Source of the DNA: an uncultured Nitrososphaerales archaeon
GTDB taxonomy: Archaea; Thermoproteota; Nitrososphaeria; Nitrososphaerales; Nitrososphaeraceae
Length of the DNA stretch: 64,000 nucleotides
Direction: 5' to 3'
NCBI GenBank assembly: GCA_963695855.1
Contig: CAVOHZ010000010.1
Location: forward strand, 1,696,001 to 1,760,000
The notes beneath the pieces were generated by a model, which worked only from the letters and a program-made list of their open reading frames with translations, was not told where the DNA came from and searched no databases. This document shows, piece after piece, positions 1 to 64,000 of the stretch. The translations under genes were made by a program, and so were the position numbers. Position 1 is the stretch's first letter, and every line of letters begins with the position of its first letter.

Positions 1-9
1 ACTATCTGT

Positions 10-2169
10 ATGCTTGAATCCATTAATGTAGACGAAGAAGCCATGCAGTTTTTTCTAAGGGGATCTGTAAATGATTTCTGGAAGAGAGCATTCAAAGAGG
101 AGGAGAAAACTGTTTTATCTGTTCAACAAGAAGGAAAAAATGGACAGAAGTTTCATGATAGTGTTCTAGAAACTTTTCTGTCAGAGTATGAAAATACTAA
201 GGAATTAAAGATTCCTAATGATTTCTCACCTGATCTCAAACCTACTCTTATGCAAAAATTTGTAGCATATAAAATTAGCATTTCCCCTTATTTTGGAAAC
301 TTTTCCGGAACAGGTGCAGGAAAAACCCTTTCCGCGGTATTATCAAGTCGCATTATAGGTAGTAAAATGACTGTAATAGTTTGCCCAAATGATATAGTTA
401 GACAATGGGAAGAAGAAGTTAGAAAAATGTTTTCGAATTCAAAAATATTAACTGAAAAAAAGGCATTTAATACAATACGTAATCAGAAGAAATATCAATA
501 TATTATACTAAACTATGATAAATTTAACCAAAATGATTCAAGTGACAATATTCTTAAACTTATGCAACAAAAAATTGATCTAGTTATTTTGGATGAAATT
601 CATTATACCAAAGTAACAACAGAGGAAAAGGCAAGTCTTAGAAATAAAAATCTTATTGGATTATTGACAGGTATCAGAAAGAAAAATCCTATAGCAAAGG
701 TTTTAGGTATGTCAGCAACTCCTGTAGTTAACAATTTAACAGAAGGAAAATCCCTTTTAGAAATGATAACAGGAAAGATATATACCGACCTCAAAACTAA
801 GGCTACTGTTCCAAATGCGGTTACTCTTTATGAAAAACTATCTACAATTGCTATTAGAGAATTACCTTCGTATAATATCAATACAGAAGAGGAATTTATA
901 GAAGTTGATGCAGAACTGGACATTTCCACTAATAATCGAATTCTTTTAAAAAATCCCTTATCCACAGAACAGGTTTTAACAAAGGCTAGGATAAAAGAAA
1001 TAATAAATCATATTGATAAAGGGGGTTTTACAATTATTTATACAGAATATGTAGGAAAAGATATTATTAAAAATCTTTCAAACGCCATTAAGGATTTAGG
1101 ATTAAACTATGCAGTTCATACTGGTTCTGATCATACAGGGAAAAAACAATTTCAAGAAAAGAAGGCACAGGTATTGATTGCATCTAGTCCATTATCAATC
1201 GGTATAGATGGACTTCAAAAAGTTTGTAACAGACTAATAATAAATTCACTTCCTTGGACAAATGCAAGATACCAGCAACTTATTGGTCGCTTAGTTAGAC
1301 CAGGTCAGATACATAATAAAGTAAAAGTTGTAATAATATTGGCTTCATTAAAAATTAAGGAAAATAAATATGAATATGATCGTAGGAAATGGAATAGAAT
1401 ACAATATAAAAAAACTCTTGCAGATTGTGCAGTAGATGGTATATTACCAGAAAAAAATCTTGTGACTAGGGAACAGGCTCACAGGGAAGCCATACGATGG
1501 TTAGAAAGATTAGAGCGAGGTGAAATTTCTACAGTATCACGAAGAGACTTAGAAATAGAACTAACTCCAGCCGAAAAAAGACTCTTAATAAGAAAATATG
1601 GTGATATAACACTTCAGCATCAAAAAATGAACACAGAATACTCTTTTACAACTCATGAAAGAATGCAAAAAGATCCGCAGGAATGGCTTCAATATCATAG
1701 ACAATTAGATGAAAATAGGAAATTATGGCCTATTGATCCACTAGATGAAATCATAAGTAGATTAAAAACAATGTCACCGAGATTACGAATAGGTGATTTT
1801 GGCTGCGGAACAGCAAAAATTATGGAGGAAATAGGTTCTGATCGAGTAATTAGTTTTGATCATGTCGCAATAAATGATAAAGTCATAGAATGTGATATCA
1901 AATCAGTTTCTAAATATGTGGAAAACAATAGTCTAGATGTTATTATTTTTTCATTATCTTTAATGGGAAAAAATTGGCAAGACTATATTATTGAAGCCAA
2001 AAGATGCCTTTCGACAAGGAGTTCTCTTTTTATTGCAGTGACAACAAAAGAATTAGATGAAGGAAGAAGGCTACATTTACTTCCCAATGTTTTAAAGGAT
2101 AATGGCTTTTCTATTGATACTCAAGAAGAACGAGGAGATTTTACATTTATGGAAGGAATAAAAATTTAG
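10..2169 (+). CDS. SF2 (SNF2/DEAD-like) helicase fused to a C-terminal class I SAM methyltransferase (Rrp8-like); may be 5'-truncated by the window edge
   Basis: Walker A GTGAGKT, motif II DEIH, motif III SATP, motif VI QLIGRLVRPGQ; C-terminal IGDFGCG SAM-binding motif and FSLSLMG. Confidence 0.8.
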   Translation: MLESINVDEEAMQFFLRGSVNDFWKRAFKEEEKTVLSVQQEGKNGQKFHDSVLETFLSEYENTKELKIPNDFSPDLKPTLMQKFVAYKISISPYFGNFSGTGAGKTLSAVLSSRIIGSKMTVIVCPNDIVRQWEEEVRKMFSNSKILTEKKAFNTIRNQKKYQYIILNYDKFNQNDSSDNILKLMQQKIDLVILDEIHYTKVTTEEKASLRNKNLIGLLTGIRKKNPIAKVLGMSATPVVNNLTEGKSLLEMITGKIYTDLKTKATVPNAVTLYEKLSTIAIRELPSYNINTEEEFIEVDAELDISTNNRILLKNPLSTEQVLTKARIKEIINHIDKGGFTIIYTEYVGKDIIKNLSNAIKDLGLNYAVHTGSDHTGKKQFQEKKAQVLIASSPLSIGIDGLQKVCNRLIINSLPWTNARYQQLIGRLVRPGQIHNKVKVVIILASLKIKENKYEYDRRKWNRIQYKKTLADCAVDGILPEKNLVTREQAHREAIRWLERLERGEISTVSRRDLEIELTPAEKRLLIRKYGDITLQHQKMNTEYSFTTHERMQKDPQEWLQYHRQLDENRKLWPIDPLDEIISRLKTMSPRLRIGDFGCGTAKIMEEIGSDRVISFDHVAINDKVIECDIKSVSKYVENNSLDVIIFSLSLMGKNWQDYIIEAKRCLSTRSSLFIAVTTKELDEGRRLHLLPNVLKDNGFSIDTQEERGDFTFMEGIKI

Positions 2170-2408
2170 ATAGTTCCTTTAATCATATTTGTGATTAAAT
2201 CATCATAAACAACAAATTTCTTTCATATTCTTTCTTTGACCTTATAGAATAGGAATCACCAAATATAATATCACATGTATTTGGCAATCAAATTGGAAAT
2301 TCGTAAATATCATTAATCCATTAACTTTTATAGAATTAGCAATTCCTTTAGATTATTTTGCTCGTTGTGATAATAATCCTTTAATTAATTCATCGTGATA
2401 CTAGGGTT

Positions 2409-2867
2409 ATGAGAATACTATTTCCGATAATGGTATTGTCTATCCTCATGGTTTCAGTAGGAATTTTTTCGACATCAATGAATTTTGTTTATTCTCAAAC
2501 TACAACTGAGGAGAAGAAGGTTGAACTATTGACTTCTAAAATTAAGGAAGGAGAATATTCTACAAAATTTATAGGACAAGTGCAAAACATGTTAACGGAA
2601 AATGTAGAATTTGTCAAAATTATTGCTACTTTTTATGATCAAAGTGGAAATATGATTGGTAGTAAGTCAACTTATGCTGAACCATATGATCTTCAACCGA
2701 AGATGAAGGCGCCATTTGAAATGTATTTGGATGACGATGTTCGAGATCAAGTAAATTCCTACGATGTCACAATAACATGGCAGAAACTGGAAGATACAGA
2801 AGATTTTTCTAATGTTTATGAATCCAGTCCTCAGTCTCAGTCACAAACAGAAGATTCACAAGATTGA
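2409..2867 (+). CDS. Secreted FxLYD-domain protein
   Basis: Signal peptide; GQVQN...VKIIATFYDQSGNMIG...L.P..KAPF pattern. Confidence 0.7.
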   Translation: MRILFPIMVLSILMVSVGIFSTSMNFVYSQTTTEEKKVELLTSKIKEGEYSTKFIGQVQNMLTENVEFVKIIATFYDQSGNMIGSKSTYAEPYDLQPKMKAPFEMYLDDDVRDQVNSYDVTITWQKLEDTEDFSNVYESSPQSQSQTEDSQD

Positions 2868-3441
2868 AAAGAGGATCAAAATAGTGCTATTATTTTATTT
2901 GTTCACAATCATTATCGTTATTTCCATCAGTCATGCTTTTGCTCAGGAATTTAAGGAATATGAAAGTGAATTATTAAGTATCAAATTAAAGTATCCCTCT
3001 GATTGGGATGATAATATGAAAGAAGAAAAATCAACGATTTCAGAGGATAATCACCGTTCAATTTCTTTTGATTTAGGTGCAGAAAATGCCCTAAGAATAT
3101 ACATACATGATACAGACCCAGAAATTGGAAGTTTGAACAATTTCATTACCAACACATTGAATAGTGTTACGCTAGATGGAACTATGCCAATTGCTGTTCA
3201 TTTTCTAGAAACAGATTTAAACGTTACATTATCCAACCTACAGGCCATAAAATTAATTTACGATCGAAATCTTATGCTTGGAACCAATTCACGAATTGAT
3301 ACAATTATGCAAGTAGTTGCACTATCTGATGATAATAGTCAAACATATGGTGTAACTTATAGAACTGAAAAAGCATATTTTGAAGAATATTTAAAATCTG
3401 TAGAAGAAATTATAGAGTCTATAGAAATAGTCAATAAATAA
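2812..3441 (+). CDS. Secreted PsbP-like protein (true start probably ~2864)
   Basis: Hydrophobic N-terminus, YE...IKLKYPSDW and C-terminal VEEIIESIEI; resembles 62538..63089. Confidence 0.65.
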   Translation: MFMNPVLSLSHKQKIHKIEKRIKIVLLFYLFTIIIVISISHAFAQEFKEYESELLSIKLKYPSDWDDNMKEEKSTISEDNHRSISFDLGAENALRIYIHDTDPEIGSLNNFITNTLNSVTLDGTMPIAVHFLETDLNVTLSNLQAIKLIYDRNLMLGTNSRIDTIMQVVALSDDNSQTYGVTYRTEKAYFEEYLKSVEEIIESIEIVNK

Positions 3442-3539
3442 TTTTTATCGTTAATTAATAATTTTTATATCAATGATCTTACAACATACTATTTTTAGAG
3501 TCGTCAATTGATCTTATCAGGAAACCCTGACCAATTTTA

Positions 3540-4871
3540 TTATTGGTCATTAACAAATTTAACCCCTTTCAACAGCAAACGAAGGGCGTCCAAGTCATCG
3601 TTGTGGACACTCACATTTTTGTCAAGGTTCCATTCATTAGCGTGGGCAGTCTTTAGTGACAGGATTAATCGATCAAATTTGGAAGGTATAGCAAGTTTCT
3701 GTTTTGTTAAAAGTTGATATGTGTGTTCAAGCATTTGTTTATGTTCTTTTGCAAAGGATACAGGTATCACAAAGTTGGATTCAGGATTTATGTCTTCGGA
3801 GCGGTCCCAGTCTAAACTCTCACCAAATCTGGATTTACATTCATTAACAGCAGCCCGGTTACTTCCATCCACAAACCACCATAGATTAGGGATTTCAGTA
3901 TGTAGTTGAAATATACGATCACTGATTACAGAAGGAGTTGTTTTGTCATATTCCTCTCCTAGGACAATTTTAACTATTTCATTTTCTGTATCTAATTCTG
4001 CAATGTATATAGTTGTAATGGATGTAGAGAAGCCGAAATCAATCCCGCCGATATGAAGACAGTAATTATTTAATGGTAAATCCTTGTATTTTTCCCCTAG
4101 TTGTACCGCCCTCTCTATGTCTTCAATTGCAAAAACGTTCCCAATTTTTCCTAAATATTTTAAATCATATTCTCTATCAAATGAAGGACTTTGCTTTGCT
4201 CTCTCTATATCTTCAATAGTATAGATTTTATTCAAGCCATAACGATAATCTAACTTGATTCTTTTGTAAAGACATATATCTTCAGGTTCCTGTTCTATAG
4301 TCTGCATTAATCCTCCTGCTGCATTAGGTGTTGAAACCATAACGATAAAGGGATTAGATTTACCGATATATCTCTCGGCTACGGCCCTTACATCTTCCTG
4401 CTGACCCTTTGAAAAGAAATCGCATTCATCTAACAATATGAATTTAGGCGAATCGAGGGAACGAAAAGAGTCTACATGATGTGATGGGAATGATTCGATA
4501 GTTACACCATTTAGATTCAGTAAAGTCTCTTTAGTATCAAAGTAAATGCCTAATGGTTCAAACAATCGTTTCATTCTTGTTATTAACTTCTTACTAAGAT
4601 CCCAATTTGGTCCAGTAACGATAACAAACTGAGAACCTTGATAGTCATTATTACGCAGACATAACCAAGACATATATCTTAGGAATAATTCGGTAATACC
4701 TAATCCCGTACTCTTTAGAATCCAGATACATTTATCGTACTGCAACAAGTCAAGAACTATTTTCTCATAATCAAATAAGGCTTTACTAATTCCATCCTTT
4801 TTAGGTAGTCCCAATATATGATTAAAACAACAATTATTCATAGTTGCTATTTGTTCGTCATGATGCAGCAT
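3540..4871 (-). CDS. Terminase large subunit-like protein (ATPase + RNase H-fold nuclease)
   Basis: Deviant Walker A KSTGLGIT, Walker B FILLDE, coupling motif VSTPN, FDREY linker, nuclease GGIDFG, FVDGS and HNDDLDA. Confidence 0.8.
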   Translation of the reverse strand: MLHHDEQIATMNNCCFNHILGLPKKDGISKALFDYEKIVLDLLQYDKCIWILKSTGLGITELFLRYMSWLCLRNNDYQGSQFVIVTGPNWDLSKKLITRMKRLFEPLGIYFDTKETLLNLNGVTIESFPSHHVDSFRSLDSPKFILLDECDFFSKGQQEDVRAVAERYIGKSNPFIVMVSTPNAAGGLMQTIEQEPEDICLYKRIKLDYRYGLNKIYTIEDIERAKQSPSFDREYDLKYLGKIGNVFAIEDIERAVQLGEKYKDLPLNNYCLHIGGIDFGFSTSITTIYIAELDTENEIVKIVLGEEYDKTTPSVISDRIFQLHTEIPNLWWFVDGSNRAAVNECKSRFGESLDWDRSEDINPESNFVIPVSFAKEHKQMLEHTYQLLTKQKLAIPSKFDRLILSLKTAHANEWNLDKNVSVHNDDLDALRLLLKGVKFVNDQ

Positions 4872-5298
4872 GTTCTAGTTTTGCCTTTATCTGTGCTATG
4901 ACTGGCGTACCCAATGATAGTTCCTGCAACAGTTTAGCATTCTCTCTAATCTCATAACGTAACTTCTGGATTAAATCTAGATTCCTTCTTTCTGCAGGTT
5001 GTTTATTTTGTTCTATCAAGTAATCACGAATTGTATCCTTCTGGACCATCTCAACAACCTCGATTATTTGCTGATGCTTGATTACGAAGCCGACTCTTGA
5101 AAAATATGACATCCATTGATTGGCATACTCACCACTGTCAACCTCTTTTTTTCTACGATAATAGGTATGTGGTGATATAGGCCTACCCAGACGGGCCTTG
5201 ATGTAGGCTAATGCTTCCTTCTCTGTAAAGCCGTAATTTACGGTATCTGCTACAAGTGGCATTAAAACCTGTTTTTCCTTTTGTGTGAAATTTCCCAT
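4858..5298 (-). CDS. Putative terminase small subunit / HTH protein
   Basis: N-terminal HTH-like segment (EKEALAYI...ISPHTYYRRKK), helical C-terminus, 14-bp overlap with the TerL-like gene. Confidence 0.55.
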   Translation of the reverse strand: MGNFTQKEKQVLMPLVADTVNYGFTEKEALAYIKARLGRPISPHTYYRRKKEVDSGEYANQWMSYFSRVGFVIKHQQIIEVVEMVQKDTIRDYLIEQNKQPAERRNLDLIQKLRYEIRENAKLLQELSLGTPVIAQIKAKLEHAAS

Positions 5299-5436
5299 TT
5301 ACTCGCTATTCACCTTGTAAATTGATAAATTGACTGCCAACTCTTAATAGTCGTATTTAGGTTAGTAACTATAATAAGTATAGTGGCTTCAACTACTAGG
5401 ACACAAACCATAGAACTAAGAAAAGAAAGTACAAAA

Positions 5437-5544
5437 GTGGACAGGTGGACACCTTGTACACCCCTAAATCCATTGTAATAATTTTTTCTTAAAATATTTT
5501 TTTCCAGTGAATATAGTGGTGTCCAAGGTGTCCAAGGTGTCCAA
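5437..5544. repeat. 33-bp imperfect inverted repeat with 9-bp iterons (GGTGTCCAA x3) around a 23-bp AT-rich spacer
   Basis: Arms 5446-5478 and 5502-5534 match at 27/33 in reverse complement; GGTGTCCAA at 5518, 5527, 5536; TGGACA/TGTACA units at 5438-5460. Confidence 0.9.
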
Positions 5545-5551
5545 AATCTCT

Positions 5552-7063
5552 TTATTCATTATAATCTGATTTAGGAACATACATTCCATTATCGATAAAG
5601 TCATACGCTAGCCATTTCTTTTTGGTTTTTTTCTCCCGTTCTGTAACTGTTACCAATTTATCCATAGTATCCATAACCATTTTAACCTGCGATTTTAACG
5701 ATTCCACTTCTTCCTGCATTCCCTTTATCTGATTCTCTTTTTCTTTTTGGTTTTCTAACGTATATTGATATGAATGATAAGACAAAACCATTTTACATTT
5801 TACACAGAATTTTGAATCGTGTTTGTTTGATTCATTACAGTTAGGACAATACCTGGGTTTTAGTAATTCAATTCCTTCTGCTATTCCTTCATTTTCTTTT
5901 ATAATACCCTTGGCCTGCAGGATTGATCTTACTGACTCGTTACCAAAATAATGGATATACCTCTGTGGCATGTTGCTGTTAATACTCCAACCTGCATGAT
6001 TTCTAAGCATGTGTTCACTTAATTTCATTCTGGATTTTTCGGTTAATGCTGAGTGTCTGAATATATAGAGATTCCAAGGTTTTGTTAACATATTTCTGAT
6101 ATGGGATTTATCTGATTCTGGTATAGTCGTAGTGGTAGTTTTATCATCATTATTATGATTACTATCAAGTAGTTTACGAAAGAAACGATTGTATTTGTTT
6201 TTATATCTTTTTAATAATCCATTTACCAATAATTGATTTACAGAATTGGTATTTTTGTCACTTAAAGACACGAAAAACCATGAATCATGATTATCCCCAC
6301 ATGGATGATTTAACAACCATTCTTTTACATAAGGAATACTATCAATAAGTGGAAGGGTTCTTGGTCCAGTCTTACCGTTTACTGTAATTTCTGCATACTG
6401 TATTTCCTCTGATGAGATCTTAAATTTCAGGTCTTTTATCTTTAGATTAAGAAGTTCGTGAGGTCTGGCAGAAGTATCATTGGCCATTGCATGATAACAC
6501 CTATCTCTGATAGAAGGACAATATTTCAAAAATATAGCATGCTCTTCATTGGTCCACATATCCTCCGGCTTGTACGGTGATACTTCTTTCCTGGGAAGTT
6601 GTTTGATTCCCTGCATACAGTCAGGTGCATCCCTATTTTTGTGGTTCGTTTCATCTGGACTGTATAACCATTTGAAGAATTTCAGGAATAACATTTGTCT
6701 TGCATTCCATGTTCCTACACTCTTGTGAGTTGGGTCCACAGAAGAGGATTTTCTAAGGTTGTTTAGGTACTCCAGTATGTCGTCTTTAGTCATATCGTAA
6801 AAGGTTTTTTTATGTTCAAAGAATTTGGATAAATGTATCAGTATTTTTATTTTGGTTTCTTTTGTTGACTCTTTTATATTTAATTCGTTTTGTTCTGCAG
6901 TAATATAATCACATATTATTTTAACATTAAGAGGATTGGTCTGAACAAGTTCATTTAATCTTTTTGAGATGTAAGGTTTCAGGTATGTTGTAAGAGATTT
7001 TATTTTTCTTGTCAATTTTTCTTGTTCTTGTATTTCAATCGTTGTTGTTGTTGTTGCTCCCAT
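5552..7063 (-). CDS. Tyrosine recombinase/integrase with C-terminal zinc ribbon and coiled coil
   Basis: Catalytic motifs ARPHELL, GKTG, FRHS, HAGW, RYIH; CPNC...CVKC zinc ribbon. Confidence 0.92.
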   Translation of the reverse strand: MGATTTTTIEIQEQEKLTRKIKSLTTYLKPYISKRLNELVQTNPLNVKIICDYITAEQNELNIKESTKETKIKILIHLSKFFEHKKTFYDMTKDDILEYLNNLRKSSSVDPTHKSVGTWNARQMLFLKFFKWLYSPDETNHKNRDAPDCMQGIKQLPRKEVSPYKPEDMWTNEEHAIFLKYCPSIRDRCYHAMANDTSARPHELLNLKIKDLKFKISSEEIQYAEITVNGKTGPRTLPLIDSIPYVKEWLLNHPCGDNHDSWFFVSLSDKNTNSVNQLLVNGLLKRYKNKYNRFFRKLLDSNHNNDDKTTTTTIPESDKSHIRNMLTKPWNLYIFRHSALTEKSRMKLSEHMLRNHAGWSINSNMPQRYIHYFGNESVRSILQAKGIIKENEGIAEGIELLKPRYCPNCNESNKHDSKFCVKCKMVLSYHSYQYTLENQKEKENQIKGMQEEVESLKSQVKMVMDTMDKLVTVTEREKKTKKKWLAYDFIDNGMYVPKSDYNE

Positions 7064-7131
7064 CTTCTTGTGACTATTGGAAAGTTTGACGTCTTAAAAT
7101 AAAAACCTTAGTTATAAACCCGTGAATTGAA

Positions 7132-7206
7132 TGGAGGGGATGGGATTCGAACCCATGACCACCTGCGTGTAAGGCAGGTATCCTAACCAGTCTAGACAAC
7201 CCCTCC
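7132..7206 (-). tRNA. tRNA-Val(TAC)
   Basis: Reverse complement GGAGGGGTTGTCTAGACTGGTTAGGATACCTGCCTTACACGCAGGTGGTCATGGGTTCGAATCCCATCCCCTCCA folds as a cloverleaf; anticodon stem CCTGC/GCAGG, loop CT-TAC-AC; no intron, CCA not encoded. Confidence 0.97.
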
Positions 7207-8198
7207 ACATTACTATAATCTTAATAGTTGAACTGTTTGATACATCGATATTAATAGTTTTTATCAGAAATTTATCGAATATAGAAATTTAATAAATCAT
7301 TTTATGAAATTATGTTTTATATATTCAGTTTTTAAATCATTTAATAGTTAAAATTGTAAATACAATTTATTTGATCATATTTGATGTGACAATCAAAAAA
7401 TAAAACGAAAAAATTCTATTTTAGTTTTATTACAGTATATTAGAAAATTTTGATTTATTCTATTGGATAATATTAATTTTAAGTTATGGAAAGTTCTTTC
7501 AAACAAAATACTAGTTATATGTCTGCTATCAAATTAAAAGCTGTTTCAGAGTGATCATTAATTAAAAAGATGATATTTAGCAAATATATAATAAAATGAA
7601 AAACAATTTTAATAAATATAGATGTATTTCCTTGGCATTTTATAAAAATAAAATATAGTATTAAATACCAAGTTTAAATGAAATAAGATGTATTCACTAA
7701 AAATTGTTAAACTAAGTCTATATAATATTTTAGGAAATATTACAAATTTTGATGATGGAAACAAAAAAATTTGAATAAGATATTAATCATGAAAAATGAT
7801 AATTTTTTTCGATATACAGTTATGATATATGTTTACAATTGATTTTATTATTTGACTCGAATTTCTAGTTTTACTATTAAAATTTTGCTATTTGATATAA
7901 TAGATATTTAATAAAGCAAAATACAACCTTTCTCTTTTTGCTTCAACAGTAGTATATTATTATAAAATTGTTATACGAACACTATATCTAAATAACGTTC
8001 AAGCTTATTATAAAAGTCTTAAATTTATTGAATAGCAAATATTGTAACAAAGTATTAAATTGCATATTTTGTTCTATCACTCTATTTTGAAATAAAAGAT
8101 TTCTAAATTTATTGTAATATTCTATATGTTAGAGCTATTCTTAGATATTTATAATACAATATTTTTAAATTGGGAAATGGAATCCACAGAATATAATA

Positions 8199-9521
8199 AT
8201 GACTGCAAAAGAATCATACGAACAAATCTTTGAATTAATGAAAAGTCATCACGATTGGTTTAATAACTCTATTCCACTAATTGCTAGTGAGAATGTTCCC
8301 AGTACTGCCGTAAGAGAGGCTATAATATCCGATTTTGGAAACAGGTATGCAGAAGGATGGCCTGGAGAAAGAGTGTATGCTGGTTGTATTTTCATAGATC
8401 AAGTAGAGATTATTTGTAATGATCTAGCAAGAAAGGTGTTCAAAGCAGAATTTGCAGATTGTAGAGCTACTTCGGGAGTAGTAGCAAATCTTGCAATCTA
8501 TTCTGGATTTACATATCCTGGTGATTACATGCTAGCAACGTCTATTCCTAATGGTGGACATATTTCTCATGGGAAGAAGGAACATTATGGTACTGCAGGT
8601 CATGTATGTGGATTAAATATTGAATATTTTCCATTTTCAAGGGATGAAATGACGATTGATGTAGATGCTACAAAAAAGAAGATTTTGGATATGGATAAAG
8701 ATGGCAAGTCTCCAAAAATAGTAATGTTTGGCGGCAGTTTATTTCTTTTTCCTCATCCAGTAAAGGAATTATCTGAATTTATGCATGAGCGTAACATGTA
8801 TGTAAATTATGATGGAGCTCATGTCGCTGGACTTATAGCAGGTGGCCAATTCCAAGATCCTTTAAGAGAAGGCGTTGATTCTATGACAATGAGTTCCCAC
8901 AAAACCTTATGGGGACCCCAAGGGGGAATAATAGTATCACTGGAAAAATATTCTGAGATCATTAAAAAATCGATATTTCCAGGAAATACTAGTAGTCATC
9001 ATTTGCATCATGTTGCAGGTAAGGCGATAGCATTAGCAGAAGTTATGGAATTTGGTGAAGACTATGCTAAACAGGTCATAAAAAATGCTAAAAAATTGGC
9101 TGAAAGTTTCGTTGAATCTGGATTTACTGTTTTGGGTGAAAAAAAAGGATATACACAATCACATCAAATTGCAGTTGATGTTTCAAAATATGGAGATGGA
9201 GGAACAATTGAAAAAGACCTTGAAAAATCGAATATCATTTTGAATAGACAATTACTTCCTGGAGATATTAAAGCAGGGAGACATTATATGCACCCAAGCG
9301 GTGTTAGAATTGGAGCTAATGAGATCACAAGATTAGGAATGAAGGAAAGTGAAATGATAGAAATTGCTACTTTTATAAAAAGAGTAGTAATCGATAAAGA
9401 AGATGCTATTAGTGTAAAGAAGGATGTTACTGAATTCAAGAAACAATATCAACAATTGCATTATGTTTTTGATGGACAGCTAGATGCATATAAATATATT
9501 AGTTTGGTAAAACAAAACTGA
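8199..9521 (+). CDS. glyA: Serine hydroxymethyltransferase
   Basis: LIASEN, YAEGWPGERVYAGC, GGHISHG, PLP-lysine SSHKTLWGPQGG. Confidence 0.97.
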   Translation: MTAKESYEQIFELMKSHHDWFNNSIPLIASENVPSTAVREAIISDFGNRYAEGWPGERVYAGCIFIDQVEIICNDLARKVFKAEFADCRATSGVVANLAIYSGFTYPGDYMLATSIPNGGHISHGKKEHYGTAGHVCGLNIEYFPFSRDEMTIDVDATKKKILDMDKDGKSPKIVMFGGSLFLFPHPVKELSEFMHERNMYVNYDGAHVAGLIAGGQFQDPLREGVDSMTMSSHKTLWGPQGGIIVSLEKYSEIIKKSIFPGNTSSHHLHHVAGKAIALAEVMEFGEDYAKQVIKNAKKLAESFVESGFTVLGEKKGYTQSHQIAVDVSKYGDGGTIEKDLEKSNIILNRQLLPGDIKAGRHYMHPSGVRIGANEITRLGMKESEMIEIATFIKRVVIDKEDAISVKKDVTEFKKQYQQLHYVFDGQLDAYKYISLVKQN

Positions 9522-9710
9522 TAAGATTGAAAAATTATTTCTTTTTTTATTCTAGTTGATGAAATGAAAATATTTGTGTATTTTGTAAGGAATTATTGGA
9601 TATTTTTTAAATCTATACAATTCTAAGGATTTCCTCATATAATGACTTTATTATTTACCCATTAGAGAGGTATCTTATTTTGAGTATAGGATCTTCATTA
9701 AAATATTAGA

Positions 9711-12700
9711 TCACTCAATAAAGTCAAAAAGTGAAGATTGTGAATTTTTGACTATTTCTTTTTCTTTGAAAACATAGCCTAGCTCCATGACAAGTGACTC
9801 TATTCTGCTTGAAAGATAATCGCTCATTTTAAACCTTTTATTTATATCCAATGCGATATGAACATATTTTTCAACAGAATTTCTTGTTACAGTTTGTATT
9901 AGATTGTTTCCGCATCCTAGACATTTACCCATTAAAGGAATTCTTCTATACTTTTCTCCGCACTTAGTACATCTAAATGATTGTGATGAATATGAACGCA
10001 TATTCCCCATAATATCTGGTATTATATGAGTAGTTAAAACCATGGATACAACTTCGTCTGGATCTACAGCATTGATTATATTGGCAGTAGAAATTTGCAT
10101 TTCCAATTTTTCGTTCATTGTAGCTAATGTAGAATATGCACTATGTTGTATCTCAGTCGTCAATACATTAGTATAGTGAGTAAATGAATAATTATAGAAT
10201 TGTAATTCAGAATCAATCCTGTTTTTAATAATTTCTATTTCATTGACTAGACTTTCTGCCTTACTATGTTTAAATGATTTTTCGTATAATTGTAGTGGAT
10301 AATTTGATACAATATCAATATTTAGTGCTTGTCTTTGTACTTCATGGGGTAAAACTATTGGTTGAATTAATAATGGAGCATCCATTAATCCTCCTATCTT
10401 ATCCGAAAGGAATTCTTTTGAGAAGTTCAAACATACATCCATTAATAACATGATAGAATCAGCATCTCCATCACAATCTCTGCGTTTTGCAGAATGCCAT
10501 ATAGGTGATGCTAAACATACTTGCGAATTTGTGTATCCTATAATTCTACCAATAATACCTACAGAAGTATGGGGCGCCAAGCCCACTATGATATGTCCTA
10601 TCAAATCATCTACAGAGGATGCATTATAAAATGGAGAGAGTCCGTATAATTTTACAAGCTCGTTATCTATATATTTAGATACTTTAAGTAAATGTTTTGC
10701 AGTATCTAATGGTATAACAACATCTTGACTAAATATTTCAATCAACTGATCTTCAGAATTTAGATCTTTGCCAAGATGATCTCTTACATATCCTAATTCT
10801 TTTAACTTTCTTGGATTACTCAATATACACTTTGGAATAATATGAGTTAATGGTTCGTTGGTTGCATCATAACGTATTGTGCCATCTTTGAAGGCATAAA
10901 GATTGAATGCCTGTCTTAAAATCCCTTTTTCAATTGGCTCAGCGGATCTATTTTTACCCATTAAAAATTTTACTCCTTTCAATGGTTCTTTAGCTTGAAT
11001 TTGCAATTTTGTTTGTGCTTCTTCTAAAATTTTTCTGAGCGGGTATTTGACTGGGGAATATGTTTTCCCTTCTTTTCCACATTTACTGCATTTATTGTTG
11101 GAATTTTTATGGTCTTTGGAAGTTAAATGAGATATAGGTTCTCTACAGATTTTACAAAGGGTTTTTATTATTGTGTCAGAAAAACATATTCTGCATCTAG
11201 CACCAAGTGAAGGTCTTTTACATTTATCACAATAACGATTTGCAATTTCTGTATAGAGAATTTCTTCTTTTGATGCTTTAATAAGATCTCTAGTAGCTCC
11301 TCCTTTATTTCCAACTGGAAATAAAACATGAACTGGAGGTTTCATTTTCCTCTCTGCTGCCTTTTCTGGACGTCCTACTCGTACCGCAATGGATGAAGCA
11401 AATTTTTGTTTAACAGTTATCCCGGATATTTCAAATACATAATCATGTGTTGATATTTTAGTTGGTAATTGTTGTACATCTATATTGTTTTTATCTTGGT
11501 AAAGTAGTATATACAGAGAATTTACTTGATTCATATCATTCAGAACAATCAATTGTCCATCATTTTTCAATGAATGAACTACCCCTAATCGTTCAAGTAT
11601 ATCCTTTAATTTGCTTTGATAATCAAGTTCAGGTGATTTAAAGTGTTGAATTGCTTGGCCGGTATCAGCAGTGTTGAATCGTTTAACAAGTTCTTTTTGT
11701 AAGAGTAAAAGTTCATCTATCGATATTGACTCCCAATAAAATGAATATTTTGGATGAAGAGCAAGTTTCAAGGATTTACTAAGTTGAAATGCCTCTTTTA
11801 TTGTAGGAATTTCTTTAAAAGGATTATATGCTAGATCTATTAATCTCTGTTTGGTAGGTAACTTATTATTAAAAAGATTATCTTCATTTTCAAAGATTTT
11901 ATTCAATTGGGATTTTAATTCTAACGCCCATAACTCTTCTACATAAGAAGCTGGAAGTAATTTTGCATTATTTTCTAAAAAGTCACCATAACTAATTAGA
12001 ATATCGCCTAAATACAAAATTTTTTCTACTCTTTTTTGGAGTTCTAATGCTTGTTCTATTGTAGAAACATATGTAACAGTTCCATCATCTAGTTTAACCA
12101 ATGGAGGCTCCAATGAATCTACGAGGGCTATTGTAGATGCCTTTCCAGGCGTATCAATTTTAATCTGAGTTCCAACAACTACTGCATAATTTAATAAAAC
12201 TGGAATAACAGGGTGAATTCCAATGGTTGAAAAACCAGTATTATAACAACGACCATATCTCAATCTAAAGCCGCCAATCTTCTTTGACATTGACAACACA
12301 GGTCTTCCGGTTATTACTTCAGACATTCTGTGGTGCACTGTATCATCTTCAGTAACGCCCTCTTTTTGTATAGCTCCTTTTAGATCTTTTAGCCAATCCC
12401 ATCCTTCCAATTTTAAACTATCTATCAATTTTAATAATTTTCTACTTCTTCCTATCAGACCATCATTCATTACTCTGAGCGCTCCTCCTCGTACTCGATC
12501 TGTGTTTATTCTTTTCATACTTCTATGTCCAATTATTTCTACTGGATCGGTATCTACACCATCTAATTCAACTGGTAAATTGCCTATACATTTAATGACA
12601 TCTTCATCTAATGTTTTAAACTGAAAATTCCCAACTTCACGTTCATATATACGTAATTCTTCTACAAATCTTCCTGTTTCATCATCAAAGGAGTTTGCTT

Positions 12701-13265
12701 GATATTTTTCTAGACCTACTACTTTTCTAACATGATCGGCAATTAGCATCGTCAATGCTGCCTCTGTACCACCTGCTGATCTAATAGGTCCTGCAAATGA
12801 TACAGAAAGATATTGACTACGATCAGCATTCATTTTAATTTGAACATCGGCAATTCCTTGTATTGGTGCAACTGTTACTGCTTCAGTAACAATTGCAAGA
12901 CTTACACGTACAGCATTATCCAATCTAGTTCTGAGATCGTCAGTACTATATTCTCCTAGTACAATTTCTTCTGAAATCTTTAATGCAGCTTTTTCCTTTG
13001 TTGTTTGTGATAATAAGGTACGTAATCGTTCTGTGATATCAATATCGTGCATCTTTGCAACCCTGTCTGCCAAATCATAAACTATTTGTGATTCTATAGT
13101 TGTTGTTACATCTATTCCTTGATTACGAGCATGACCTGCTATATCATAAACATTATAGACTGATTCTAGAATAGATGTATGATAACTTTCATAAAATGAT
13201 GGTCTTTTTAACTTTTTTAATTCATGGATTGAGTTTTCATCTAAAAATGAAAAGATATTATTCAT
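9711..13265 (-). CDS. polC: DNA polymerase D large subunit DP2
   Basis: AGPIRSAGGT, GFRLRYGR, FKDGTIRYD, catalytic KRRDCDGDAD, C-terminal zinc fingers; no intein evident. Confidence 0.97.
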   Translation of the reverse strand: MNNIFSFLDENSIHELKKLKRPSFYESYHTSILESVYNVYDIAGHARNQGIDVTTTIESQIVYDLADRVAKMHDIDITERLRTLLSQTTKEKAALKISEEIVLGEYSTDDLRTRLDNAVRVSLAIVTEAVTVAPIQGIADVQIKMNADRSQYLSVSFAGPIRSAGGTEAALTMLIADHVRKVVGLEKYQANSFDDETGRFVEELRIYEREVGNFQFKTLDEDVIKCIGNLPVELDGVDTDPVEIIGHRSMKRINTDRVRGGALRVMNDGLIGRSRKLLKLIDSLKLEGWDWLKDLKGAIQKEGVTEDDTVHHRMSEVITGRPVLSMSKKIGGFRLRYGRCYNTGFSTIGIHPVIPVLLNYAVVVGTQIKIDTPGKASTIALVDSLEPPLVKLDDGTVTYVSTIEQALELQKRVEKILYLGDILISYGDFLENNAKLLPASYVEELWALELKSQLNKIFENEDNLFNNKLPTKQRLIDLAYNPFKEIPTIKEAFQLSKSLKLALHPKYSFYWESISIDELLLLQKELVKRFNTADTGQAIQHFKSPELDYQSKLKDILERLGVVHSLKNDGQLIVLNDMNQVNSLYILLYQDKNNIDVQQLPTKISTHDYVFEISGITVKQKFASSIAVRVGRPEKAAERKMKPPVHVLFPVGNKGGATRDLIKASKEEILYTEIANRYCDKCKRPSLGARCRICFSDTIIKTLCKICREPISHLTSKDHKNSNNKCSKCGKEGKTYSPVKYPLRKILEEAQTKLQIQAKEPLKGVKFLMGKNRSAEPIEKGILRQAFNLYAFKDGTIRYDATNEPLTHIIPKCILSNPRKLKELGYVRDHLGKDLNSEDQLIEIFSQDVVIPLDTAKHLLKVSKYIDNELVKLYGLSPFYNASSVDDLIGHIIVGLAPHTSVGIIGRIIGYTNSQVCLASPIWHSAKRRDCDGDADSIMLLMDVCLNFSKEFLSDKIGGLMDAPLLIQPIVLPHEVQRQALNIDIVSNYPLQLYEKSFKHSKAESLVNEIEIIKNRIDSELQFYNYSFTHYTNVLTTEIQHSAYSTLATMNEKLEMQISTANIINAVDPDEVVSMVLTTHIIPDIMGNMRSYSSQSFRCTKCGEKYRRIPLMGKCLGCGNNLIQTVTRNSVEKYVHIALDINKRFKMSDYLSSRIESLVMELGYVFKEKEIVKNSQSSLFDFIE

Positions 13266-13999
13266 TTTGTGATTGCTTGAATAATTTTGAATAATTTTTT
13301 CTCCCAGTTATCATCATCTTCAATCATTGTTCCAACTACTATAATATCAGCACCAGCATCTGCGATCTTTTTTGCAATTTCTGGACTCCGAATACCACCT
13401 CCTACTATTAGGATTCCTTCATAATATTTTTTAACTGCTGATACCATTTCAGGCGAGACATTCTGATTTGCACCTGAACCTGCTTCAAGATATAGAAATC
13501 TCATACCAAGATATTGAGCAGCTAGTGAGTACATGACAGCTAGATTTAGTTTATTGAATGGAATACCTTTAGCTTGCCCGATGAACCATGCAGTAGTTCC
13601 TTCTCCGATGATTAAATAACCTGTTGGTAGAGCTTCCAATCCAGATTTTTTGACCCCAATTGCACCTAATGCCTGTGCACCAGTTATAAAATAGGGATTT
13701 TCTGAATTCAAAAGTGACATGAACAATATTGCATCGGCATTTGGTGATATTCCTGTGATGTTACCAGGAAATAATATCACAGGAATTTTAATTGACGATT
13801 TTAATTTTGATATCACTTCAGATAATTCGATTTGATTACTAATTGATGAACCGCCAACTAGAATAGCTGAAGCGCCTAGTTCTTCAGCTTTTTTGGTAAT
13901 AGTTAGCGTATCAAGTGTATTTTCTGAATCGATCAAAGGAAAACAAAGGGTTCCCTTTTTTTTCTTTTCACTTAAAATATATTTTTCAATTTTATTCAA
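13262..13999 (-). CDS. Geranylgeranylglyceryl phosphate synthase (PcrB family); start moved to TTG at 13999
   Basis: LID, ILVGGS, ILFPG, FLYLEAGSGA, VGGGIRS, GADIIVVG; 4-bp overlap with DP2. Confidence 0.92.
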   Translation of the reverse strand: MNKIEKYILSEKKKKGTLCFPLIDSENTLDTLTITKKAEELGASAILVGGSSISNQIELSEVISKLKSSIKIPVILFPGNITGISPNADAILFMSLLNSENPYFITGAQALGAIGVKKSGLEALPTGYLIIGEGTTAWFIGQAKGIPFNKLNLAVMYSLAAQYLGMRFLYLEAGSGANQNVSPEMVSAVKKYYEGILIVGGGIRSPEIAKKIADAGADIIVVGTMIEDDDNWEKKLFKIIQAITK

Positions 14000-14196
14000 G
14001 ATTATAATGAGATCGTATAAAGATATTAGCTGGCGTAAAATATGTTTTCGGTTTGAAACTGCTAGAATGTGATAAAATAGTATTAACATGAGTAAATTGA
14101 AAGTACTGAATAAATAAAAGAATCATAAAATTGATATTTTTGATATTTTGATAGGAAATACTATTATGGATAAGCTAGTTTGTTTACTATACAGAT

Positions 14197-14580
14197 ATGT
14201 ATAGTACTAATAGTGATGATAGAAAGAAAAATTCTTATCTTTTTGATAAAATAATTGAGAAATCCTTATTTACAAATAGACAAATTTCAATAATTTATAA
14301 TAAATCAAGTGGCGGTAAAATCCATAAAAGAATCAGTTCAGGTGCATATTACCGCCAAATCAAACAGTGTAGAGCTAAAATTGAATCTTTACTATACAGT
14401 GTGTTGCTATTAAGATCGTTAAATATTATCGATAATAAAACAATGAATGTTATCGAATCTGTAGTTATCCAACTAAATTCACTGTCGAAAAATACCGAGA
14501 ATCACATCACATCAAGTAATATACCAAGTGATGTTATTGATGTGATTGACAAAATAATTAAAAAGTCAATATCAATATGA
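14197..14580 (+). CDS. Hypothetical protein, possible HTH-like DNA-binding fold
   Basis: SLFTNRQI...ISSGAYYRQIKQ pattern; 127-aa ORF divergent from GGGPS. Confidence 0.6.
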   Translation: MYSTNSDDRKKNSYLFDKIIEKSLFTNRQISIIYNKSSGGKIHKRISSGAYYRQIKQCRAKIESLLYSVLLLRSLNIIDNKTMNVIESVVIQLNSLSKNTENHITSSNIPSDVIDVIDKIIKKSISI

Positions 14581-14668
14581 CAGTTATGGTACATGTATCA
14601 CATAGCAAGAGTCCACACTTACATAATCACGTTAGCATTATATAATAGCGTGATATATGTGATATTAA

Positions 14669-15307
14669 TTGGAATTTGATATCTCTTTAATATTAGTCAT
14701 AGCAGTATTTTTTGTTGTTGGTTTCGTTATTTCTCTTTCTGTTAGAACACAGAAAAGAGAATTGACTATTGAGAAAGAAAAAAAAGACGAATTCAATCAT
14801 TACGATATTTTGGAGGCATTAGAAACACGTAAGCAGAATCAGATAGACTATCTTAATAATAAACTTGTGGATGTTTATACAAAACTTGAAAAAATAGAAT
14901 CACAAGTATTATTATTATCGCAATCTATTCTAAAAAACCAGTTTATTCTTGATAAGATAGAAGGGAAAAACCAAGATGTGATATATCACGATAAATCACA
15001 TGATCAAGATAGGCGGGAAAATTTATTCGATATCGCGGAAAATCAAAATTCCACAATCCAATATATTTTAAAACTTTTGTACAATGAACCAAAGACATCT
15101 AATGAGATAAAAAATGCAATTGGTAGAACCCGAGAGCACACATCAAGACTAATGAAAAAATTGTATGAAGTGAATCTTGTTGAAAGGGATGTTAAGCACA
15201 GACCATTTAGATATAGACTTACGGAAGCAGGAAATAAATATATTCATGAAGAGGATCATAGTGATACTAAAAATAATGAATCTGAGTCTCTTGTAAGAAA
15301 TAATTAA
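14669..15307 (+). CDS. Membrane-anchored coiled-coil winged-helix DNA-binding protein
   Basis: N-terminal TM helix (aa ~5-25), central heptad region, C-terminal wHTH (ILKLL...TSNEIKNAIGRTREHTSRLMKKLYEVNLV...YRLTEAG). Confidence 0.8.
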   Translation: MEFDISLILVIAVFFVVGFVISLSVRTQKRELTIEKEKKDEFNHYDILEALETRKQNQIDYLNNKLVDVYTKLEKIESQVLLLSQSILKNQFILDKIEGKNQDVIYHDKSHDQDRRENLFDIAENQNSTIQYILKLLYNEPKTSNEIKNAIGRTREHTSRLMKKLYEVNLVERDVKHRPFRYRLTEAGNKYIHEEDHSDTKNNESESLVRNN

Positions 15308-16350
15308 ATTTTTCATATAACATCATGAAGTTAATCTACTATACCAATAAATAATACGTTTAGCTAATTGAGAGTTATCAGATTTTAGCTAATAGCTATA
15401 AACAATATTACGGTTTTAGTAGACGGTCATATGTATCTGGTTATGCAATGCGTTAGTATTACTTTTGGTCATTTTATACAGCAACCTCTCTTTATGAAAT
15501 TGCTTGGCAGCAAGAGAAAAAATGGTTTATCATCATTATTTTTATGAATTTTGTATGAGTTTTGTTGTTTATATCTATTAGATCAGGTTCTATCAGTAGT
15601 TTTAATAAAATATTCTACGAATCGATCAAAGTCATACAAAAGCAGTACTAACCTATCATATTTTATTTCAAGATGTAATATGTGTGAGGATGTAATCCTG
15701 GACACTGTATTTATGCTATTTGTATTACAAAAGACAGAGATAACATAAATCTTCCAACTATTTCTCCTAATAAGATTGATTCAATCGTTACGTAAAATTT
15801 TATTATTTTATCTTGAAAACAAATTTGAGAATAACATACATTCAATGTTTTATCTAAAAAATACAGAGTAATCACCTGAATGTTTTGGACAAAGGCTTGG
15901 TAGCTATGGTAAAGGTGATAGAGGGGTAGCGTTTTGATATATATACGGTTTTTAATTGGTGTTTGATGGAAAATATAGCTGAAAATGAGCAGATATAAAC
16001 AAAACCTATTTTATCGGACATAACAGCAAAATAACCCTATAATGATAATGATACCATTTTTTCTATTGTTGCGCAAAGTCAAATGCTATTATTGAAGAAT
16101 CTCGTTTAGAATACACTTCTGAAATAGTACTATGGACAGTATTGTTCTATCAGATTCTGGTACATTATAGCTGTAAACAAAGAAATTAACAATCCTCGTA
16201 TAGCATAACACCATGTTGACCGAATTATGACCTTTGCACAAATTAGTTAACAAGATTTTGATATATTATTTTATGAATAAAAACACGTTCAAATTTACTT
16301 TTGTTAATAATATGTTAATTATTAAAAAAATAAAAATACCGTTTACTTCA

Positions 16351-16686
16351 GTCTCCAGTGGAAATAAAGGGGTTGAAAATAGAGCATTAACTAAATTAAC
16401 ATAAATTCAACTTTCCAGTGGAAATAAAGGGGTTGAAAATACAATTTCTTAATTTAATAATGAATATCTGTGATCTTTGTTAATAAAAAGTTTAATGCGG
16501 GACTTTTGGTTGTCTCCCCCTACATTTCTATTCCACAATATAATAAAAAATAAGATTAATAAAACTATATTTGTTTAATAAATTTGTTAATATTATTAGA
16601 TTTAGGGGTTTAAATTTATTTGTTAATAACAAGTTATCAGCAATATACAATATGTTAAAATAATTTCGAAAAGAAAAACAGGGGTG
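16351..16686. promoter_or_regulatory. Chromosomal replication origin (ORB boxes flanking an AT-rich unwinding element)
   Basis: TCCAGTGGAAATAAAGGGGTTGAAAATA at 16354 and 16414 (60 bp apart), AT-rich 16441-16495, inverted degenerate ORB CCCCCTACATTTCTATTCCA at 16516-16535, ORB-like GAAAAACAGGGGT just upstream of cdc6. Confidence 0.88.
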
Positions 16687-16717
16687 TGAGTTATATTTTA
16701 AATGGTGAGAAAATATA

Positions 16718-17941
16718 TTGAGTGACGATTTACTTAATAATATATTTGATGATGCAGTAAAAGGTAAATCATTAATTAAAAATCGTAAAATTCTGACAAT
16801 AGATTATGTACCTGAAAAACTTCAGTTTCGTGATGAAGAAACGATGACTATTGCACAAACATTATCAGTAGCTCTGAAGGGTTCTAGACCATCAAATCTA
16901 TTATTATTTGGAAAACCGGGTACGGGAAAGACTGCTGTTATAAAAAATGTTATTAAAAAATTCACGCAAAAATCATCCTCTCTCGGAATTGAAGTTATAG
17001 TACCATTTGTTAATGCGAAACTAGCAAATACTGCATACAAGGTATTATATGAAATTGCTGAAGAGATGAGTATTAACCAGATCGAAAAAAGAAACCAAGT
17101 TTATTTTACTGGTTTGTCTTTAGGTGAAGCAACTAATAGAATTCTTGATTTCATCCAAAAAAGAAAATTACATGTCATTTTTGTTATCGATGAAATTGAT
17201 TCACTAGTTGATAAAAATGGAGATGATATTCTTTATAATTTTACCAGGGCAAATGAACAGTTTCAAGATTCTGGATTTATTACATTAATCGGAATTTCAA
17301 ACAGTCTTACATTCAAAGATAAATTAGATCCTCGTGTGCGTAGCAGTTTAAGTGAAGAAGAAATTGTATTCAATCCATATAAAATTATTCAGCTGCAAAA
17401 AATACTATCAGAGAGAGTCAAGTTAGCGTTTTCTGATGATGTTGTCACAGATGGAGCTATAAATCTCTGTGCAGCTATTGCAGGAAAAGATAATGGTGAT
17501 GCTAGAAAAGCGATAGATTTACTTAGGGTAGCAGCAGAAATAGCAGAACGAGAAAAAGATTCTAAAATTGATGAAAAATATATTCGGTTGGCTCAAAATA
17601 AAATAGAGAAAGACACAAATTTCGAAGTGATAAAAAATTCAACTACTCATACAAAAATAGTTCTACTGGCAATTACTAAATCCAAAAATGGAAATACTGG
17701 TGAAGTTTATGAGATATATTCTAACTATTGTAAAACAATTGATAACGAGCCTCTCAGTCAACGTAGGATAACTCAAATTATAAGTGAACTTGATCAATTA
17801 GGATTAATCAATACTAATATATTGAATCAAGGTAGATACGGTCGTTCACAGAAAATAAAAATTTCTATTTCTACAGATGCATTAAAAGAAGCCCTAAAAG
17901 AAGATCCATTATTTCTTACATTGATCCATGTTCTTGATTAA
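16718..17941 (+). CDS. cdc6: Orc1/Cdc6 replication initiator
   Basis: Walker A GKPGTGKT, Walker B IDEID, LDPRVRSSL, GDARKAIDLLR, C-terminal wH domain. Confidence 0.96.
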   Translation: MSDDLLNNIFDDAVKGKSLIKNRKILTIDYVPEKLQFRDEETMTIAQTLSVALKGSRPSNLLLFGKPGTGKTAVIKNVIKKFTQKSSSLGIEVIVPFVNAKLANTAYKVLYEIAEEMSINQIEKRNQVYFTGLSLGEATNRILDFIQKRKLHVIFVIDEIDSLVDKNGDDILYNFTRANEQFQDSGFITLIGISNSLTFKDKLDPRVRSSLSEEEIVFNPYKIIQLQKILSERVKLAFSDDVVTDGAINLCAAIAGKDNGDARKAIDLLRVAAEIAEREKDSKIDEKYIRLAQNKIEKDTNFEVIKNSTTHTKIVLLAITKSKNGNTGEVYEIYSNYCKTIDNEPLSQRRITQIISELDQLGLINTNILNQGRYGRSQKIKISISTDALKEALKEDPLFLTLIHVLD

Positions 17942-19568
17942 AATTGATCTGAAAAGGACGAAGAGTAGCAAGATTAACTAAAATTGCGATCCCACATGTA
18001 GGCATTATTCCCATAGTTTGTTGAAAAGGAGTTTGATCCTGCCATGTACCAGAATTAATGATTAATGTACCACGATAATTTTGTACATCCATAACATGAA
18101 CATGTCCTGAATGAAATACATCAGGTACCTCATTTATTACCATCATATCTTCTAATTCAGGAGCAATTGGTGTTCTTTGTCCATAAATTGGAGATAAATG
18201 TCTTGCTTTTAATAATATTTTCATTGCCTCCGCAGGATTTGCGTAGCTTAAACCAGGTATTGTAGCAATGATATCATCTAATCCCTGTCCATGATACATT
18301 AAAATTTTAACTCCCTCAAGTTCAATAAAACTAGGATTCCCCAGCATCGTAAAATTTTCAAATGAATACAATCTTGGACAATCGTTTTTAGGAACTGCAG
18401 GTTGTGGTAACGCTCTTCTTCCAAGATCATGGTTTCCAGGAATAATAAAAACTTGAATTCTCTTAGGAATTTGTTCTAATAATTTTGTTAAGTGACTCAT
18501 TTGTTTAAATGTATTACTATACTTTAATTCTTTGTCTTGATTGGGAAATATTCCTACACCATCTATTAAATCACCACCAATACATAAAAATTTTATTTTA
18601 GATACTATTTCATCATCAGATGAATTCAGCCATTTTAAAAAACGTAAAAAATCTGTTTCTTTGAAATACTTACTTCCAACATGAAGATCTGAAATTAAAA
18701 CAGCATATGATTCTCTTTTTCCTTTATTTGGGATGTGATCTGGGATATCTGGAGAAACAACATTTTTTATAATATGATTATTTCCCTTGTTTTCAATTTC
18801 TACCATCACCATTTGATCAAGGGTCAATTTAGAAACAAGTTTTATTGTCTCATCAGTTACTGCTAATGTATTAATAATTCCAGTTTGATCGTCTATTGTT
18901 AATTCTGTGCTATTTCTTTTCGATCTCTTTGACATTACCAAACCTGCAATAACTGAAGAATATCCACCCAAAGAGGCATTATTATTTTCTATTTTTTTAT
19001 CATTATATTCTGTGTTTAAATTATTATTTTGTTTTTTTTGATTATTACTTTTTTTTACAAACGCTATCTTATTAATACGTTTACTATCTGGTCTGGTTGA
19101 TAAAATTTTTAACGATTTGATAAAACGACTTTTAAAAAGTGAAGTGTAACCGTTTATTCCTTCACCTGAGTTAATATAGTCAGTAGAATCAAAAATTATT
19201 TTATAGGAATCCTTTAAATCAATATTTTCAGTTGTTGAATTTATAGATTGATATACTGATGAGCTAGAAACCACATGGCGAGTATGAAATTTTTCTATAA
19301 TCTCTTGATCATTTTTTACCAAATTATTCTGACCAACAGCGATACAAAAAATTCTGATATCATCTGTACCAATAATAGTATTACTATCATTTTTTTTCTT
19401 GTAATTTACAACTTGTTGAATAACATTCATTTTATTTGAATCAATATCTTTTAAAAGCGTAAATGCATCAGGATGTATTTGGTAGCCATTAGCAGTAATA
19501 AATGATAATACATTTGAAATTTCTTTTTGTAAAGACAATTGTAAGAACTTAGGATGTACCAAACTCAT
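17916..19568 (-). CDS. polB: DNA polymerase D small subunit DP1 (proofreading exonuclease)
   Basis: Calcineurin-like motifs ISDLHVGS, GDLIDG, PGNHD, YHG, HSGHVH, NSGTWQ; OB fold. Confidence 0.95.
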   Translation of the reverse strand: MSLVHPKFLQLSLQKEISNVLSFITANGYQIHPDAFTLLKDIDSNKMNVIQQVVNYKKKNDSNTIIGTDDIRIFCIAVGQNNLVKNDQEIIEKFHTRHVVSSSSVYQSINSTTENIDLKDSYKIIFDSTDYINSGEGINGYTSLFKSRFIKSLKILSTRPDSKRINKIAFVKKSNNQKKQNNNLNTEYNDKKIENNNASLGGYSSVIAGLVMSKRSKRNSTELTIDDQTGIINTLAVTDETIKLVSKLTLDQMVMVEIENKGNNHIIKNVVSPDIPDHIPNKGKRESYAVLISDLHVGSKYFKETDFLRFLKWLNSSDDEIVSKIKFLCIGGDLIDGVGIFPNQDKELKYSNTFKQMSHLTKLLEQIPKRIQVFIIPGNHDLGRRALPQPAVPKNDCPRLYSFENFTMLGNPSFIELEGVKILMYHGQGLDDIIATIPGLSYANPAEAMKILLKARHLSPIYGQRTPIAPELEDMMVINEVPDVFHSGHVHVMDVQNYRGTLIINSGTWQDQTPFQQTMGIMPTCGIAILVNLATLRPFQINFNQEHGSM

Positions 19569-19634
19569 TTAATTATATTTCTATTTTTTAACAAAAAAGT
19601 ATTATTACCATAAAAATTTCTTCATAGATAGTCA

Positions 19635-20153
19635 TTGAAACAACGTCTATTTTATCTTGTGATTGGAATGATAGTTTTTCTTATTTCATATACTTCTGGT
19701 GCCTACTCAGATATTGGTTCAGAACAATCTAAAATATTAAAAGAACAATTTGAATCAAAAATACAAGGCATTGATGAATTTGGAATATTTTTCAATAATG
19801 TAGTCATAGCCTTGGGCATGTTTATTCCTGCACTTGGAATAGGGCTTGGAATATTCTCTGGTTTTGGTACTGGACTGGTTTTTAGTGCATTAGCAGAGAG
19901 TAATGTAGCATTACAAAATATTTCGCCTCTTTCGATACTTCTTACACCATTTGGTATCTTGGAAATATTTTCATATGGATTGGCTATATCTAGAAGCGGA
20001 ATGATAATTCACGATTACTTTATAAAAAAAATTTCATGGAAAAAATTTCTTAAGCCAACTATAATAGAGATTATAATCGTTGTATCTCTTTTAATAATAG
20101 GTGCTTTTATAGAATGGAATATGATCAAACAATTTACAGAAACTCCAATTTAG
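19635..20153 (+). CDS. SpoIIM/DUF95-family membrane protein
   Basis: IFFNN, TPFGILE, IGAFIEW; four TM segments. Confidence 0.8.
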   Translation: MKQRLFYLVIGMIVFLISYTSGAYSDIGSEQSKILKEQFESKIQGIDEFGIFFNNVVIALGMFIPALGIGLGIFSGFGTGLVFSALAESNVALQNISPLSILLTPFGILEIFSYGLAISRSGMIIHDYFIKKISWKKFLKPTIIEIIIVVSLLIIGAFIEWNMIKQFTETPI

Positions 20154-20377
20154 ATGTGATCCACTTATTGTAGAAAGAATTAAATAAATTATTAAAAATA
20201 TCATATTAATTTATAGAATATGTAAGATCTTAGATATATTCAGAATTTATTTCTAAAATTATAGATAAACAATTAAAAATATATAACTACTTTTTTATTA
20301 CTGTAATTAGTAAATCAAATAACCAGTCAAAAACATCTTTTAAAATAGCTATTTTCAATCTTACACATTTTTATTAA

Positions 20378-21154
20378 TTGATTTATAAGTTCAAAAAGAT
20401 AATGATAAAACTAATATTGCAAGGAATAAAAATTTACTATAAACCTAAATTTAAGGAGAATCCAATTATTATTGCAGCACTTCCAGATATGGGTAATGTA
20501 GCTGGATTATGTCAAAAATTATTATTGAATAAAATAGAAACAAAGCTTTTTGCAGAAATATTTGCATTTTGGCCTCCCTATGTTACCTATAACAAAGGAA
20601 TTATTAACTATTCTCAGTCCAGCTATAAGTTTTATGCAAGTATAAAATATAATGTTATCATATTTACAGGTGATTTTAATCCTTCTGATCCACGAAGATT
20701 ATATGAATTATGTTATGAAGTTTTGAAAATTGCTCAGGAATTTCATGTAAAAACACTATATTCTTTGGGCGCATCATTAAAACCAATAAATACAATTGAG
20801 AAACTTGTGTATGCTGCTGTCAATAAAATAGATCTTGTTAAATTCTTGCAAAATCTAAACATACAAATATTACCAGACGATGGACAAATAACAGGTTTTA
20901 ACGGTTTAATTTTAGGAATATCTAAAGAATACAACTTGGATGCAATTTGCATCCTAGGAGAAATAGATAATCCAGATGTAATTCAACCAAAAACCGCCCA
21001 AGAAATCCTAAAAGTATTATTAGAAATATTAAATCTTTCTTTTATTGATCTTTCGGAGTTAGATGAAGAAGAAAAAAGGAAAAAGTTTATGGAACAACAA
21101 ATGAATTATTTCAATAGTGCAATTCAAAAAAGTGATCTTCCTGGAATATCATAA
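20378..21154 (+). CDS. PAC2-family (proteasome assembly chaperone-like) protein
   Basis: ALPDMGNVAG, FTGD, YSLGA, ITGFNGLILG, CILGE. Confidence 0.85.
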   Translation: MIYKFKKIMIKLILQGIKIYYKPKFKENPIIIAALPDMGNVAGLCQKLLLNKIETKLFAEIFAFWPPYVTYNKGIINYSQSSYKFYASIKYNVIIFTGDFNPSDPRRLYELCYEVLKIAQEFHVKTLYSLGASLKPINTIEKLVYAAVNKIDLVKFLQNLNIQILPDDGQITGFNGLILGISKEYNLDAICILGEIDNPDVIQPKTAQEILKVLLEILNLSFIDLSELDEEEKRKKFMEQQMNYFNSAIQKSDLPGIS

Positions 21155-21314
21155 ACATATGCCTAACAAATAGATATTTAAAATCCGGACCTTTAATTAT
21201 TCGCCTAACAAATTTTATGTACCTTTTCAAATCTTTAATGGGAATTTTCACATAACTAAATAATTTTTCAACGTTTAAACAAAATATTTCATAATATTAG
21301 TATTCAGTTTACAA

Positions 21315-22070
21315 TTAGCATTCTTTAAGCCTTCGAGTATTATTATGATTCAAAATATTCAAGTATGTCTGTCTTTTATTCTGATCGATTACCATCACTG
21401 AAAGATCACTGAATTGCTTATTTTCCAAATCAGAAATTTTTCCTCTGAAGATACTCTCTTTATCACAATCAGTCAAATATTCAAAAACCCAAACATCTAT
21501 TTCTGAGGTATCGATTCCTTTTTCCTTCAAAAAGAAAGCAATATCCGATTCCATAAAATTTTTTAATGGATCTTTTGGCCAAGGTCTAGGTACTAAAATA
21601 ACACTCTTTTTATCCAATATGGCTTTTACCATTTCAATTTTTTTTTGTTCTATGTCAGAAGTTACATGAAAACTCACGATGTAGGATTTATCCAATGGTA
21701 TTCTTGATTTTGAAGATGCAATTTGAATGGAGCTTATACCAGGAATAATTTCAACGTTCTTGTCCCCAAAAATTTCTAATAAACGATCTACTACCTCTGA
21801 TTCAGAAAAATTTACATCCCCTGTAAAGGGAACCAAACAAAATTCTCCATCTTTCATATTTTCATACACGTACCGATATATTGATTCTTGATTTTTCATA
21901 GTTATCTCATAAATAATCTGTTTTTCTTCATCGATAAGTTTTTCAATAGTTTTTAAAGTATATTTATAACCTATAATATAGTTAGATAATTCAATTTTCT
22001 CTTTTGCCATTTCAGTAATATATTTTTGATTACCAGGACCTACTCCAATCATAAATAATTTTTTAGGCAT
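21315..22070 (-). CDS. cbiE: Cobalt-precorrin methyltransferase, CbiE-type
   Basis: IGVGPG, TGDVNFS, IPGISSIQ tetrapyrrole methylase motifs. Confidence 0.8.
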   Translation of the reverse strand: MPKKLFMIGVGPGNQKYITEMAKEKIELSNYIIGYKYTLKTIEKLIDEEKQIIYEITMKNQESIYRYVYENMKDGEFCLVPFTGDVNFSESEVVDRLLEIFGDKNVEIIPGISSIQIASSKSRIPLDKSYIVSFHVTSDIEQKKIEMVKAILDKKSVILVPRPWPKDPLKNFMESDIAFFLKEKGIDTSEIDVWVFEYLTDCDKESIFRGKISDLENKQFSDLSVMVIDQNKRQTYLNILNHNNTRRLKEC

Positions 22071-22266
22071 AGAAGATTAATTAAATGATAAAAATCCCTA
22101 ATAATATCATATTGTAGATAATAAATAAATAATCATATTTTTGTAAAAAGTATTTAGTGCTCAAAACAAAAAAAATTGTTAGAATTTACATGAAAAAAAT
22201 AATATGACTAAATAATACAATTATTTTGACATTCTTGTCATTATATGTATTTCTTGACGATTTGTA

Positions 22267-23265
22267 ATGAGCGAACTAAAGCTCGAATTTGTGGGTAAAC
22301 AAGTTAAGGATATGTATGGAACACTTATGGGAACAGTTATTGGAATAATTACCGATACTGACGGTTCTATAGAATCTGTTAGTGTAGATTGTGGTGATTC
22401 TGGTTTAAAACAATTAGCTTATGAACAATTACTAGTTCAAGGAGACTATGTCATATTCATTCCAAGATGGAGACTAGATGCACAAAAATTATTTAGGCAA
22501 AAGAATCTTACGCTAAAGAGGATTAAGGCACTTCAAAAATTGGTTGAAGAAGATGATGCAATGAAAGAAGATGTTGAAATAGTTTATGCAAGATATGAAA
22601 AAAAATTACAAGATTTAGAAGATAAAGAAAAATCAATTAATGAAAAATTAATAGAAAGACTTGATGAACTAAATAAATCAACGAAAAGTATTAAATCAAT
22701 TCTATTTGATGCCAAATTACAATACCGAAGCAATGAAATTACTGAAGAAACCTATCTGCAAGTTACACGATATACAAAAGAATTAATGGATCATATTAAT
22801 TTGGAAAAAGAGGAAATTAATAGTATAAAAATTCGACTTGAAGAACAAAATTTAGAAAACACATTACCACTACCTCATTCTATACCACAACAACATGAAA
22901 CAGAAGAACAGAAAGAAAAGTTAATAGAAAATACTTCCTATACTAGTACAAATTTGATCACCAATTCTGCTAACACCACAACAACGACAACAACTATTGA
23001 TACCACTGATACAGTTTCTACTACTTCTAATATTCCTACAACATCTAATATTCCTACAACATCTAATATTCCTACAACATCTAATATTCCTACAACAGAT
23101 CCAACTACAGATACAAAAGATACAAAAGAACCTGAACAATTTAAACAAGTTTCAACTAATACTCAACCAGAATCATATACAAAACAAAACAAAGAAAGAT
23201 ACTATTCTACAACAAATGACACTGATAATGAAACCAACTGGCTAGATCAAGTAATTAATAGTTAG
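22267..23265 (+). CDS. cdvA: Cell division protein CdvA with Thr-rich low-complexity linker
   Basis: N-terminal PRC barrel FVGKQVKDMYG...IFIPRW, long coiled coil, C-terminal NWLDQV motif. Confidence 0.88.
   Translation: MSELKLEFVGKQVKDMYGTLMGTVIGIITDTDGSIESVSVDCGDSGLKQLAYEQLLVQGDYVIFIPRWRLDAQKLFRQKNLTLKRIKALQKLVEEDDAMKEDVEIVYARYEKKLQDLEDKEKSINEKLIERLDELNKSTKSIKSILFDAKLQYRSNEITEETYLQVTRYTKELMDHINLEKEEINSIKIRLEEQNLENTLPLPHSIPQQHETEEQKEKLIENTSYTSTNLITNSANTTTTTTTIDTTDTVSTTSNIPTTSNIPTTSNIPTTSNIPTTDPTTDTKDTKEPEQFKQVSTNTQPESYTKQNKERYYSTTNDTDNETNWLDQVINS
23023..23097 (+). repeat. In-frame 18-bp tandem repeat x4 (TSNIPT) within cdvA
   Basis: AC(T/A)TCTAATATTCCTACA at 23023, 23041, 23059, 23077. Confidence 0.95.
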
Positions 23266-23742
23266 CAAAAAATCAAAAATAAATTTCTTTTTATAATTAC
23301 TCTTTTTATAACTAATAGCTTTTATTAGAAATCTAATTAGATAAATAATGTTTCTTAGTATATCAAAGTCAGTAGTAATTATTATCAAGACGAATTTTTG
23401 TTAGGAAAACCAATTTTTTATATATTTATATGTAGAAACTCTGTATATAACAAGTTTTTTGTAACATTCTCCTAGTAGTACTACTCCATTACATTATGAT
23501 ATTAAAAAAATTGTGAAATTAATAATCTAACAACAAAGTGAATAATCAAATAGATACAAGAATAGAATGACGATATAATATAGTGGTAATCAATATTTAT
23601 AGTAGTAATTAATATTAAAGAATATTTTGTTCACTTTAGTAGAATGATATATCTTAATTATTATCTTAATTACTGTTAATTCGATGTTTTATAAAAAATA
23701 ATAAAAAAAGAGTAATTCTTCTGCCTTTTTTATTCCAACTTC

Positions 23743-24015
23743 TTAGAATTTTACTGGAGTCTGTAATAGTTCTCCAATTTCATTATGCATCTTGAGGAAA
23801 GTTAGTCCTTTTTCTGTTGTCTTGTATGTTTGAGATCCATCAAGATATTCCAAGAGGTTGTTTTCAATCAAAACAGAAAGATACTCCCTTAATTGTGCAT
23901 AACTTAGAAAAGCTTTGTACATAATTTTTGTCTTGGTTGCTCCTCCATTAGCTGCCTCTAGTATCATTGCTACTATTTCTGTTCTACTTCTGTATTTCAC
24001 GATCATCATACACAA
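23743..24015 (-). CDS. Small winged-helix transcription regulator
   Basis: YRSRTEI...ATKTKIMYKAFLSYAQLREYL...YKTTEKG. Confidence 0.88.
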   Translation of the reverse strand: MCMMIVKYRSRTEIVAMILEAANGGATKTKIMYKAFLSYAQLREYLSVLIENNLLEYLDGSQTYKTTEKGLTFLKMHNEIGELLQTPVKF

Positions 24016-24243
24016 TAATTATTTATTTTAATATATTGCCAGAATGTAGTATAACATTATTCTATTTCAAGAGTGAATTGATAATAAAAGAAACATTTTC
24101 TTTTTAATATAAATTTGATGTGTTAGTTACACAAAAACAAAACTCTGTATTTTAAGTACATAAAAATACTGGTTAAAATCATTAAACTAGTCTTACAATT
24201 AATAATAATTAATTAACTAGATATAATTTTAATACATATAAAA

Positions 24244-26211
24244 ATGTCCGGAAAACATTCTATGGATATGGAAAAATCTTCTGATATATTTTATATAAAT
24301 AACAATTTAAAAATTACATTAAAAAATGGAAAATTTCAAGAAAAAAGAAACAAATCATTAGAAGATATAGAAAAATTTTGGGGAGAAGAAGCTAAAAACT
24401 TACTATGGTTTAAGTATTGGGATAAGATACTTAGATGGAATCCTCCATTTGCAAAATGGTTTGATGGTGGATCATTGAATGCTTCCGTCAATTGTTTAGA
24501 TAAACACGTAGAATCTGATAATAAAAATAAAGTTGCATTAATTTGGGAAGGAGAAAAGGGAGAAAGTAAAATACTAACATATTATCAATTATATTGTGAT
24601 GTTAACCAGTTCTCAAATGCATTAAAGAGTCTGAATGTTACAAAGGGAGATCGCGTAACTATTTATCTTCCAATGATTCCAGAAATTCTAATAGCTATCT
24701 TAGCATGTTCAAGAATTGGTGCTATACATAATGTGGTTTTTTCTGGTTTTAGCGACCAGGCATTAGCTGACAGAATTAATGATGCAGAATCAAAAATAAT
24801 TATTACCGCAGACGGTGGATTTAGAAGAGGAAAGCTACTAGAATTAAAAAATATAGTTGATCAAACGATTCCTAATACTCCATCTGTACAAAATGTAGTT
24901 GTATTTAAAAGGGCTGCAAATCCTGTCAATATGACAGACAAAGATGTATGGTGGCATGATATTATTAAAAATCAATCATCTTATTGTCAGCCAGAACAAG
25001 TAGAAAGTACACATCCTCTCTTTATTCTTTACACTTCTGGAACTACTGGAAAACCTAAAGGGGTTGTACATGGGACTGCTGGTTACTTGACACATATTTA
25101 TTCAACAGCAAAATGGGTTTTCAACTTTAATAAACAAGACATCTTCTTCTGTACAGCTGATATCGGATGGGTTACCGGACATAGTTACATAGTTTACGCT
25201 CCTTTAATGCATGGGGTGACAGAATTAATTTATGAAGGAACACCTGACTATCCTCATCCAGACAGGTACTGGGCACTTGTGGAGAAGTATGGTGTAAGTA
25301 TTTTGTATACAACACCGACAGCTCTTAGAACGTACATGCGATATGGAGATGACATTCCTAACTCATTTAATTTGTCCTCCTTAAGATTACTAGGAACAGT
25401 AGGCGAACCAATAAATCCACAAGTCTGGCTGTGGTATTTCACGAACATTGGAAAAGAAAGATGTCCTATTGTTGATACCTGGTGGCAAACAGAAACTGGG
25501 GGAATAATGATTAGTCATTGTACCGAAATAGAAACTATGCCCATGAAGCCAGGTTCTGCTATGTTTCCCATTCCTGGAATCGATATAGATGTTGTGGATG
25601 AAGAAAATAATCATTTGTCAGAAAATCAAAAAGGATATCTTGTAGTTAAAAAACCCTGGCCTGGAATGTTTATGACGTTGTGGAAAAATGATGATAAATA
25701 TAAAAAGAATTATTGGAAAAGATTTCAAAAAAATCTTTACTATTTTACCGGAGATTATGCAATAATTGATAATGAATCATATTTTTGGCTTTTAGGAAGG
25801 ACAGATGATGTAATAAAAGTATCTGGTCATAGATTGAGTACCATTGAACTAGAAAGTACTTTTATATCTCATAAATCTGTAGGTGAAGCTGCTGTAACAA
25901 GTAAATCTGATAATATAAAAGGACAATCCATCGTAGCATTTGTAGTTCTAAAAGAAGGTTTTGTTGGATCAAAGGAACTACATCAAGAATTAGTAGAACA
26001 TCTAAGGAAAAGTATTGGACCAATTGCTACTCCTGAACAAATATACTTTGTAAATAAGCTTCCAAAAACAAGAAGTGGAAAGATTATGAGAAGGTTACTA
26101 AAATCCATAATAAGTGATTTGAAAATAAGTGATACAACAACACTAGAAGATGGAACATCTATTGAAGAAATACAAAAGATGTATAATGAACTAAATAAAA
26201 TTGTTCGATAG
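24244..26211 (+). CDS. acs: Acetyl-CoA synthetase (AMP-forming)
   Basis: [43 protein letters not shown]. Confidence 0.93.
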
Positions 26212-26335
26212 TTTTAGTTAATTGACGTTAGTTTAATAATATACAGCTAAAATAAAAATAAAAAATAAAACTACTAATATAAGATATAAAGACAGAAAGA
26301 AAAATTCAAATCAAAGAGATTTTTTCTATGATTTA

Positions 26336-26827
26336 TTGGTTCGAAAGGCAGCTGTATTAATACCGGCTGCTGTTGTATCTTTTTTTATTGGAATAATTGG
26401 ACTTATTTTCATACCAGATGAAATTAAAGATAAATCAGTAGATTTTGACAAGGGAACAATCAAAATAGATAATTCAATAATAAATGTGGAAATAGCTGAA
26501 TCTGATGCTGAAAGACAAAGATGGTTAATGTTTAGAGAAGATAAATTTCCATCTAATGCTGGAATAATTCTTGTATATCCATTATTAGACTTACATTCAT
26601 TATGGTTGTTGAATATACAATATAATTTAGATATTATGTGGTTTGATGATCACGGAAATCTTGTCTATATGATAAAAGATGCAAAACCTTGTCCAAATAT
26701 TCTAGATCCTCAAAAATGCACGTTTAAAACTACTATTCCATCTAAATATATATTCGTATCATCATCGGGATTTATCAATAAAAATAATATTACAAATACA
26801 TCAAAAATAACTATAATTTCTATTTGA
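26336..26827 (+). CDS. DUF192-family protein
   Basis: N-terminal TM, VEIA...ERQRWLMFRE, LDIMWFD, KPC. Confidence 0.8.
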   Translation: MVRKAAVLIPAAVVSFFIGIIGLIFIPDEIKDKSVDFDKGTIKIDNSIINVEIAESDAERQRWLMFREDKFPSNAGIILVYPLLDLHSLWLLNIQYNLDIMWFDDHGNLVYMIKDAKPCPNILDPQKCTFKTTIPSKYIFVSSSGFINKNNITNTSKITIISI

Positions 26828-26971
26828 ATCCTACATCTCAATTTTTTGGTTATCAAATGGTTATGCAGAATAATCTCTCTTCTAATAACAAAAGTTGATT
26901 ATTATATCGCTGTTATACGTACAACATAGGGTTTAAATAGTTTCAGCAAGAACCGAACAGCAGTGAATTAA

Positions 26972-27265
26972 ATGCCAGTAGCAATACTTCCAGATATTAG
27001 TGAACAACATTGTATTGGATGTGCACTTTGTGTAGAAATTTGTACTGCTCTTGGTCCAGATGTTCTTAGAGTAAAACCAGTAGAAGGCTGGAAGAGAGGT
27101 AAAGCCTTTGTATTTTATCCAGAAAGATGCATCTCTGATGGTGCATGTATAGGCGTTTGTCCAACAAAGGCAATATTCTGGATGAGACCAATGGATTACA
27201 CACCAGGACAACCAATTCCATTAAAGAAGCACGGATTATTCAAAACAGGTTGGGAAGAAGGTTAA
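26972..27265 (+). CDS. 4Fe-4S dicluster ferredoxin
   Basis: CIGCALCVEIC and CISDGACIGVCP. Confidence 0.93.
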   Translation: MPVAILPDISEQHCIGCALCVEICTALGPDVLRVKPVEGWKRGKAFVFYPERCISDGACIGVCPTKAIFWMRPMDYTPGQPIPLKKHGLFKTGWEEG

Positions 27266-27378
27266 AAATCACCCTCAATTTTATTTTATTTTTTTGTAGT
27301 TATTTCTAAAAATTATGAAGTTAATTTTCAGTTAAGAATTGGTTTAATTTATTATACTCAAATTATATTTCTTAATAG

Positions 27379-29013
27379 TTGGATAATTTGGTTGATTCAT
27401 TTTCAGAAGATGAAAAAAGAATTCTTTTATCACATTTTTCCAACACAGACAAAACTATTTTCACGATAACAACACCCAGACAAGTCGATCGTGGCGCATT
27501 AATGTCCAGATATTCAAGATCTGATAAAACAATGCGTAGAATCTTTCTAGATGAATTTGTAAAAAATCCATATCGTGGAGAAGAGTTTTACAAGAAAGTG
27601 TTATTAGAATATGGTGATGACTCTGTTGCAGAATTAGGAGAAATGCAATTAGCTATTGAATCAATATCTAATATAGCCGCTAAAAATATCGAAGATCATA
27701 GAATAGGATTGTCATATCTAGAAAAATCATCACGTTATGTTTCTTTTAACAAGAAAATTAATGGCAAGTATAAGTATCTAAGAGAAAACAAAATCATGGA
27801 TTCTTCTTATGCTGATATGTATATTGAAGCTTGTGATTTTGTCTTTGATACATATTCAGAAAATATTGAACCAATGCAAAAATTTTTATCAGAAATTGAA
27901 CCGATAGAAAATTTTCATTTCTTTGATTCATATTCTAATCATGAAACATTATTCAATAATTTGAAGGATCCTGAGGATATTAAATCTGCACAACGTATAT
28001 ACAATAGTACAATAAAAGCCAAATCACTAGATATTTTACGTGCAATTTTACCTGCTTCTACATTAACGAATCTAGGAATCACTGGAAACGGAAGAGCATT
28101 TGAATATTTACTTACAAAAATGTATTCTTCATCTTTACATGAAATGAATAATTTGGCCGATCAACTATACGAAGAACTTGATTTAACAATATCATCATTT
28201 ATCCATAGAGTAAAAAGCAATCACGGCATATCAATGCAAAATTATCTTAAAGAAACAAAGAATATGATTATTGAATTAGCATTTACACATCTGTCTAAGA
28301 TTATTCCAGATAATAATCCTGATTATATCACTCTATTATATTATGAAAATAATTTCGATGCAGAAATTAAAGTAGCATCTGCCATTTTATATCAACAAGC
28401 TTTAGGTCATTCTCTTGCAACAATTATCAATTATGTAAAGTCATTACCTAAAGAAGAAAGACACAAAATAATCAATACCTATACAAGTTTACGAACAAAT
28501 AGAAGACAACGTCCAGGTAGAGCCTTCGAAATGATAGAATATACATTTGAAATGTTCACTAATTTTGGCATGTTTCGTGATCTTCACAGACATAGAATAC
28601 TAACTCTAGAGAGACAATTACTCTCAACCAGACACGGATATGATATTCCTAATGAAATTATTGAATTGGGGATAACCAAAAATTTCGAAGATTGTATGTA
28701 TAAATGTGACGAAGTCTTCAAAATCATTGCTAAAGATAATCCAGAAGAAGCACAATATGTTGTAAATTTTGCCTATAAATATCCATATTTTATCAAACTA
28801 AATCTAAGGGAAGCAACACATATGATTGAATTAAGAACACTACCACAAGGACACCCTGATTATCGTTACATTTGTCAGGAAATGTACAAGAAGATAAGAA
28901 ATGTACATCCACTATTGTGCCAAGGAATAAAATTCGTCGATCTCAATACTTACAAATTAGAAAGATTGTCTAGCGAAAAAAAAATAGAAAAGAAAAAAAG
29001 GGATATAAACTAA
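27379..29013 (+). CDS. thyX: FAD-dependent thymidylate synthase (tandem ThyX domains)
   Basis: [25 protein letters not shown], second domain [19 protein letters not shown]. Confidence 0.9.
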
Positions 29014-29095
29014 CGATAAATTGTAAATGCTTTTACCATTTTTATTTTTATATTATTGATACAAAAAATGCATATGTCTTAAAAATGCTTCATAC

Positions 29096-30121
29096 TCAAA
29101 CAAACCATTTTTCTAAAGATTGAGTACGTCTTTCTCGAATTTTTTTTAATCTGTCTAAAGCCATTTCAACTCTTTCTTTTGAAAAATCCATTTTTTCACA
29201 CAAAAAACTCGTAATTTGATTAGAATCAGGCTCCTTAAATTCTATGTTTTCAATTGATATGTCGTCAGGATGCAGAAAAATTTCTCTTATTTCTTGATAA
29301 GGAACATTTTCCAAACTTTGTTTTATCTTGTTAATTTTTTCCAATCTACCATTTTCCTTAATTAGTTTTAATGCAGTTTTTGGGCCAATACCTGGAAAAC
29401 CACCAGGATTAAAATCCGTACCTATTAAAATTCCTACATCCACTAATTGTTCTAATGTCAATTTCGTTGATTCCAAAATTATTGATTGATAAATAATTTC
29501 TGGTTCTATACTTACATATTTATTTTTATTGGGAATCTTTCTTCTACCACTTATTGTTAAATTACGCATCAATTTTTTAGCACCAAAAAGCAAGGAATCA
29601 TAATCTTGACTTCCACAAGCGAAAACAACCCCATTTCTTGTTAAATATGATGCTGCTGCCTCTCCTTCTGATGTTGCTTGAAGAATAGGAATTCCTAAAA
29701 GTTCTAAAATTTTTTTCGATTGTTCTATTATTTTACCAGTTAAAATTACTGTACCCTGACTATATTTCCGTGCGTCTTCCAGTCTACCTTCGGCTAATGC
29801 CACTTGATATTTTTCAACCGCTTCTTGTTTCAATTTCTTTCGCTTTTCAATTTCTTTCGCTTTTAGCTGATGAGGTTTACCATCAAATATGTATATCAAT
29901 TTTATATTTTCCGATAAAAAATTGATATTTCTATAGAATAATCCACTTAGATGACTTGTTATATCTCCCTTATTGTTCGTAAGAGATTCACCGGTTGGAC
30001 CACGAATGGTGGCAAGAAATTGATATATTGTATTGTATGCATCAACAGCTATTATTTTATCTGACAGATCAGAAAGTTTTATCGGAGAAGAAGTTATGAT
30101 AGGTTTAAGATCTATTCCCAT
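29096..30121 (-). CDS. fen: Flap endonuclease 1
   Basis: AVDAYNTIYQFL, SHLSGLFYR, SEGEA, SQDYD, GTDFN, C-terminal PIP box QSLEKWF. Confidence 0.96.
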   Translation of the reverse strand: MGIDLKPIITSSPIKLSDLSDKIIAVDAYNTIYQFLATIRGPTGESLTNNKGDITSHLSGLFYRNINFLSENIKLIYIFDGKPHQLKAKEIEKRKKLKQEAVEKYQVALAEGRLEDARKYSQGTVILTGKIIEQSKKILELLGIPILQATSEGEAAASYLTRNGVVFACGSQDYDSLLFGAKKLMRNLTISGRRKIPNKNKYVSIEPEIIYQSIILESTKLTLEQLVDVGILIGTDFNPGGFPGIGPKTALKLIKENGRLEKINKIKQSLENVPYQEIREIFLHPDDISIENIEFKEPDSNQITSFLCEKMDFSKERVEMALDRLKKIRERRTQSLEKWFV

Positions 30122-30794
30122 TGTTCAATCAATAATAATATTTCATCTCTTTTATTTTTTAATTTGATGATGATAGATATTAGTAATTGAAAGTAATGTA
30201 GTATAAATACTCTTTTTTAAAATAATTGGAATGAAACTTATTTCAAAAATAGAAATAAACTTTCCTGTTGTTATAACTAATGCCATAAAAATACAAGAAT
30301 TACATTAATTAAGAAAATACTAAAAAAATGAAATGTATGTCCGAATTATTTACCTAAAGAAAATAGAGATAAAATCGAATTAAAAGATTTTTTAAAAAAT
30401 TCAGCATCATCTTTGGTCTATTCACGATATAACTATCAATTATTTACAATCATCACATCCGAATAAAGAAATTCAACAAATGATAAATAGTGATACAGAA
30501 AAAGGAGATTGGAATATGAAGAATTTTTGAACTTTAAAAGACGTTTATACCTAACAAGAGATTCCTTCTTTAAATTGAGAGAAATTAACTAAAATACTAT
30601 AACACAATAACAGATATTACATCGGCAATTATGTTAATTATGAAATTATGGAAACAGTTAAAGAAAATAATGAATAAAGTCAGTTAAAAAAAGTAACTAT
30701 AAAAAGAAATAATAATGTAAGATGTTCCATCATTATGATAAATAATTGTAAAAGAGAATTACACTTTTAAGCACTATCATATTTTTATTTGAAC

Positions 30795-31326
30795 ATGCCC
30801 TCTAGTCAACATTATCACATATCAAAAATTATGGATAATATTATAGCTTTGAAGCCAAAGTCTATTCTTGATATCGGCACAGGATTTGGTAAATATGTGT
30901 ATTGTGCAGAGAATATCTAGAACTATGGGATGGTAGACAAAAGTATGAGTTTACAAGAAGAATAGATGGGGTTGAAGTATTTGGAAAGTACATAACTCCT
31001 CTACATAAATTGTTTACAATAATATATTTTCTGAAGATATAGTAGAATTGATTGATAGACTTGACTTTAAATATGAATTAGTTTTACTTATTGATGTCCT
31101 AGAACACTTTAATAAGGATCAGGGCAAGTGGTTGCTAGAAACTATATTATCAAAATCTACAGGCATTTTGGTAAGTACACCAAAAAAATCCAGTCCTCAA
31201 AAAGATGCATTTGATAATATATATGAAACTCATCGATCCAGATGGACAAAAGATGAATTATCTAAGATAGGTAATTGTAACTTTACAAATGATAACATCA
31301 TTCATTGTATATATTACAAAAGATAA
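30795..31326 (+). pseudogene. Frameshifted class I SAM methyltransferase
   Basis: ATG 30795 reads MPSSQ...SILDIGTGFGKY, shifts frame to LCREYLELWDG...IDGVEVF, shifts again into ORF 31048 (LIDVLEHF, VSTP). Confidence 0.75.
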
Positions 31327-31558
31327 AAATTCTTTAAATAAGTTACAAAATGGGCTGAAATTGTTAAGTATGGCAAGAAATAAATCTTTGTTAAAAAGTT
31401 TGAAAAAATTTTAGTTCTATGATTATTATTAATAAAATTTATCAATATATAAAAAATAATGTTTTTATAAATAATGTTTTTATTCATGAAACTTAATCTT
31501 TTCAAAATATTAAATTAATTGTAAATCTTTTAACAAAACCATTTGTATTGTTCATATC

Positions 31559-32023
31559 TCAAATATGCCAAATAAATTCATGTTCTTTTTTCTTTTCCTC
31601 ATTTGCAAATTTTTTATTACAATAGGTACATTTATGGAAAGATATCAATTTGATATGATACAAATGTTTATCGTCTCTAAAATTTTGTTGATACAATTTT
31701 TCCTTATAATTTTCAATCAATTCTCTTAGTGTATAATCCCAACCATGTCTTAGATCCTCAATATCATCAGATTCCGCAATTGGATATATGTACTTCTCAT
31801 TAGGATTGGTTGATGCAATAAATTCTTGTTTGTCGGAATTGATATCTCCATCTAGTAACAATCGAAGAGCATATTCATTCCCATCATCATTAGTCCATAA
31901 CTGAATTTTTTGATGAATAATATTATCCGTATTTGCAAGTTTTTCAATATCATAGTCTTCAATCTTACCAGCCTCCATCATTTCATCTTTCTCATCATTA
32001 TCATCTTTAATTGACAAGTACAT
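31559..32023 (-). CDS. Hypothetical protein with C-terminal C2H2 zinc finger
   Basis: HKCTYCNKKF...KKEHEFIWH. Confidence 0.7.
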   Translation of the reverse strand: MYLSIKDDNDEKDEMMEAGKIEDYDIEKLANTDNIIHQKIQLWTNDDGNEYALRLLLDGDINSDKQEFIASTNPNEKYIYPIAESDDIEDLRHGWDYTLRELIENYKEKLYQQNFRDDKHLYHIKLISFHKCTYCNKKFANEEKKKEHEFIWHI

Positions 32024-32309
32024 TTTAACAATACTATCAGGATTTTAAATATTCATATCCACAAAATCATTTTAAAATAATTTTTAATGAAAATTACCTC
32101 CAAATTTCAAGTTATGTATAGATAGGATCACATAGAGGTCTTGTTGATTACTTATGCTATTATCACTCATGAAATAAATATTCGGAGAATCTGTTATTCT
32201 ACTCTTTTTATAATTGTCATAAAAGTTTCTACCAATATTTGTAAATATTTATGTTCTAAATCTATTTATAAATAATATTTATAATCAAATAATTACTTTT
32301 TAGTCGAAT

Positions 32310-32859
32310 TCAATTTGGAAGATATCTTGCTGCAACATAAATTGGTACATATATAGAGAGTTTATCTTTTTCTGGATCATAAATTACATATGTAGAACTC
32401 ATATCTACATTATCAAAAGCTAAATTGATCATAGTATTATTCACTCTTACATTACTAGCATTCATAATCGGAAAGTCAAGTCTAGTTTTGTTTTTACCTT
32501 CTATATTAATTTGTTTAGGATCTGTTACTACTTTGATATTAGTAGCAAAGATGTCGAATCCTAATAAGTTATATTTCATAACAGGTATAATATATTCTAA
32601 CGGTTCTTTTTTGTCTAAAATAAACGTTTTAATAGTTTCATTGGGAAACACCTGGTTAGAATCAATTTCTATATTATACTCTAATGATTTTGTTAAATTA
32701 AATACATTTTTTGAAAGTATTGAATAGGTCTCTAAAAGTATTTAATGGATTATTATCATTACTATTTGCTTGACTATATACAAAAAATGGATCAATTGTA
32801 GTCATTATTAATAATAACATTATCAATAAATGAATTACAGTAGTAGATTTATTAGACAT
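32310..32859 (-). pseudogene. Secreted hypothetical protein with a frameshift in an A-run near 32710
   Basis: ATG at 32859 encodes a signal peptide (MSNKSTTVIHLLIMLLLIM...) out of frame with ORF 32310..32651. Confidence 0.5.
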
Positions 32860-33026
32860 ATTTAATGGTAAATAATTTTTTAATATAATGCCTTATTTAA
32901 ATTAGAAAACCAAATTAAGTTCAAATAAATATTTATAGATATATTTCATTCACAGATATTATAATTCATGTGTCAAAGATGGTTCTACTTTCTAATAATT
33001 TCAAATTTTATATATATCAATTATTA

Positions 33027-33230
33027 CTAGCCTTGATCCAATTTTAATTTTGATTTGTATTTCTTATTTCTTGGTCTTGTTCTCAATCTATAACCACAAC
33101 ATGGACACCAGAAACCTTCCCATTTGATAAAGAGCTGACATACTTGACAACGTTTTTGTCCTGCTAGATAACGACCAATATTACCAGGTTTTAATGCCTT
33201 ATGACGTAAGCATATTCCTTTACATACCAT
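33027..33230 (-). CDS. Small Cys-rich zinc-binding protein
   Basis: CKGIC...RY..GQKRCQVC.LFI.WEG..CPCCG.RLR. Confidence 0.75.
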   Translation of the reverse strand: MVCKGICLRHKALKPGNIGRYLAGQKRCQVCQLFIKWEGFWCPCCGYRLRTRPRNKKYKSKLKLDQG

Positions 33231-33317
33231 TATTACTCACTTTCCTTATCGTTGTCAAAAGAACCAATTTTACTTGGATCAAAGAAAAATGTTTAATTAA
33301 AATTGTATAAATTTTGA

Positions 33318-33638
33318 TTAGATAAAATATGATTCAATCTCTCCTAATCTATCTAAGGATCCCTCACATTCACGAAGATCTGAAAATTCTGTCGAAGTTC
33401 TCACCTTTTGCAAAAACAAAATAACCTCTTCGTTGTTTACTCCATGTTTGATGTCATATTTTATTTTCCTTTGTACTTTATTTATTCCGCCATAACGTTT
33501 ATGAATTCTTCGTTCAAACCTACTGGCATCAGGTGAAAGTCCTTTAACATGTTTTATTATCGTTTTTTCCATGTTTTTTACATGCCAATCTCTCATAGGA
33601 AAAATATTTTGAGTCAAAAAAATCAATATACTATACAA
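33318..33638 (-). CDS. Hypothetical protein (likely start MRDWH at ~33596)
   Basis: ORF with plausible composition. Confidence 0.55.
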   Translation of the reverse strand: MYSILIFLTQNIFPMRDWHVKNMEKTIIKHVKGLSPDASRFERRIHKRYGGINKVQRKIKYDIKHGVNNEEVILFLQKVRTSTEFSDLRECEGSLDRLGEIESYFI

Positions 33639-34179
33639 AACAGTGGAATATAATGCAACCTATTAATCAAACCTTATTTTTATACTCTAGTCTATAACTA
33701 TTTACATATCTTAACTATCAAAATAGAATTTATAGGATAATATGGCTAAGATCCTATTTTACTACCATTCCACATAGAAAATACGATGGAGTAATTTCAA
33801 AAACTATTGAATGTCCTTTCCTTGGACTATCAATCAACATTTTAGCTATTTGATCTTATAATCTAGATATTTTATAGCATTTTTTTTCAGACATAGAAAC
33901 TACAAAAATTCATATTCTCATGTATCTTGATTTTTGTTTTTCCTCATACTCCTATATATAACGCATTACTTTCAACTACAGAAAAATATATTTTATTATT
34001 TTAAGCTATTTTTCCTAGGATATTTGAAGTTTTAACATAGAATTTTAGTTGAGATGAATGAAAGTAATACCAAACAGGATAAATATTTGGTTCATTCTTT
34101 TTATCTAAGAATATAATTAAAAGCTCAATATTTACAGTAAAAGGAGTTCACAAAGTTTACAAAATCAAAAATATAAAAT

Positions 34180-34500
34180 TTCTTCGTAGCATTCTAAGCT
34201 TTATTTATTCTTCTCCAAATCCTGTTATAATCTGGAATTGATGGTAATGTGTTGGAAGCATGTTCTCATACTACACCTTCTGTCTGTTTATTGTATTGTA
34301 AATGAAAATATGTTCCCACGTACCCAAATAACTTGATAAATAAACGAATCTGGAACACAAACTTCTTTTTATTCATCTTTTCTAATTCAATATCAGGTAA
34401 TAGCTCGCCTCTTTTTACTAAAGACTCATTGAATTTCTCTAGTTCACATAATGGTATTAGGATAGGTAAGTACAATTTTATCACGAATCCAATACAAAAA
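34180..34500 (-). pseudogene. IS5-family transposase N-terminal relic
   Basis: FNESLVKRGE...ELEKMN...YFHL.Y.QTEG then, past a stop, PSIPDYNRIWRRINK. Confidence 0.65.
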
Positions 34501-34581
34501 AGTAATAGATTAAAAATAATTTTCTTTTAGTACTAATTATATCTTATATATCAAATCTGTTAATTTGAAATGTTTTAACAA

Positions 34582-35772
34582 GTGAGACGATATCATGGTT
34601 TAAAAAATGTATTGTACATGGGTTTAGTTAGCTTCTTTACAGATATTTCTACTGAAATGATTACCTCCGTTTTACCTTTGTATATTATTAAAGATTTAGA
34701 TTTATCAAGAACCATTTTAGGCGCTATCGAAGGATCTGGAGAATTTGTAAATTATATATTTAGAATACCTTCGGGATACATTTCTGACAAAATTGGAAAA
34801 AGAAAAATTGTCATTATAATTGGCTATGGAATATCAACTATCAGTAAACCATTTTTTATATTTGCTACCTCATTTTTAGATACTATTATCGTCAGAATTT
34901 CTGATAGAATAGGAAAAGGTATTAGAACCGCACCTCGCGATGCATTAATTGCTGATTCTATAGATCAATCCATCTCCGGAAAGGCATTTGGTATTCATAG
35001 AACATTAGATCAAATAGGCGCTATAATAGGTCCATTGTTTGCATTTTTAATATTAGAATTGTTTCAAAATATTCAGTACATCTTTTTACTTTCAATAATA
35101 CCTGGAATAATATCACTTTTTATATTGATATATTTTGTAAAAGATAAACTTTATACAAATAGTAAAAAAGGACTTACTAATATCACCTTTTTTTCAAATT
35201 TACAAATTTTATTCATAGAAAATAAAACATTTGTTTATATAATTGTAATATTAGGAATATTTAGCCTAGGCGCTTTCAACTATTCCTTTGTACTTTTAAA
35301 ATCATCTGATTTAGGAGTTGAACAGAGTTTCATACCTATCATATACACAATAATTAACATCACCCATACTATAATTGGTATTCCTTCAGGAATATTATCA
35401 GATCGAATAGGAAAAGAAAGAGTATTAATAATTGGATTTCTGTTGTTTATAATATCTACAATTTTTATGTATTTTTCAGATAAATATAATATCATTTACA
35501 TCATTTCAATTCCTTTAATTTATGGTCTATATGTTGGTATATCTGAGACTATTCAGAGAGCGTTAATTTCTAAATATGTGTCTCCACAAAATAGAGGAAC
35601 TGCATTTGGATTCTACGGTCTGATAGTAGGAATATGTCTCTTAATAGGAAATATCACATTTGGTTTCTTGTGGGATAATTATGATATTAACATAGCATTG
35701 CTTTATAGTATAAGTCTATCAACTTTAGCAATTATTTTTATGTTTGGTTTTATAAAAATTAAGAAATATTAA
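34582..35772 (+). CDS. MFS transporter
   Basis: 12 TM segments, GYISDKIGKRK, GKGIRTAPRDALI, FGIHRTLD. Confidence 0.92.
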   Translation: MRRYHGLKNVLYMGLVSFFTDISTEMITSVLPLYIIKDLDLSRTILGAIEGSGEFVNYIFRIPSGYISDKIGKRKIVIIIGYGISTISKPFFIFATSFLDTIIVRISDRIGKGIRTAPRDALIADSIDQSISGKAFGIHRTLDQIGAIIGPLFAFLILELFQNIQYIFLLSIIPGIISLFILIYFVKDKLYTNSKKGLTNITFFSNLQILFIENKTFVYIIVILGIFSLGAFNYSFVLLKSSDLGVEQSFIPIIYTIINITHTIIGIPSGILSDRIGKERVLIIGFLLFIISTIFMYFSDKYNIIYIISIPLIYGLYVGISETIQRALISKYVSPQNRGTAFGFYGLIVGICLLIGNITFGFLWDNYDINIALLYSISLSTLAIIFMFGFIKIKKY

Positions 35773-36301
35773 CTTAAATTATTTTTCTATTGAGATATTA
35801 ATGATAATAAATCATATAACATGAGTTGGATGTAAAATAAAATTCGAATCTGATAACAGAAATAGCTTTATTTTTAGCTACACATTTTCCAATGATCTTG
35901 ACAATACTATCTTATCAAAAGAGTAGAAACTTTGAAAAAATATTCATATTATTTGAAGAAGAGAATTTTCAACAGTATAAATAATTATTTCATTAGTCCT
36001 GAATAAATACAAGAATTTGCAAAATCTAGTGATAAATTTTATTTCCTCAGTTTAAAAGAATTTTATTATCTATATTTGTATATTTACATTTGCAAAGATA
36101 GCACCTTTAAAATTGACTCATAGAAGTTGATTTTCATTTACAAAATTTATAGGTTATATAGGATAATTTAAGAATTGTACCCATTATCAAGATATTTCGT
36201 AATTTTAAAAAATAACAATATCTTAAAAATATAGATTAACTATATATATTTAGAGTTGAATAAAAAATAACAATAAACTTTCTTATTAAAAACTCTGTAT
36301 C

Positions 36302-37252
36302 TGTATTATCCCATGACATCTGTTACACTCTTTTACTTGGTAAGAGTAAGGAGTGTTGTTACACTAGATGCAGTATAAACAAGATCTAGAAAAGATAAGA
36401 AGATGGTGTATAAGACGTAAACTGGAAGGAGGATGGAAAGTAACTGACATCTGTAAACATATACACATATCCAGAATGAGTTTCTACAGATACTGGAACA
36501 GGTACAAGAAAGAGGGATTAAATGGACTAAAAGAATCATTCTAAAAGACCCACATACAATTCATAGAACAGATAAAAAGATAGAACAGAAGGTAGTACAG
36601 TTAAGAAAGAAATACCATTACTGTCCACACAAGATACAAGGAACTCTTGCGAACCAATACAACATAAAGGTAGGACATATGACAGTATACAGAATTTTAT
36701 GCAAAAGCGGATTGAACAACAATCCTATCAACAAACCCAGAAAGAAGAGAAAATACATACAATTTGAGCGTAAATTTCCAAATGAATTGTGGCAGATTGA
36801 CCTGAAAGTTATAGAAAATGAAGGAATTTGGCTGATATCTATTTTTGATGATCACACCAGATATGTGTTATCATCTATCAAATGTGTAGAAGGTACATCA
36901 GATAAGATTATTTATCTATTGAAGCGTACAATCAGAAAATATGGAAAACCATTACAGATACTGACAGACCATGGTTCACAATTCTATAATTCACATTCTA
37001 AATTACAGTCAGATTTTGATTCTTTCTGCAAAGAATATGACATACAACATGTTATGGGTGGTATAGGAAAACCTACCACACTTGGTAAAATAGAAAGATG
37101 GCATCGTACATATGATGTAGAGCGACCTAGATTCAAAAGACATGAGCAATTCATTAAATATTACAATAATAAAAGAGTACATATGTCATTGAACTACATG
37201 ACACCAGTACAAGTGTATAATAGGAGTGTAACACATGTGGTGGGATAATACA
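36302..37252 (+). mobile_element. IS481-family insertion sequence, 951 bp, 29-bp terminal IRs, 15-bp target-site duplication
   Basis: IRL TGTATTATCCCATGACATCTGTTACACTC (36302-36330) vs IRR 37224-37252 (26/29); TAAAAACTCTGTATC at 36287-36301 and 37253-37267. Confidence 0.95.
36368..37248 (+). pseudogene. IS481 DDE transposase, frameshifted near 36540
   Basis: HTH N-terminus from ATG 36368 stops at ~36544; downstream frame has WQID, DDHTR, LTDHGSQF, GKIERWH. Confidence 0.85.
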
Positions 37253-37267
37253 TAAAAACTCTGTATC

Positions 37268-37802
37268 TACAGTAATAGTAGTTGCAATTTTCACTATATC
37301 AATTGTTGGTACTTACGGTGTTTTATTGATAAATGGTCAAGCACCTTCCTCATCAAATATTGATATTTCCCAATGCGATAAAGTGATAAATGCCACTTCC
37401 TCAACAGGGATGATACATGGAAGTATAACTAATGATTGTATAAACGGAGGAAAAGGTAATGATATTTTGTACGGCGGATTGGGTTATGATATTTTAAATG
37501 GAAACGAAGGGGATGATGAACTAATAGGCGATTCTGGGAACGATAAATTGTATGGGGGAGCAGGAGATGATGATTTGGTTGGTAATTTAGGAGATGATCT
37601 ACTTGACGGTGGAGATGGAAATGATATACTTAAAGGAAATAAAGGTGATGATAAATTGATAGGAGGAAATGGTGATGATACGTTGATAGGTAATTCTGGT
37701 GCTGATTTTTACATATGTGGATCAGGAAATGACATCATAGTACAGTTTAACAATTTGAATGGAGATAGAAAAACTGCAGATTGTGAAACAGTAACAAGAT
37801 AG
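37268..37802 (+). pseudogene. RTX/hemolysin-type Ca-binding repeat protein, signal-peptide coding region interrupted by the IS481
   Basis: About ten GGxGxDxL nonapeptides; removing the IS restores the frame LIKNSVSTVIVVAIFTISIVG...INGQ. Confidence 0.8.
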
Positions 37803-38077
37803 AAATGAAAATAATGAATAATTATTTTAGTTTCTATTATTATCACTATGCAACAAAAAGAATTAAATGTTATATATTAAATCTTTTCCTAAGCTCTGTA
37901 AATTGAAATAATTTTGTTGTATACAGTACTATACTCAAGAAATTTTTGAAAAAATATAATAAATAAGAAAAAGATTACTAGTATCTTTTAACGATATACT
38001 TTTCAATTCAAGTAGTATATGTAATTTTGATACATCCATAAAAGTATAAACTATGGATAAAAATAAAGGATTGAATA

Positions 38078-38272
38078 TTAAGCTTGTTTAATTATCTTTT
38101 TAAAATGTTCAAGATTCTTGGAAATCTCTTCATTCCAAGATTCTTCTGTATAACCATGTTCTTTTATACCATGTTCCTTAGCATTTTTCAAAACTTCCTC
38201 TTCTGTTTCACCATAAATGGTATGAGTACATACAGGGTCTCCTGCATCCTTGCAGTTGATTGAAAGAGTCAT
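38078..38272 (-). CDS. DUF1059-family small metal-binding protein
   Basis: CKDAG..C...I.GETEEEVL....EH...EHG. Confidence 0.85.
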   Translation of the reverse strand: MTLSINCKDAGDPVCTHTIYGETEEEVLKNAKEHGIKEHGYTEESWNEEISKNLEHFKKIIKQA

Positions 38273-38381
38273 ATTGTATTTTATTATTAGATTAGAAATT
38301 ATTTAAACATGATCTAATCAAAAAATATGGATGAATTATTGATGTTGTTAAATCATTCTCTATTTAACTACTGGAGTTGAG

Positions 38382-38428
38382 CGCCGAGAGTGGGACTCGA
38401 ACCTCGAAGCCATACAACTGGGTTTATA
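38382..38428 (-). other. tRNA 3'-end fragment (T-arm plus acceptor strand, discriminator G) with arm motif GGGTTTATA
   Basis: Reverse complement GGTTCGAGTCCCACTCTCGGCG; no D or anticodon arm; GGGTTTATA at 38420. Confidence 0.7.
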
Positions 38429-38666
38429 CTGTTAAATTTAAAAGTTCTAATTATTCCCACAATAGGAAATAAATTATTTTAAACCTTTTCTAACATTGTT
38501 AAAAGAATAATTTTATATTGTATTATGTAACGTACACTGGAGAAACAAATACATAGGAATTTGCCAAGAGTTATTATTCAAGAACTATTTTGGACAATAT
38601 TTAGAAATTCGATGAAAAATTTTAAAAAATATTATTTCTATTACTCTCAACGCTAGGAATTAAGTC

Positions 38667-39710
38667 TTAAATTATGGGCGGTTGTATTTCTCTTACACTC
38701 AAATTTCTAAAATCAACCAAGACATTATCCCATCTAAAAGTTGCAGTGGGAGAACCCCATGTAATTATTTGATCTTCTTTCCCTTGACATTTATTACCAT
38801 CTTTACCCCATCCTCCACTATCACGATCTTCCGCAATTTTGAACCATGTATTGTTGAGATAGGGATCAAGCCAATTCTCAAGTTTTACTGTGCCATCTTT
38901 GAGATTATACATGACACTTTTAAACCTAAACCAATTATCTTTTAAATCACCAAAAGGATGAGAAATTTTTGGTTTTTTCCATGGCTTTGCATGAACTAGT
39001 TCTTTATTTAAGTTACTTGTTCCATCAAAATAGATTTTAAGCTTATAGCTTGATCCACCACATCCATTATTTATAAGAGAATGATGCTCGGATCTAGCGT
39101 AATGTGTTATACCTGGACCTTCGCCTATTTTATATAAATACTCTCCAGTAATTTCTACATTCTTCCAATCTGTAGGTTTATACCAATAGCCTTTTTTCGA
39201 GAGCTCTGTAAAGTTATAAGTTTCCATATTTCCTTTTGGATAACCTATTCCGTCTTTGGAATATACTCCCATTCGGGATCTTTCGCCTATGCTATAACTT
39301 CCATCCTCATTCTTTATAATACTCTTATAATTATGCAAGTATGGATCTGATTCTGGATCATAATTATTCATAAACCATTCAAAACCATTTTTTTTAGTAG
39401 GATAGATTTTTTTTATTCCAAATATATCGATATCCAAATTACTAAAATTTGCTGGCTGATGTTTTATTTCCACTTCATGAAGATCAGCATCTTCTTGGTT
39501 TACAGATTCTGGATCTTTATATTTATTCTGTTGTGAAAATACTAAATTCTCATTTATAAAATAAGTGGTAGCTATTAACAGAAAAAACGAAAAAAGTATT
39601 ATTAAGCTAGTTTTTATTATTTTTTCTTTTTTCATAAATACAATAACGGTATAGATTTGAAAAAGGTTTTCATGTAATAAATATAAGAATAATTGATATT
39701 TGAGTAACAT
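38667..39710 (-). CDS. Secreted/membrane-anchored beta-rich protein, possibly carbohydrate-binding or lyase-like (true start probably MKKEK)
   Basis: TM/signal segment; WKNVEITG, GCGGSSYK, WFRFK, DSGGWG, TFRWD. Confidence 0.6.
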   Translation of the reverse strand: MLLKYQLFLYLLHENLFQIYTVIVFMKKEKIIKTSLIILFSFFLLIATTYFINENLVFSQQNKYKDPESVNQEDADLHEVEIKHQPANFSNLDIDIFGIKKIYPTKKNGFEWFMNNYDPESDPYLHNYKSIIKNEDGSYSIGERSRMGVYSKDGIGYPKGNMETYNFTELSKKGYWYKPTDWKNVEITGEYLYKIGEGPGITHYARSEHHSLINNGCGGSSYKLKIYFDGTSNLNKELVHAKPWKKPKISHPFGDLKDNWFRFKSVMYNLKDGTVKLENWLDPYLNNTWFKIAEDRDSGGWGKDGNKCQGKEDQIITWGSPTATFRWDNVLVDFRNLSVREIQPPII

Positions 39711-39849
39711 CTTAAGTTTATTGGACTAATTATTATCATTATTTGGTATACCAGTCTTTGAAATTGTAAAGTGATCTATTATTATGTTATTTTGAAAGCT
39801 AGTTATAGTAGTAGTTCTCTTATCTTAGTTTTATTTACTTATTTATTTT

Positions 39850-40038
39850 ATGGATAATATTTATTTTATGGATAATAATACTCGTATCAGAAAATTCTTA
39901 ACTTATAAATCGTACATATATAGTAAGTATATTTGTATTCCGAAAGACTTTGAAAAATTAAATTTGGAAGAAAACCAATTAATGAAATTAATGTTAAATG
40001 AAAATAATCAATTAATTGTTACTAGATTAGAGATTTAG
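39850..40038 (+). CDS. AbrB/MazE-like small DNA-binding protein
   Basis: SKYICIPKDF.KLNL....L.L.L......LIV pattern. Confidence 0.5.
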   Translation: MDNIYFMDNNTRIRKFLTYKSYIYSKYICIPKDFEKLNLEENQLMKLMLNENNQLIVTRLEI

Positions 40039-40039
40039 A

Positions 40040-40310
40040 TATATCTTTAAAACAATCTTCTCTTCAGGAAACTCAAGATCCCTGTCTAGTTCTAATGCTT
40101 TTTCTATATCATCTTTATAAATACGACCCAGTTCACATTTGGTTTTTTGCTTTGTTATACTAAGCATCAGCATATTTTGGATCTGTCTCCAAAGCCTTGT
40201 CCAAAAGATTCAAGCCTCTTTCATATCTACCAAGTATGTCAAGAACATTGCCTTTGTTATAGTAGGTTAGAACATATTTTGGATCTATATCTAATGATTT
40301 CTATAATAAT
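40040..40310 (-). pseudogene. TPR-repeat protein relic
   Basis: IDPKYVLTYYNKGNVLDILGRYERGLNLLDKALETDPKYADA*YNKA... with an in-frame stop. Confidence 0.75.
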
Positions 40311-40684
40311 TTTAGGGGAAACTCGTACTTTTTCTGTAATAACAACTTGTAGAAAGTAAGAAAAGATTATATTTATTATCTTCAATTTCTACATATTTAT
40401 CAATATAGTGTTTTTGCAAAGGTTTCCATTTGTTACCATCTTTAAAATCATATTCTAATTCCTCTATTTGAAAATCATGTACACTAAAAGTTTCGTTCGA
40501 ATTTTTGGAAATTAACATTAAATCTTTTGACAAAGCAATATTGCTGGTATAGATATAACGAAAAAATGATTGCAAATGAATAATTGTTGTTGCAGAAAAA
40601 TTGAGGAAGATATTTGTTATGTGTTATCTTCTGTGCATAACAAGTATCAGTTATTGTTGCTTGCTGTTTCTGTTCGTATCATGT

Positions 40685-41443
40685 TCATACTTTTGTTGCA
40701 GGTAGCACCAATATTTGACCGACCATGTTAGGCAGGTGTACGTGACAGACATAATTTATGATTCCCGGATTGTTTGCTATGAATGATACAGTATTGATTT
40801 GTCCTCTCATAAGTTCGAAGTTTCCTACTCCATCGACCGTAATTACATGATGTGCTCCTTGTACTCCTATGAAATGGAGAGTGACTTTATCGCCTTGGTT
40901 AACCACTATTTGATTTGGAGCGAATGCAAATGATCTAAAGTCCCAAGCTCCTGCTTTATTTGGTTCTGTTATCTTGATTCCTCCTCCAGTTGGTATAGTC
41001 GAATTTGCAGGAGGCTGCTCTGCTGGATGTAGTGGAGTATTCTGGGGACAAGTATCACATTTTACGGCAGCGTTTATGTTTGTCATTCCATCAAAATGTA
41101 CTGTATTTATCCAGAATTCCTTGTTCGTTGTTTGATTTGGGTTAACTGCTTTTACTGCTGCTCCAGTCATACTACTACTTGCTGATGCAGCCTTGTACTC
41201 ATTTGGTGTTTCTGTTGTTGTGCTTTTTGCAGGTTGGTAAACTTCTTGTGTCATTGCTTTCTGTAAGTTTTGAGTATTGTTGATGCCAATTATCATAGCC
41301 CCTACCACTGATGCAGCTATGATTGTCACAGCCATTAGCTGTGCTTGTTTTAAATCTATTATTTTTTTTCGATTCATTTTGTAGATGTAATATGTTCTAG
41401 TTTTCATATAAACAAGGAGACAAATTCCATCTCTGAATTTCAC
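40685..41443 (-). CDS. Membrane-anchored cupredoxin (type-1 copper) protein; likely start MNRKK at ~41377
   Basis: TM segment, F.PNQIVVNQGDKVTLHF, GAHH, YVCHVHLPNMVG (C-x2-H-x3-M); extra CDTC motif. Confidence 0.85.
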   Translation of the reverse strand: MKFRDGICLLVYMKTRTYYIYKMNRKKIIDLKQAQLMAVTIIAASVVGAMIIGINNTQNLQKAMTQEVYQPAKSTTTETPNEYKAASASSSMTGAAVKAVNPNQTTNKEFWINTVHFDGMTNINAAVKCDTCPQNTPLHPAEQPPANSTIPTGGGIKITEPNKAGAWDFRSFAFAPNQIVVNQGDKVTLHFIGVQGAHHVITVDGVGNFELMRGQINTVSFIANNPGIINYVCHVHLPNMVGQILVLPATKV

Positions 41444-41462
41444 AAATGGAATTCGTCTAACT
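41422..41462. promoter_or_regulatory. Palindromic operator-like sites GAATTCCA-N4-TGGAATTC (two overlapping imperfect copies)
   Basis: 41435-41462 matches the reverse complement of 42785-42812 at 24/28. Confidence 0.65.
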
Positions 41463-41627
41463 AAGGCAAAAATAGCAAAATTATTTTCAAAATCAGTTTA
41501 AGTATTTCTCGATCTTTGTTATAATAAATATTCTTCTTTCGCAAATGAAGAAAAAAGAACTACGCTTATTGCATCTATAATCGTTAATATATTAAATACG
41601 AACTAGATAACAAGAAATCAGAGAATA

Positions 41628-41981
41628 ATGATAGTTCAAAGCCAAAGAGCAAAGAAAGCACTCCTAGCTGCTTTGGCTGATGAAGAAATGACTAAAATCT
41701 TGGATTCTGTTATGTATCAATCTAAATCTATTGCTGATATCACAAGAGAAAATAATATTGCACATACTACATGCTATAGAAAAACCAAATGGCTAATTAA
41801 CGAAGGACTTGTTATAGTTGACAAAATTGTTATTACACCGGAAGGAAAGAAATTTAGTTTGTATCGTAGTGTTTTCAAATCTATAAACGCAAAATACGAA
41901 ATCAATAATGTAATTGTAGAAGCTGAACAGAATTTTGACATTGTAAAAAAGACAATGGCATGGTTTTATTCATTAGAATGA
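41628..41981 (+). CDS. ArsR-like winged-helix regulator
   Basis: LLAALADE...KIL...KSIADI....IAHTTCYRK...L...GLV...GKKFSLYRS. Confidence 0.82.
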   Translation: MIVQSQRAKKALLAALADEEMTKILDSVMYQSKSIADITRENNIAHTTCYRKTKWLINEGLVIVDKIVITPEGKKFSLYRSVFKSINAKYEINNVIVEAEQNFDIVKKTMAWFYSLE

Positions 41982-42011
41982 TGATCATAGGAATTATAAT
42001 AACACAACAAC

Positions 42012-42410
42012 TCAGTTATTGCTGCTACTAGTAGTCCTACTACCACCATTACTATTATCATTATCTATATTACTTTCAATCATCTTTTTTCCTCGTTTTT
42101 CTGCATAATAAAATCTAAACCACATTATAATAGTGAAAACGATTGCAGAGCCAACATGAATTTGCGATCCAATATTTGGTGGCAAAGTTGAAAATATAGC
42201 AATTCTATTATTCTCTATTATTTCTCCTAAAATGTAAACTGCAATAAATATTGATATTTGAAATTGGAATGCTTTAATGCTCTTGGATCTTACTGCAAGC
42301 CACATGAATATGATCAACGGTATGAATGACAGAATAAGTGTAATATCACTCATAGAATGCAAAAAATAAGAAGTACTGATAGTATTGTTAATTTCAAATA
42401 TATTTATCAA
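42012..42410 (-). CDS. Small 3-TM membrane protein
   Basis: Hydrophobic segments with intramembrane His residues; 4-bp overlap with the upstream gene. Confidence 0.7.
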   Translation of the reverse strand: MINIFEINNTISTSYFLHSMSDITLILSFIPLIIFMWLAVRSKSIKAFQFQISIFIAVYILGEIIENNRIAIFSTLPPNIGSQIHVGSAIVFTIIMWFRFYYAEKRGKKMIESNIDNDNSNGGSRTTSSSNN

Positions 42411-42721
42411 GTGTTAAACTCCTGCTGTTGTTGTTTTTTTGCTTTAAACGTACTTATAAGATACATTACTGCGAACAAAAGCAATGCCATCATCGATAAT
42501 GGTTCTAGAAATCCTTTTGCCAATAATCTAAAACCAAGAGTTCCAACAATGTGGTAGAAAACCTGAATTAAAATAAATCCAATAAGTATTATGGTTAATT
42601 TTGTAAGATGATTATTATTATTGATACTGTTTCTTGATTTTAAAATAAAGTATGCTGGAATTATAGCAGCAACGATGTAAACAATAGCGTCAATAAGATT
42701 ATAATATTGAGTTTCCAGCAT
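42407..42721 (-). CDS. Small 3-TM membrane protein
   Basis: Three hydrophobic segments; QVFYH. Confidence 0.7.
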   Translation of the reverse strand: MLETQYYNLIDAIVYIVAAIIPAYFILKSRNSINNNNHLTKLTIILIGFILIQVFYHIVGTLGFRLLAKGFLEPLSMMALLLFAVMYLISTFKAKKQQQQEFNT

Positions 42722-42784
42722 TTTTAGACTAATTCACCACTATTTAACAACTAATACTTTATAATTATATTGAACATTAAAAGT

Positions 42785-42812
42785 AGTTATACGAATTCCA
42801 GTTTTGGAATTC
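42785..42812. promoter_or_regulatory. Perfect 8-4-8 palindrome GAATTCCA-GTTT-TGGAATTC upstream of the membrane-protein pair
   Basis: Read directly at 42793-42812. Confidence 0.7.
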
Positions 42813-42916
42813 ACACATAAAATTCGTGTCTATTCTTATTAGAGCAATAAAGCAGATCGTAGAATAATGAATAATGAATAACATAAATCCTTTTATGAAA
42901 TATCAGAAATAAAAAA

Positions 42917-43186
42917 ATGAATTTGAGAAGCTACAGAAGAAACACCAAAATATACCTTGCTATGGTAGATCCCTGTCTTGTTTATAACAAGCATGTTCCA
43001 GCTGTTTACAATAAGGATACTCATTATGTAATAAATGAAAAGTTAACGTTAGAAATACTCAAGAAAATTTCTGATTGTGAACAAGTATTACAAATCAGTG
43101 ATGAATACACAGGCTGCTCTGCAACCATGGATGCATTATATGAGCTTAATCAGAGAAATTCCTCTAAATACAGTTTCTATGGATAA
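42917..43186 (+). CDS. Hypothetical protein or fragment
   Basis: 89-aa ORF, no recognisable motif. Confidence 0.35.
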   Translation: MNLRSYRRNTKIYLAMVDPCLVYNKHVPAVYNKDTHYVINEKLTLEILKKISDCEQVLQISDEYTGCSATMDALYELNQRNSSKYSFYG

Positions 43187-43329
43187 GGATGTGTTTTTAG
43201 ATAATAAAAATATAGCTGTTGAACAAGAAGTAAAGAATATCAAACTTCAAAATTAATTAGACTAGACTTTTCATTTAAGAGAAGTATTATCAAATATTAA
43301 ATATTATTAGAATTTCAAAACTGTCCTAA

Positions 43330-43410
43330 TTTATTAGGTAAGAAAGGAAAAAGTTATAACAATATTTTTTGAAATATACAATCCTAATCCTGTACCTTTA
43401 TCCTATTTCA
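43330..43410 (-). pseudogene. Histidine kinase HATPase fragment
   Basis: Encodes DKGTGLGLYISKNIV; TTTTTTGAAATATACAATCCTAATCCT is shared with the intact kinase at ~43597. Confidence 0.65.
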
Positions 43411-43469
43411 TTACAAAATTAACTTATCCATTATTTATCCATTTATTTACTATTATCAATAATGTCAAC

Positions 43470-45287
43470 TCATTCAAGTTCTTTCTCTTGTTTGCTTACA
43501 TTGCTTAATGGTATGGTAAAATAGAATACTGCTCCACCTCTATGATCTTTATCATTGTTCTCTGCCCATATCTTTCCACCATGAGCTTCAATTATGTTTT
43601 TTGAAATATACAATCCTAATCCTATTCCTTGAAAGGATGTTGTGATAAACTTTGAAAATAACTTTGGAAATATTTCTGAATCTATCCCTTCGCCTGTATC
43701 CCTTACAGTTACCATGGCATATCTTTCATCCATTTTCTCGGCATTAACAAATATCTCTCCTTCTTTAGTAAATTTTATGGCATTACTTATAAGGTTAGAA
43801 ATTACTTGACTAATTCTTTCTTTATCTGCCTCCACGATTAAAGTTTCTTTAGCTGTTTTAGAAAATAACTTGATATTCTGCCTACCGTCATCTTCTATCA
43901 GTGTACAATAGTCATTTACGACGGTTGATAATAGATCATTTAAATTGAAAGGTTCCTTTTCCAAATTTAGTGATTTGCTTTCAATTCTAGTGACATCCAA
44001 TATTTCGCTAGATAGTCTTTGAAGTCTAGTGGCATTTCGTTGTATCCCTTCTATGAACTGTTCTTGTTTTTCAGGATGCATTGACAACAGCTGTGAAAAA
44101 TTTAGAATAGATTGAGTTGGTGTTCTTAATTCATGTGCAGCTACATTGATAAATTCTTTTTGCATCGTATCATTCTTTTGCAAATCTTCATTTGCGCTTA
44201 AAAGTGCTTTATTAGATTCTTCCAGTTGTGCTGTTCTATGCTTTACTTCTTTATCGAGATTCCTGTTCCATTTTACAAGAAATATTATTAGAATAATGAC
44301 TGCCAATGTAAATGCCAAAATTAATGAAAATAGTTTTACTCTTTCTAAAAAAAGAGCCTGTTCTATAGAAGAATAGATTGATTCTATAGGACTTATAACA
44401 AAAACGAAATAGCTAGGTTCTCCTTGTAATAGAATTGGTTGACCAGTGTTCAATCTTTCACCACTTCCAAAATTATATACGGCAAAATCTTCAGATAAAT
44501 TATTTGAGAAGACCTTACGATAATAATCATTTTGAATATCATTAAAATTAAAGAATGATTGAACTTTATCACCAAAAAAATTTTCACCAAATAATTGTGC
44601 CCTAGGAGTAGCAATATAATTTGCATTTCTATCATAAGCCACCAAGAAGCTTGAATTTATATTGTTAATATTTCCATAATGGGCAAAAAAATCCTTGCTA
44701 GGTATCTCAACCCCGATAAGACCAATATACCGACCATCTTCTCTATTTATTATTGGAGCTATTAATGAAATTTTGTATTTATCATCCATTCCCTTGTAAC
44801 CATCAGAAAAGATAGGTTTTAATTTACTTTTTACCTGTTGAACATACTCTCTAAAGGAGATATCTATATTTACAAAGCTTCTTTGCCCCTCTGATACTAT
44901 GTTATAGGTCATTATATCATCACTATCAGCAATAAAAAGTCCATCGACTTTGGTAATGGCAGCAATATCTCTAAATTTCTCATTAAATAATTTTTCAATC
45001 CTCTCTCCATATAATTCGCCTTGTTGTAAATATATAGAATCAGTCAGTCCTTGGAGAATTGACATTATTAATTTTAGATCAGAGCTAATATGTTCCGCCA
45101 TAACTTTAGTGGATTCAATCTGTTCATCTCTTTGTTGTAAAAACATTTCATTCTTTATATTTTCCTCAGCAATCTTTTCCTGATAATAAAACAAACTATA
45201 AGATATGATAATTATCAAAATCATAGAAATAATACTTAATTTACTTTTATTATCGGAAAGAAAACGAAGAGATGAAATTAGTGTCAT
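43470..45287 (-). CDS. Membrane sensor histidine kinase (Cache-type extracellular domain, HisKA, HATPase)
   Basis: Two TM helices, H box AAHELRTP, N box NLISNAIKF, DTGEGI, GLGLYIS. Confidence 0.93.
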   Translation of the reverse strand: MTLISSLRFLSDNKSKLSIISMILIIIISYSLFYYQEKIAEENIKNEMFLQQRDEQIESTKVMAEHISSDLKLIMSILQGLTDSIYLQQGELYGERIEKLFNEKFRDIAAITKVDGLFIADSDDIMTYNIVSEGQRSFVNIDISFREYVQQVKSKLKPIFSDGYKGMDDKYKISLIAPIINREDGRYIGLIGVEIPSKDFFAHYGNINNINSSFLVAYDRNANYIATPRAQLFGENFFGDKVQSFFNFNDIQNDYYRKVFSNNLSEDFAVYNFGSGERLNTGQPILLQGEPSYFVFVISPIESIYSSIEQALFLERVKLFSLILAFTLAVIILIIFLVKWNRNLDKEVKHRTAQLEESNKALLSANEDLQKNDTMQKEFINVAAHELRTPTQSILNFSQLLSMHPEKQEQFIEGIQRNATRLQRLSSEILDVTRIESKSLNLEKEPFNLNDLLSTVVNDYCTLIEDDGRQNIKLFSKTAKETLIVEADKERISQVISNLISNAIKFTKEGEIFVNAEKMDERYAMVTVRDTGEGIDSEIFPKLFSKFITTSFQGIGLGLYISKNIIEAHGGKIWAENNDKDHRGGAVFYFTIPLSNVSKQEKELE

Positions 45288-46366
45288 TATTTTAATATTT
45301 CAGGTACTACGATTTTTCCGTCAATTATATCTTGTTTTAATTGTTGTATTCTAGTTTTTACATTTTCAGGAACAATCTTATCTAAACTATGGAATGAGGA
45401 TATATAGACAACACCATCACCTGCTGCCCCTTTGTTCATCTCCAAACCAGGTTTAAATATTTGTCCAGAAAAATTTCCATATTGGACCATATTAATAACA
45501 CTATCTAACGATTTTTCCACATCTAAAATAAATGAACTAAGAACATTGTTGGGAGCCAATTTATTTTGATCGGATACCGCTCCAAATACATATATTCCTC
45601 GTGTCTTAGCAGCTTCAATAACTCCATGACCAGATGTGTCTGCTACTTGCAGTAAAAAATCTGCTCCTTTGTTTATTAAATCATTTGCTGACTTTTTCCC
45701 TTTAATTGGATTGTCCCAGTCGTCTAAATAGATATCAAGTACTGTGATATTAGGATCAACATAAGCGGCTCCTCTCTTATAGCCTTCATATATATTTATT
45801 ATATTTGGATATTTTTCTCCACCTATAAAACCAATTACCTTCGTCTTTGACATCATTGCTGCTAATGCTCCTAACAAATATGTTCCTTCTTGCTGCATTG
45901 GAAAAATGGATGCAACATTCGAAGAATTAACTAGACCTGTAAAAACTATAAATTTTGTATCAGGATAGTCTTTGGCAACCTTAATTGTGGGATCCCCCCA
46001 TTCAAATCCATGGGATATAATCAAATCATAATTTTTACTTGCATAATCTCTCAAAGTCATTTCTATATTAGGAATATCAACATTTTCTTTAAAGTTTATT
46101 TCATGACCATATCTTAAATTTAATAATTGTACCGAATTATACCCAAAAGCTGCCCATCCTGCATCACTGAACAAACCGTCGGTTAATAAAGCAATTTTTA
46201 GCTTTGAATCCGAAATATTCGTTGTTACATTTAATGAAGAAATGCTCAATGACTTGGTAATATTATCGGTATCAGTAATGCCATAAACAAAATGAAATAC
46301 TGTAAAAAATCCTATAGATATAACAAGTATCCCTGAAATTAAAACTATGGCAAACCTGTTATACAT
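45287..46366 (-). CDS. BMP-family (PnrA/Med-like) substrate-binding protein
   Basis: D.GW...GY, YDLIISHGFEW, EGTYLLGALAAMMSKT..IGFIGG, SDQN.LAP; stop overlaps the kinase start (TAATG). Confidence 0.88.
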   Translation of the reverse strand: MYNRFAIVLISGILVISIGFFTVFHFVYGITDTDNITKSLSISSLNVTTNISDSKLKIALLTDGLFSDAGWAAFGYNSVQLLNLRYGHEINFKENVDIPNIEMTLRDYASKNYDLIISHGFEWGDPTIKVAKDYPDTKFIVFTGLVNSSNVASIFPMQQEGTYLLGALAAMMSKTKVIGFIGGEKYPNIINIYEGYKRGAAYVDPNITVLDIYLDDWDNPIKGKKSANDLINKGADFLLQVADTSGHGVIEAAKTRGIYVFGAVSDQNKLAPNNVLSSFILDVEKSLDSVINMVQYGNFSGQIFKPGLEMNKGAAGDGVVYISSFHSLDKIVPENVKTRIQQLKQDIIDGKIVVPEILK

Positions 46367-46734
46367 ATATTATTACTTAGTCAAGCAACAATATTCTTTA
46401 TTAAGATTACAAGTAATTATTAATAGTTAATTTAACAAAGAAATAAGATGAGTCTATTTCATAAAAATTTCATAAAATTATCTTTTATTTTTTTTAACTT
46501 TTAGCTTTTTAAAACATATTGTTTTGCATTTTGAATTCAAAGAACCAGATTTTTATCTTTTATTCTTTTTTCAGCCATTTTGAACTAAAATTGAATATTG
46601 AGCATGAAAAAAATGTAAAAAAGAACCTAAAGTGAGATGTAGTATAGACAGTTTCAGTAGTTATTATATTCTTATTCTTGTCATAAAATATAGTGTTACA
46701 AAATGTCTTTTGTATTGATACTCATAACACAATT

Positions 46735-47025
46735 CTAATTCAAATGTTCAATAGCCTTTTTTAAATCTTCAAATACCATTACTGGATGAAATTCAACTTT
46801 GGCTCCTAAATCCTGAAATAAGGGTTCTGCTATTGATGGTATCATATCAGCACTTTCGATGTTAATGATAAATGCAAAGGTTCTATCACCACCTGCTTCA
46901 AAGAAATATGCTGCTTCTGCCTTCACCTTCTGTATGTAATTCTCAAGTTCTTGTAAGAATTTTGGATTTTTTACCAGCTTGTTGCCTGCTTCTGTTGGTA
47001 TCTGTGCTCTAACTAAAAATCTCAT
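46735..47025 (-). CDS. Small conserved ferredoxin-like-fold hypothetical (GYD/DUF3303-like)
   Basis: EAAYF....G.RT...EPLFQ.L.AKVEFHPVM..EDL. Confidence 0.65.
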   Translation of the reverse strand: MRFLVRAQIPTEAGNKLVKNPKFLQELENYIQKVKAEAAYFFEAGGDRTFAFIINIESADMIPSIAEPLFQDLGAKVEFHPVMVFEDLKKAIEHLN

Positions 47026-47199
47026 ATGTTGTTTCTAATAATATTATGTCTCTTTAAACTTTCTATAGTTAAGTTAACGTAATGAAATGAATTATTAAAT
47101 TTATATGATTATTCCAAAAATTATTAAAAATCTACTTTACGATTATAAATAATAGTTTTGTATAGTAGTACAGATATGTGATTAGTTCTAGCTCTTCTT

Positions 47200-47440
47200 G
47201 TTCTGTTGAAGAGAGGAGATCATTAAATACAATCTCAAAAAAAATGATGTTGAACTTGGATTAACAAATTATAGATATGGCAATTGTTGCACTAATAAAA
47301 TAGCTAAATCTTGCGAAACCGATTGTTTTACAATGGTTATTATTCAATCATTACTTGAACCTAACGAAACATCTGCTGTGGTGCTAGAAGCATCAAATTG
47401 AGTTGGGACTGGATTGTTACCGTCATCTTGATAAGAAGTT
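47200..47440 (-). pseudogene. Relic of the Ig-like domain found in 60313..61392
   Basis: Reads QDDGNNPVPTQFDASSTTADVSLG vs QVTGNNPNPSEQFPSSTSGTVVTLDPG. Confidence 0.5.
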
Positions 47441-47679
47441 GATGTTCCTCTCTTCTTAATGTATAATAAGACATAACCCTCAGTTTTATATTGTCAAAGT
47501 ATGATCATGTCAATAGAATTGAAAATAAATAGATATTATTCTAAATGCTTTATTTTGTTTATATCTAGCCAGTCACAGGGTCTATAAATTATAAATAATA
47601 TACACTTTGTTTATATCATTGTAGAACCTTTTTTTACCTAGACTTTGACCTAGACTAAAGTGTATCTAACTATTTTTTA

Positions 47680-48625
47680 CCTCAAGCTTCATGAGATTCG
47701 GTTCAATCTACGATATTGTGATAAAACGCAATTATCCTAACATAAAACTAGAAAAATGCGCAATTAACAGAGAATATGGATAGCCCTAGTGAATGTACAA
47801 ATGCTTGAAGAAAGAAACAAAGAAAGAATGAAAGATTATCAGTCTCTATCCAGAAACACCAGAATACCAGGAATTAAATACAAAGGACATAACAAGTACT
47901 GATATCACATACCACCGCTTTGCTCTTCTATCATATATCTAAACATGGTAAAGACATCAGACCATATGGCTGCAGACATAATTAGAGAAGATAATTATCA
48001 CCAGAAATTCTGAAAGTTATGCTGCAAATATCTCAGATACTTTGATAAAGTAGTAGAGTAGACCAAAATACAGAAAAGCTGGATGTTTTCTAATTTTCTA
48101 TTATCTTAAATAATGTAAAATAAATCTCAAAAATGTAAAATAATGACATTTTTAGCTTTAACGTAATACTATGAAAGTTTGTAGAAAAATCCAGAGTATT
48201 TATGCCACATAGTTTCCAAATATCCAAGTAACTATGATAAGGTGATAGAGGAGGGGGAGCTTTTGGTATATATGTGGTCTTTAATTGGTGTTTTGTGCCC
48301 GATACCACAAAAATGCATTAGATGATATAACAAAAATCGCAAAAACTGAAGACAATGGTAGACCTAGAATTGATTCTCATAATGAAGATAATATAATCTA
48401 GTGATATCGTTCCAAAAGTCAGAGAATGATATTCTAAAGATGTATTCAAGTTGTTGAGCTACTGAAGATAAATGGAAGACCAGTTATCCCAAATAACAAC
48501 TTTATCATACATACAACATCATAACGAGATCACTTTTTTCTATGCATCTTCATGCTCAAGAAACAAAGTCTATGATAACAAGGATTGAAACAAAACAAGC
48601 AGTCAAGCTCTAGCGGAATTCAACT
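47680..48625 (+). pseudogene. Heavily decayed transposase-like relic
   Basis: Purine-rich coding-like fragments broken by stops, ending at GCGGAATTCAACT; family not assignable by eye. Confidence 0.25.
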
Positions 48626-49180
48626 ATTATCATTTTTTATTTTACGAATATTGAAAAAACAATGTCTTTTAATAATTGTTTGAAATACTAACATTGAAAA
48701 GCAAACAAGAGTTCAAGTCTATAATCATTAATGAATAAATCCTAAGATCAAATATAATTGTAAATATCAATATAGAATTTTATAATATTTTTAGTTTTTA
48801 GTATAGTTGATAATTCCTGAGTATACCGTGGTTTGTAAGAATATCACTAGAGTAATAAGGTTTTATTGTTATTCTTGTGATTACATGGCTTTTACATTTT
48901 TGCATTCTAGTAGAAGCTCATTAAAAATAAAAAGAATAGTCATCGTTTTTTATGGTCGTTTTCATTGTTGTTATTATTATGATTGGATTTCAAACATAAC
49001 CGGAAATCACTACCCAACGAGGTGGAAAGTTCCAAGTAATCTTATTTGTATTTTACCAAATACCTGAAGGTAAGAGGAATGAAGAAGTTAAGATAAGTTT
49101 GTTCATTAAATCGAAAAAACAAATAACAGTATAAAAAAACGGGCTATTCATATAGTATGAAGACTAATAAAGAGTAAATA

Positions 49181-49450
49181 ATGAAGACAGAATTCAGTTA
49201 TCATTATTTGTCATATTGTTTTTCTGTTTTCTTTCCCTTTTTCTCTATGTTTTTATTATCAGTCCATGGTGAATTTGAACAAGAAGAAGACTATTCAAAC
49301 ATGGACATATACGGAAACATATTTTACAACAATATCGAGGACGAAATCTTGGACATCGAACCTCCTGTTCCAATGAATACCACAGAACTGATAGAAATAG
49401 GAAAGAATATTACAATTATCCACAATCCTTCTAGTGAAAAATATTTTTAA
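49181..49450 (+). CDS. Small secreted hypothetical protein
   Basis: Hydrophobic N-terminus, acidic tail. Confidence 0.4.
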   Translation: MKTEFSYHYLSYCFSVFFPFFSMFLLSVHGEFEQEEDYSNMDIYGNIFYNNIEDEILDIEPPVPMNTTELIEIGKNITIIHNPSSEKYF

Positions 49451-49913
49451 TATCTATCTGTAGTTAATTGTTACTGTTGGTATACAATGGTGGTAGGTTA
49501 ACAAAATACAATCAGATTCCTAAGAAGGGGGCGGCCGATTTCTATGATTATTGAGTAGGAAACTAACGAAAGGATAAAAAGGAATACACATAGTAGAGAG
49601 ACTTATGACGAAATTTTGATTACATTTTTAGACTATTCTGAGAAATATAACAGTCCAAAATTTCATTATGATTAGTTAATTAATTTAAAGAAAAAAAGAA
49701 AAGTAAAATAATATTAAAATTTACAAATTGGTGACTTTGTTGAAATTAAAAAAAAAGAATGGCAAAATTGTAATAGAGAAAATGAAAAATGAAAAATAAT
49801 ATTGTTGATTCAACTATTACAAACGAGATCTCATACTATAACTGTGGATGTTCTATTCTAATGAATTTGACAAGCATTTATTAGAGGTAGAACATGCACT
49901 GCTAAATCTATTT

Positions 49914-50116
49914 CCTTAAATTAACACAGTCTTTAAAACACTAAAATGCTCCAATTGTATCTCCATCTCAAACTATAAAGAATTCTCTACTCTATTTTAG
50001 GCTCTGTTAAGTTAAGGAAAATTTATGAAATAAATTGAAAAATTCTTTTGAAATTGAGCATAGAACATAATATAAAAGTAGAATATACACATTACTTTAT
50101 CCTTAAGTTAACATCT
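49914..50116. mobile_element. IS6-like terminal repeat remnants / possible MITE
   Basis: GGCTCTGTTAAGTTAAGG (50000-50017) with inverted copies CCTTAAATTAACACAGTC (49914-49931) and CCTTAAGTTAACA (50101-50113). Confidence 0.5.
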
Positions 50117-50284
50117 ATGAAAATCTCTATCTGTATCAGGTCATCCTTATGTTCCTGTTAAGCGTAATATTCTATTATAATTCATCATATTAAAAATTAT
50201 CTAAAATAGCATATGCTATACTTGTTACTTTCCCTTGATTTTGCTTTTTTTCATTCTTTTTTTATTTTATTTTCTTTTTTTTAT

Positions 50285-50525
50285 GTCGGCTAACAGGCGG
50301 CAAACATCTATTCACCTTCTTTATGAGGTAGTAGTATAGCCGCTCGGATATTGGTTCAGTCAGAGCCTCACTCTCGTACGGAGTATGTTAACTTTGAACC
50401 TAGCCTGAATACAGAAGGGATTGGTACCCAATAAAGATTTTCATATAGTCAGGGCCCTATTTTAGGTGGTACCAAGTAGTTTGAAACTGGTGATCCATGA
50501 TGATGAATTATTAACCATCTTTTCT
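50285..50525 (+). ncRNA. Candidate structured ncRNA, possibly an orphan IS110-family non-coding end (strand uncertain)
   Basis: GC-richer ORF-free island with stems GCGGC/GCCGC, GGTTCA/TGAACC, ACTC/GAGT and interleaved GCCTGA/TCAGGGC plus TTGGTACC/GGTACCAA. Confidence 0.45.
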
Positions 50526-50762
50526 GGTTATTATCATATTCATATATGTTCGTTGCAACTACACCAGATCATCAATAGGACATAACAACCTCAATATATT
50601 ATGAACATTATCGCCTAATACCATTTTATATATAGGCGATGCCAATAACGCCAAATCAATCAAGACAAAAATTTTTTATTATTTATCTTGTTGTGATTAG
50701 TAGCATTATCGCTAGAGTAATAGACTAAATTAACTAGTTTAAATATGTTAAAAAATTTAGGG

Positions 50763-51377
50763 TTATGATGATGATTGTAGTTCAATTATCCCCAAATCTG
50801 AGAGGCATTGTAGTATAGTTTGTTGAGTCTCAAGAGATATATCTGCGAATGTTAGTGTAGTCTCAAAACCTTCTAATTTATCCTCATTTGGAATGGCAGG
50901 ATTGCTTAGTTGTTCACAAAACTGTCCAACTGTTGTTCCCTCGTTGTCAACTGTTGTTCCCTCGTTGTCAGAAAGTTTAGAAAGAGCATCCTTTAGGGCT
51001 TGTGTTTGTTCATTTATATTGACACTTACATATATTTACCAGATTCTTGTCCAAGTTTATTCTATCTCCTAAACCGTTGCCATTTACACTGTCAGGACTA
51101 TCTTCAGTTCTCTCTAGTTCATTTGCTGCTATGTCATCCTGTGGAGTCTCAGTAATATCTATACCATTGACATTTACGTTCTTATTCAAACAACTAATTT
51201 CTGTATATTTACATCAGATGATTTTGAATCAGGGTATGTCTTATAATGATCATTTCCATAATGAAAATCGTATATTTTTGCCTGTGCATTTGTAGTTAGT
51301 GATGCGTTAATAATCAATAGACTTCCGGTGAATATTGTTACTGATAAAGGCCCTTAAACTAGTTTATTATTGATCAT
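50763..51377 (-). pseudogene. Decayed paralog of the secreted proteins at 59335 and 60313
   Basis: Signal peptide with internal stop, NAQAKIY, NKNVNVNGIDITETPQDD, DRINLDKNLVNICVSVNINEQ; 21-bp tandem duplication at 50927-50968. Confidence 0.8.
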
Positions 51378-51550
51378 GGGTTCTATAATTCTATTAAGAT
51401 ATTTCTGACGTTTCGAGAATTATTATTTGAAAATTTCGAATTTCAAACTTCAGAAATAATGATAGTACAAAGAATAGCGATTGATGTTAAGGTAGAAAGT
51501 ATTTACTCATATAGATAAAGATTAAAATAAAAAATAAAAAAATTTGAACT

Positions 51551-51994
51551 TCAGAACATTACAATATGACCTGACTCATTACTTAATGTTATTCCTGGAT
51601 AGTCTATCACGGATCCATTTGGTACAGGAGTAAGAAATTCATCTGAGGCATCAAATACCTCTACATTTGCAGTAGTAATTGTCCATCGTGAATTTGTAGT
51701 TGATTCCCTGCGAAGATATATTTTATGCCTATTTACTTTCTCGATTGGGCTACCTCCTGACATATGCTGTCCACTTCTTGGGTCATTTAATTCCGGATCT
51801 TCAACATTGCTATTACTTCCAAATCTTAACTCTTGTTTTTTATTTTTTTCATGAAAGGGATTTTCAGCATGATCACCTTGTCTTCTACACCTAAATTCCC
51901 TACCTCCAATGCCAAGAAATACTCGCTCATTACTATCTATATCTTCATCTCCTGTCGTTACGGTAAGAATTATGTGATCTACCAAAGCTACCAT
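51551..51994 (-). CDS. Hypothetical protein, PLAT/LH2-like beta-sandwich
   Basis: LTVTTGD....S.ERVFLGIGGREF and W.IT...VEV pattern. Confidence 0.5.
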   Translation of the reverse strand: MVALVDHIILTVTTGDEDIDSNERVFLGIGGREFRCRRQGDHAENPFHEKNKKQELRFGSNSNVEDPELNDPRSGQHMSGGSPIEKVNRHKIYLRRESTTNSRWTITTANVEVFDASDEFLTPVPNGSVIDYPGITLSNESGHIVMF

Positions 51995-52382
51995 TATTAT
52001 TATATATTTATTATAAGGTTTTTAAATATGATCTTTTAGGTATAAATTAAACTCTTAAATTATATCACATGAAAATTTTTTGATGTCGAAGTTAAAAAAA
52101 CAACTAGATAATAGTAAAAATAATTATCCTAATTTTAATTTTAATTCTTTAGATGAAAATGCTATCTTGAATCTACTAAAATATGATTCTGTTATATCTT
52201 TTGATGATCTAGTTTCGAAATTAAATATAAACAATCCCAGATTATAATTGATACTCTTACAAAATTAATTGAAGATGAAATTATACTACTAAAACAGGAA
52301 GACGATACGTTGTATTTTAGTCTTAAATATAAATAGAAAAATATTATTTTAGAGATAAATTGGATATAAAATACCATTTTTG

Positions 52383-53060
52383 TCATTTAATTATTTTGAA
52401 TTCATCTAAAACTTCTCCGTCATTGGAATAGTATTTACCTATTAACGTATTTCCGTTATAATCTACATCGACGTTTAAAAATCCATAGCTGGAATCTTGC
52501 TGGTATACGATATAAGGTTCCTCGTTGGTAAAAGGATCAAAATTAACTCCACCAGTTCCTACAATAATTTGAAACATTCCTTTATGGGGTGTGTATTCAG
52601 TTTTGCCGTTATCGTTAATAATTGGTTGTGATTGATGGATTTATTTTATTATAAGATAGAGGATATGTTCTTTGATAATTATGGGCATGACCACTAAACA
52701 GTATATCTACACCATATTTTTCAAATAGTGGATGGTATGTATCTCTCAATTTTTTTATTGGATCACAAGAGTCATGATCTCCGCAGAGTGAAGAATATTG
52801 TTGTCTATAAGTCATAACAATAATACACTTTATATCCGGATTTTTTGACGCCTGTGACAGATCTTTATCAACATATTCATATTGTTCTGTTTCTTCAACA
52901 TCTGAGAAACGATCTTCATCACCAACACTGTATGTAGATTTAGAAGACATCATTAGAAAATGGATATTTTTGTAATCAAATGAGTAATATGGATCGGATA
53001 ATCCAAAGTTTTCCATATATTGATTGAAAATGGTTGGCGTCATATAATCATGATATACTC
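52383..53060 (-). pseudogene. Purple acid phosphatase-like metallophosphoesterase, 5'-truncated and frameshifted
   Basis: YYSFDY.NIHF, LFEKYGVD..FSGHAHNYQRTYP, then IIVGTGG...YGFL in a second frame. Confidence 0.8.
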
Positions 53061-53211
53061 ATGTTATCTATACCGGCTTGTAAATACTCTATATATAAAT
53101 TTTTTAATATTTAATAATGTTATATAATAATAGTATATTAAATAAAAATATTCTATATATAAAATTTATTTAAGCAGTATTTAGACTTCTTTTGTGAAAC
53201 TTTAATGTGTT

Positions 53212-53282
53212 CATAAACTATCTACGAATTGAACGCCGGGGAGTGGACCTCGAACCTTCGTTCATCAGATGTAGATTCTACT
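53212..53282 (-). other. Degenerate tRNA 3'-end fragment flanked by inverted arms (att-like)
   Basis: CGCCGGGGAGTGGACCTCGAACC (53234-53256) preceded by ATAAAC...GAATTGAA as at 7114-7131; ATCTAC/GTAGAT inverted pair at 53220 and 53271. Confidence 0.55.
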
Positions 53283-53528
53283 TTCGAATATTAAAATATT
53301 CCTTTAATTAAAAGATTATAGTTAGATATACCCAATCATACACACCTTTTTATTAGAATAATTTTTTTATCTTATCGGAGTCTTTTATAGAAGAGTTACA
53401 TTATTTTTGCAATCTCGCTAGTATTCATAATGTTATATTTTAGTTATTAGTCTTTAGTCACCGAAATAACCATAAAAATACTTTATTATTAGTTAATTAT
53501 ATTAATTATTCTTGTTAGTAAAAGTAGT

Positions 53529-53578
53529 CATCTAGACATCATCTTATTATTAACATCTAGACATCATCTTATTATTAA
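53529..53578. repeat. 25-bp perfect tandem duplication upstream of the MEDS genes
   Basis: CATCTAGACATCATCTTATTATTAA x2. Confidence 0.9.
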
Positions 53579-53667
53579 CATCATTAACATCATTAATAAT
53601 TGATTTCTATAAAAATATATCAAAATTTGTGTAAAATCATCTAAATAAACTATAATAAGATTAAATA

Positions 53668-54927
53668 ATGTATTGTATAAAAGTCATTATTATCACTTTG
53701 TGCCCAATAACTCAGATTCAAGACAAAAGTCATATTTTAGGAATCTATTCTTCACCACAGAGAAAAATAGAAGATGGTTTAGAATATCTTAGAATTGGAT
53801 TTGAGGAAAAAAATGAAGCAATATTAATGATTACTAATGAACTAACTAAAAATGAACTTAGAAATGAAATAATAAAAAGATGGAAGATTTCTCCAAATAA
53901 ATTGGCAGACCTAGAAAAAAATTCCATTATAAACATCAAAAGTTCTACAGAAGTCTATTTTTCGACTAATAGAATAGATCGTGACAAGATTGGCAAACAG
54001 TTTTCTGATCTAACAAATAAAGCAATACAGAAACGAAAAAGAGGTCTAAGGGCATTTGGAGATGTCAAAATCTTTTTTGAAAGAGGATATGAAAAATATA
54101 TTATTGAATTTGAAAAATCATTTCCACCTTCATTTGATTTTCCAATGACGTCTATTTGTGCTTATGATTTAGATGATTTTGAAAAGTTAGATCATCGATC
54201 TAGAAAAATACTTTTTGATCATCACAACCTACATCTTACAAATAATCTATTTCGAAATATATTTGATGATTCATTTTCTCTTAGTCTGACTGAACATATT
54301 TGTATGTATTATGAGAACGAATTACAATCTCCTTCTTTTTCTGATTCTTTTGTAACTAGTCTATCACGATATCTTGGTGAAGGATTACTACACGATCAAT
54401 TATGTATTTATCTTTCTATGCATAATATGAAAAAAGATCATCCAAAAACAATACTATCACAACTTGCTAATCTAAAAAAGTCTCCAATAAAAAAAAAATT
54501 TATCGTAATTAAAAATAGTGATGATTATTACATCAATGCAGTACGTAACAATCTAAAACCATTTGAAGATTTAAAAAAAGAAATTTTTGAGAAAGCAATA
54601 GTAGGCAATAAAAAAGATATTAGAATAGTATGTGATATTCCAAATTTTCTATTTAGATATAAACATTTTGATCAGTGTATTGCTCTAGAAGAATGGTGGG
54701 ATCAAACAATAGAAGAATTGAATAAAAATCATGGATTAAATGTATCGTTATTATGTCTATATGATAGTAATAATTTTAAAAATATTCCTTTTAAATATCA
54801 TAGATATAGAATAAATGATATTCATAGTATTGTTTGTGATTCGGAGGGAATAGTACACTCAAAATATTCAAAATTTGATTCACTAACAAATAAGATGAAA
54901 AGTGAGAAAGGAGGAGAAGGAAGATAA
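53668..54927 (+). CDS. Tandem MEDS-domain sensory protein
   Basis: HILGIY...YLRIG...GLRAFGD...ICAYD and HICMYYE...LGEGL...LEEWW...LLCLY. Confidence 0.82.
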   Translation: MYCIKVIIITLCPITQIQDKSHILGIYSSPQRKIEDGLEYLRIGFEEKNEAILMITNELTKNELRNEIIKRWKISPNKLADLEKNSIINIKSSTEVYFSTNRIDRDKIGKQFSDLTNKAIQKRKRGLRAFGDVKIFFERGYEKYIIEFEKSFPPSFDFPMTSICAYDLDDFEKLDHRSRKILFDHHNLHLTNNLFRNIFDDSFSLSLTEHICMYYENELQSPSFSDSFVTSLSRYLGEGLLHDQLCIYLSMHNMKKDHPKTILSQLANLKKSPIKKKFIVIKNSDDYYINAVRNNLKPFEDLKKEIFEKAIVGNKKDIRIVCDIPNFLFRYKHFDQCIALEEWWDQTIEELNKNHGLNVSLLCLYDSNNFKNIPFKYHRYRINDIHSIVCDSEGIVHSKYSKFDSLTNKMKSEKGGEGR

Positions 54928-55932
54928 ATGTTAGAGGATATCGGAAATCATAATAATGAGATTTCAAATAATAATAAGAAAAAAACAATAATACTTGTTA
55001 CAGGTAATATTCAATATTATCAACAACAATTTAATAATTATAATATCAATAAGTACAAAATAACATTCATCAATTGGAATGACATTTTGTCTTTTCTTAC
55101 GAATTTTGATGATACTAAACGTAAAAACCTTGAATTAATTATTTTAGATATTCCTACAGCAGCAAAAGATGCAAAGACCAATCAGATATCTACTAGCACT
55201 ATCAGAGAAATCAAAAAAATATTTTATGATACAAGAATATTTTTTATGTTACCATTCGAATCTATGATAGACAATTTACTATCTAAAGCAATATGTAAAC
55301 AAGAAGATATTCGCCTTCAACCATTTTCAGTATTTGATATAATAGATTTAATTTCCATCACAAAGAAAAATGAAAGGCTTGATCGATTACAATTAAAAGA
55401 TCACTGTATGTATATATATTCTTCTGTTGACGATAAGGTCAAGGACGCAATTAAATTTCTAAAAATAGGAATAGAAAATAATGAAATGACTCTACTACTA
55501 TTAAGCAGAGAGATTGATCCTTCTTATCTGCTATGTCAAATTGCATTACATGATATTGATATAAGTAAATTACAGAATAACGGATTATTGAAGATTGCCA
55601 ATACTGAAGAATATTATTTATCCTTTAATCAAAAAGACAATAAAATTAACACAGTAACAGTAGATAATAAAAAAGTACATAGCAACTTCTTTAATTTAGC
55701 AGATCAAGTTAACAAGAGAGAAGGAATTAATGGATTGCGAATATTTGCTATGCTTGATTGTTTCTTTGAACATGGTTTAATTGATGAATTAGTTGATTAT
55801 GAATGTGAAACTCCATTTAAATTTAGCAAACCAATTCTTGGGATATGTGCTTATAATGATAAACATATAGCACAATTATCAGAAGATCAAATCAGAAAAC
55901 TAGTATTAACTCATAGTAGCGTTTGGATATAA
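54928..55932 (+). CDS. Degenerate receiver-like domain + MEDS domain protein
   Basis: LIILD...QPFS N-terminal half; DHCMYIY...FLKIG...GLRIF...GICAY...H C-terminal half. Confidence 0.75.
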   Translation: MLEDIGNHNNEISNNNKKKTIILVTGNIQYYQQQFNNYNINKYKITFINWNDILSFLTNFDDTKRKNLELIILDIPTAAKDAKTNQISTSTIREIKKIFYDTRIFFMLPFESMIDNLLSKAICKQEDIRLQPFSVFDIIDLISITKKNERLDRLQLKDHCMYIYSSVDDKVKDAIKFLKIGIENNEMTLLLLSREIDPSYLLCQIALHDIDISKLQNNGLLKIANTEEYYLSFNQKDNKINTVTVDNKKVHSNFFNLADQVNKREGINGLRIFAMLDCFFEHGLIDELVDYECETPFKFSKPILGICAYNDKHIAQLSEDQIRKLVLTHSSVWI

Positions 55933-55977
55933 TTTATTATTTCCTTCAATTTTTTATAATTATATTCTATTTATTAA

Positions 55978-56400
55978 TCACAATACTATCAATCGTTCTT
56001 TTTTATCATCTTGTTGTTGGTAGTTGTATAAAAGTGAATGAATGTTACTTCGTAGTTCGTTTAACCAGATTGGTTTGTATATAATAATCTTTTCTATATC
56101 TGGATTGTTTTTCTTTAGATGTTCTATATACTCTTTATTTGTAGCAGTAATAAATCTAAATAATAGAGCTTGATCTATATTTTTCAATTTTTTAGATAAT
56201 TTCATTCCATTCATTTTAGGCATTTTCAAATCCAGTAAAGCGAGATTATATACATTTTTTTTAAAACAGTACAAAGCATCAATAGGATCGGTAAAAGCAT
56301 CAACTTTATATCCATCATATTCTAAAAATGTTTTAAATAGATTAATGAGATCTTCATCATCATCTACTATTAATATATTTTTACCTTTTGGAATAGGCAT
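55978..56400 (-). CDS. Stand-alone response regulator receiver
   Basis: ILIVDDD, LLDLKMPKMNG, FITA, KPI. Confidence 0.92.
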   Translation of the reverse strand: MPIPKGKNILIVDDDEDLINLFKTFLEYDGYKVDAFTDPIDALYCFKKNVYNLALLDLKMPKMNGMKLSKKLKNIDQALLFRFITATNKEYIEHLKKNNPDIEKIIIYKPIWLNELRSNIHSLLYNYQQQDDKKERLIVL

Positions 56401-56660
56401 TTTTACATGCTCACATTATTAAACAACAACGTCCTTTATAAAGATGAGAGGGAATTATTAACAGTTTGATTTAAGAGATTAACATTTGTCTCAATAGGTG
56501 TAAGATTATAATATTTTCGAGAATAATTTTGAATATTCCAGATATAGTAGTATTCTTCACAATTCAGAAGTTTTTCTATTTCCCAATAATGGAATGCAAT
56601 TATCCATATTTTTGCTATGTTAGAAGGAGTCATTATAAAAAACGTGTACAGCGTCTTTTT

Positions 56661-57290
56661 TCAATACTCTTTGTATCTGAAGCACTTTATCTCATGATCG
56701 TTTACCATGCCGACTGCCTGCATAAAGGCATAGCAGATGGTGGAGCCAACAAACTTGAAACCGTGTTTAAGCAAGTCTTTGCTCATTGTATCGGACTCCT
56801 TAGTGTTGGTTGGAATATCTTTAATTGTTTTGATTTTGTTATTGATCGGCCTGCCGTTTACAAACTGCCAGATATACACATCGAAAGTACCGAATTCTTT
56901 TTGAATTTTCAAAAATGCTTTGGCATTGTCGATCGTAGATGCAATCTTCAAGCGATTACGGATAATCCCTGGATCAGTAAGGAGTCGATTTACGTCTTCC
57001 TTCCCATAACAAGCGATTTTGTCCGCATGGAAGCCATCAAATGCCCTGCGGTAGTTTTCACGTTTATTTAAAACGGTTTGCCATGTAAGACCTGCCTGGG
57101 CACCCTCAAGAATTAGGAATTCAAAGAGCGTGTGATCGTCATGCACTGGTACACCCCACTCCTTATCATGATACTCAATCATGAGAGGATTATTAAATCC
57201 TGTCCAACTACACCGTCTTTTGTTGTACATTACATTTTCATTGGAGAAGGTATAGTTACTTGTAGATATGACATTCGATGATTTATCCAT
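56661..57290 (-). CDS. tag: DNA-3-methyladenine glycosylase I
   Basis: RCSW, YHDKEWGVP, LEGAQAGLTW, IIRNRLKI, GFKFVGSTICYAFMQAVG.VNDH...C. Confidence 0.95.
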   Translation of the reverse strand: MDKSSNVISTSNYTFSNENVMYNKRRCSWTGFNNPLMIEYHDKEWGVPVHDDHTLFEFLILEGAQAGLTWQTVLNKRENYRRAFDGFHADKIACYGKEDVNRLLTDPGIIRNRLKIASTIDNAKAFLKIQKEFGTFDVYIWQFVNGRPINNKIKTIKDIPTNTKESDTMSKDLLKHGFKFVGSTICYAFMQAVGMVNDHEIKCFRYKEY

Positions 57291-57531
57291 TTGCTTTAAA
57301 ATAATATATCAATGATATTAAATATTATGTAACTCACAGATGTTACGTTAATACTAACCTTCTTGAAATGTTTCAACTGATGAAGATGGGAAGTTTTGAT
57401 AGGAACAAGAATAAGCATATTTATCCTCATTCTACGTTTTAGCAAAATTAAAAAACTAAAATATTATAATAATAAAAATGAAAATCATTTGATACATACA
57501 ATAAAATAACTTAAATATTTACTAGACATAA

Positions 57532-57843
57532 ATGAAAATTTCTGAACTATGTAAAATGATCCAAGACTCATTTCACTCTGGAAAATATCCTCTGGATCAG
57601 GATATTGAAAAACAAATGATAGGTCTTGTACAGGTCATAAACAGATCATCGTCTGATGACCTGAAACTAGAGAAAGACATCAAAATAGAAATAAGATTAA
57701 AGGATCTATATGTTTTGAACAACTATATTCAGAGTATCCAACACTTACCAGGAGTAATTGAAATAGATGCATTAGACTCTTTTAAAATGCTAAGTAGACG
57801 TATTGGGAGAATAGAGAAACCTAATATTTCATTTCCTACATAG
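57532..57843 (+). CDS. Hypothetical protein
   Basis: 103-aa ORF with AT-rich upstream promoter region. Confidence 0.6.
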   Translation: MKISELCKMIQDSFHSGKYPLDQDIEKQMIGLVQVINRSSSDDLKLEKDIKIEIRLKDLYVLNNYIQSIQHLPGVIEIDALDSFKMLSRRIGRIEKPNISFPT

Positions 57844-57944
57844 AAGTAAATGCATTGCTTTATAAAATGTGTTTATTCTTTGGTAAAGTTTCTTTTTGGG
57901 CATAAGTTATTTATACTTATAGTATTTTTTGATCCTTTCTTAAA

Positions 57945-58130
57945 TCATGAAAAAGATATTGTTGAAAAAAAAACTCCGGCTGAAAGAGCAGCAAGATCAT
58001 CTCTAATTCTTTCGGGATAACAAATAAAAATGGACAAAATAGCACCAATGAGAAACGCACTTGAAACTACAGTAGATAATAATAAAGTATTTAAGATTTC
58101 AAAAAATTCATTATTCACTATAATATTCAC
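57945..58130 (-). pseudogene. ZIP-family metal transporter N-terminal fragment
   Basis: SSAFLIGAILS...LAALSAGVFFSTISFS then a premature end. Confidence 0.55.
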
Positions 58131-58788
58131 AAATTAATATGCTAATTTGAACTAATAGCTTAAAACTTAAATTAATACTCATTATAAAAGCAATATAATT
58201 TTTGTAAAGTTATTTTTTATCATAATATGAAATATTTTATTTTAGATTAAATCTATTAATGTGTCTATTACTATAAAACATTTTAATCAAAACTGCTATT
58301 AATTTTTAACAAAACAAAGGAATGTTTATTTGTCATAGACTTTAACACCATATAAATGGGATTACATTCACGATTTTCTACCATTAGGTATTTTTATCAT
58401 CTTTGCTTTTGATGAAAAAGCTAATTGAAGTAAAATTTTTACTTTAATATCAAATAAATTCGAGATAAAATAATAAAAAAGTAAAATTGAATTAAAAAAA
58501 TTTGTCGAATATTGAAAAATAAATATTTTTACATATCTTAAAAGAATAACAAATAAATTTAAATATATTCTCACTGATGTTTTCATTTTAAATATACTAC
58601 TAATACAAAAATCTGTTTGCACGGTTCATCTTTTAACTTAACAGTAGGGTTCTACTACATAATTAGCAAGATGCTCGGGAGTGGAACCGTCCATGTAGTA
58701 CGGTTCTACTACCATGTATTTAGCTTTTATTATTAGAAACTTAATTAAATATAAAAATCAAAATCCGTTTAATAGTTTGTCATTTATC

Positions 58789-58971
58789 TTACTGAGATTT
58801 TCTATTATGAAGAGCATCTTTTTGGATTAATATGAATATCATTTGATAAAAAGAAATTCCTAATTTTAATGCCTCAAAATCTATATTTTTTATTGTTTCA
58901 TTATTTGATGAAGATAGTATAAATTCATCAATAATTTTTTTGAATTTAAAATCATCATGGTGTTGGAACAC
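58789..58971 (-). CDS. Small hypothetical protein
   Basis: IDFEA.KLGISFYQM pattern; short. Confidence 0.45.
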   Translation of the reverse strand: MFQHHDDFKFKKIIDEFILSSSNNETIKNIDFEALKLGISFYQMIFILIQKDALHNRKSQ

Positions 58972-59180
58972 AAGCTTAGTCTATCAATATAGTTATTATT
59001 AGTTTCTTAGAAATGTTAATGACATGCATGCATAACGTTTGACTACTAGTATTCTAGAAAGACCAATGATAAATGAATTCTATAAAAAAATAATTATCAT
59101 TAAGTCCGTTTAAAAATAATGAATTACCTAAGTGGTCTTTACTCTTTTATTAGGGATGTAAATAATCCATCATTGGCATT

Positions 59181-59248
59181 GAGGGGATGGGATTCGAACC
59201 CCTATATGTATTCACGGGTTTATATTTTAGTATCGCTAGAGTAATAGA
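59181..59248 (-). other. Exact 21-bp copy of the tRNA-Val 3' end followed by an inverted 15-bp arm motif (att-like site)
   Basis: GAGGGGATGGGATTCGAACCC = 7134-7154; ATTCACGGGTTTATA (59210-59224) is the reverse complement of 7113-7127. Confidence 0.85.
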
Positions 59249-59334
59249 TTGTAACTATATAAAAACATGATAGTATACTATAAAAAATAAAAAAAAGAAA
59301 TGATAGATGTTATCCACACTTAAAGATGACTAGA

Positions 59335-60087
59335 CTAGTCTTGAGGTGGTGGGAATACGGTTGGTGGAATAGCATCATCAAATATGTTATTGATACAATT
59401 CACTACAATAGTAAACTGTTCTTCTGAAAAACCTGCATTGGAAAATGCCTGTGCTAATGTAGTACCAAGTTGTTGCAAGGTGTTCTCATCCCCGGCTGCA
59501 AATGCTTCGGAAATTTCTTCACATAGTTGTTCAAATGTTGTTACTTGACCTTGTGTTAAATCACTTATCTCAGTAAGTAGTTCAGTCTGCTCTTCTTCTG
59601 AATCTAGATTTTCGGTGAAGCAGTCTTCACATGGACTGGGTTCTTCTTCTGCTGGTGGTGGAGTAATTTTTACCTGTTCATTGTCATTGACATTTACACA
59701 TATGTTTACAAGATTTCTCTCGAAGTTTATACTATCTCCCCATCCATTACCATTTTGTGTACCTGTTGCGTCTGCTGCTCCTTCATTTGCTGCTGCAGTG
59801 GCAGTATCATCTTGAGGTATTTGGGTAATATCTATACCATTTACATTTATGTTACTATTTACACACTTTATTTTCTGGATATCTGTATGAGAACTCTTTT
59901 TTTGATGGTTATTGTCATAACCGTATCTATTGTCGTCTTGATAATAGTTATTGTCGTATCCATAATCATTGGCGTACATCTGTGCTTGCGCATTTCCTAT
60001 CATGTTTGATGGATTTAGAGCGAATAGACCTGCTGCCACTATCAACGTGATAGAAGCCAGAACTATCTTTTTTGTCTGATGGGTCAT
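59335..60087 (-). CDS. Secreted acidic Cys-containing protein (paralog family)
   Basis: Signal peptide MTHQTKKIVLASIT, Tyr/Asp-rich repeats, KIKCVNSNINVNGIDIT, NLVNICVNVNDNEQ, CEDCF helical domain. Confidence 0.85.
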   Translation of the reverse strand: MTHQTKKIVLASITLIVAAGLFALNPSNMIGNAQAQMYANDYGYDNNYYQDDNRYGYDNNHQKKSSHTDIQKIKCVNSNINVNGIDITQIPQDDTATAAANEGAADATGTQNGNGWGDSINFERNLVNICVNVNDNEQVKITPPPAEEEPSPCEDCFTENLDSEEEQTELLTEISDLTQGQVTTFEQLCEEISEAFAAGDENTLQQLGTTLAQAFSNAGFSEEQFTIVVNCINNIFDDAIPPTVFPPPQD

Positions 60088-60312
60088 TGCATTGTTAAAT
60101 GCGAATTTAATATATCTAATGTTGGAAGGAACATTATCTAATGTTATAATATTTCAAGATTCTGAATTATTCACAATAAGAATAATAGCAATTGATCTAC
60201 AAGTACAATATGAGATATTATAACAATATTATACGTTAAATTATAATAAGTTAATTAATTCAAAATAAATAAAAAATAAATTGAAAGGTGAGATCTCACC
60301 CAAACGTTCTGT

Positions 60313-61392
60313 TTATACTATTGTTGGTGGCGGGATAGCATCGTTAAATACGTCATTTAGACAGTCGAATACAGTGTTAAACTGATCTGTTAATTGTGCT
60401 TGGTTAAATGCGTTTTCTAATAGATTGCTAAGTTGTTGCAACGTGTCCTCATCCCCGGCTGCTACTGCTTCGGAAAATTCTTCACATAGTTGTTCAAATG
60501 TGGTTATTTGACCCGATGTCAGTCCACTTATCGCAGTAAGTAGGCTAGCCTGGTCATCATCATTTAGATTTCGGGTAAAACATTCATCACATGTAACCTC
60601 TTTGATTGTAATTGAATTTGTTGCTGTACAGGTCTGTGTTTGTCCCGCCGCTATTGTTCCCCTTGTTATGAAACCACCGCTGTCTTCATCACAATCTCCT
60701 GTATATGATACAATAAGAGCGGCTTGGCGGGGTGGATCGTTATGATCAGGAGATTGCAACCAAGCAATGATATCGGTGATGTACTGCCCGAAATCTTCTA
60801 TTACTTGATAATCACCCGGATCCAACGTTACGACTGTTCCACTAGTAGAACTGGGAAATTGTTCTGAAGGATTTGGATTGTTACCAGTCACTTGGAAAAG
60901 AAAATCACTTTCATCTATTGTTGTTGATAGTAGGTCTTCACAATCACCTTCAATTTCGTCTGTACAGACAATTTTTTTAGCAACCGTCAAAGTCGTCTCT
61001 GGTGGACTAACTTGCTGTTCGTTGTCATTTACATTTACACATATGTTTACAAGGTTCCTGTCGAAGTTTATTTTATCGAAGTCATTACCATTCTGTGAAT
61101 TTGATGCGTCTGCTGCTTCTATTCCTTCATTTGCTGCTGCAGTAGCAGTAGTGTCTTCAGGTATCTTGGTAATATCTATACCATTGACATTTATGTTACT
61201 GTTTACACAGTTTATTTTCTGGATATCTCCAGGAGAACTCTTTTTCGGATAGTTATTGTCATATCCATATTCATAATTTCCGTACATTTGTCCTTGAGCA
61301 TATCCTATTATTGATGGGTTTAAAGCCAATAGACCTGTCGCTATTATCACCGTGATAGAAGCCAGAACTATCTTTTTTGTCTGATGGGTCAT
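60313..61392 (-). CDS. Secreted paralog with an inserted Ig/prealbumin-like domain
   Basis: Same N- and C-terminal blocks as 59335..60087 plus TLTVAKKIVC...VTGNNPNP...PGDYQV.E...GDC...I.AG.T.TCT.TN. Confidence 0.85.
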   Translation of the reverse strand: MTHQTKKIVLASITVIIATGLLALNPSIIGYAQGQMYGNYEYGYDNNYPKKSSPGDIQKINCVNSNINVNGIDITKIPEDTTATAAANEGIEAADASNSQNGNDFDKINFDRNLVNICVNVNDNEQQVSPPETTLTVAKKIVCTDEIEGDCEDLLSTTIDESDFLFQVTGNNPNPSEQFPSSTSGTVVTLDPGDYQVIEDFGQYITDIIAWLQSPDHNDPPRQAALIVSYTGDCDEDSGGFITRGTIAAGQTQTCTATNSITIKEVTCDECFTRNLNDDDQASLLTAISGLTSGQITTFEQLCEEFSEAVAAGDEDTLQQLSNLLENAFNQAQLTDQFNTVFDCLNDVFNDAIPPPTIV

Positions 61393-61716
61393 TACCTTGT
61401 TATTTACGATTTTAATATATCTGAGGTTGGAAGGAACGCTATTTGATATTGTAATATTTCAAGATTCTGAATTATTGACTATAAGAAGAATAGAAAATGA
61501 TGTTAAGGTGGAAAGTGAAATCCTTGTGTAGCAACACCAACATATGTGCCACAGAAATTTCATACGGGTTCGGTGGGAATCATGAGCCTACGTACATGAG
61601 TTGATATATTCATTTTTATTACTAAAAAGACGATTTTTCTCCTGTATCTTCGCTTAAGGTTAACAAACAACGCAGAGAATTATATAGAATAGCTTTTCTT
61701 ATCATCTTGAAAAGCT

Positions 61717-62313
61717 TTGTTATCGCTAGAAGCCATTCTTGGAGTAATAGGAATAAGTGCTACAATAGTCGTCGGTGTAGGAGTATATAGATTACAAAGA
61801 AAGGAAAAAGAGGACACTGATAATGTTCTAAGAATAATTAACAGTGTAACCCTAAAACAATCAGAGATTCTTGATTGGTGGAAGATTCAACGTAGAAAAC
61901 ATGTAGATTGGTTTGTATATCATGTTGGTGGCGCTTTACAAACTCTTATAAAAGATTATCAGGAATTAAATGAAGGATTAACTAAATATCAAAATGATAC
62001 ATCTGAAGAAAATCTTAAAAGCATAATGGATATCTTAGACAAGTGCAGAACAACTCTGGCTCAATTAGTGGCATTAGCGGAACGAGATATTTTAGTTGCT
62101 GCAGCTCATATTGCCAATCCCTGGATTGAAGGAAAATTTCTTGAAGTGATTTTGTCGTATGAAACTGGAATATTTCTTAGAGAAGAAACAATCCGTTCCA
62201 TGGATAACGACCAATTAAGTCAATACAAACAATCAGTGCAACTAGTAATCAATAAAATGCAAAATGATCTAGAAATTATACAAAAAGAGAAAAAAATTGA
62301 AGAATTAAAATAA
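61717..62313 (+). CDS. Hypothetical protein, N-terminal TM and helical body
   Basis: 198-aa ORF, LGVIGISATIVVGVGVY anchor. Confidence 0.6.
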   Translation: MLSLEAILGVIGISATIVVGVGVYRLQRKEKEDTDNVLRIINSVTLKQSEILDWWKIQRRKHVDWFVYHVGGALQTLIKDYQELNEGLTKYQNDTSEENLKSIMDILDKCRTTLAQLVALAERDILVAAAHIANPWIEGKFLEVILSYETGIFLREETIRSMDNDQLSQYKQSVQLVINKMQNDLEIIQKEKKIEELK

Positions 62314-62537
62314 GGCCGATGGTTGTATTCCGAATTGCTTGTGCGTTTCTCAGATTAACTGTCCATGTTGTGGGAGTTTAGGTGGTATTTTGGGGGACAT
62401 GACTCGAACTTATTATCAAAAATTAAAAACTTTAAGATTTTGTAACTATTAAATTAACAATATGAGCAGATACCATAAATTTAGACGAAATTATGATAAA
62501 TGTTTTTATAAATCAGTTATAAATCCAATCATAAATT

Positions 62538-63089
62538 ATGAAAATATTTTTTGTTCTTTTAGTTGCTGTTACATCGCTAGTATTAGGAATATCCTTTGAT
62601 GAAAGTTTCTCTGAATTAGAAAATACATATACTAATGAGAAATGTGGCATATCCATTCAATATCCAAAGGATTGGACTGTAGAGGAATCAAATTATAAAT
62701 ATGAAGATAAATCAAAAACTATTGCAGATTTTCAATCTGAAGATGATGATATTTATGGATTGGATATCGAAATAGAAAATTATGGACTTTCAAAATATTC
62801 AATGTCAGACATTGCTGAAGAAACAGGGTTTGAGACCTTATTACCAGATTCCAAAATCATATATTCAGGAACTGGTGAGATAAATGGATTTCCTACCTAT
62901 AAATTAATTTACTCGGATGGTATTGAATTTTATAGATCCCATATTTTGATAATTGCTTATGATAGAGAATATCAATTAAACTTTGACGAATCAAATAAAG
63001 AAGACTTTGATAAATATTCATTGATAGTTGATGAAATGGCTAAAAGTATTAAAATTACTAAACCAAATTTTGATGGGATAAATTGTTAA
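62538..63089 (+). CDS. Secreted PsbP-like protein
   Basis: Signal peptide, YTNEKCGISIQYPKDW, C-terminal VDEMAKSIKI. Confidence 0.7.
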   Translation: MKIFFVLLVAVTSLVLGISFDESFSELENTYTNEKCGISIQYPKDWTVEESNYKYEDKSKTIADFQSEDDDIYGLDIEIENYGLSKYSMSDIAEETGFETLLPDSKIIYSGTGEINGFPTYKLIYSDGIEFYRSHILIIAYDREYQLNFDESNKEDFDKYSLIVDEMAKSIKITKPNFDGINC

Positions 63090-63156
63090 ACAAAGTATTT
63101 ATTTTTTATTTTCTTCTATTACATACCATCTAACTGTTAAAATTTATCAACTATAA

Positions 63157-63408
63157 AAGTTATTATTTCTTCTGAATCTTCATATAGTTTAATTTAATCT
63201 ATACAAGTTATTATTTCTTCTGAATCTTCATATATACCAATTAGCCTATATTCTCTAATCCTATTTACTTATAATATCATATAAGCAGGAAAAAATATTT
63301 GCTATCGTATTTAATTATAGTAATGTTAAACTACTATAAAGTATTCCAAAAACGAATTGATTAGAAAATATATGCTAAGTGGTATAGTTTAATTTAATCT
63401 ATACAAGT
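63157..63408. repeat. Interleaved short duplications
   Basis: 30-bp AAGTTATTATTTCTTCTGAATCTTCATATA at 63157 and 63205; 26-bp TATAGTTTAATTTAATCTATACAAGT at 63183 and 63383. Confidence 0.85.
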
Positions 63409-63575
63409 ATATATTTTATATTCTTGTGATCATCGCTATATACAACATATCTTATAGCCTAAGTTCTAGTAACAATTCTATAGAAACTGTTTTTGCACAA
63501 AAATCTATGCAAACATATGAAAATGAAAAGTATGGATTTAAAATTCAATATCCGTTCAATTGGGAATATGAGCGT
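63372..63575 (+). pseudogene. PsbP-like protein N-terminal fragment
   Basis: VFAQ...TYENEKYGFKIQYPFNWEY, after which homology ends. Confidence 0.65.
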
Positions 63576-63775
63576 AATCCTATTTTTCTATTTTTCTTTA
63601 TTAATCTAATCAGCCTTCCATCTCCTGTACCTAAATCTAATATTCTGTTTGTATCTTTAGGAATATGTTCAAATAAAACTGCCTCACCTTCTGAACGGTG
63701 CGAAAGACTATCAGATACATTAAGATATGCAAGAGCATTTTGAGCATTAGACCACTCCTTTGCAGATTGACTCAT
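63575..63775 (-). pseudogene. Class I SAM methyltransferase N-terminal fragment
   Basis: HRSEGEAVL...RILDLGTGDGRL then truncated where it meets the PsbP fragment. Confidence 0.7.
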
Positions 63776-64000
63776 ATTTGATTTTCAGAAAATTGTAAAT
63801 TTTCTTATTCAAATACTTTTCTTATATACATAGTAGAATAGTCTATTGTCAGTGGTTAATTAAAACTACTTATATGTTCAATCAATTTCTTTTAAAAAAT
63901 TGGACAAATGAATTATAATTTTATAATATGACAAAAGATTTTAAAAAATAAATAGTTATAAAATATTTAGAAATAATGGAACAATGTTAATTGCCATTAT

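Follow-up and report, generated by a model that had tools for sequence, protein, structure and literature searches.

The window analysed here is a 64,000-nucleotide stretch of contig CAVOHZ010000010.1 (C10; positions 1,696,001 to 1,760,000) from an uncultured, Candidatus Nitrosocosmicus-like archaeon of the Nitrososphaerales; coordinates without a contig name are those of the window. It holds the right end of one integrated element (E1), a conserved host block, and the left end of a second element (E2):

1..7133: the last 7.1 kb of E1, an integrated element that spans C10:1677986-1703133 in full
5552..7063, minus strand: E1 tyrosine integrase, 503 aa, intact (Pfam Phage_integrase, 2e-8; Phage_int_SAM_4, 1.3e-5)
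7113..7127, plus strand: right-end arm of E1, TATAAACCCGTGAAT, with an exact inverted copy at the E1 left end
7132..7206, minus strand: tRNA-Val(TAC), intact (ARAGORN; Rfam RF00005, 64.5 bits)
7134..7154, plus strand: 21-nt core, attR of E1, comprising the 3' acceptor strand, T-stem and T-loop of tRNA-Val
7207..37849: conserved host block with glyA, PolD DP2, PcrB, cdc6, PolD DP1, CdvA-like, ACS, ThyX, FEN1 and others (Pfam; collinearity)
16333..16441, plus strand: pair of ORB-like direct repeats that precede cdc6 (16718-17941), from a repeat search
38383..38428, plus strand: solitary core of tRNA-Ser-like type (3 mismatches), followed after 9 nt by arm' ACAACTGGGTTTATA
57850..57931: fragment of 82 nt that resembles a gene internal to E2 and to the right-end region of C10
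58675..59094: dispersed repeat of ~400 nt, with further copies on C3 (two), C8 (two) and C6
59181..59201, plus strand: exact copy of the 21-nt Val core, left junction of E2
59202..64000: the first 4.8 kb of E2, which has a full length of 17.9 kb and reaches C10:1773057
59210..59224, minus strand: left-end arm' of E2, ATTCACGGGTTTATA, the same as the left-end arm' of E1
59231..59246, plus strand: 16-mer TATCGCTAGAGTAATA, common to the E1 left end
59335..60087 and 60313..61392, minus strand: two paralogs of a multi-copy gene family of ~250 aa, in E2

The left site consists of the arm, a 6-nt spacer, and the core; the right site consists of the identical core, an 8-nt spacer, and arm', which is the exact reverse complement of the left arm. 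The two cores are in direct orientation and their identity extends over exactly 21 nt (t/g at the left edge, c/a at the right). The arms, which are putative integrase-binding sites, are situated outside the 52-kb interval and face outward. The original prediction had described this arrangement, and its letters, coordinates, core, and inverted arm all proved correct on checking the sequence; it had also rightly taken the sites for att-type sites of tRNA-Val-targeting elements. The 21-mer at 7134 lies within tRNA-Val(TAC).

At up to three mismatches the core has two matches in the window, and at up to two mismatches the arm also has two (shuffle mean 0.26). Genome-wide (3.55 Mb), the exact arm occurs three times, always 6 to 9 nt from an exact core. 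The genome is repeat-rich and remains in 11 contigs, yet it is extremely improbable that the repeat is a product of chance or of assembly: not one of 100 shuffles had even a single core match, there are three exact core-plus-arm sets, and a 380-nt contig of run X1 bridges 59116-59495 with 0 differences, although it may derive from the source sample and is then possibly not independent.

The third set was turned up by the genome-wide search for core and arm that the original prediction had proposed as a check. It lies 18 kb left of the window, at C10:1677965-1678009, and has an exact core, a 9-nt spacer, and the inverted arm. The partner of 7113-7154 is this copy, 25.2 kb to the left, and not 59181-59224, which had been taken for its complement; nothing has therefore been displaced. 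The exact 21-mer direct repeat at both ends (C10:1677965 and 7134) delimits E1, which measures 25.2 kb core to core, has arms that are perfect inverted repeats (15/15), and leaves tRNA-Val intact. E1 sits in the 3' end of tRNA-Val(TAC), with 7113-7154 as its tRNA-proximal and C10:1677965-1678009 as its distal end. Its integrase combines PF00589 with a SAM-like N-terminal domain, and the gene ends 50 nt from the arm at the tRNA-proximal end. Relatives of this integrase make up 2999 of 7855 candidates at E<=1e-3, and those with names are tyrosine recombinases of Nitrosocosmicus and Nitrososphaeraceae. The Pfam-annotated cargo includes an SNF2-type helicase-methyltransferase at 10-2169 and, further left, a D5_N/DUF5906 primase-helicase and an HNH protein.

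At its distal site, E1 probably abuts an older element in tandem; the integrase of that element would be the three-piece pseudogene at C10:1675793-1676621, and the 40 nt left of 1677965 align locally with the E1 right end with a score of 14 (P 0.0002). The host sequence resumes at ~C10:1662 kb, as placed from the relative G001. Downstream of the same tRNA, the DNA of G001, G012, and G014 differs, with 10.9 kb in G001 versus ~41 kb here. Exact-match scans for the joined arm-core-arm' expected of a circular form (attP) gave 0 matches in viral_contigs and genome_contigs, and an empty site was seen in none of the relatives at either hot spot.

The left ends of E1 and E2 are homologous over 82 to 84 nt at 81-82% identity. 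Since the sites at 1677965 and 59181 have the core, arm', and 16-mer in common, whereas their spacers and everything beyond ~82 nt are unlike, they are, by sequence comparison, homologous ends of distinct elements rather than a recent duplicate. Close variants of the 16-mer come after Ser-type left ends as well. Probably, 7113 and 59181 each mark the terminus of a separate element, both being integrative elements of a single tRNA-targeting family. The original prediction had read the 59.2-kb site as the displaced far end of this or a sister element; the far end of a sister is retained here, and the displacement is not.

E2 would extend rightward from its distal left end (59181-59224) over 17.9 kb and head a second, tRNA-less array, E2-E3-remnant, set in an old integration hot spot across the origin from E1. 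Besides the two paralogs, the part of E2 in the window has PsbP_2-like ORFs. Its own integrase lies at C10:1771459-1773048, ~11.5 kb right of the window end. It had been foreseen that 59181 could be an ordinary att site of another island if an integrase and a second tRNA with the same 3' end lay shortly to the right; the integrase is there, but C10 has no second tRNA with a Val 3' end, and a Ser-like core is found instead. Full-length integrase paralogs are encoded on the same strand at C10:1771612-1772907 and C10:1793492-1794877 (52% aa identity) and at C2:3013-4290 (55%).

The right end of E2 has a tRNA-Ser-like core, so named for its likeness to tRNA-Ser(GCT) at C10:1611067-1611150, and an arm unrelated to the left arm'; the two ends of E2 therefore do not match. 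The best inverted match between its arms is 5 nt (GGGTT only), and the arms of E3 are inverted repeats (16/16, or 21/23 when extended). E2 is a putative chimera, with a Val-type left terminus of ~65 nt and a body, integrase, and right arm of tRNA-Ser-like type. It most likely arose by homologous recombination between related elements that lie next to each other in the array, or by deletion between them. The 1581 nt at its right end are 92% identical to a copy on C2 that adjoins an intron-bearing tRNA. In Rfam, this tRNA gives nothing at the gathering score and solely a T-arm match to the tmRNA model (E 0.016), and we do not trust its relaxed ARAGORN call as Ile(GAT) with a 46-nt intron. A continuation of the right end of C10 into C2 is also unsupported; in G012, the helicase adjoining the tRNA is on contig C15 and the array is internal to contig C18.

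We considered whether the left flank of 59181 retains a decayed Val arm. Its alignment over 40 nt to the E1 right end scores 6, with P 0.71 against 5000 random 40-mers, so the flank is without arm-like sequence and the site is not a simple tandem Val-Val junction. The leftmost core half at 59181 is perfectly Val-type, which speaks against a reading as two different elements: with a T-loop crossover, the acceptor half of the target would stay at an array's leftmost junction, and that reading does not account for a Val-type half there. A 2002 survey by K. P. Williams of tRNA genes as integration sites reportedly places the crossover in the T-loop. The same consideration would suit a right hot spot that formerly had a second tRNA-Val-type target (a gene copy or pseudo-tRNA), with the 59181 core as its acceptor half and the body lost or past the contig end. 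In one left end from the metagenomes (L035), T-loop, spacer, and arm' are the same and the acceptor half is non-Val, which fits such target-derived left halves, and C10 ends 50 kb to the right with the array not closed. We nevertheless regard a lost target as unlikely, because right of 59201 C10 has no tRNA and no Val-like core at up to three mismatches, including at the right end of the E2 array up to the contig end, and the right end of the G012 array has no tRNA remnant even at E<=10. An apparent second tRNA-Val in G001 (two 100% matches) is one gene at overlapping contig ends.

By sequence comparison, the 52 kb between the two sites is ordinary syntenic chromosome. A synteny comparison with relatives, which had likewise been suggested as a check, found the interval to be collinear host DNA: 7120-37849 is collinear with contig C9 of G014 in eight blocks at 85-96% nucleotide identity, and 8147-32053 with contig C18 of G012 at ~66-84%. 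This agrees with the original placement of the 52 kb on the host side of both junctions. The MEDS/response-regulator genes (53592-56403) are on the same side in G012. Among 15 same-genus genomes, tRNA-Val adjoins glyA in 12, and its copies are 99-100% identical in 14. The repeats at 16333-16441 (family D1; 49-nt copies 60 nt apart, with TCCAGTGGAAATAAAGGGGTTGAAAATA in common) would resemble archaeal ORB boxes, and this stretch is likely oriC. The cdc6/origin block is collinear in both G014 and G012, rather than absent or elsewhere in relatives as one brought in by an integrated plasmid or virus would be. Because the integrases are outside the interval, the arms face outward, and the interval is syntenic host, 7113-7154 and 59181-59224 fail as the attL/attR pair of one element. 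Their bracketing of oriC, noted in the original prediction, is incidental: the conserved block near the origin has a separate integration hot spot on either side.

This collinearity also bears on the suggestion that a rearrangement (a translocation, or a duplication and then a deletion) carried the far end of a tRNA-Val element across the origin, which would make 59181 a reshuffling scar driven by integrase or homology. Large integrase-linked rearrangements have a precedent in Thermococcales (the available part of PMC8371274), the perfectly Val-type core half has no tRNA-Val nearby, and the ends of E2 are non-cognate. We find it improbable all the same, given an interval that is collinear with two relatives, the adjacency of tRNA-Val and glyA in 12 of the 15 genomes, and the complete pair of ends that E1 itself possesses. 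On geometric grounds, the direct orientation of the cores is impossible from a single inversion, and with a Val-type relic at the corresponding position in G012, the event would have to be older than the two species, or recurrent.

The boldest proposal is that the E1 integrase pairs 7113-7154 with 59181-59224 and occasionally excises a 52-kb circle that takes with it oriC, cdc6, and the two PolD subunits, while an arm-core-arm' scar stays behind in the chromosome. If true, a mobile-element recombinase could divide the chromosome of an archaeon in two, a minireplicon with the origin and a remainder lacking it; we consider this very unlikely. The original prediction had raised such a circle, and there is no sign of it; E1 has its cognate partner and the interval is host. 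In our view it is highly improbable that the two sites function as an inside-out attR x attL substrate: the reaction is formally allowed, with cores and arms exact at both sites, the cores in direct orientation, and an intact integrase adjoining, but the spacer at 59181 is 8 nt versus 9 nt at the left end of E1 itself, excision would deprive the remaining 3.5 Mb of this origin, and the runs show no junction evidence, although assembled contigs are unable to show rare forms. In a milder version, Val- and Ser-type elements would cross-use T-arm cores and thereby seed tRNA-less arrays.

All four runs used consist of assembled contigs, in which rare excision forms are invisible. Parts of 57970-58640 are bare in them, and none of their joints falls at 59181. 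In run X4, a single contig is an exact match to 59188-59420 but has 75 nt on its left that do not fit, so the E2-type left end may occur elsewhere on a different core half. A scan of the metagenomes for Val-type left ends found two loci only, one a junction with a different right arm and the other with a non-Val acceptor half. An E2-specific left end had 0 matches in genome_contigs. Depth spikes at 58640-58773 in all four runs, and the first ~100 nt of the dispersed repeat at 58675-59094 are far more abundant than the rest.

The right hot spot is occupied in relatives as well. In G012, the response regulator is followed first by a decayed Val-type left end and then by Ser-type junctions, an order that matches the one here, and G014 has a Ser-type remnant; these remnants indicate that the hot spot is old. 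The genome studied here has 12 left-end relics (0 in the reversed-sequence control) versus only four intact integrases of the E1/E2 family. The solitary core at 38383-38428 falls within a stretch (37849-44107) that has no counterpart in G014. The fragment at 57850-57931 (blastn 82% to C10:1763494-1763577 and 81% to C10:1805438-1805520) is mobile-element debris left of the 59181 site.

As originally proposed, the finding would put a replication origin inside an excisable segment, a reading that is unsupported; what the locus presents is a common island pattern. The locus offers a well-resolved case of a soil ammonia-oxidising archaeon whose origin-proximal core has an integration hot spot on each side, with elements in tandem, chimeric elements, numerous orphan left ends, and arm sequences that track integrase type. 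It should be of use for the annotation of mobile DNA in Nitrosocosmicus, and it cautions that a genome-wide search should precede any pairing of att-like repeats.

Our comparison with known systems refers to the available parts of two sources, PMC6563490 and PMC8371274. In Thermococcus, the pTN3 integrase drives chromosome inversions (Cossu et al. 2017, summarised in PMC8371274). The locus resembles that system in its scattered tRNA-derived att sites, its active (here predicted) integrases, and a proposed rearrangement of the origin region; unlike it, no rearrangement is seen relative to relatives, and the integrase gene is intact, with att beyond the gene at the 3' end of the tRNA. Intact integrase ORFs (503, 529, and 486 aa) that do not contain the att sites set the locus apart from the suicidal pTN3/SSV type, in which integration splits an integrase gene with att inside it.

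Cryptic integrated elements of Thaumarchaeota (Krupovic et al. 2019, PMC6563490) have a median size of 17 kb and direct repeats with a median of 17 bp, mostly <26 bp, and chimeric or nested elements are reported among them; here the sizes are 18-25 kb and the direct repeat is 21 nt. Features in common with those elements are a terminal integrase, integration into the 3' part of a tRNA gene that is kept intact, and primase-helicase and methylase cargo. The main text of that paper has 0 occurrences of Nitrosocosmicus. Perfect inverted arms 6 to 9 nt outside the core are a feature of our locus not met in the available part of the paper, and unlike the elements described there, ours form two arrays, one of which lacks a terminal tRNA and has a member with non-cognate ends. 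Between them, the two sources describe arrays of elements that share an integration site, chimeras in Thaumarchaeota with one element inside another, and the exchange of modules when tandem elements undergo homologous recombination. As in the tandem arrays of PMC8371274, related elements stand here side by side, in one orientation and at one site, an arrangement in which homologous recombination could generate E2-like chimeras; compared with those arrays, the recombination that would lie behind E2 is deduced from its mismatched ends.

The window holds two att-type sites, each composed of a 21-nt tRNA 3' part (the core) and a 15-nt arm outside it. Re-reading the window confirmed the letters and coordinates of both half-sites in the original prediction, whose interpretation of them as complementary halves bracketing oriC was supported only in part.

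7132-7206, minus strand: tRNA-Val(TAC) (ARAGORN; Rfam, 64.5 bits)
7113-7127, plus strand: left-site arm TATAAACCCGTGAAT, followed by 6 nt and the core
7134-7154, plus strand: left-site core, 21 nt, equal to the acceptor 3' strand, T-stem, and T-loop of tRNA-Val
59181-59201: right-site core, identical to the left one, followed by 8 nt
59210-59224: right-site inverted arm (arm'), the exact reverse complement of arm TATAAACCCGTGAAT

Neither repeat is due to chance: core matches appeared in 0 of 100 shuffles, and the arm search had 0.26 matches expected by chance. The window corresponds to C10:1696001-1760000. Throughout this 3.55-Mb genome (11 contigs, ~31% G+C), which encodes archaeal AmoA, the exact arm occurs three times, in every case 6 to 9 nt from an exact core: at the tRNA, at 59181, and at a site outside the window.

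C10:1677965-1678009: third core, 9 nt, and inverted arm

Measured from the tRNA, this third set is 25.2 kb to the left, which is also the side of the integrase at 5552-7063 (minus strand), whose named relatives are from Ca. Nitrosocosmicus and Nitrososphaeraceae. The 25.2-kb element integrated at tRNA-Val (E1) thus has two ends of the ordinary kind, their inverted arms matching at 15 of 15 positions; the partner of 7113-7154 is this site and not, as had been proposed, 59181-59224. E1 carries a D5_N/DUF5906 primase-helicase, an HNH protein, and an SNF2-type helicase-methyltransferase (Pfam). Left of the 1677965 site, the flank is similar to the E1 right end (score 14, P 0.0002), and immediately to the left of the site is an integrase pseudogene in three pieces; the site therefore joins E1 to an older tandem element. 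By comparison with the same-genus relative G001, host DNA resumes near C10:1662 kb; the island at tRNA-Val is 10.9 kb in G001 versus about 41 kb here. Weaker near-core copies at C10:1667368 and C10:1689249 are both within sequences repeated elsewhere in the genome. The latter recurs at C8:44162 and C8:195473, making three copies of a sequence at least 150 nt long that holds a near-Val core mid-sequence and an arm'-like ATTCANTGGTTTGTG; both flanks are conserved, as if an attP or junction were carried as a unit.

Judged by sequence collinearity, the 52-kb interval between the window sites is host DNA without rearrangement, in agreement with its original placement on the host side of both sites.

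8.2 to 30.1 kb: glyA, PolD DP2, PcrB, cdc6, PolD DP1, CdvA-like, ACS, ThyX, and FEN1 (Pfam)
53592-56403: MEDS/response-regulator genes, on the same side in the relative G012

Positions 7120-37849 are collinear with contig C9 of the relative G014 in eight blocks (85-96% identity), as are 44107-46419 and 46637-47154, and 8147-32053 is collinear with G012 contig C18 (about 66-84%). In 12 of the 15 same-genus relatives searched, a single contig carries tRNA-Val and glyA no more than 1 kb apart, and at least three of these 12 have a contig break at the tRNA-Val 3' end. About 280 nt upstream of cdc6 are two ORB-like 49-nt direct repeats (16333-16441, 60 nt apart, common TCCAGTGGAAATAAAGGGGTTGAAAATA), which we take to be probable origin recognition boxes. 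The 6.2 kb at 37849-44107, absent from G014, contain unknown ORFs and a solitary tRNA-Ser-like core (three mismatches) followed by 9 nt and arm' ACAACTGGGTTTATA (38383-38428), the left flank of which resembles another arm class. Also within the interval are an rve-type transposase fragment (189 aa) beside a 158-aa protein with four RTX calcium-binding repeats (36679-37802), and three short adjacent ORFs with metallophosphatase/purple acid phosphatase pieces, probably a broken gene (52192-53043).

A second element (E2) runs right from 59181 and is followed by a third (E3).

Right of 59181: two paralogs of a multi-copy ~250-aa family, PsbP_2-like ORFs, a PriX-domain protein, and a 694-aa protein
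C10:1771459-1773048, same strand as the E1 integrase: E2 integrase, 529 aa
E2 right end, beyond the integrase: arm GTAGAACCCACATCC, differing from that of E1, and tRNA-type core GCGCCGGGAGTGGGACTCGAACCC, differing from the Val core
C10:1793474-1794934: E3 integrase
C10:1795000, after E3: a further core and another left end

The ends of E2 are non-cognate (best inverted match, 5 nt), its likeness to E1 is limited to the first ~82 nt, and the remainder, body and right end alike, belongs to a Ser-like type. E3 starts directly after GCGCCGGGAGTGGGACTCGAACCC and has cognate arms (16/16). The ~250-aa family has at least 15 copies genome-wide and no Pfam match; five tandem paralogs lie at the E3 left end (C10:1774744-1779518). 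The original prediction had allowed that 59181 might be an ordinary att of another island, with a second tRNA of the same 3' end and its own integrase to the right; the integrase is there, and no tRNA gene or Val-like core was found between 59201 and the end of contig C10. The final 1581 nt of E2 have 92% identity to a copy on contig C2, which abuts a genuine intron-bearing tRNA beside a Hel308-type helicase. This ~123-nt gene (C2:4438-4560) has clear acceptor and T arms plus an insert; it was missed by Rfam at gathering score and called by ARAGORN only in relaxed mode. Although the genome is rated 99.9% complete, the ARAGORN count of tRNAs stops at 27, meaning that many with introns escape detection.

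As a hot spot of integration, the right-hand locus is old. Beyond its response regulator, G012 shows the same order: first a Val-type left end in decay (core 16/21, one change in arm'), next a Ser-type junction, and last a right end of Ser type, here too with no tRNA. G014 retains a reduced Ser-type remnant. On G014 contig C9 (870-940), a truncated Ser-type core abuts an oppositely oriented arm of another class, ACTACTGGAGT; the two meet at the palindromic TCGA in the T-loop, possibly the scar of an inversion. The sequence left of 59181 is debris, comprising an 82-nt E2-like gene piece and a dispersed ~400-nt repeat. Possibly a MITE or IS end, a ~100-nt sequence at 58638-58746 has at least 30 copies across contigs and the top depth in each of the four metagenome runs. 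Genome-wide, the layout of T-arm half, spacer, and arm' with GGGTT occurs at 12 sites versus none in a reversed-sequence control, only four full-length integrases of the E1/E2/E3 family are present, and one Ser-type arm class has six left ends versus two right ends; orphan status is thus the norm for left ends in this genome.

Recombination of 7134 with 59181 would formally be an attR x attL deletion looping out a 52-kb circle, and the E1 integrase is intact, as are those of E2 and E3; however, E1 already has its own partner end, and its left-end spacer is 9 nt, as against 8 nt at 59181. No joined arm-core-arm' site was found in two contig collections (viral and genome); the four metagenome runs are assembled contigs, in which rare recombinant forms are not visible. 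Misassembly at 59181 is argued against by a 380-nt contig from run X1, possibly derived from the source sample, that spans 59116-59495 with zero differences.

The leftmost core of the right-hand array, which lacks a tRNA and is mostly Ser-type, is a perfect Val copy. Strand exchange in tRNA integration sites was reportedly placed in the T-loop in a 2002 survey by K. P. Williams; if so, the leftmost junction of an array should keep the acceptor half of its target. Such a rule fits a metagenome left end (L035) with a non-Val acceptor half and a contig from run X4 that matches only from 59188 rightward, and for 59181 it suggests either loss of a Val-type target or cross-use of cores.

Three arm types, each beside one of three integrase types, suggest that the inverted arms are putative integrase-binding sites. 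E2 probably arose from related neighbours in the array, by homologous recombination or by a deletion between them; passages in reviews describe homologous recombination between tandem archaeal elements (PMC8371274), and nested chimeras have been reported in Thaumarchaeota (PMC6563490). The elements are of a known kind, the tRNA-targeting cryptic integrated elements of Thaumarchaeota, here arrayed and including one chimera.

Follow-up and report, generated by a model that had tools for sequence, protein, structure and literature searches.

Known systems and their relation to the locus

RacA of Bacillus subtilis combines a winged helix with a coiled coil, and links the origin region to the cell envelope by binding repeated ram sites near the origin. 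It is a soluble protein that reaches the membrane via DivIVA and has its role in sporulation, and the ram sites are spread over hundreds of kb. In centromeres of the ParR/parC type, the gene for the binding protein has its promoter overlapped by an array of repeats, which serves as both operator and centromere. The parS arrays of pSM19035, composed of WATCACW heptads, are described as overlapping promoters (PMC9499535). RicO of S. aureus is described as bridging origin-proximal sites and the membrane (bioRxiv 10.64898/2026.03.06.710092). Among archaea, the SegAB system of Sulfolobus includes a site-specific DNA-binding protein, SegB, that has sites at its own operon and for which a role in segregation is proposed (PMC7617429).

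We analyzed a 64,000-bp stretch of a genome of the class Nitrososphaeria (C10:1696001-1760000; hereafter, the window), in which ORF2, encoding a predicted membrane-anchored winged-helix protein, lies within a dense array of ATCAC/GTGAT sites. Two features of tethering proteins are found at this locus: a predicted DNA-binding domain and a predicted membrane element occur in one polypeptide, and the sites are near the origin. RicO, as it is described, is likewise a single protein that recognizes specific DNA sequences through one domain and binds the membrane through another element. However, RicO is a bacterial protein whose DNA-binding domain is N-terminal and whose membrane element is a C-terminal amphipathic helix. 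In ORF2, the membrane-spanning helix comes first and the winged helix is at the C-terminus; moreover, the function of RicO was established experimentally, while that of ORF2 is deduced here. Origin-membrane tethers are a class defined by function, not by homology. In comparison with RacA and ram, ORF2 carries its own anchor, and the sites are packed into roughly 2 kb around its gene.

Like the parS arrays that are reported to be bound by Omega (ParB), the array consists of short non-palindromic repeats, both direct and inverted, located over the promoter of the presumed binder. The Omega repeats are described as both operator and centromere, and the heptad WATCACW holds the same ATCAC core, which is most likely a coincidence. 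Omega differs from ORF2, however, in that it is described as a plasmid-encoded ribbon-helix-helix protein with a ParA ATPase partner and contiguous repeats; the clusters considered here are dispersed, some of them within genes, and the window has no match to a ParA gene. SegB, according to the description available (PMC7617429), also differs in that it works with the ParA-like SegA encoded alongside, and ORF2 has in addition a predicted membrane anchor. Thus, among the features of ParABS and SegAB systems, repeated sites at or near the ORF2 gene are present, but an adjacent ParA/SegA-type ATPase gene is absent from the window, where neither PF01656 nor PF13614 has a match. The matches to these two models in the genome are at C10:103279-105264, 163204, 553962 and 815083, as well as on C3 and C4.

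The array of ATCAC/GTGAT sites

The original prediction listed 11 ATCAC/GTGAT sites in positions 14501-14999. Each listed position is indeed ATCAC or GTGAT, but a 12th site, at 14899, had been overlooked. The resulting count of 12 compares with a mean of 0.79 per 500 bp in the genome (5619 sites in 3,548,682 bp) and 1.24 per 500 bp in the window (159 sites). Two reported palindromes, GTGATATATCAC at 14978-14989 and ATCACG-N17-CGTGAT at 14626-14654, are present as written. It had been suggested that the density be checked genome-wide, and this check places the stretch at the genome's extreme: 12 sites per 500 bp is the maximum over 3.55 Mb, and the sole tie is a tandem repeat with a 90-bp period (C10:108162), so that 14501-14999 is the densest non-repeat 500-bp stretch. 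An anchored Poisson scan gave a genome-wide probability for such a cluster of ~5e-6 at the genome's rate of sites and 5e-4 at the window's rate. At least three sites within 40 bp occur in 16 places in the genome, four of which are at this locus.

The array extends beyond the coordinates first reported, and in total comprises about 19 half-sites over ~2 kb, in a single copy, forming three strong clusters and one weak one. In this genome, the whole array is on one side of the ORB repeats, at a distance of 1.4-3.4 kb (see below). The outermost cluster (13007-13092), with three GTGAT sites (13007, 13033 and 13088), is in the 5' part of the gene for the large subunit of PolD (PolD-L). It is weaker than any other part of the array. 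The two closest relatives have the cluster at an identical offset, two more have part of it, and other families have clusters at similar offsets. Four sites (13744, 13755, 13776 and 13812) form a cluster inside pcrB (13744-13816).

The central cluster (14501-14663) has eight sites, and covers the 3' end of ORF1, the spacer between ORF1 and ORF2 and the ORF2 promoter. Within it, ATCACG-N17-CGTGAT brackets a TATA-like box, and a CGTGAT/TGTGAT pair is spaced 9 bp apart. The box, TTATATAA (14638-14645, + strand), was read from the sequence, and an A/T-rich box at this position is also present in the other loci of the genus. Given the usual archaeal distance between TATA box and start, it is probably the promoter of ORF2. 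Because it is only ~27 nt upstream of the TTG start, the ORF2 mRNA would be leaderless or nearly so.

The last cluster (14899-14999; sites at 14899, 14978, 14985 and 14995, including the palindrome GTGATATATCAC) is inside ORF2, largely where a linker is encoded. The sites encode V-I, Y-H and K-S-H here, and [ND]-I-T (ATC ACx) in most congeners. The three-site core at 14978-14999 falls in a segment with pLDDT<50 in the AF2 model (residues 94-124), and the site at 14899 encodes residues 77-79, inside a long helix. Each of the clusters is ~180-350 bp downstream of a start codon (of PolD-L, pcrB, ORF1 and ORF2), a placement that might suggest a role in regulating transcription and not in tethering.

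The half-site consensus is T-GTGAT-A-T, with a preference for T at -1 (72% versus 35% in the background), A at +5 and T at +6. Half-sites are arranged in direct, inverted and everted orientations at variable spacing. Genome-wide, the distribution of spacings between neighboring sites is flat, near the expected 8.9 per spacing. The word TGTGATAT is not over-represented in the genome (209 occurrences versus a median of 232 for words of equal composition), nor are TGTGAT and TGTGATA. Because such single words are not over-represented, the signal is one of clustering and not of a regulon. Other small clusters in the genome, considered as a possible regulon, were rejected, as they resemble coding or low-complexity sequence.

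The origin and neighboring genes

Two identical repeats, TCCAGTGGAAATAAAGGGG, are located at 16354 and 16414 (16354-16432, + strand), upstream of the initiator gene cdc6/orc1 (16718-17941, + strand; Pfam Cdc6_C E 1.6e-24, Cdc6_lid E 2e-23, and AAA). We take these repeats to be of the ORB type; two matches were found, compared with none in 100 shuffles. Their presence upstream of cdc6 supports a replication origin at this location. The GC skew has no clear switch at the scale of the window. The ORB concept is described in PMC4010727. The region of these repeats is sparse in array sites, with three scattered ones between 15308 and 16717, and the epicenter of the array is the ORF2 promoter.

The pcrB gene (13262-14089, - strand; GGGP synthase family, Pfam PcrB E 2.5e-55) adjoins ORF1 and ORF2 in all 11 genomes of the order. 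ORF1 (14197-14580, + strand) encodes a helical protein of 127 aa with a possible HTH resembling LuxR or sigma region 4, and is kept upstream of ORF2 across the order. It had been called HTH-like. This designation stands in that the AF2 model is a five-helix protein (mean pLDDT 76), although the match to an HTH is itself weak: VIA-align gives Z values of 4-5.5 to LuxR, NarL and sigma-r4 HTHs over residues 19-70. The putative recognition helix has the invariant residues G49, R53 and Q57. ORF1 belongs to no family in Pfam or NCBIfam, and Foldseek found no match in the PDB at E<=0.001. A sequence profile retrieved only designed armadillo repeats from the PDB, which we judged spurious. In the ESM Atlas, its relatives are hypothetical proteins of Nitrososphaerota, plus a lead of 0.83 to a cluster in which 14% of members have Sigma70_r4. 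ORF1 may be a co-factor or a second DNA-binding protein; a predicted complex of ORF2 with ORF1 received a score of 0.00 and a mark of 0.32, which speaks neither for nor against an interaction.

The ORF2 protein and its recognition helix

ORF2 (14669-15307, + strand) encodes 212 aa from its TTG start, and matches the Pfam models HTH_27 (E 8.4e-6) and TrmB (E 3.6e-5). Its initial description as a protein with a transmembrane segment, a coiled coil and a winged helix agrees with the AF2 model, in which a membrane helix and a long helix (5-96) are followed by a disordered segment (94-124) and a winged helix (125-190). The N-terminal helix is hydrophobic over residues ~5-25 and is followed by basic residues; by the positive-inside rule, the C-terminal winged helix is predicted to be inside the cell. 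Since only about four residues precede the membrane helix, there is no domain outside. Contigs from metatranscriptomes (RNA libraries of two studies) align to ORF2, e.g., to 14708-15299 at ~92% identity, and to pcrB; these contigs are from relatives, may include DNA and have no visible ends, and the absence of ORF1 coverage among them is uninformative.

The recognition helix of ORF2 is T-R-E-H-T-S-R-L-M-K, of which R-E-H-x-x-R is kept in 37 of 37 orthologues. A search of the PDB with the domain as a single sequence was too weak, and only a profile of the domain was informative. With a profile of 28 orthologous domains, the best matches are Vfr and CRP/CAP, at modest E-values (7.7e-5 to 1.5e-3) and over a short stretch of ~32 residues. 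The alignments to Vfr pair SREHtaRllK of the ORF2 family with SREMVGRVLK. In E. coli CRP, Arg180, Glu181 and Arg185 are reported to read the TGTGA half-site (PMC2677863, PMC11253593), and the spacing of this base-contacting triad is found in the C-terminal HTH of ORF2. ORF2 thus has in common with CRP and Vfr a recognition helix of the form S-R-E-x-x-x-R-x-L-K with the same spacing of contacts, and the array has the TGTGA core. Because the R-E-x-x-x-R helix aligns with that of Vfr and CRP, and E. coli CRP reads TGTGA, ORF2 is the likely binder of the array. Unlike CRP and Vfr, ORF2 has another order of domains, its half-sites lack the TGTGA-N6-TCACA geometry, and no cyclic-nucleotide-binding domain was matched in Pfam at E up to 1; the model has only helices ahead of the winged helix.

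The TrmB model, PF01978, matches 25 of the 28 orthologous domains (best E 4.6e-12); the domain from the window scores 26.1 bits, with a cut-off of 25.6, and the full-length protein falls just below this, at 24.0. The TrmB proteins TrmBL1/Tgr are described as binding TATCAC-N5-GTGATA (PMC4158304), and so have the same half-site word, TATCAC/GTGATA, in addition to being archaeal proteins with a winged helix and a coiled coil. However, TrmB proteins sense sugars and are soluble; their winged helix is at the N-terminus and is followed by a coiled coil and a C-terminal effector domain that binds the sugar. In ORF2 this order is reversed, a membrane helix is present, and there is no effector domain. 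Regulators of the ToxR/CadC type combine a cytoplasmic OmpR-type winged helix, one membrane helix and an extracytoplasmic sensor; ORF2 has no such sensor, and Pfam gives no match to Trans_reg_C. Foldseek with ORF2 retrieved generic winged helices of the MarR, ArsR and PadR types, and the centromere protein AspA of pNOB8, at ranks 33 and 45, was given no special weight. With a profile of full-length ORF2, the PDB matches were mostly coiled coils of viral spike heptad repeats, which we judged to be compositional.

Conservation of the locus

The original prediction called for a check of conservation, and the gene pair, the clusters and the linkage to cdc6 and the origin proved to be kept throughout the order and in most of the class. 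The gene order PolD-L, PcrB, ORF1, ORF2, ORB origin, Cdc6 and PolD small subunit (PolD-S) is found in 11 of 11 genomes of the order, and in 10 of 12 loci in other orders of the class. The gap from ORF2 to cdc6 is ~0.5 kb in most congeners. ORF2 is present in 38 of 41 genomes in the sample of the order and in 71 of 81 in that of the class. In one family of the class, ORF2 was found in none of six genomes, each of which is 91-99% complete, so ORF2 is not indispensable to the class. It is important to consider that the compared genomes are relatives, and these counts therefore overstate the independent support.

Cluster positions are sharply kept among the 18 loci of the genus. Relative to the ORF2 start, and over a background of 0.3-1 site per 500 bp, the pcrB cluster has 61 sites in bins -1000 to -800, the central cluster 106 in bins -200 to 0 and the linker cluster 80 in bins +200 to +400. 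The divergent promoter region between pcrB and ORF1, in the three bins from -600 to -300, has six sites in all 18 loci together. Just upstream of the ORF2 start is the pair GTGAT-N4-GTGAT in 16 of the 18 loci, and GTGAT-N4-GTGAC in the other two. This pair, between the TATA-like box and the start, is the best conserved element. Dense clusters also occur in other families (e.g., 16 sites in 530 bp in L021 and 13 sites in 600 bp in L036), and promoter sites in non-coding DNA are found even in families whose proteins are 22-29% identical. In a family of another order (f21; loci L034 and L037), just one or two GTGAT sites are left, at the ORF2 promoter. These two nearly array-less loci are also the only ones without an adjacent pcrB.

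Selection on DNA within coding sequences

Many sites are inside genes, and a check of constraint at synonymous sites had been proposed. The sites within four coding sequences are kept by such selection. ORF2 has 137 sites where 38.9 are expected from protein sequence and codon usage, and ORF1 has 83 where 18.6 are expected, i.e., an excess of 3.5-4.5 fold; this expectation used the codon usage of genome G000 on genomes of 34-60% GC. Permutation of codons within each gene, which is independent of that choice, leads to expectations of 57.1 (ORF2) and 37.5 (ORF1), and the excess is still ~2.2-2.4 fold. By the former expectation, pcrB has 25 sites versus 7.1, and PolD-L has a mild overall excess (84 versus 56.7), while the control genes are at expectation (Cdc6, 24 versus 20.1; PolD-S, 22 versus 22.8). 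All 18 pcrB genes spell Pro-Val-Ile as cct/ccc GTG ATa, with a GTG codon that accounts for just 10% of Val codons. From species to species the sites shift reading frame and, at a given place, can be on either strand; in ORF1 and ORF2 they fall in parts of low confidence (pLDDT<50). Given the excess of sites, the different frames and the rare codons, with control genes at expectation, we conclude that selection acts on the DNA.

It might nonetheless be supposed that the cluster has no function at the level of DNA and simply results from amino-acid composition, codon bias or common ancestry. Codon pairs for Ile-Thr, Tyr-His, Ser-His and Val-Ile naturally give ATCAC, and the genomes compared are related. 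However, neither measure of the excess, the neighboring controls, the fixed rare codons, nor the recurrence of one word at a given place, in different frames and on either strand, is expected from such causes, and the promoter sites of distant families are in non-coding DNA. We consider this explanation extremely improbable.

Possible functions of the array

We tentatively propose that the ORF2 protein recognizes the array, acts as a repressor at its own promoter and, next to oriC, assembles into a complex attached to the membrane; this is plausible, though it falls short of probable. The array would be the binding target of ORF2, whose N-terminal helix would anchor it in the membrane and whose long helix would mediate dimerization. 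The dimer would then present two CRP/TrmB-like winged helices on flexible linkers, and this flexibility is our proposed explanation for the direct, inverted and everted half-sites with variable spacing. Two of the sites are flanked by the TATA-like box and the TTG start, and protein bound there would repress the ORF2 gene and tie the abundance of its product to the number of arrays. When all clusters are occupied, a membrane-attached nucleoprotein complex would keep the origin region at the cell envelope. Such a combination of operator and tether would work on the principle of centromeres that coincide in part with their own promoters. The lack of a ParA/SegA-type match in the window and the family in which ORF2 was not found count against this proposal. 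According to a broader claim, which we regard as unlikely, ORF1, ORF2 and the TGTGAT array are the device for origin anchoring and segregation of the whole class Nitrososphaeria, in effect an archaeal centromere with an integral-membrane binder. New origins would in that case be caught at the envelope without a ParA-type motor, and then be parted by growth of the membrane or passed to the Cdv division machinery.

Confinement of binding to one autoregulatory operator had been named at the outset as a result that would speak against a tether. The sites are in fact distributed over three to four clusters, ~2 kb and four coding sequences. However, the two sites between TATA-like box and start look like an operator for autorepression, and one family keeps only that element, so autoregulation is at least part of the function and maybe all of it. 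The ancestral core may even have been plain autoregulation, since L034 and L037 retain just the promoter sites. ORF2, alone or with ORF1, might thus be an ordinary repressor of its own promoter; this is the strongest competing explanation, though it strikes us as somewhat unlikely as the whole one. The extra clusters would then serve cooperative or looping repression, or act as roadblocks that tune pcrB, PolD-L and ORF1; the anchor might report the state of the membrane, tuning the lipid-synthesis gene pcrB, and the closeness to oriC would be inherited gene order without function. The best conserved GTGAT pair is located at the classical place for an archaeal repressor, the sole element retained in f21 is this one, the clusters are ~180-350 bp into four genes, and pcrB is a conserved neighbor that has a cluster, while loci without it adjacent have almost no array. 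Against this, some 19 selected sites over 2 kb in four coding sequences far exceed what known auto-operators need, the divergent pcrB-ORF1 promoter region is poor in sites, ORF2 has essentially no extracellular part with which to sense, and the linkage to cdc6 and ORB is retained across the whole class.

That ancient and tight linkage could instead mean that the array serves to control replication and that its reader is not ORF2, a mere neighbor, but some other protein, such as ORF1, Cdc6/Orc1 or a nucleoid protein. An element of this kind might sequester or titrate the initiator, or serve in fork or helicase egress. ORF1 is equally conserved, with its three invariant residues and weakly LuxR/sigma-r4-like fold, and accessory origin motifs bound by proteins other than the initiator are described in archaea, namely ucm/UBP in Sulfolobus (PMC12141716). 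However, the motif is what the recognition helix of ORF2 is predicted to read, the array is centered on the ORF2 promoter and not on the sparsely populated ORB region, and the ORB repeats differ in sequence from the array's sites. We therefore consider this possibility quite unlikely.

Implications

A single origin has been mapped in Nitrosopumilus (PMC4010727). In its treatment of DNA segregation in archaea, a 2024 review of the cell cycle refers to SegAB and ParAB-like genes, and, for Nitrosopumilus, to the lengths of cell-cycle phases (PMC7617429). A full-text literature search for a membrane-anchored winged-helix protein or a segregation system at a thaumarchaeal origin returned nothing relevant.

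The locus thus provides a concrete candidate, with a defined protein, a site of 6-8 bp and three residues predicted to read that site. The array is the single predicted target in the genome, and it adjoins the origin. Because this candidate protein-binding array is maintained within the coding sequences of essential genes (pcrB and PolD), it also bears on the subject of overlapping codes. Together, the TGTGAT array and the membrane-anchored ORF2 may hold the origin at the cell membrane, and the candidate accordingly bears on how chromosomes are positioned and separated in the class Nitrososphaeria, represented here by an archaeon of the ammonia-oxidizer type.

A motif array beside the origin

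The original prediction placed a gene pair, ORF1 and ORF2, next to the replication origin and within a dense cluster of ATCAC/GTGAT sites, and proposed that these form a tethering or segregation system. In this genome (3.55 Mb, GC roughly 31%), the order of genes is the PolD large subunit (PolD-L; 9711-13265, minus strand), the GGGP synthase family gene pcrB (13262-14089, minus), ORF1 (14197-14580, plus), ORF2 (14669-15307, plus), a non-coding stretch of 1.4 kb (15308-16717), cdc6/orc1 (16718-17941, plus) and the PolD small subunit (PolD-S; 17916-19568, minus). The non-coding stretch contains two identical ORB-type repeats (16354 and 16414), as compared with no matches in 100 shuffles, and the origin assignment is therefore sound.

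All 11 sites originally listed are present, as are both palindromes, exactly as described, and we add a twelfth site at 14899. The resulting 12 sites per 500 bp are the maximum anywhere in the genome, whose 5619 sites correspond to 0.79 per 500 bp, and are equalled only by one tandem repeat. An anchored Poisson scan gives ~5e-6 genome-wide, and 5e-4 at the window's higher site rate. At least three sites fall within 40 bp at 16 places in the genome, of which four are in this locus. The array extends beyond the region first proposed: one of these four tight clusters is inside pcrB (13744-13816), and a weaker, three-site cluster is inside PolD-L (13007-13092).

The equally motif-rich tandem repeat (C10:108162-108726, outside the window) has a 90-bp period with ATCAC twice per unit, and resembles repetitive coding sequence. 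Counted from the start codon, the clusters in the locus (13007-14999) all fall ~180-350 bp inside their genes (PolD-L, +177 to +258; pcrB, +273 to +345; ORF1, +304 to +349; ORF2, +230 to +330), and their centres are ~740, 800 and 410 bp apart. Between ORF2 and cdc6, this genome and its two closest relatives have a spacer of ~1.4 kb, and most congeners one of just ~0.5 kb; an insertion specific to this lineage, placed between the array and the ORB repeats, may explain the long form. The spacer here contains an inverted repeat of 20 nt with 90% complementarity (15507-15526 and 16053-16072).

Conservation of the genes and clusters

ORF2 has matches in 23 of 24 other genomes of the genus, in 38 of 41 genomes sampled from the order and in 71 of 81 sampled from the class; none was found in the six genomes of one family in the class, each 91-99% complete. 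The proposed linkage to cdc6 holds in each of the 11 genomes of the order from which larger stretches were fetched: ORF2 lies between pcrB and cdc6. Most of these stretches also have PolD-L and PolD-S hits on the outer sides of these two genes, the exceptions being those of locus L027 and genome G032. Between pcrB and ORF2, tblastn detects ORF1 in nine of the 11 genomes; the other two have a readable ORF1-like frame there. In two single-contig genomes, the contig begins with cdc6 and ends with the pair. In other orders, 10 of 12 loci again have ORF2 flanked by PolD-L (as a rule with pcrB) and cdc6/PolD-S.

The clusters also hold their positions. When sites in 18 loci of the genus were binned per 100 bp relative to the ORF2 start, 61 fell in the two bins from -1000 to -800, 106 in the two from -200 to 0 and 80 in the two from +200 to +400, while nearly all remaining bins contained 0-4 and a few reached 9. 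Other families of the order, where ORF2 identity is only 21-29%, have the same three-part layout, with the palindromes GTGATATCAC and GTGATatATCAC among their sites. Several other orders have it as well, e.g., 13 sites in 600 bp at locus L036. In family f21, just one or two sites are left, at the ORF2 promoter.

In another order, locus L043 (genome G041) has GTGATGTGAT at the start of ORF2 and the triple GTGATGTGATGTGAT directly after its stop codon, so that sites bracket the gene. In family f19 (L039 and L044), the densest 600-bp window (8 sites) is inside PolD-L, ~3 kb upstream of ORF2, and not at ORF2.

Selection on the DNA

We compared site counts in coding sequence with those expected when synonymous codons are resampled with this genome's codon usage. 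ORF2 orthologues (25 loci) contain 137 sites versus 38.9 expected, ORF1 orthologues (23 loci) 83 versus 18.6, and pcrB 25 versus 7.1. PolD-L has 84 versus 56.7, while Cdc6 (24 versus 20.1) and PolD-S (22 versus 22.8) are near expectation. Permuting each gene's own codons, a conservative control, raises the expectation to 57.1 for ORF2 and 37.5 for ORF1. In this genome, Val is encoded by GTG in only 10% of cases and Ile by ATC in only 14%; the Pro-Val-Ile codons of pcrB read GTG AT in all 18 loci. In the ORF2 linker the motif word encodes V-I, Y-H and K-S-H in this genome, on both strands, and in most congeners [ND]-I-T. Within genes, most sites coincide with stretches of low confidence and poor conservation (in ORF1, residues 101-108 and the beginning of the last helix; in ORF2, residues 94-124). 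Selection therefore acts on the DNA rather than the protein, and because sites occur on both strands, a signal in the RNA is less likely.

ORF2 as the candidate binder

The ORF2 model starts with a hydrophobic N-terminal helix that continues as a long helix (5-96), followed by a disordered linker and, at residues 125-190, a winged helix modelled with confidence (pLDDT >90). Public annotation calls its homologues 'helix-turn-helix domain-containing protein' or 'predicted transcriptional regulator', and those that are near-identical are labelled Nitrososphaeraceae archaeon. Comparison of folds gives MarR/ArsR/PadR matches of a generic kind. The recognition helix follows the pattern [ST]-R-E-H-x-x-R-x-x-K without exception in the 37 orthologues, drawn from across the class. 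By domain profile, the best solved relatives are Vfr and CRP/CAP (E 7.7e-5 to 1.5e-3), and the Vfr alignments place R-E-H-x-x-R opposite R-E-M-V-G-R. According to excerpts of two papers, E. coli CRP reads its T-G-T-G-A half-site with Arg180, Glu181 and Arg185, and one of them predicts that these residues suffice for specificity in the CRP family (PMC2677863, PMC11253593). The array consensus is T-GTGAT-A-T (T at -1, 72% versus 35% genome-wide; A at +5, 61% versus 33%; T at +6, 68% versus 33%), so that TGTGA is part of its sites. Among 28 orthologous domains, 25 are matched by the Pfam TrmB model and 19 by HTH_Crp_2; the TrmB-family regulators TrmBL1/Tgr bind TATCAC-N5-GTGATA, in the excerpt available (PMC4158304). 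ORF2 belongs to neither family; it lacks the effector domains of both and its domain order is reversed. Family searches assigned ORF1 to no family, and its LuxR/sigma-region-4-like match is weak (Z 4-5.5).

The ORF2 promoter has a TATA-like box (14638-14645) with the start codon ~27 nt downstream, a site pair (14649-14663) between the two and ATCACG (14626) just upstream of the box. Leaving aside the truncated loci L012 and L018, 16 of 18 loci have GTGAT-N4-GTGAT downstream of an A/T-rich TATA-like box and ahead of the TTG start, and the two closest relatives have GTGAT-N4-GTGAC instead. Both ORF2 (14669) and cdc6 (16718) have an apparent TTG start, which for ORF2 is kept in 18 of 18 genus loci. 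Taken with the distance to the box, this start suggests a leaderless, weakly translated mRNA. Contigs of RNA libraries from soil and rhizosphere (two studies; relatives with 90-99% identity) map to ORF2 and pcrB, within 13200-16800.

Possible functions

Our tentative reading, a little short of evenly probable, is that the array is both an operator and a membrane tether beside oriC, with ORF2 as the putative binder. Against a tether speak the lack of any match to a ParA-type gene within the window, the family without ORF2 and the family that keeps the promoter element alone. The position of each cluster, some 180-350 bp inside a gene (PolD-L, pcrB, ORF1, ORF2), could mean transcriptional control; we consider plain transcriptional regulation rather doubtful. 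With the lipid gene pcrB next to the pair, a further possible model is a membrane-state regulator acting on lipid synthesis. It is distinctly unlikely that another protein binds the array or that the array is a replication-control element, quite improbable that some further explanation applies, and extremely improbable that the array has no function.

RacA is among the closest functional precedents for an operator and tether. So are RicO, for a membrane-attached origin complex (bioRxiv 10.64898/2026.03.06.710092), and the WATCACW arrays of pSM19035, which are centromere-operators (PMC9499535), both as excerpted. Full-text searches and review passages contained no description of the pair or array.

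Half-sites are found directly repeated at distances of 5, 6 or 9 bp, inverted with 0-2 bp separating the GTGAT and ATCAC words, and everted in pairs spaced 24 bp. Not all of these arrangements could be used by a rigid dimer such as CRP, whereas two winged helices on flexible linkers of 30-70 residues, under a membrane-anchored coiled coil, could use them. Because sites flank the TATA-like box, their occupancy should block initiation, and ORF2 would repress itself. Single sites are not over-represented across the genome and no second array was found in it, which would leave the 2-kb stretch beside oriC as the only target that a multivalent binder fixed in the membrane could bind with high avidity. 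The expected outcome, as originally proposed, would be a membrane-attached complex close to the origin.

Follow-up and report, generated by a model that had tools for sequence, protein, structure and literature searches.

The window, a stretch of 64,000 nucleotides on contig C10 of the genome under study (G000), comes from what looks like a Nitrosocosmicus-like soil ammonia oxidiser of the Nitrososphaeraceae. Towards its left end lies tRNA-Val(TAC), which forms the attR of a provirus-like element on its left; a 36-bp exact repeat at 7121-7156 and C10:1677952-1677987 bounds this Val element. In the integrase encoded beside the tRNA, which serves here as the reference member of its family, a SAM-like domain occupies the N-terminus and a zinc ribbon the C-terminus. 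The accessory region further right is punctuated by short sites that resemble tRNA 3' ends (Table 1). One of them, at 53234, heads a block at 53668-57290 with two MEDS-domain genes, a response regulator and a methyladenine glycosylase, and no ORF of at least 90 aa was found between 47 and 51.5 kb.

Table 1. Integration-related and neighbouring features of the window (window coordinates unless a contig is given).
Feature	Position	Strand	Details
Tyrosine integrase, 503 aa	5552..7063	-	Pfam PF00589, PF13495; PHROG 1 integrase, E 4e-20
Left (integrase-side) arm of Val-type site, TATAAACCCGTGAAT	7113..7127	+	Exact inverse copies at 59210-59224 and C10:1677995-1678009
tRNA-Val(TAC)	7131..7207	-	ARAGORN; Rfam 64.5 bits
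Insertion sequence, rve transposase	36297..37255	+	Not at this place in relatives G027 and G024
Junction site 38382	38363..38430	+	Left flank ..AACTACTGGAGTTGAG, then core 38382-38403, then right arm 38412-38428
Coreless arm site	48816..48856	+	B-type right arm and left-end motif TATCACTAGAGTAAT; nhmmer
Extra left-end motif copy, TATCGCTAGAGTAAT	50707..50721	+	Motif scan and nhmmer
Junction site 53234	53213..53301	+	Left flank, core 53234-53256, A-type right arm 53263-53280, conserved ATATTAAAATATT
Att-like site of a different family	58638..58755	+	Own arm, conserved TGTATTTAGCTTTTATTATTAG; 46 genome copies
Junction site 59181	59160..59245	+	Left flank AAATAATCCATCATTGGCA, core 59179-59202, V-type right arm 59208-59224, left-end motif 59231-59245
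Two genes of a multi-copy family	59335..61392	-	Other copies inside intact Val-type and B-type elements

The real sites share a common form, in which a left arm is followed by 22-24 nt of an antisense tRNA 3' end, copying the acceptor strand, T-stem and T-loop, and then by a right arm. At 38382, the core CGCCGAGAGTGGGACTCGAACC (38382-38403) is of the Ser(CGA) type with one mismatch to the consensus, and the right arm, of B/V type, includes GGGTTTATA at 38420-38428. This site sits inside a 284-nt stretch whose two bounding blocks lie on different contigs in the relatives examined. The core at 53234, CGCCGGGGAGTGGACCTCGAACC (53234-53256), is a degenerate Ser-type core preceded by ATAAAC..GAATTGAA. 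At 59181-59201, 21 nt match the tRNA-Val 3' end exactly, and the 15-mer ATTCACGGGTTTATA at 59210-59224 is the exact inverse of 7113-7127. An earlier note had proposed that cores from different tRNAs are combined with common arms. This is borne out, as the cores at 38382 and 53234 map to tRNA-Ser(CGA) at C2:4437-4558 and the core at 59181 to the tRNA-Val(TAC) of the window, while the right arms starting at 38412 and 59208 resemble each other. The three sites were also rightly described as co-oriented: they are intergenic and lie on one strand, antisense to a minus-strand tRNA, as at tRNA-Val. The proposed centre of symmetry is found at the complete Val site, where 24-nt arms that are 71% complementary are centred between GGGA and TTCGAACC. 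At 53234 its sole basis is a 6-nt inverted pair, which was missing from the output of the repeat tool.

Two nhmmer profiles were trained on sites outside the window only. They recovered 53237 (E 8.7e-15), 59182 (E 2.9e-12) and 38383 (E 2.3e-8), together with two sites absent from the earlier note, at 48819 (E 2.5e-6) and 50701 (E 2e-3), and all hits in the window were on the plus strand. The arm at 48.8 kb, which MAFFT misaligned, was placed by motif scan and nhmmer; it has a copy of the left-end motif TATCRCTAGAGYAAT and no recognisable core. Window 49046-49452 shares 86% identity with sequence of the intact B element directly inward of its attL. Genome-wide, the profiles gave 11 and 17 hits at E<=0.01, training sites (4 and 5) among them, and the reversed-genome decoy gave 0 with both. 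Orphan copies of tRNA 3'-terminal 24-mers with at most three mismatches numbered 55 across 33 tRNAs, a count in which similar tRNAs overlap, compared with a single orphan copy of a 5'-terminal 24-mer. That the resemblance to tRNA ends arose by chance is thus barely conceivable; for 38382, 53234 and 59181 it is refuted by the decoys, the 3'/5' asymmetry and the E-values, which reach 1e-14 with profiles free of window sequence. Chance is a candidate explanation for 61565 and 62391 alone: neither was hit by a profile (E<=10), and their BLAST matches span only 15-22 nt. Of the six sites first claimed, these two therefore lack support, and a further one, 58672, is real but belongs elsewhere.

The site at 58672 is one of 46 copies of another class, with its own arm GTAGTAGGGTTCTACTAC and a core resembling the 3' end of the tRNA at C8:2734. 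The widely repeated part near 58638-58755 covers about 110 nt, and extends to about 415 bp in 5 of 36 other matches. In its length and in its starting sequence, a tRNA-like core and arm, the repeat does not match a MITE or IS terminal repeat. The gene pair at 59335-61392 has no Pfam or PHROG match.

The integrases of the intact elements measure about 440-500 aa, and paralogues are 51-55% identical. Their genes lie 70-150 nt from cores (C10:1703063, 1794877 and 1772907, and C2:4290): beside tRNA-Val, beside tRNA-Ser(CGA) and at a pair of tandem junctions. The integrase search was made with five queries at E<=1e-6 and covers the recombinase family that these represent. Eight full-length integrases are present in the genome. 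In other Nitrososphaeraceae the family likewise adjoins the 3' ends of tRNA-Ser and tRNA-Val; of 49 integrase loci, 18 have a T-loop-like motif in the 330 nt upstream, about 13 of these motifs continuing into a tRNA-like 3' end, and 8 of 40 loci carry a tRNA by ARAGORN. No homologue of this integrase was found between 8 and 64 kb of the window, and none adjoins 38382, 53234 or 59181. The earlier idea of accretion by one integrase family is supported, in that paralogues adjoin the same core types and the sites are read as junctions of serial integration.

The source of the Ser-type core is an intron-containing tRNA-Ser(CGA) on a contig other than that of the window. It was missed by Infernal and by ARAGORN with and without introns; ARAGORN calls it after in-silico removal of a D-loop insert of about 16 nt and a 20-nt anticodon-loop intron. 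The gene is kept in all 24 other genomes of the genus that were searched, homology begins at its 3' end in several of them, and at this 3' end every relative examined carries other DNA. A left flank ending in GACTACTGGAGTTGAG adjoins the tRNA in G024 and G027 and may be its native trailer; an inverted copy acts as a right arm in G024.

The arms of the sites fall into a few inverted-repeat classes, and the same classes flank intact integrase-bearing elements at tRNA-Val and tRNA-Ser. A complete B element (C10:1773057 to 1794999) has matched arms, a 22-nt direct repeat and an integrase at 1793492-1794877. At C2:1-4436, an A-type end has its integrase (C2:2989-4290) adjoining tRNA-Ser(CGA). Because the right end of C10 opens with an A right arm, while this end of C2 has an A-type integrase and an A left arm, the two appear to be halves of one matched element. 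Rightward of 59181, 48842 and 38382, the sequence has homologues in the interiors of other elements, which for 48842 and 38382 lie just inside the left ends.

Comparison with relatives suggests a link between the accessory region and tRNA-Ser(CGA). In G031 the MEDS block lies 180 nt past a Ser core with an A arm and 5.7 kb from tRNA-Ser(CGA), and the G010 glycosylase region is 6.7 kb away from that tRNA; the relative orientation in both corresponds to window plus to C2 plus. In G012 the MEDS block and tRNA-Ser are on different contigs. In G031 and G010 the genes of window 53-57 kb are thus 6-8 kb from tRNA-Ser(CGA), and the earlier proposal of integration away from tRNA genes is not supported. 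Orthologues of the 53234 site occur in G027, G001 and G031, and the MEDS, response regulator and glycosylase genes are intact, at 82-94% identity across relatives. Synteny breaks had been expected at the sites: homology does stop exactly at the 53234 core in more distant relatives, but against the closest relatives, G027 and G024, the breaks fall at 37849, 44107 and 57949, where no cores are recognisable. The G000-specific segment 37849-44107 was searched for an att-bounded insertion, which was not found; it is a complex replacement that includes a diverged sensor-kinase N-terminus. Nor was any att-bounded unit found that is present in G000 and absent from its closest relatives, or the reverse. 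Elsewhere among close relatives, a given left unit is continued at the core by varying right-hand partners (G027 C96:7835 and G000 C10:1312094; also G024 and G027). The 59181 junction with both flanks was found in none of the 24 other genus genomes searched, and left-flank matches in relatives end about 28 nt before the core.

Across the genome, 105 orphan sites form co-oriented local arrays. Neighbours at most 5 kb apart share a strand in 32 of 35 cases, as do all eight motif-scan sites (8/8 on plus) of C10:1734382-1794999. The 56 same-strand intervals of up to 25 kb have a median length of 3.9 kb, 12 being shorter than 1 kb, and six contain an integrase match, a proportion that suits decay and cassettes mobilised in trans equally. 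Arrays mix no fewer than four types of core derived from tRNAs, and of 98 orphan sites, 82 have no annotated tRNA within 20 kb. At most junctions the arms are mismatched, such as B...D' or A...D', so that each interval has to be composite or truncated. At C10:1667366, C3:256542 and C8:260250, several Val-type sites share both of their flanks.

The tRNA-end fragments are probably junction scars between mobile elements inserted serially beside a tRNA gene, the product of an ordinary process at unusual density. We consider it probable that the sites are att junctions of elements with one integrase family and that the region of about 38-64 kb represents the old distal part of an array anchored at tRNA-Ser(CGA). 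Given that relatives hold the genes of 53-57 kb only 6-8 kb from tRNA-Ser(CGA), the accessory region is most likely the decayed, integrase-less distal part of such a tandem accretion array, array length being the simplest account of how far its sites lie from tRNA genes. In the attP of each element, the terminal ~22 nt of a tRNA would stand between a left and a right arm that form an inverted pair about the T-loop. With a crossover that we infer to lie at or close to the T-loop, element DNA would rebuild the tRNA, and the former tRNA end would remain distally as a copy. Later elements would integrate at the tRNA-proximal copy, so that older units are pushed away and decay, and younger elements would have displaced the window region at least 50 kb from tRNA-Ser(CGA). 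The array would run on through C10:1760000-1805656 into C2 and end at C2:4437-4558; both the join of C10 to C2 and the order of events are deduced. Stacking at a single tRNA does not, in its simple form, account for a Val core at 59181 and a C8:2734-type core at 58672 inside a Ser array. Other points against this reading are the separate contigs of the MEDS block and tRNA-Ser in G012, the mismatched arms, the breaks against the closest relatives away from recognisable cores, and the many arrays elsewhere that have no tRNA nearby to anchor them.

In a livelier reading, the arm-core-arm modules are the complete sites of small integrase-less units moved in trans by a few integrases, and the arrays are actively built and re-sorted, like cis-mobilisable elements or integron cassettes, rather than being scars. 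A crossover in the near-universal T-loop would allow cores from different tRNAs to recombine as well. The short same-strand intervals with few integrase matches, the excess of orphan sites over full-length integrases, a pair of core-plus-A-arm sites 0.7 kb apart in G022, the exchange of neighbours exactly at the core between genomes 90-95% identical and the intact MEDS, response regulator and glycosylase cargo are all in its favour. Against it, the window sites have mismatched arms and the 53234 core is degenerate, the stretch of 47-51.5 kb is as empty of ORFs as decay predicts, and no att-bounded unit was found to differ in presence between G000 and its closest relatives. We regard this reading as unlikely. 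Its general form, that Nitrososphaeraceae carry cassette platforms of about 100 arm/tRNA-core/arm modules per genome, with integrase-less units of 0.5-5 kb in co-oriented arrays that a handful of zinc-ribbon integrases excise, capture and re-sort in trans, and with an origin independent of integrons, is a similarly doubtful proposal; if the units were mobile in trans, they would constitute a new route of gene capture in Archaea.

It is still less probable that the sites, once made at tRNA genes, were carried piecemeal by other mobile DNA or by IS- or integrase-mediated rearrangement, with no single anchored array. IS and MITE-like repeats abound in the region, the Val-type flank pairs are identical at three loci and cores of mixed origin occur within one array. 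For chromosomal inversions in Thermococcales, the agent proposed is reportedly an integrase. One study describes large inversions there as frequent and presents a model of their cause (PMC5495485). Random transport, however, would yield neither the uniform orientation here and genome-wide nor the synteny with tRNA-Ser(CGA) in G031 and G010.

Under the distal-array interpretation, serial stacking at one tRNA accounts for the build-up of a large accessory region beside replication-origin genes, with sensor-kinase, response-regulator and DNA-repair genes as retained cargo. An intron-containing target tRNA and decayed elements both escape standard tools, and the cores, arm classes and left-end motif provide practical markers for delimiting mobile DNA in Nitrososphaeraceae.

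Among the hallmarks of tRNA-targeting integrative elements, these are present: a tyrosine recombinase beside an att site, a direct repeat of a tRNA 3' end and an intact tRNA-Val at one end. In passages of Krupovic et al. 2019 (PMC6563490), on integrated elements of Thaumarchaeota, tyrosine-recombinase elements insert 3'-distally into tRNA genes, intron-containing ones included, and arrays can form by re-use of a site. The att repeats are short in both cases (median 17 bp in that set, 22 bp here), while arm classes, orphan junctions distant from tRNAs and dense integrase-less arrays are additional here relative to those passages; the main text of PMC6563490 has no occurrence of Nitrosocosmicus. 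According to passages of McMurdie et al. 2011 (PMC3146451), Dehalococcoides carries tandem islands downstream of ssrA with a 20-bp direct repeat of its 3' end and insertion in the T-loop, all repeats lying within 100 kb of ssrA; some islands without an integration module were suggested to be cis-mobilisable and gained by accretion. That system, as described there, is bacterial, with a serine recombinase and tmRNA as single target, in contrast to the tyrosine recombinases and multiple core types found here. Unlike the ssrA islands so described, many arrays here have no anchoring gene nearby, for example those at C8:164-167 kb and C10:1276-1282 kb.

As in the T-loop sublocation class of tRNA integration sites, reportedly defined by Williams in 2002, the segment from T-loop to 3' end is duplicated and the arms are symmetric about the T-stem/loop; the crossover position given here is a predicted one. 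In streptococcal ICE/CIME accretion, integrase-less att-flanked units lie in tandem beside an integrase-bearing element; their mobility in trans has been demonstrated, whereas for the present units it is hypothetical.

The attC sites of integrons are imperfectly palindromic and undergo recombination in folded, single-stranded form. Integrons have been reported in Archaea (bioRxiv 10.1101/2022.02.06.479319). Co-oriented short gene units between recombination sites, with few integrases, are integron-like, but the earlier suggestion of an integron-like system fails the tests applied to it: the integrase is not of the IntI type, the window holds no homologue of it beyond 8 kb, and attC-like hairpins are absent from the window sites, tRNA-derived cores with arms taking the place of attC. 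The integrase's best NCBIfam score is 31.2 bits, where the one related model sets its cut-off at 220, and it passed none of the NCBIfam integron-integrase models; neither an integrase nor an attI stands at the head of the window array. In DNA folding, the three window sites formed no better hairpins than their shuffles (z -0.5, -0.06 and +0.17); only matched-arm sites elsewhere folded well (z -2.0 and -3.6).

The strings that the earlier note had quoted as tRNA 3'-end fragments are all present in the window, at 38382, 53234, 58672, 59181, 61565 and 62391. nhmmer profiles trained solely on sites outside the window recovered three of them, at 53237 (8.7e-15), 59182 (2.9e-12) and 38383 (2.3e-8), along with further matches at 48819 (2.5e-6) and 50701 (2e-3). 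All window matches lie on the plus strand, in agreement with the shared orientation noted earlier. The sites stand above background, with 11 matches in the genome at E ≤ 0.01 versus 0 in the reversed genome, and 17 versus 0 for a second profile. Site 58672 (58638-58755) is one of a 46-copy att-like family characterised by the arm GTAGTAGGGTTCTACTAC and by conserved TGTATTTAGCTTTTATTATTAG. The strings at 61565 and 62391, which had been listed as weaker copies, are absent from the profile matches, and the former (61555-61576) is not a tRNA fragment. Stretches of 19-22 nt from it recur 50-110 nt from att-like sites at C6:89971, C1:82291 and C9:828 (C1 to C10 being contigs of the studied genome), a weak hint at another element-end motif.

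The cores of these sites, 22-24 nt antisense copies of tRNA 3' ends, could be traced to their sources. Site 59181 carries an exact 21-nt repeat of the tRNA-Val(TAC) 3' end and, after it, ATTCACGGGTTTATA, which is an exact inverted copy of the 15 nt adjoining that tRNA. Sites 38382 and 53234 match no tRNA among those detected by ARAGORN or Infernal in the genome; they are members of a family with core CGCCGGGAGTGGGACTCGAACC, which has 13 genome matches (≤4 mismatches), two of them within the Ser(GGA) and Ser(GCT) tRNA genes. The match at C2:4437 runs on through a complete T-arm and a variable arm to a 5' acceptor strand that is complementary. Unedited, C2:4437-4558 (minus strand) is missed by both programs; once a D-loop insert of ~16 nt is removed in silico, ARAGORN calls it as tRNA-Ser(CGA) with a 20-nt anticodon-loop intron. 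It is probably a tRNA-Ser(CGA) gene interrupted by two introns, of which one lies in the D-loop. All 24 other genomes of the genus that were searched retain this gene together with its upstream flank, and across the genus at least three integrase-bearing elements target it. Across the genome, the 3'-terminal 24-mers of 33 tRNAs have 55 orphan copies outside tRNA genes (≤3 mismatches), a count in which similar tRNAs are partly redundant and one or two unannotated tRNAs may be included, versus a single copy for the 5'-terminal 24-mers of the same tRNAs.

Alignment of every copy on the core sorts the flanks into a small number of arm classes that are mutually inverted repeats across it (see table). 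The suggestion that cores from different tRNAs share arms is thereby borne out, with a B/V-type right arm beside the Ser core of 38382 and a V arm beside the Val core of 59181. The complete V (Val) site has 24-nt arms that are 71% complementary and centred between GGGA and TTCGAACC, and the A site of one relative (G001) has the same geometry. The symmetry proposed earlier therefore holds at the complete V site, while at 53234 only 6 nt stand behind it. A 15-mer left-end motif, TATCRCTAGAGYAAT, stands 4-6 nt beyond the B and V right arms. Allowing up to one mismatch, the genome contains 33 copies of it; several stand beside cores from yet other tRNAs, and three are in the window (48842, 50707 and 59231, all plus). 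At most junctions the arms are mismatched.

Features of the window and of related core sites (bare positions are window coordinates)
Feature	Position	Strand	Left arm or flank	Core	Right arm	Content or setting
Class A arms			TAGAACCCACAT		ATGTGGGTTCTA	
Class B arms			ACAAACCCAGGTGTAC		GTACACCTGGGTTTGT	
Class V arms			TATAAACCCGTGAAT		ATTCACGGGTTTATA	
Class C arms			GACTACTGGAG		CTCCAGTAGTC	
Additional left-flank class			AAATAATCCA..TTG			
Helicase-methyltransferase fusion	10-2169	+				Inside element at tRNA-Val
Terminase-large-subunit-like gene	3540-4871	-				PHROG 2, E 1e-20; inside element at tRNA-Val
Tyrosine integrase, 503 aa	5552-7063					Directly downstream of tRNA-Val(TAC) 3' end
tRNA-Val(TAC)	7131-7207	-				Sole tRNA in the window
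Core archaeal genes	7-30 kb					SHMT, both PolD subunits, GGGP synthase, Orc1/Cdc6, CdvA, acetyl-CoA synthetase, ThyX, FEN1
Patchy region	from ~30 kb onward					Small ORFs, IS, sensor kinase, MEDS-domain proteins, response regulator
Site 38382	38382		C-type	Ser	B/V-type	
Site 53234	53234		AAATAATCCA-like	Ser, degenerate	A	
Site 59181	59181		AAATAATCCA-type	Val	V	Followed by 15-mer motif
Core site	C10:1773057		A	present	B	
Core site	C10:1794999		B	present	A	
Core site	C2:4437		A	present		tRNA body to the right

At the left edge of the window, positions 7121-7156 recur exactly 25 kb leftward (C10:1677952-1677987), which makes this edge the right-hand terminus of an integrated element. Since it carries a terminase-large-subunit-like gene, that element resembles a head-tailed provirus or a remnant of one. 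Beyond the catalytic domain, its integrase has a double zinc ribbon at the C-terminus as well as a coiled-coil-like tail, and the paralogues of this integrase align across residues 15-482. By tblastn, these paralogues (51-55% identical) lie at C10:1793492-1794877, C10:1771612-1772907 and C2:3013-4290, with a broken copy at C10:1675793-1676621, and each sits just left of a core; no integrase homologue was found by tblastn in the window from 8 to 64 kb. Because its arms are matched and a 22-nt direct repeat stands at both ends, the 21.9 kb between C10:1773057 and 1794999 is, by its sequence, an intact B element, flanked by two A-type elements. In other Nitrososphaeraceae, closer integrase homologues lie 100-260 nt downstream of tRNA-Ser and tRNA-Val 3' ends, with similar arm strings. 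ARAGORN called a tRNA in 8 of 40 such integrase loci, and a simple T-loop pattern occurred in 18 of 49, of which ~13 continued into a tRNA-like 3' end and the remainder look like chance matches.

Several lines of synteny connect the window to tRNA-Ser(CGA). In one relative (G031), two MEDS genes and a response-regulator gene form a block that starts 180 nt past a Ser core with an A arm, 5.7 kb from tRNA-Ser(CGA). In another (G010), 6.7 kb separate that tRNA from the glycosylase region (window 56.5-57.4 kb), which is part of a unit that opens with a Ser core and an A arm. Both genomes give the orientation window (plus), then C2 (plus). The right end of C10 opens with an A right arm, and C2 starts inside an A-type element whose end is tRNA-Ser(CGA). 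Combining this synteny with the contig ends, we infer one array: 38382 ... 48842, 50707 ... 53234 ... 58672, 59181 ... C10:1773057 ... 1794999 ... contig break ... tRNA-Ser(CGA). Its eight motif-scan sites are all plus-strand. If elements integrate one after another at the copy next to the tRNA, young integrase-bearing elements should be proximal and decayed units distal, and the proposed array has this predicted order, with intact integrase-bearing elements nearest the tRNA and decayed integrase-less units farthest. Val-type and C8:2734-type cores are co-oriented within it; speculatively, a T-loop crossover common to many tRNAs would permit recombination between different cores.

Similar sites are spread over the genome. 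Motif scans with four core types and the left-end motif gave, once merged, 105 orphan sites; of the 98 located on a contig that has an annotated tRNA, 82 are over 20 kb away from the closest such tRNA. Among 35 pairs of neighbouring sites no more than 5 kb apart, 32 have both members on one strand (binomial p 2e-7, the pairs being non-independent). Same-strand intervals of up to 25 kb (n = 56) have a median of 3.9 kb; six contain any integrase match and four a full-length integrase. Some arrays have no nearby tRNA. A clear anchored example is C8, with a tRNA at C8:2734, an adjacent 493-aa integrase (tRNA and integrase together spanning C8:2734-4235) and, after them, seven co-oriented 58672-type sites by motif scan at 23-44 kb, to which BLAST adds two at ~31.0 and ~34.1 kb.

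Comparison with relatives placed some of the cores at synteny breakpoints. At 53234, G001 and G031 are homologous on the right side and unrelated on the left from the first core base, and G027 conserves the site with its right-hand block. Breaks against the two closest relatives at 37849, 44107 and 57949, however, have no recognisable core. Those relatives, G027 and G024, are 94-96% identical to and collinear with window 26-36 kb, and both have ~1.3 kb of other DNA in place of 37849-44107. Site 38382 lies within a 284-nt stretch specific to the studied genome, and its two flanking blocks are on different contigs in the relatives examined. The left flank of 59181, in relatives holding it, ends ~28 nt short of the core, and a search of the 24 other genomes of the genus turned up no complete junction. 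Elsewhere, a left unit shared with G027, 90% identical across 640 nt or more, continues at a Ser core into an A arm in that genome but into a different arm in the studied one; G024 versus G027 provides a second case of a left unit joined at the core to different right units.

The earlier note had considered an integron-like cassette system. Folded as single-stranded DNA, matched-arm sites are more stable than shuffled sequence (z -2.0 and -3.6), which is not so for the three window sites (z -0.5, -0.06 and +0.17). The integrase passes no integron-integrase model in NCBIfam; its score for the sole related model is 31 bits, where the cut-off is 220. Because of these scores and folding results, we do not class the array as an integron. 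Integrase-less units may still be moved in trans, as has been proposed for cis-mobilisable units of the Dehalococcoides ssrA islands (PMC3146451). Integration at tRNA 3' ends with short att sites and site re-use is described for Thaumarchaeota by Krupovic et al. 2019 (PMC6563490), whose main text does not name Nitrosocosmicus, and a review (PMC8371274) notes tandem integration and integrase loss in Archaea. Integration at tRNA ends with tandem arrays is known; our literature searches yielded no account of arm classes, mixed-core arrays or such a density of orphan sites in Nitrososphaeraceae, and these appear to be new here.

The genome comprises 3.55 Mb in 11 contigs (31% GC, 99.9% complete), and the window covers C10:1696001-1760000. 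Relatives of the window integrase are found in Nitrososphaeraceae, a Ca. Nitrosocosmicus record among them, which on sequence grounds identifies the host as a soil-type ammonia-oxidising archaeon. In the patchy region, an IS with an rve transposase (36297-37255) has 99.8% identical copies at C10:1155427 and C7:9079, and its insertion is recent, being absent at the same place in G027 and G024. A small ORF at 37326-37802 encodes four RTX calcium-binding nonapeptide repeats (Pfam E 1e-25), unusual in an archaeon, with paralogues at C8:106288 and C10:1288357. The 4.5 kb at 47025-51551 lack any ORF of at least 90 aa, are composed of fragments with 67-88% identity to genes elsewhere, and look like a pseudogene graveyard. 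A ~360-bp repeat at 50097-50465, probably a miniature mobile element, has copies 97-99% identical at C8:113660, C10:1354501 and C10:1407607, besides many diverged ones. Finally, 59335-61392 belongs to a large paralogous gene family that is without a Pfam or PHROG match and occupies more than 30 genome loci, clustered inside integrated elements.
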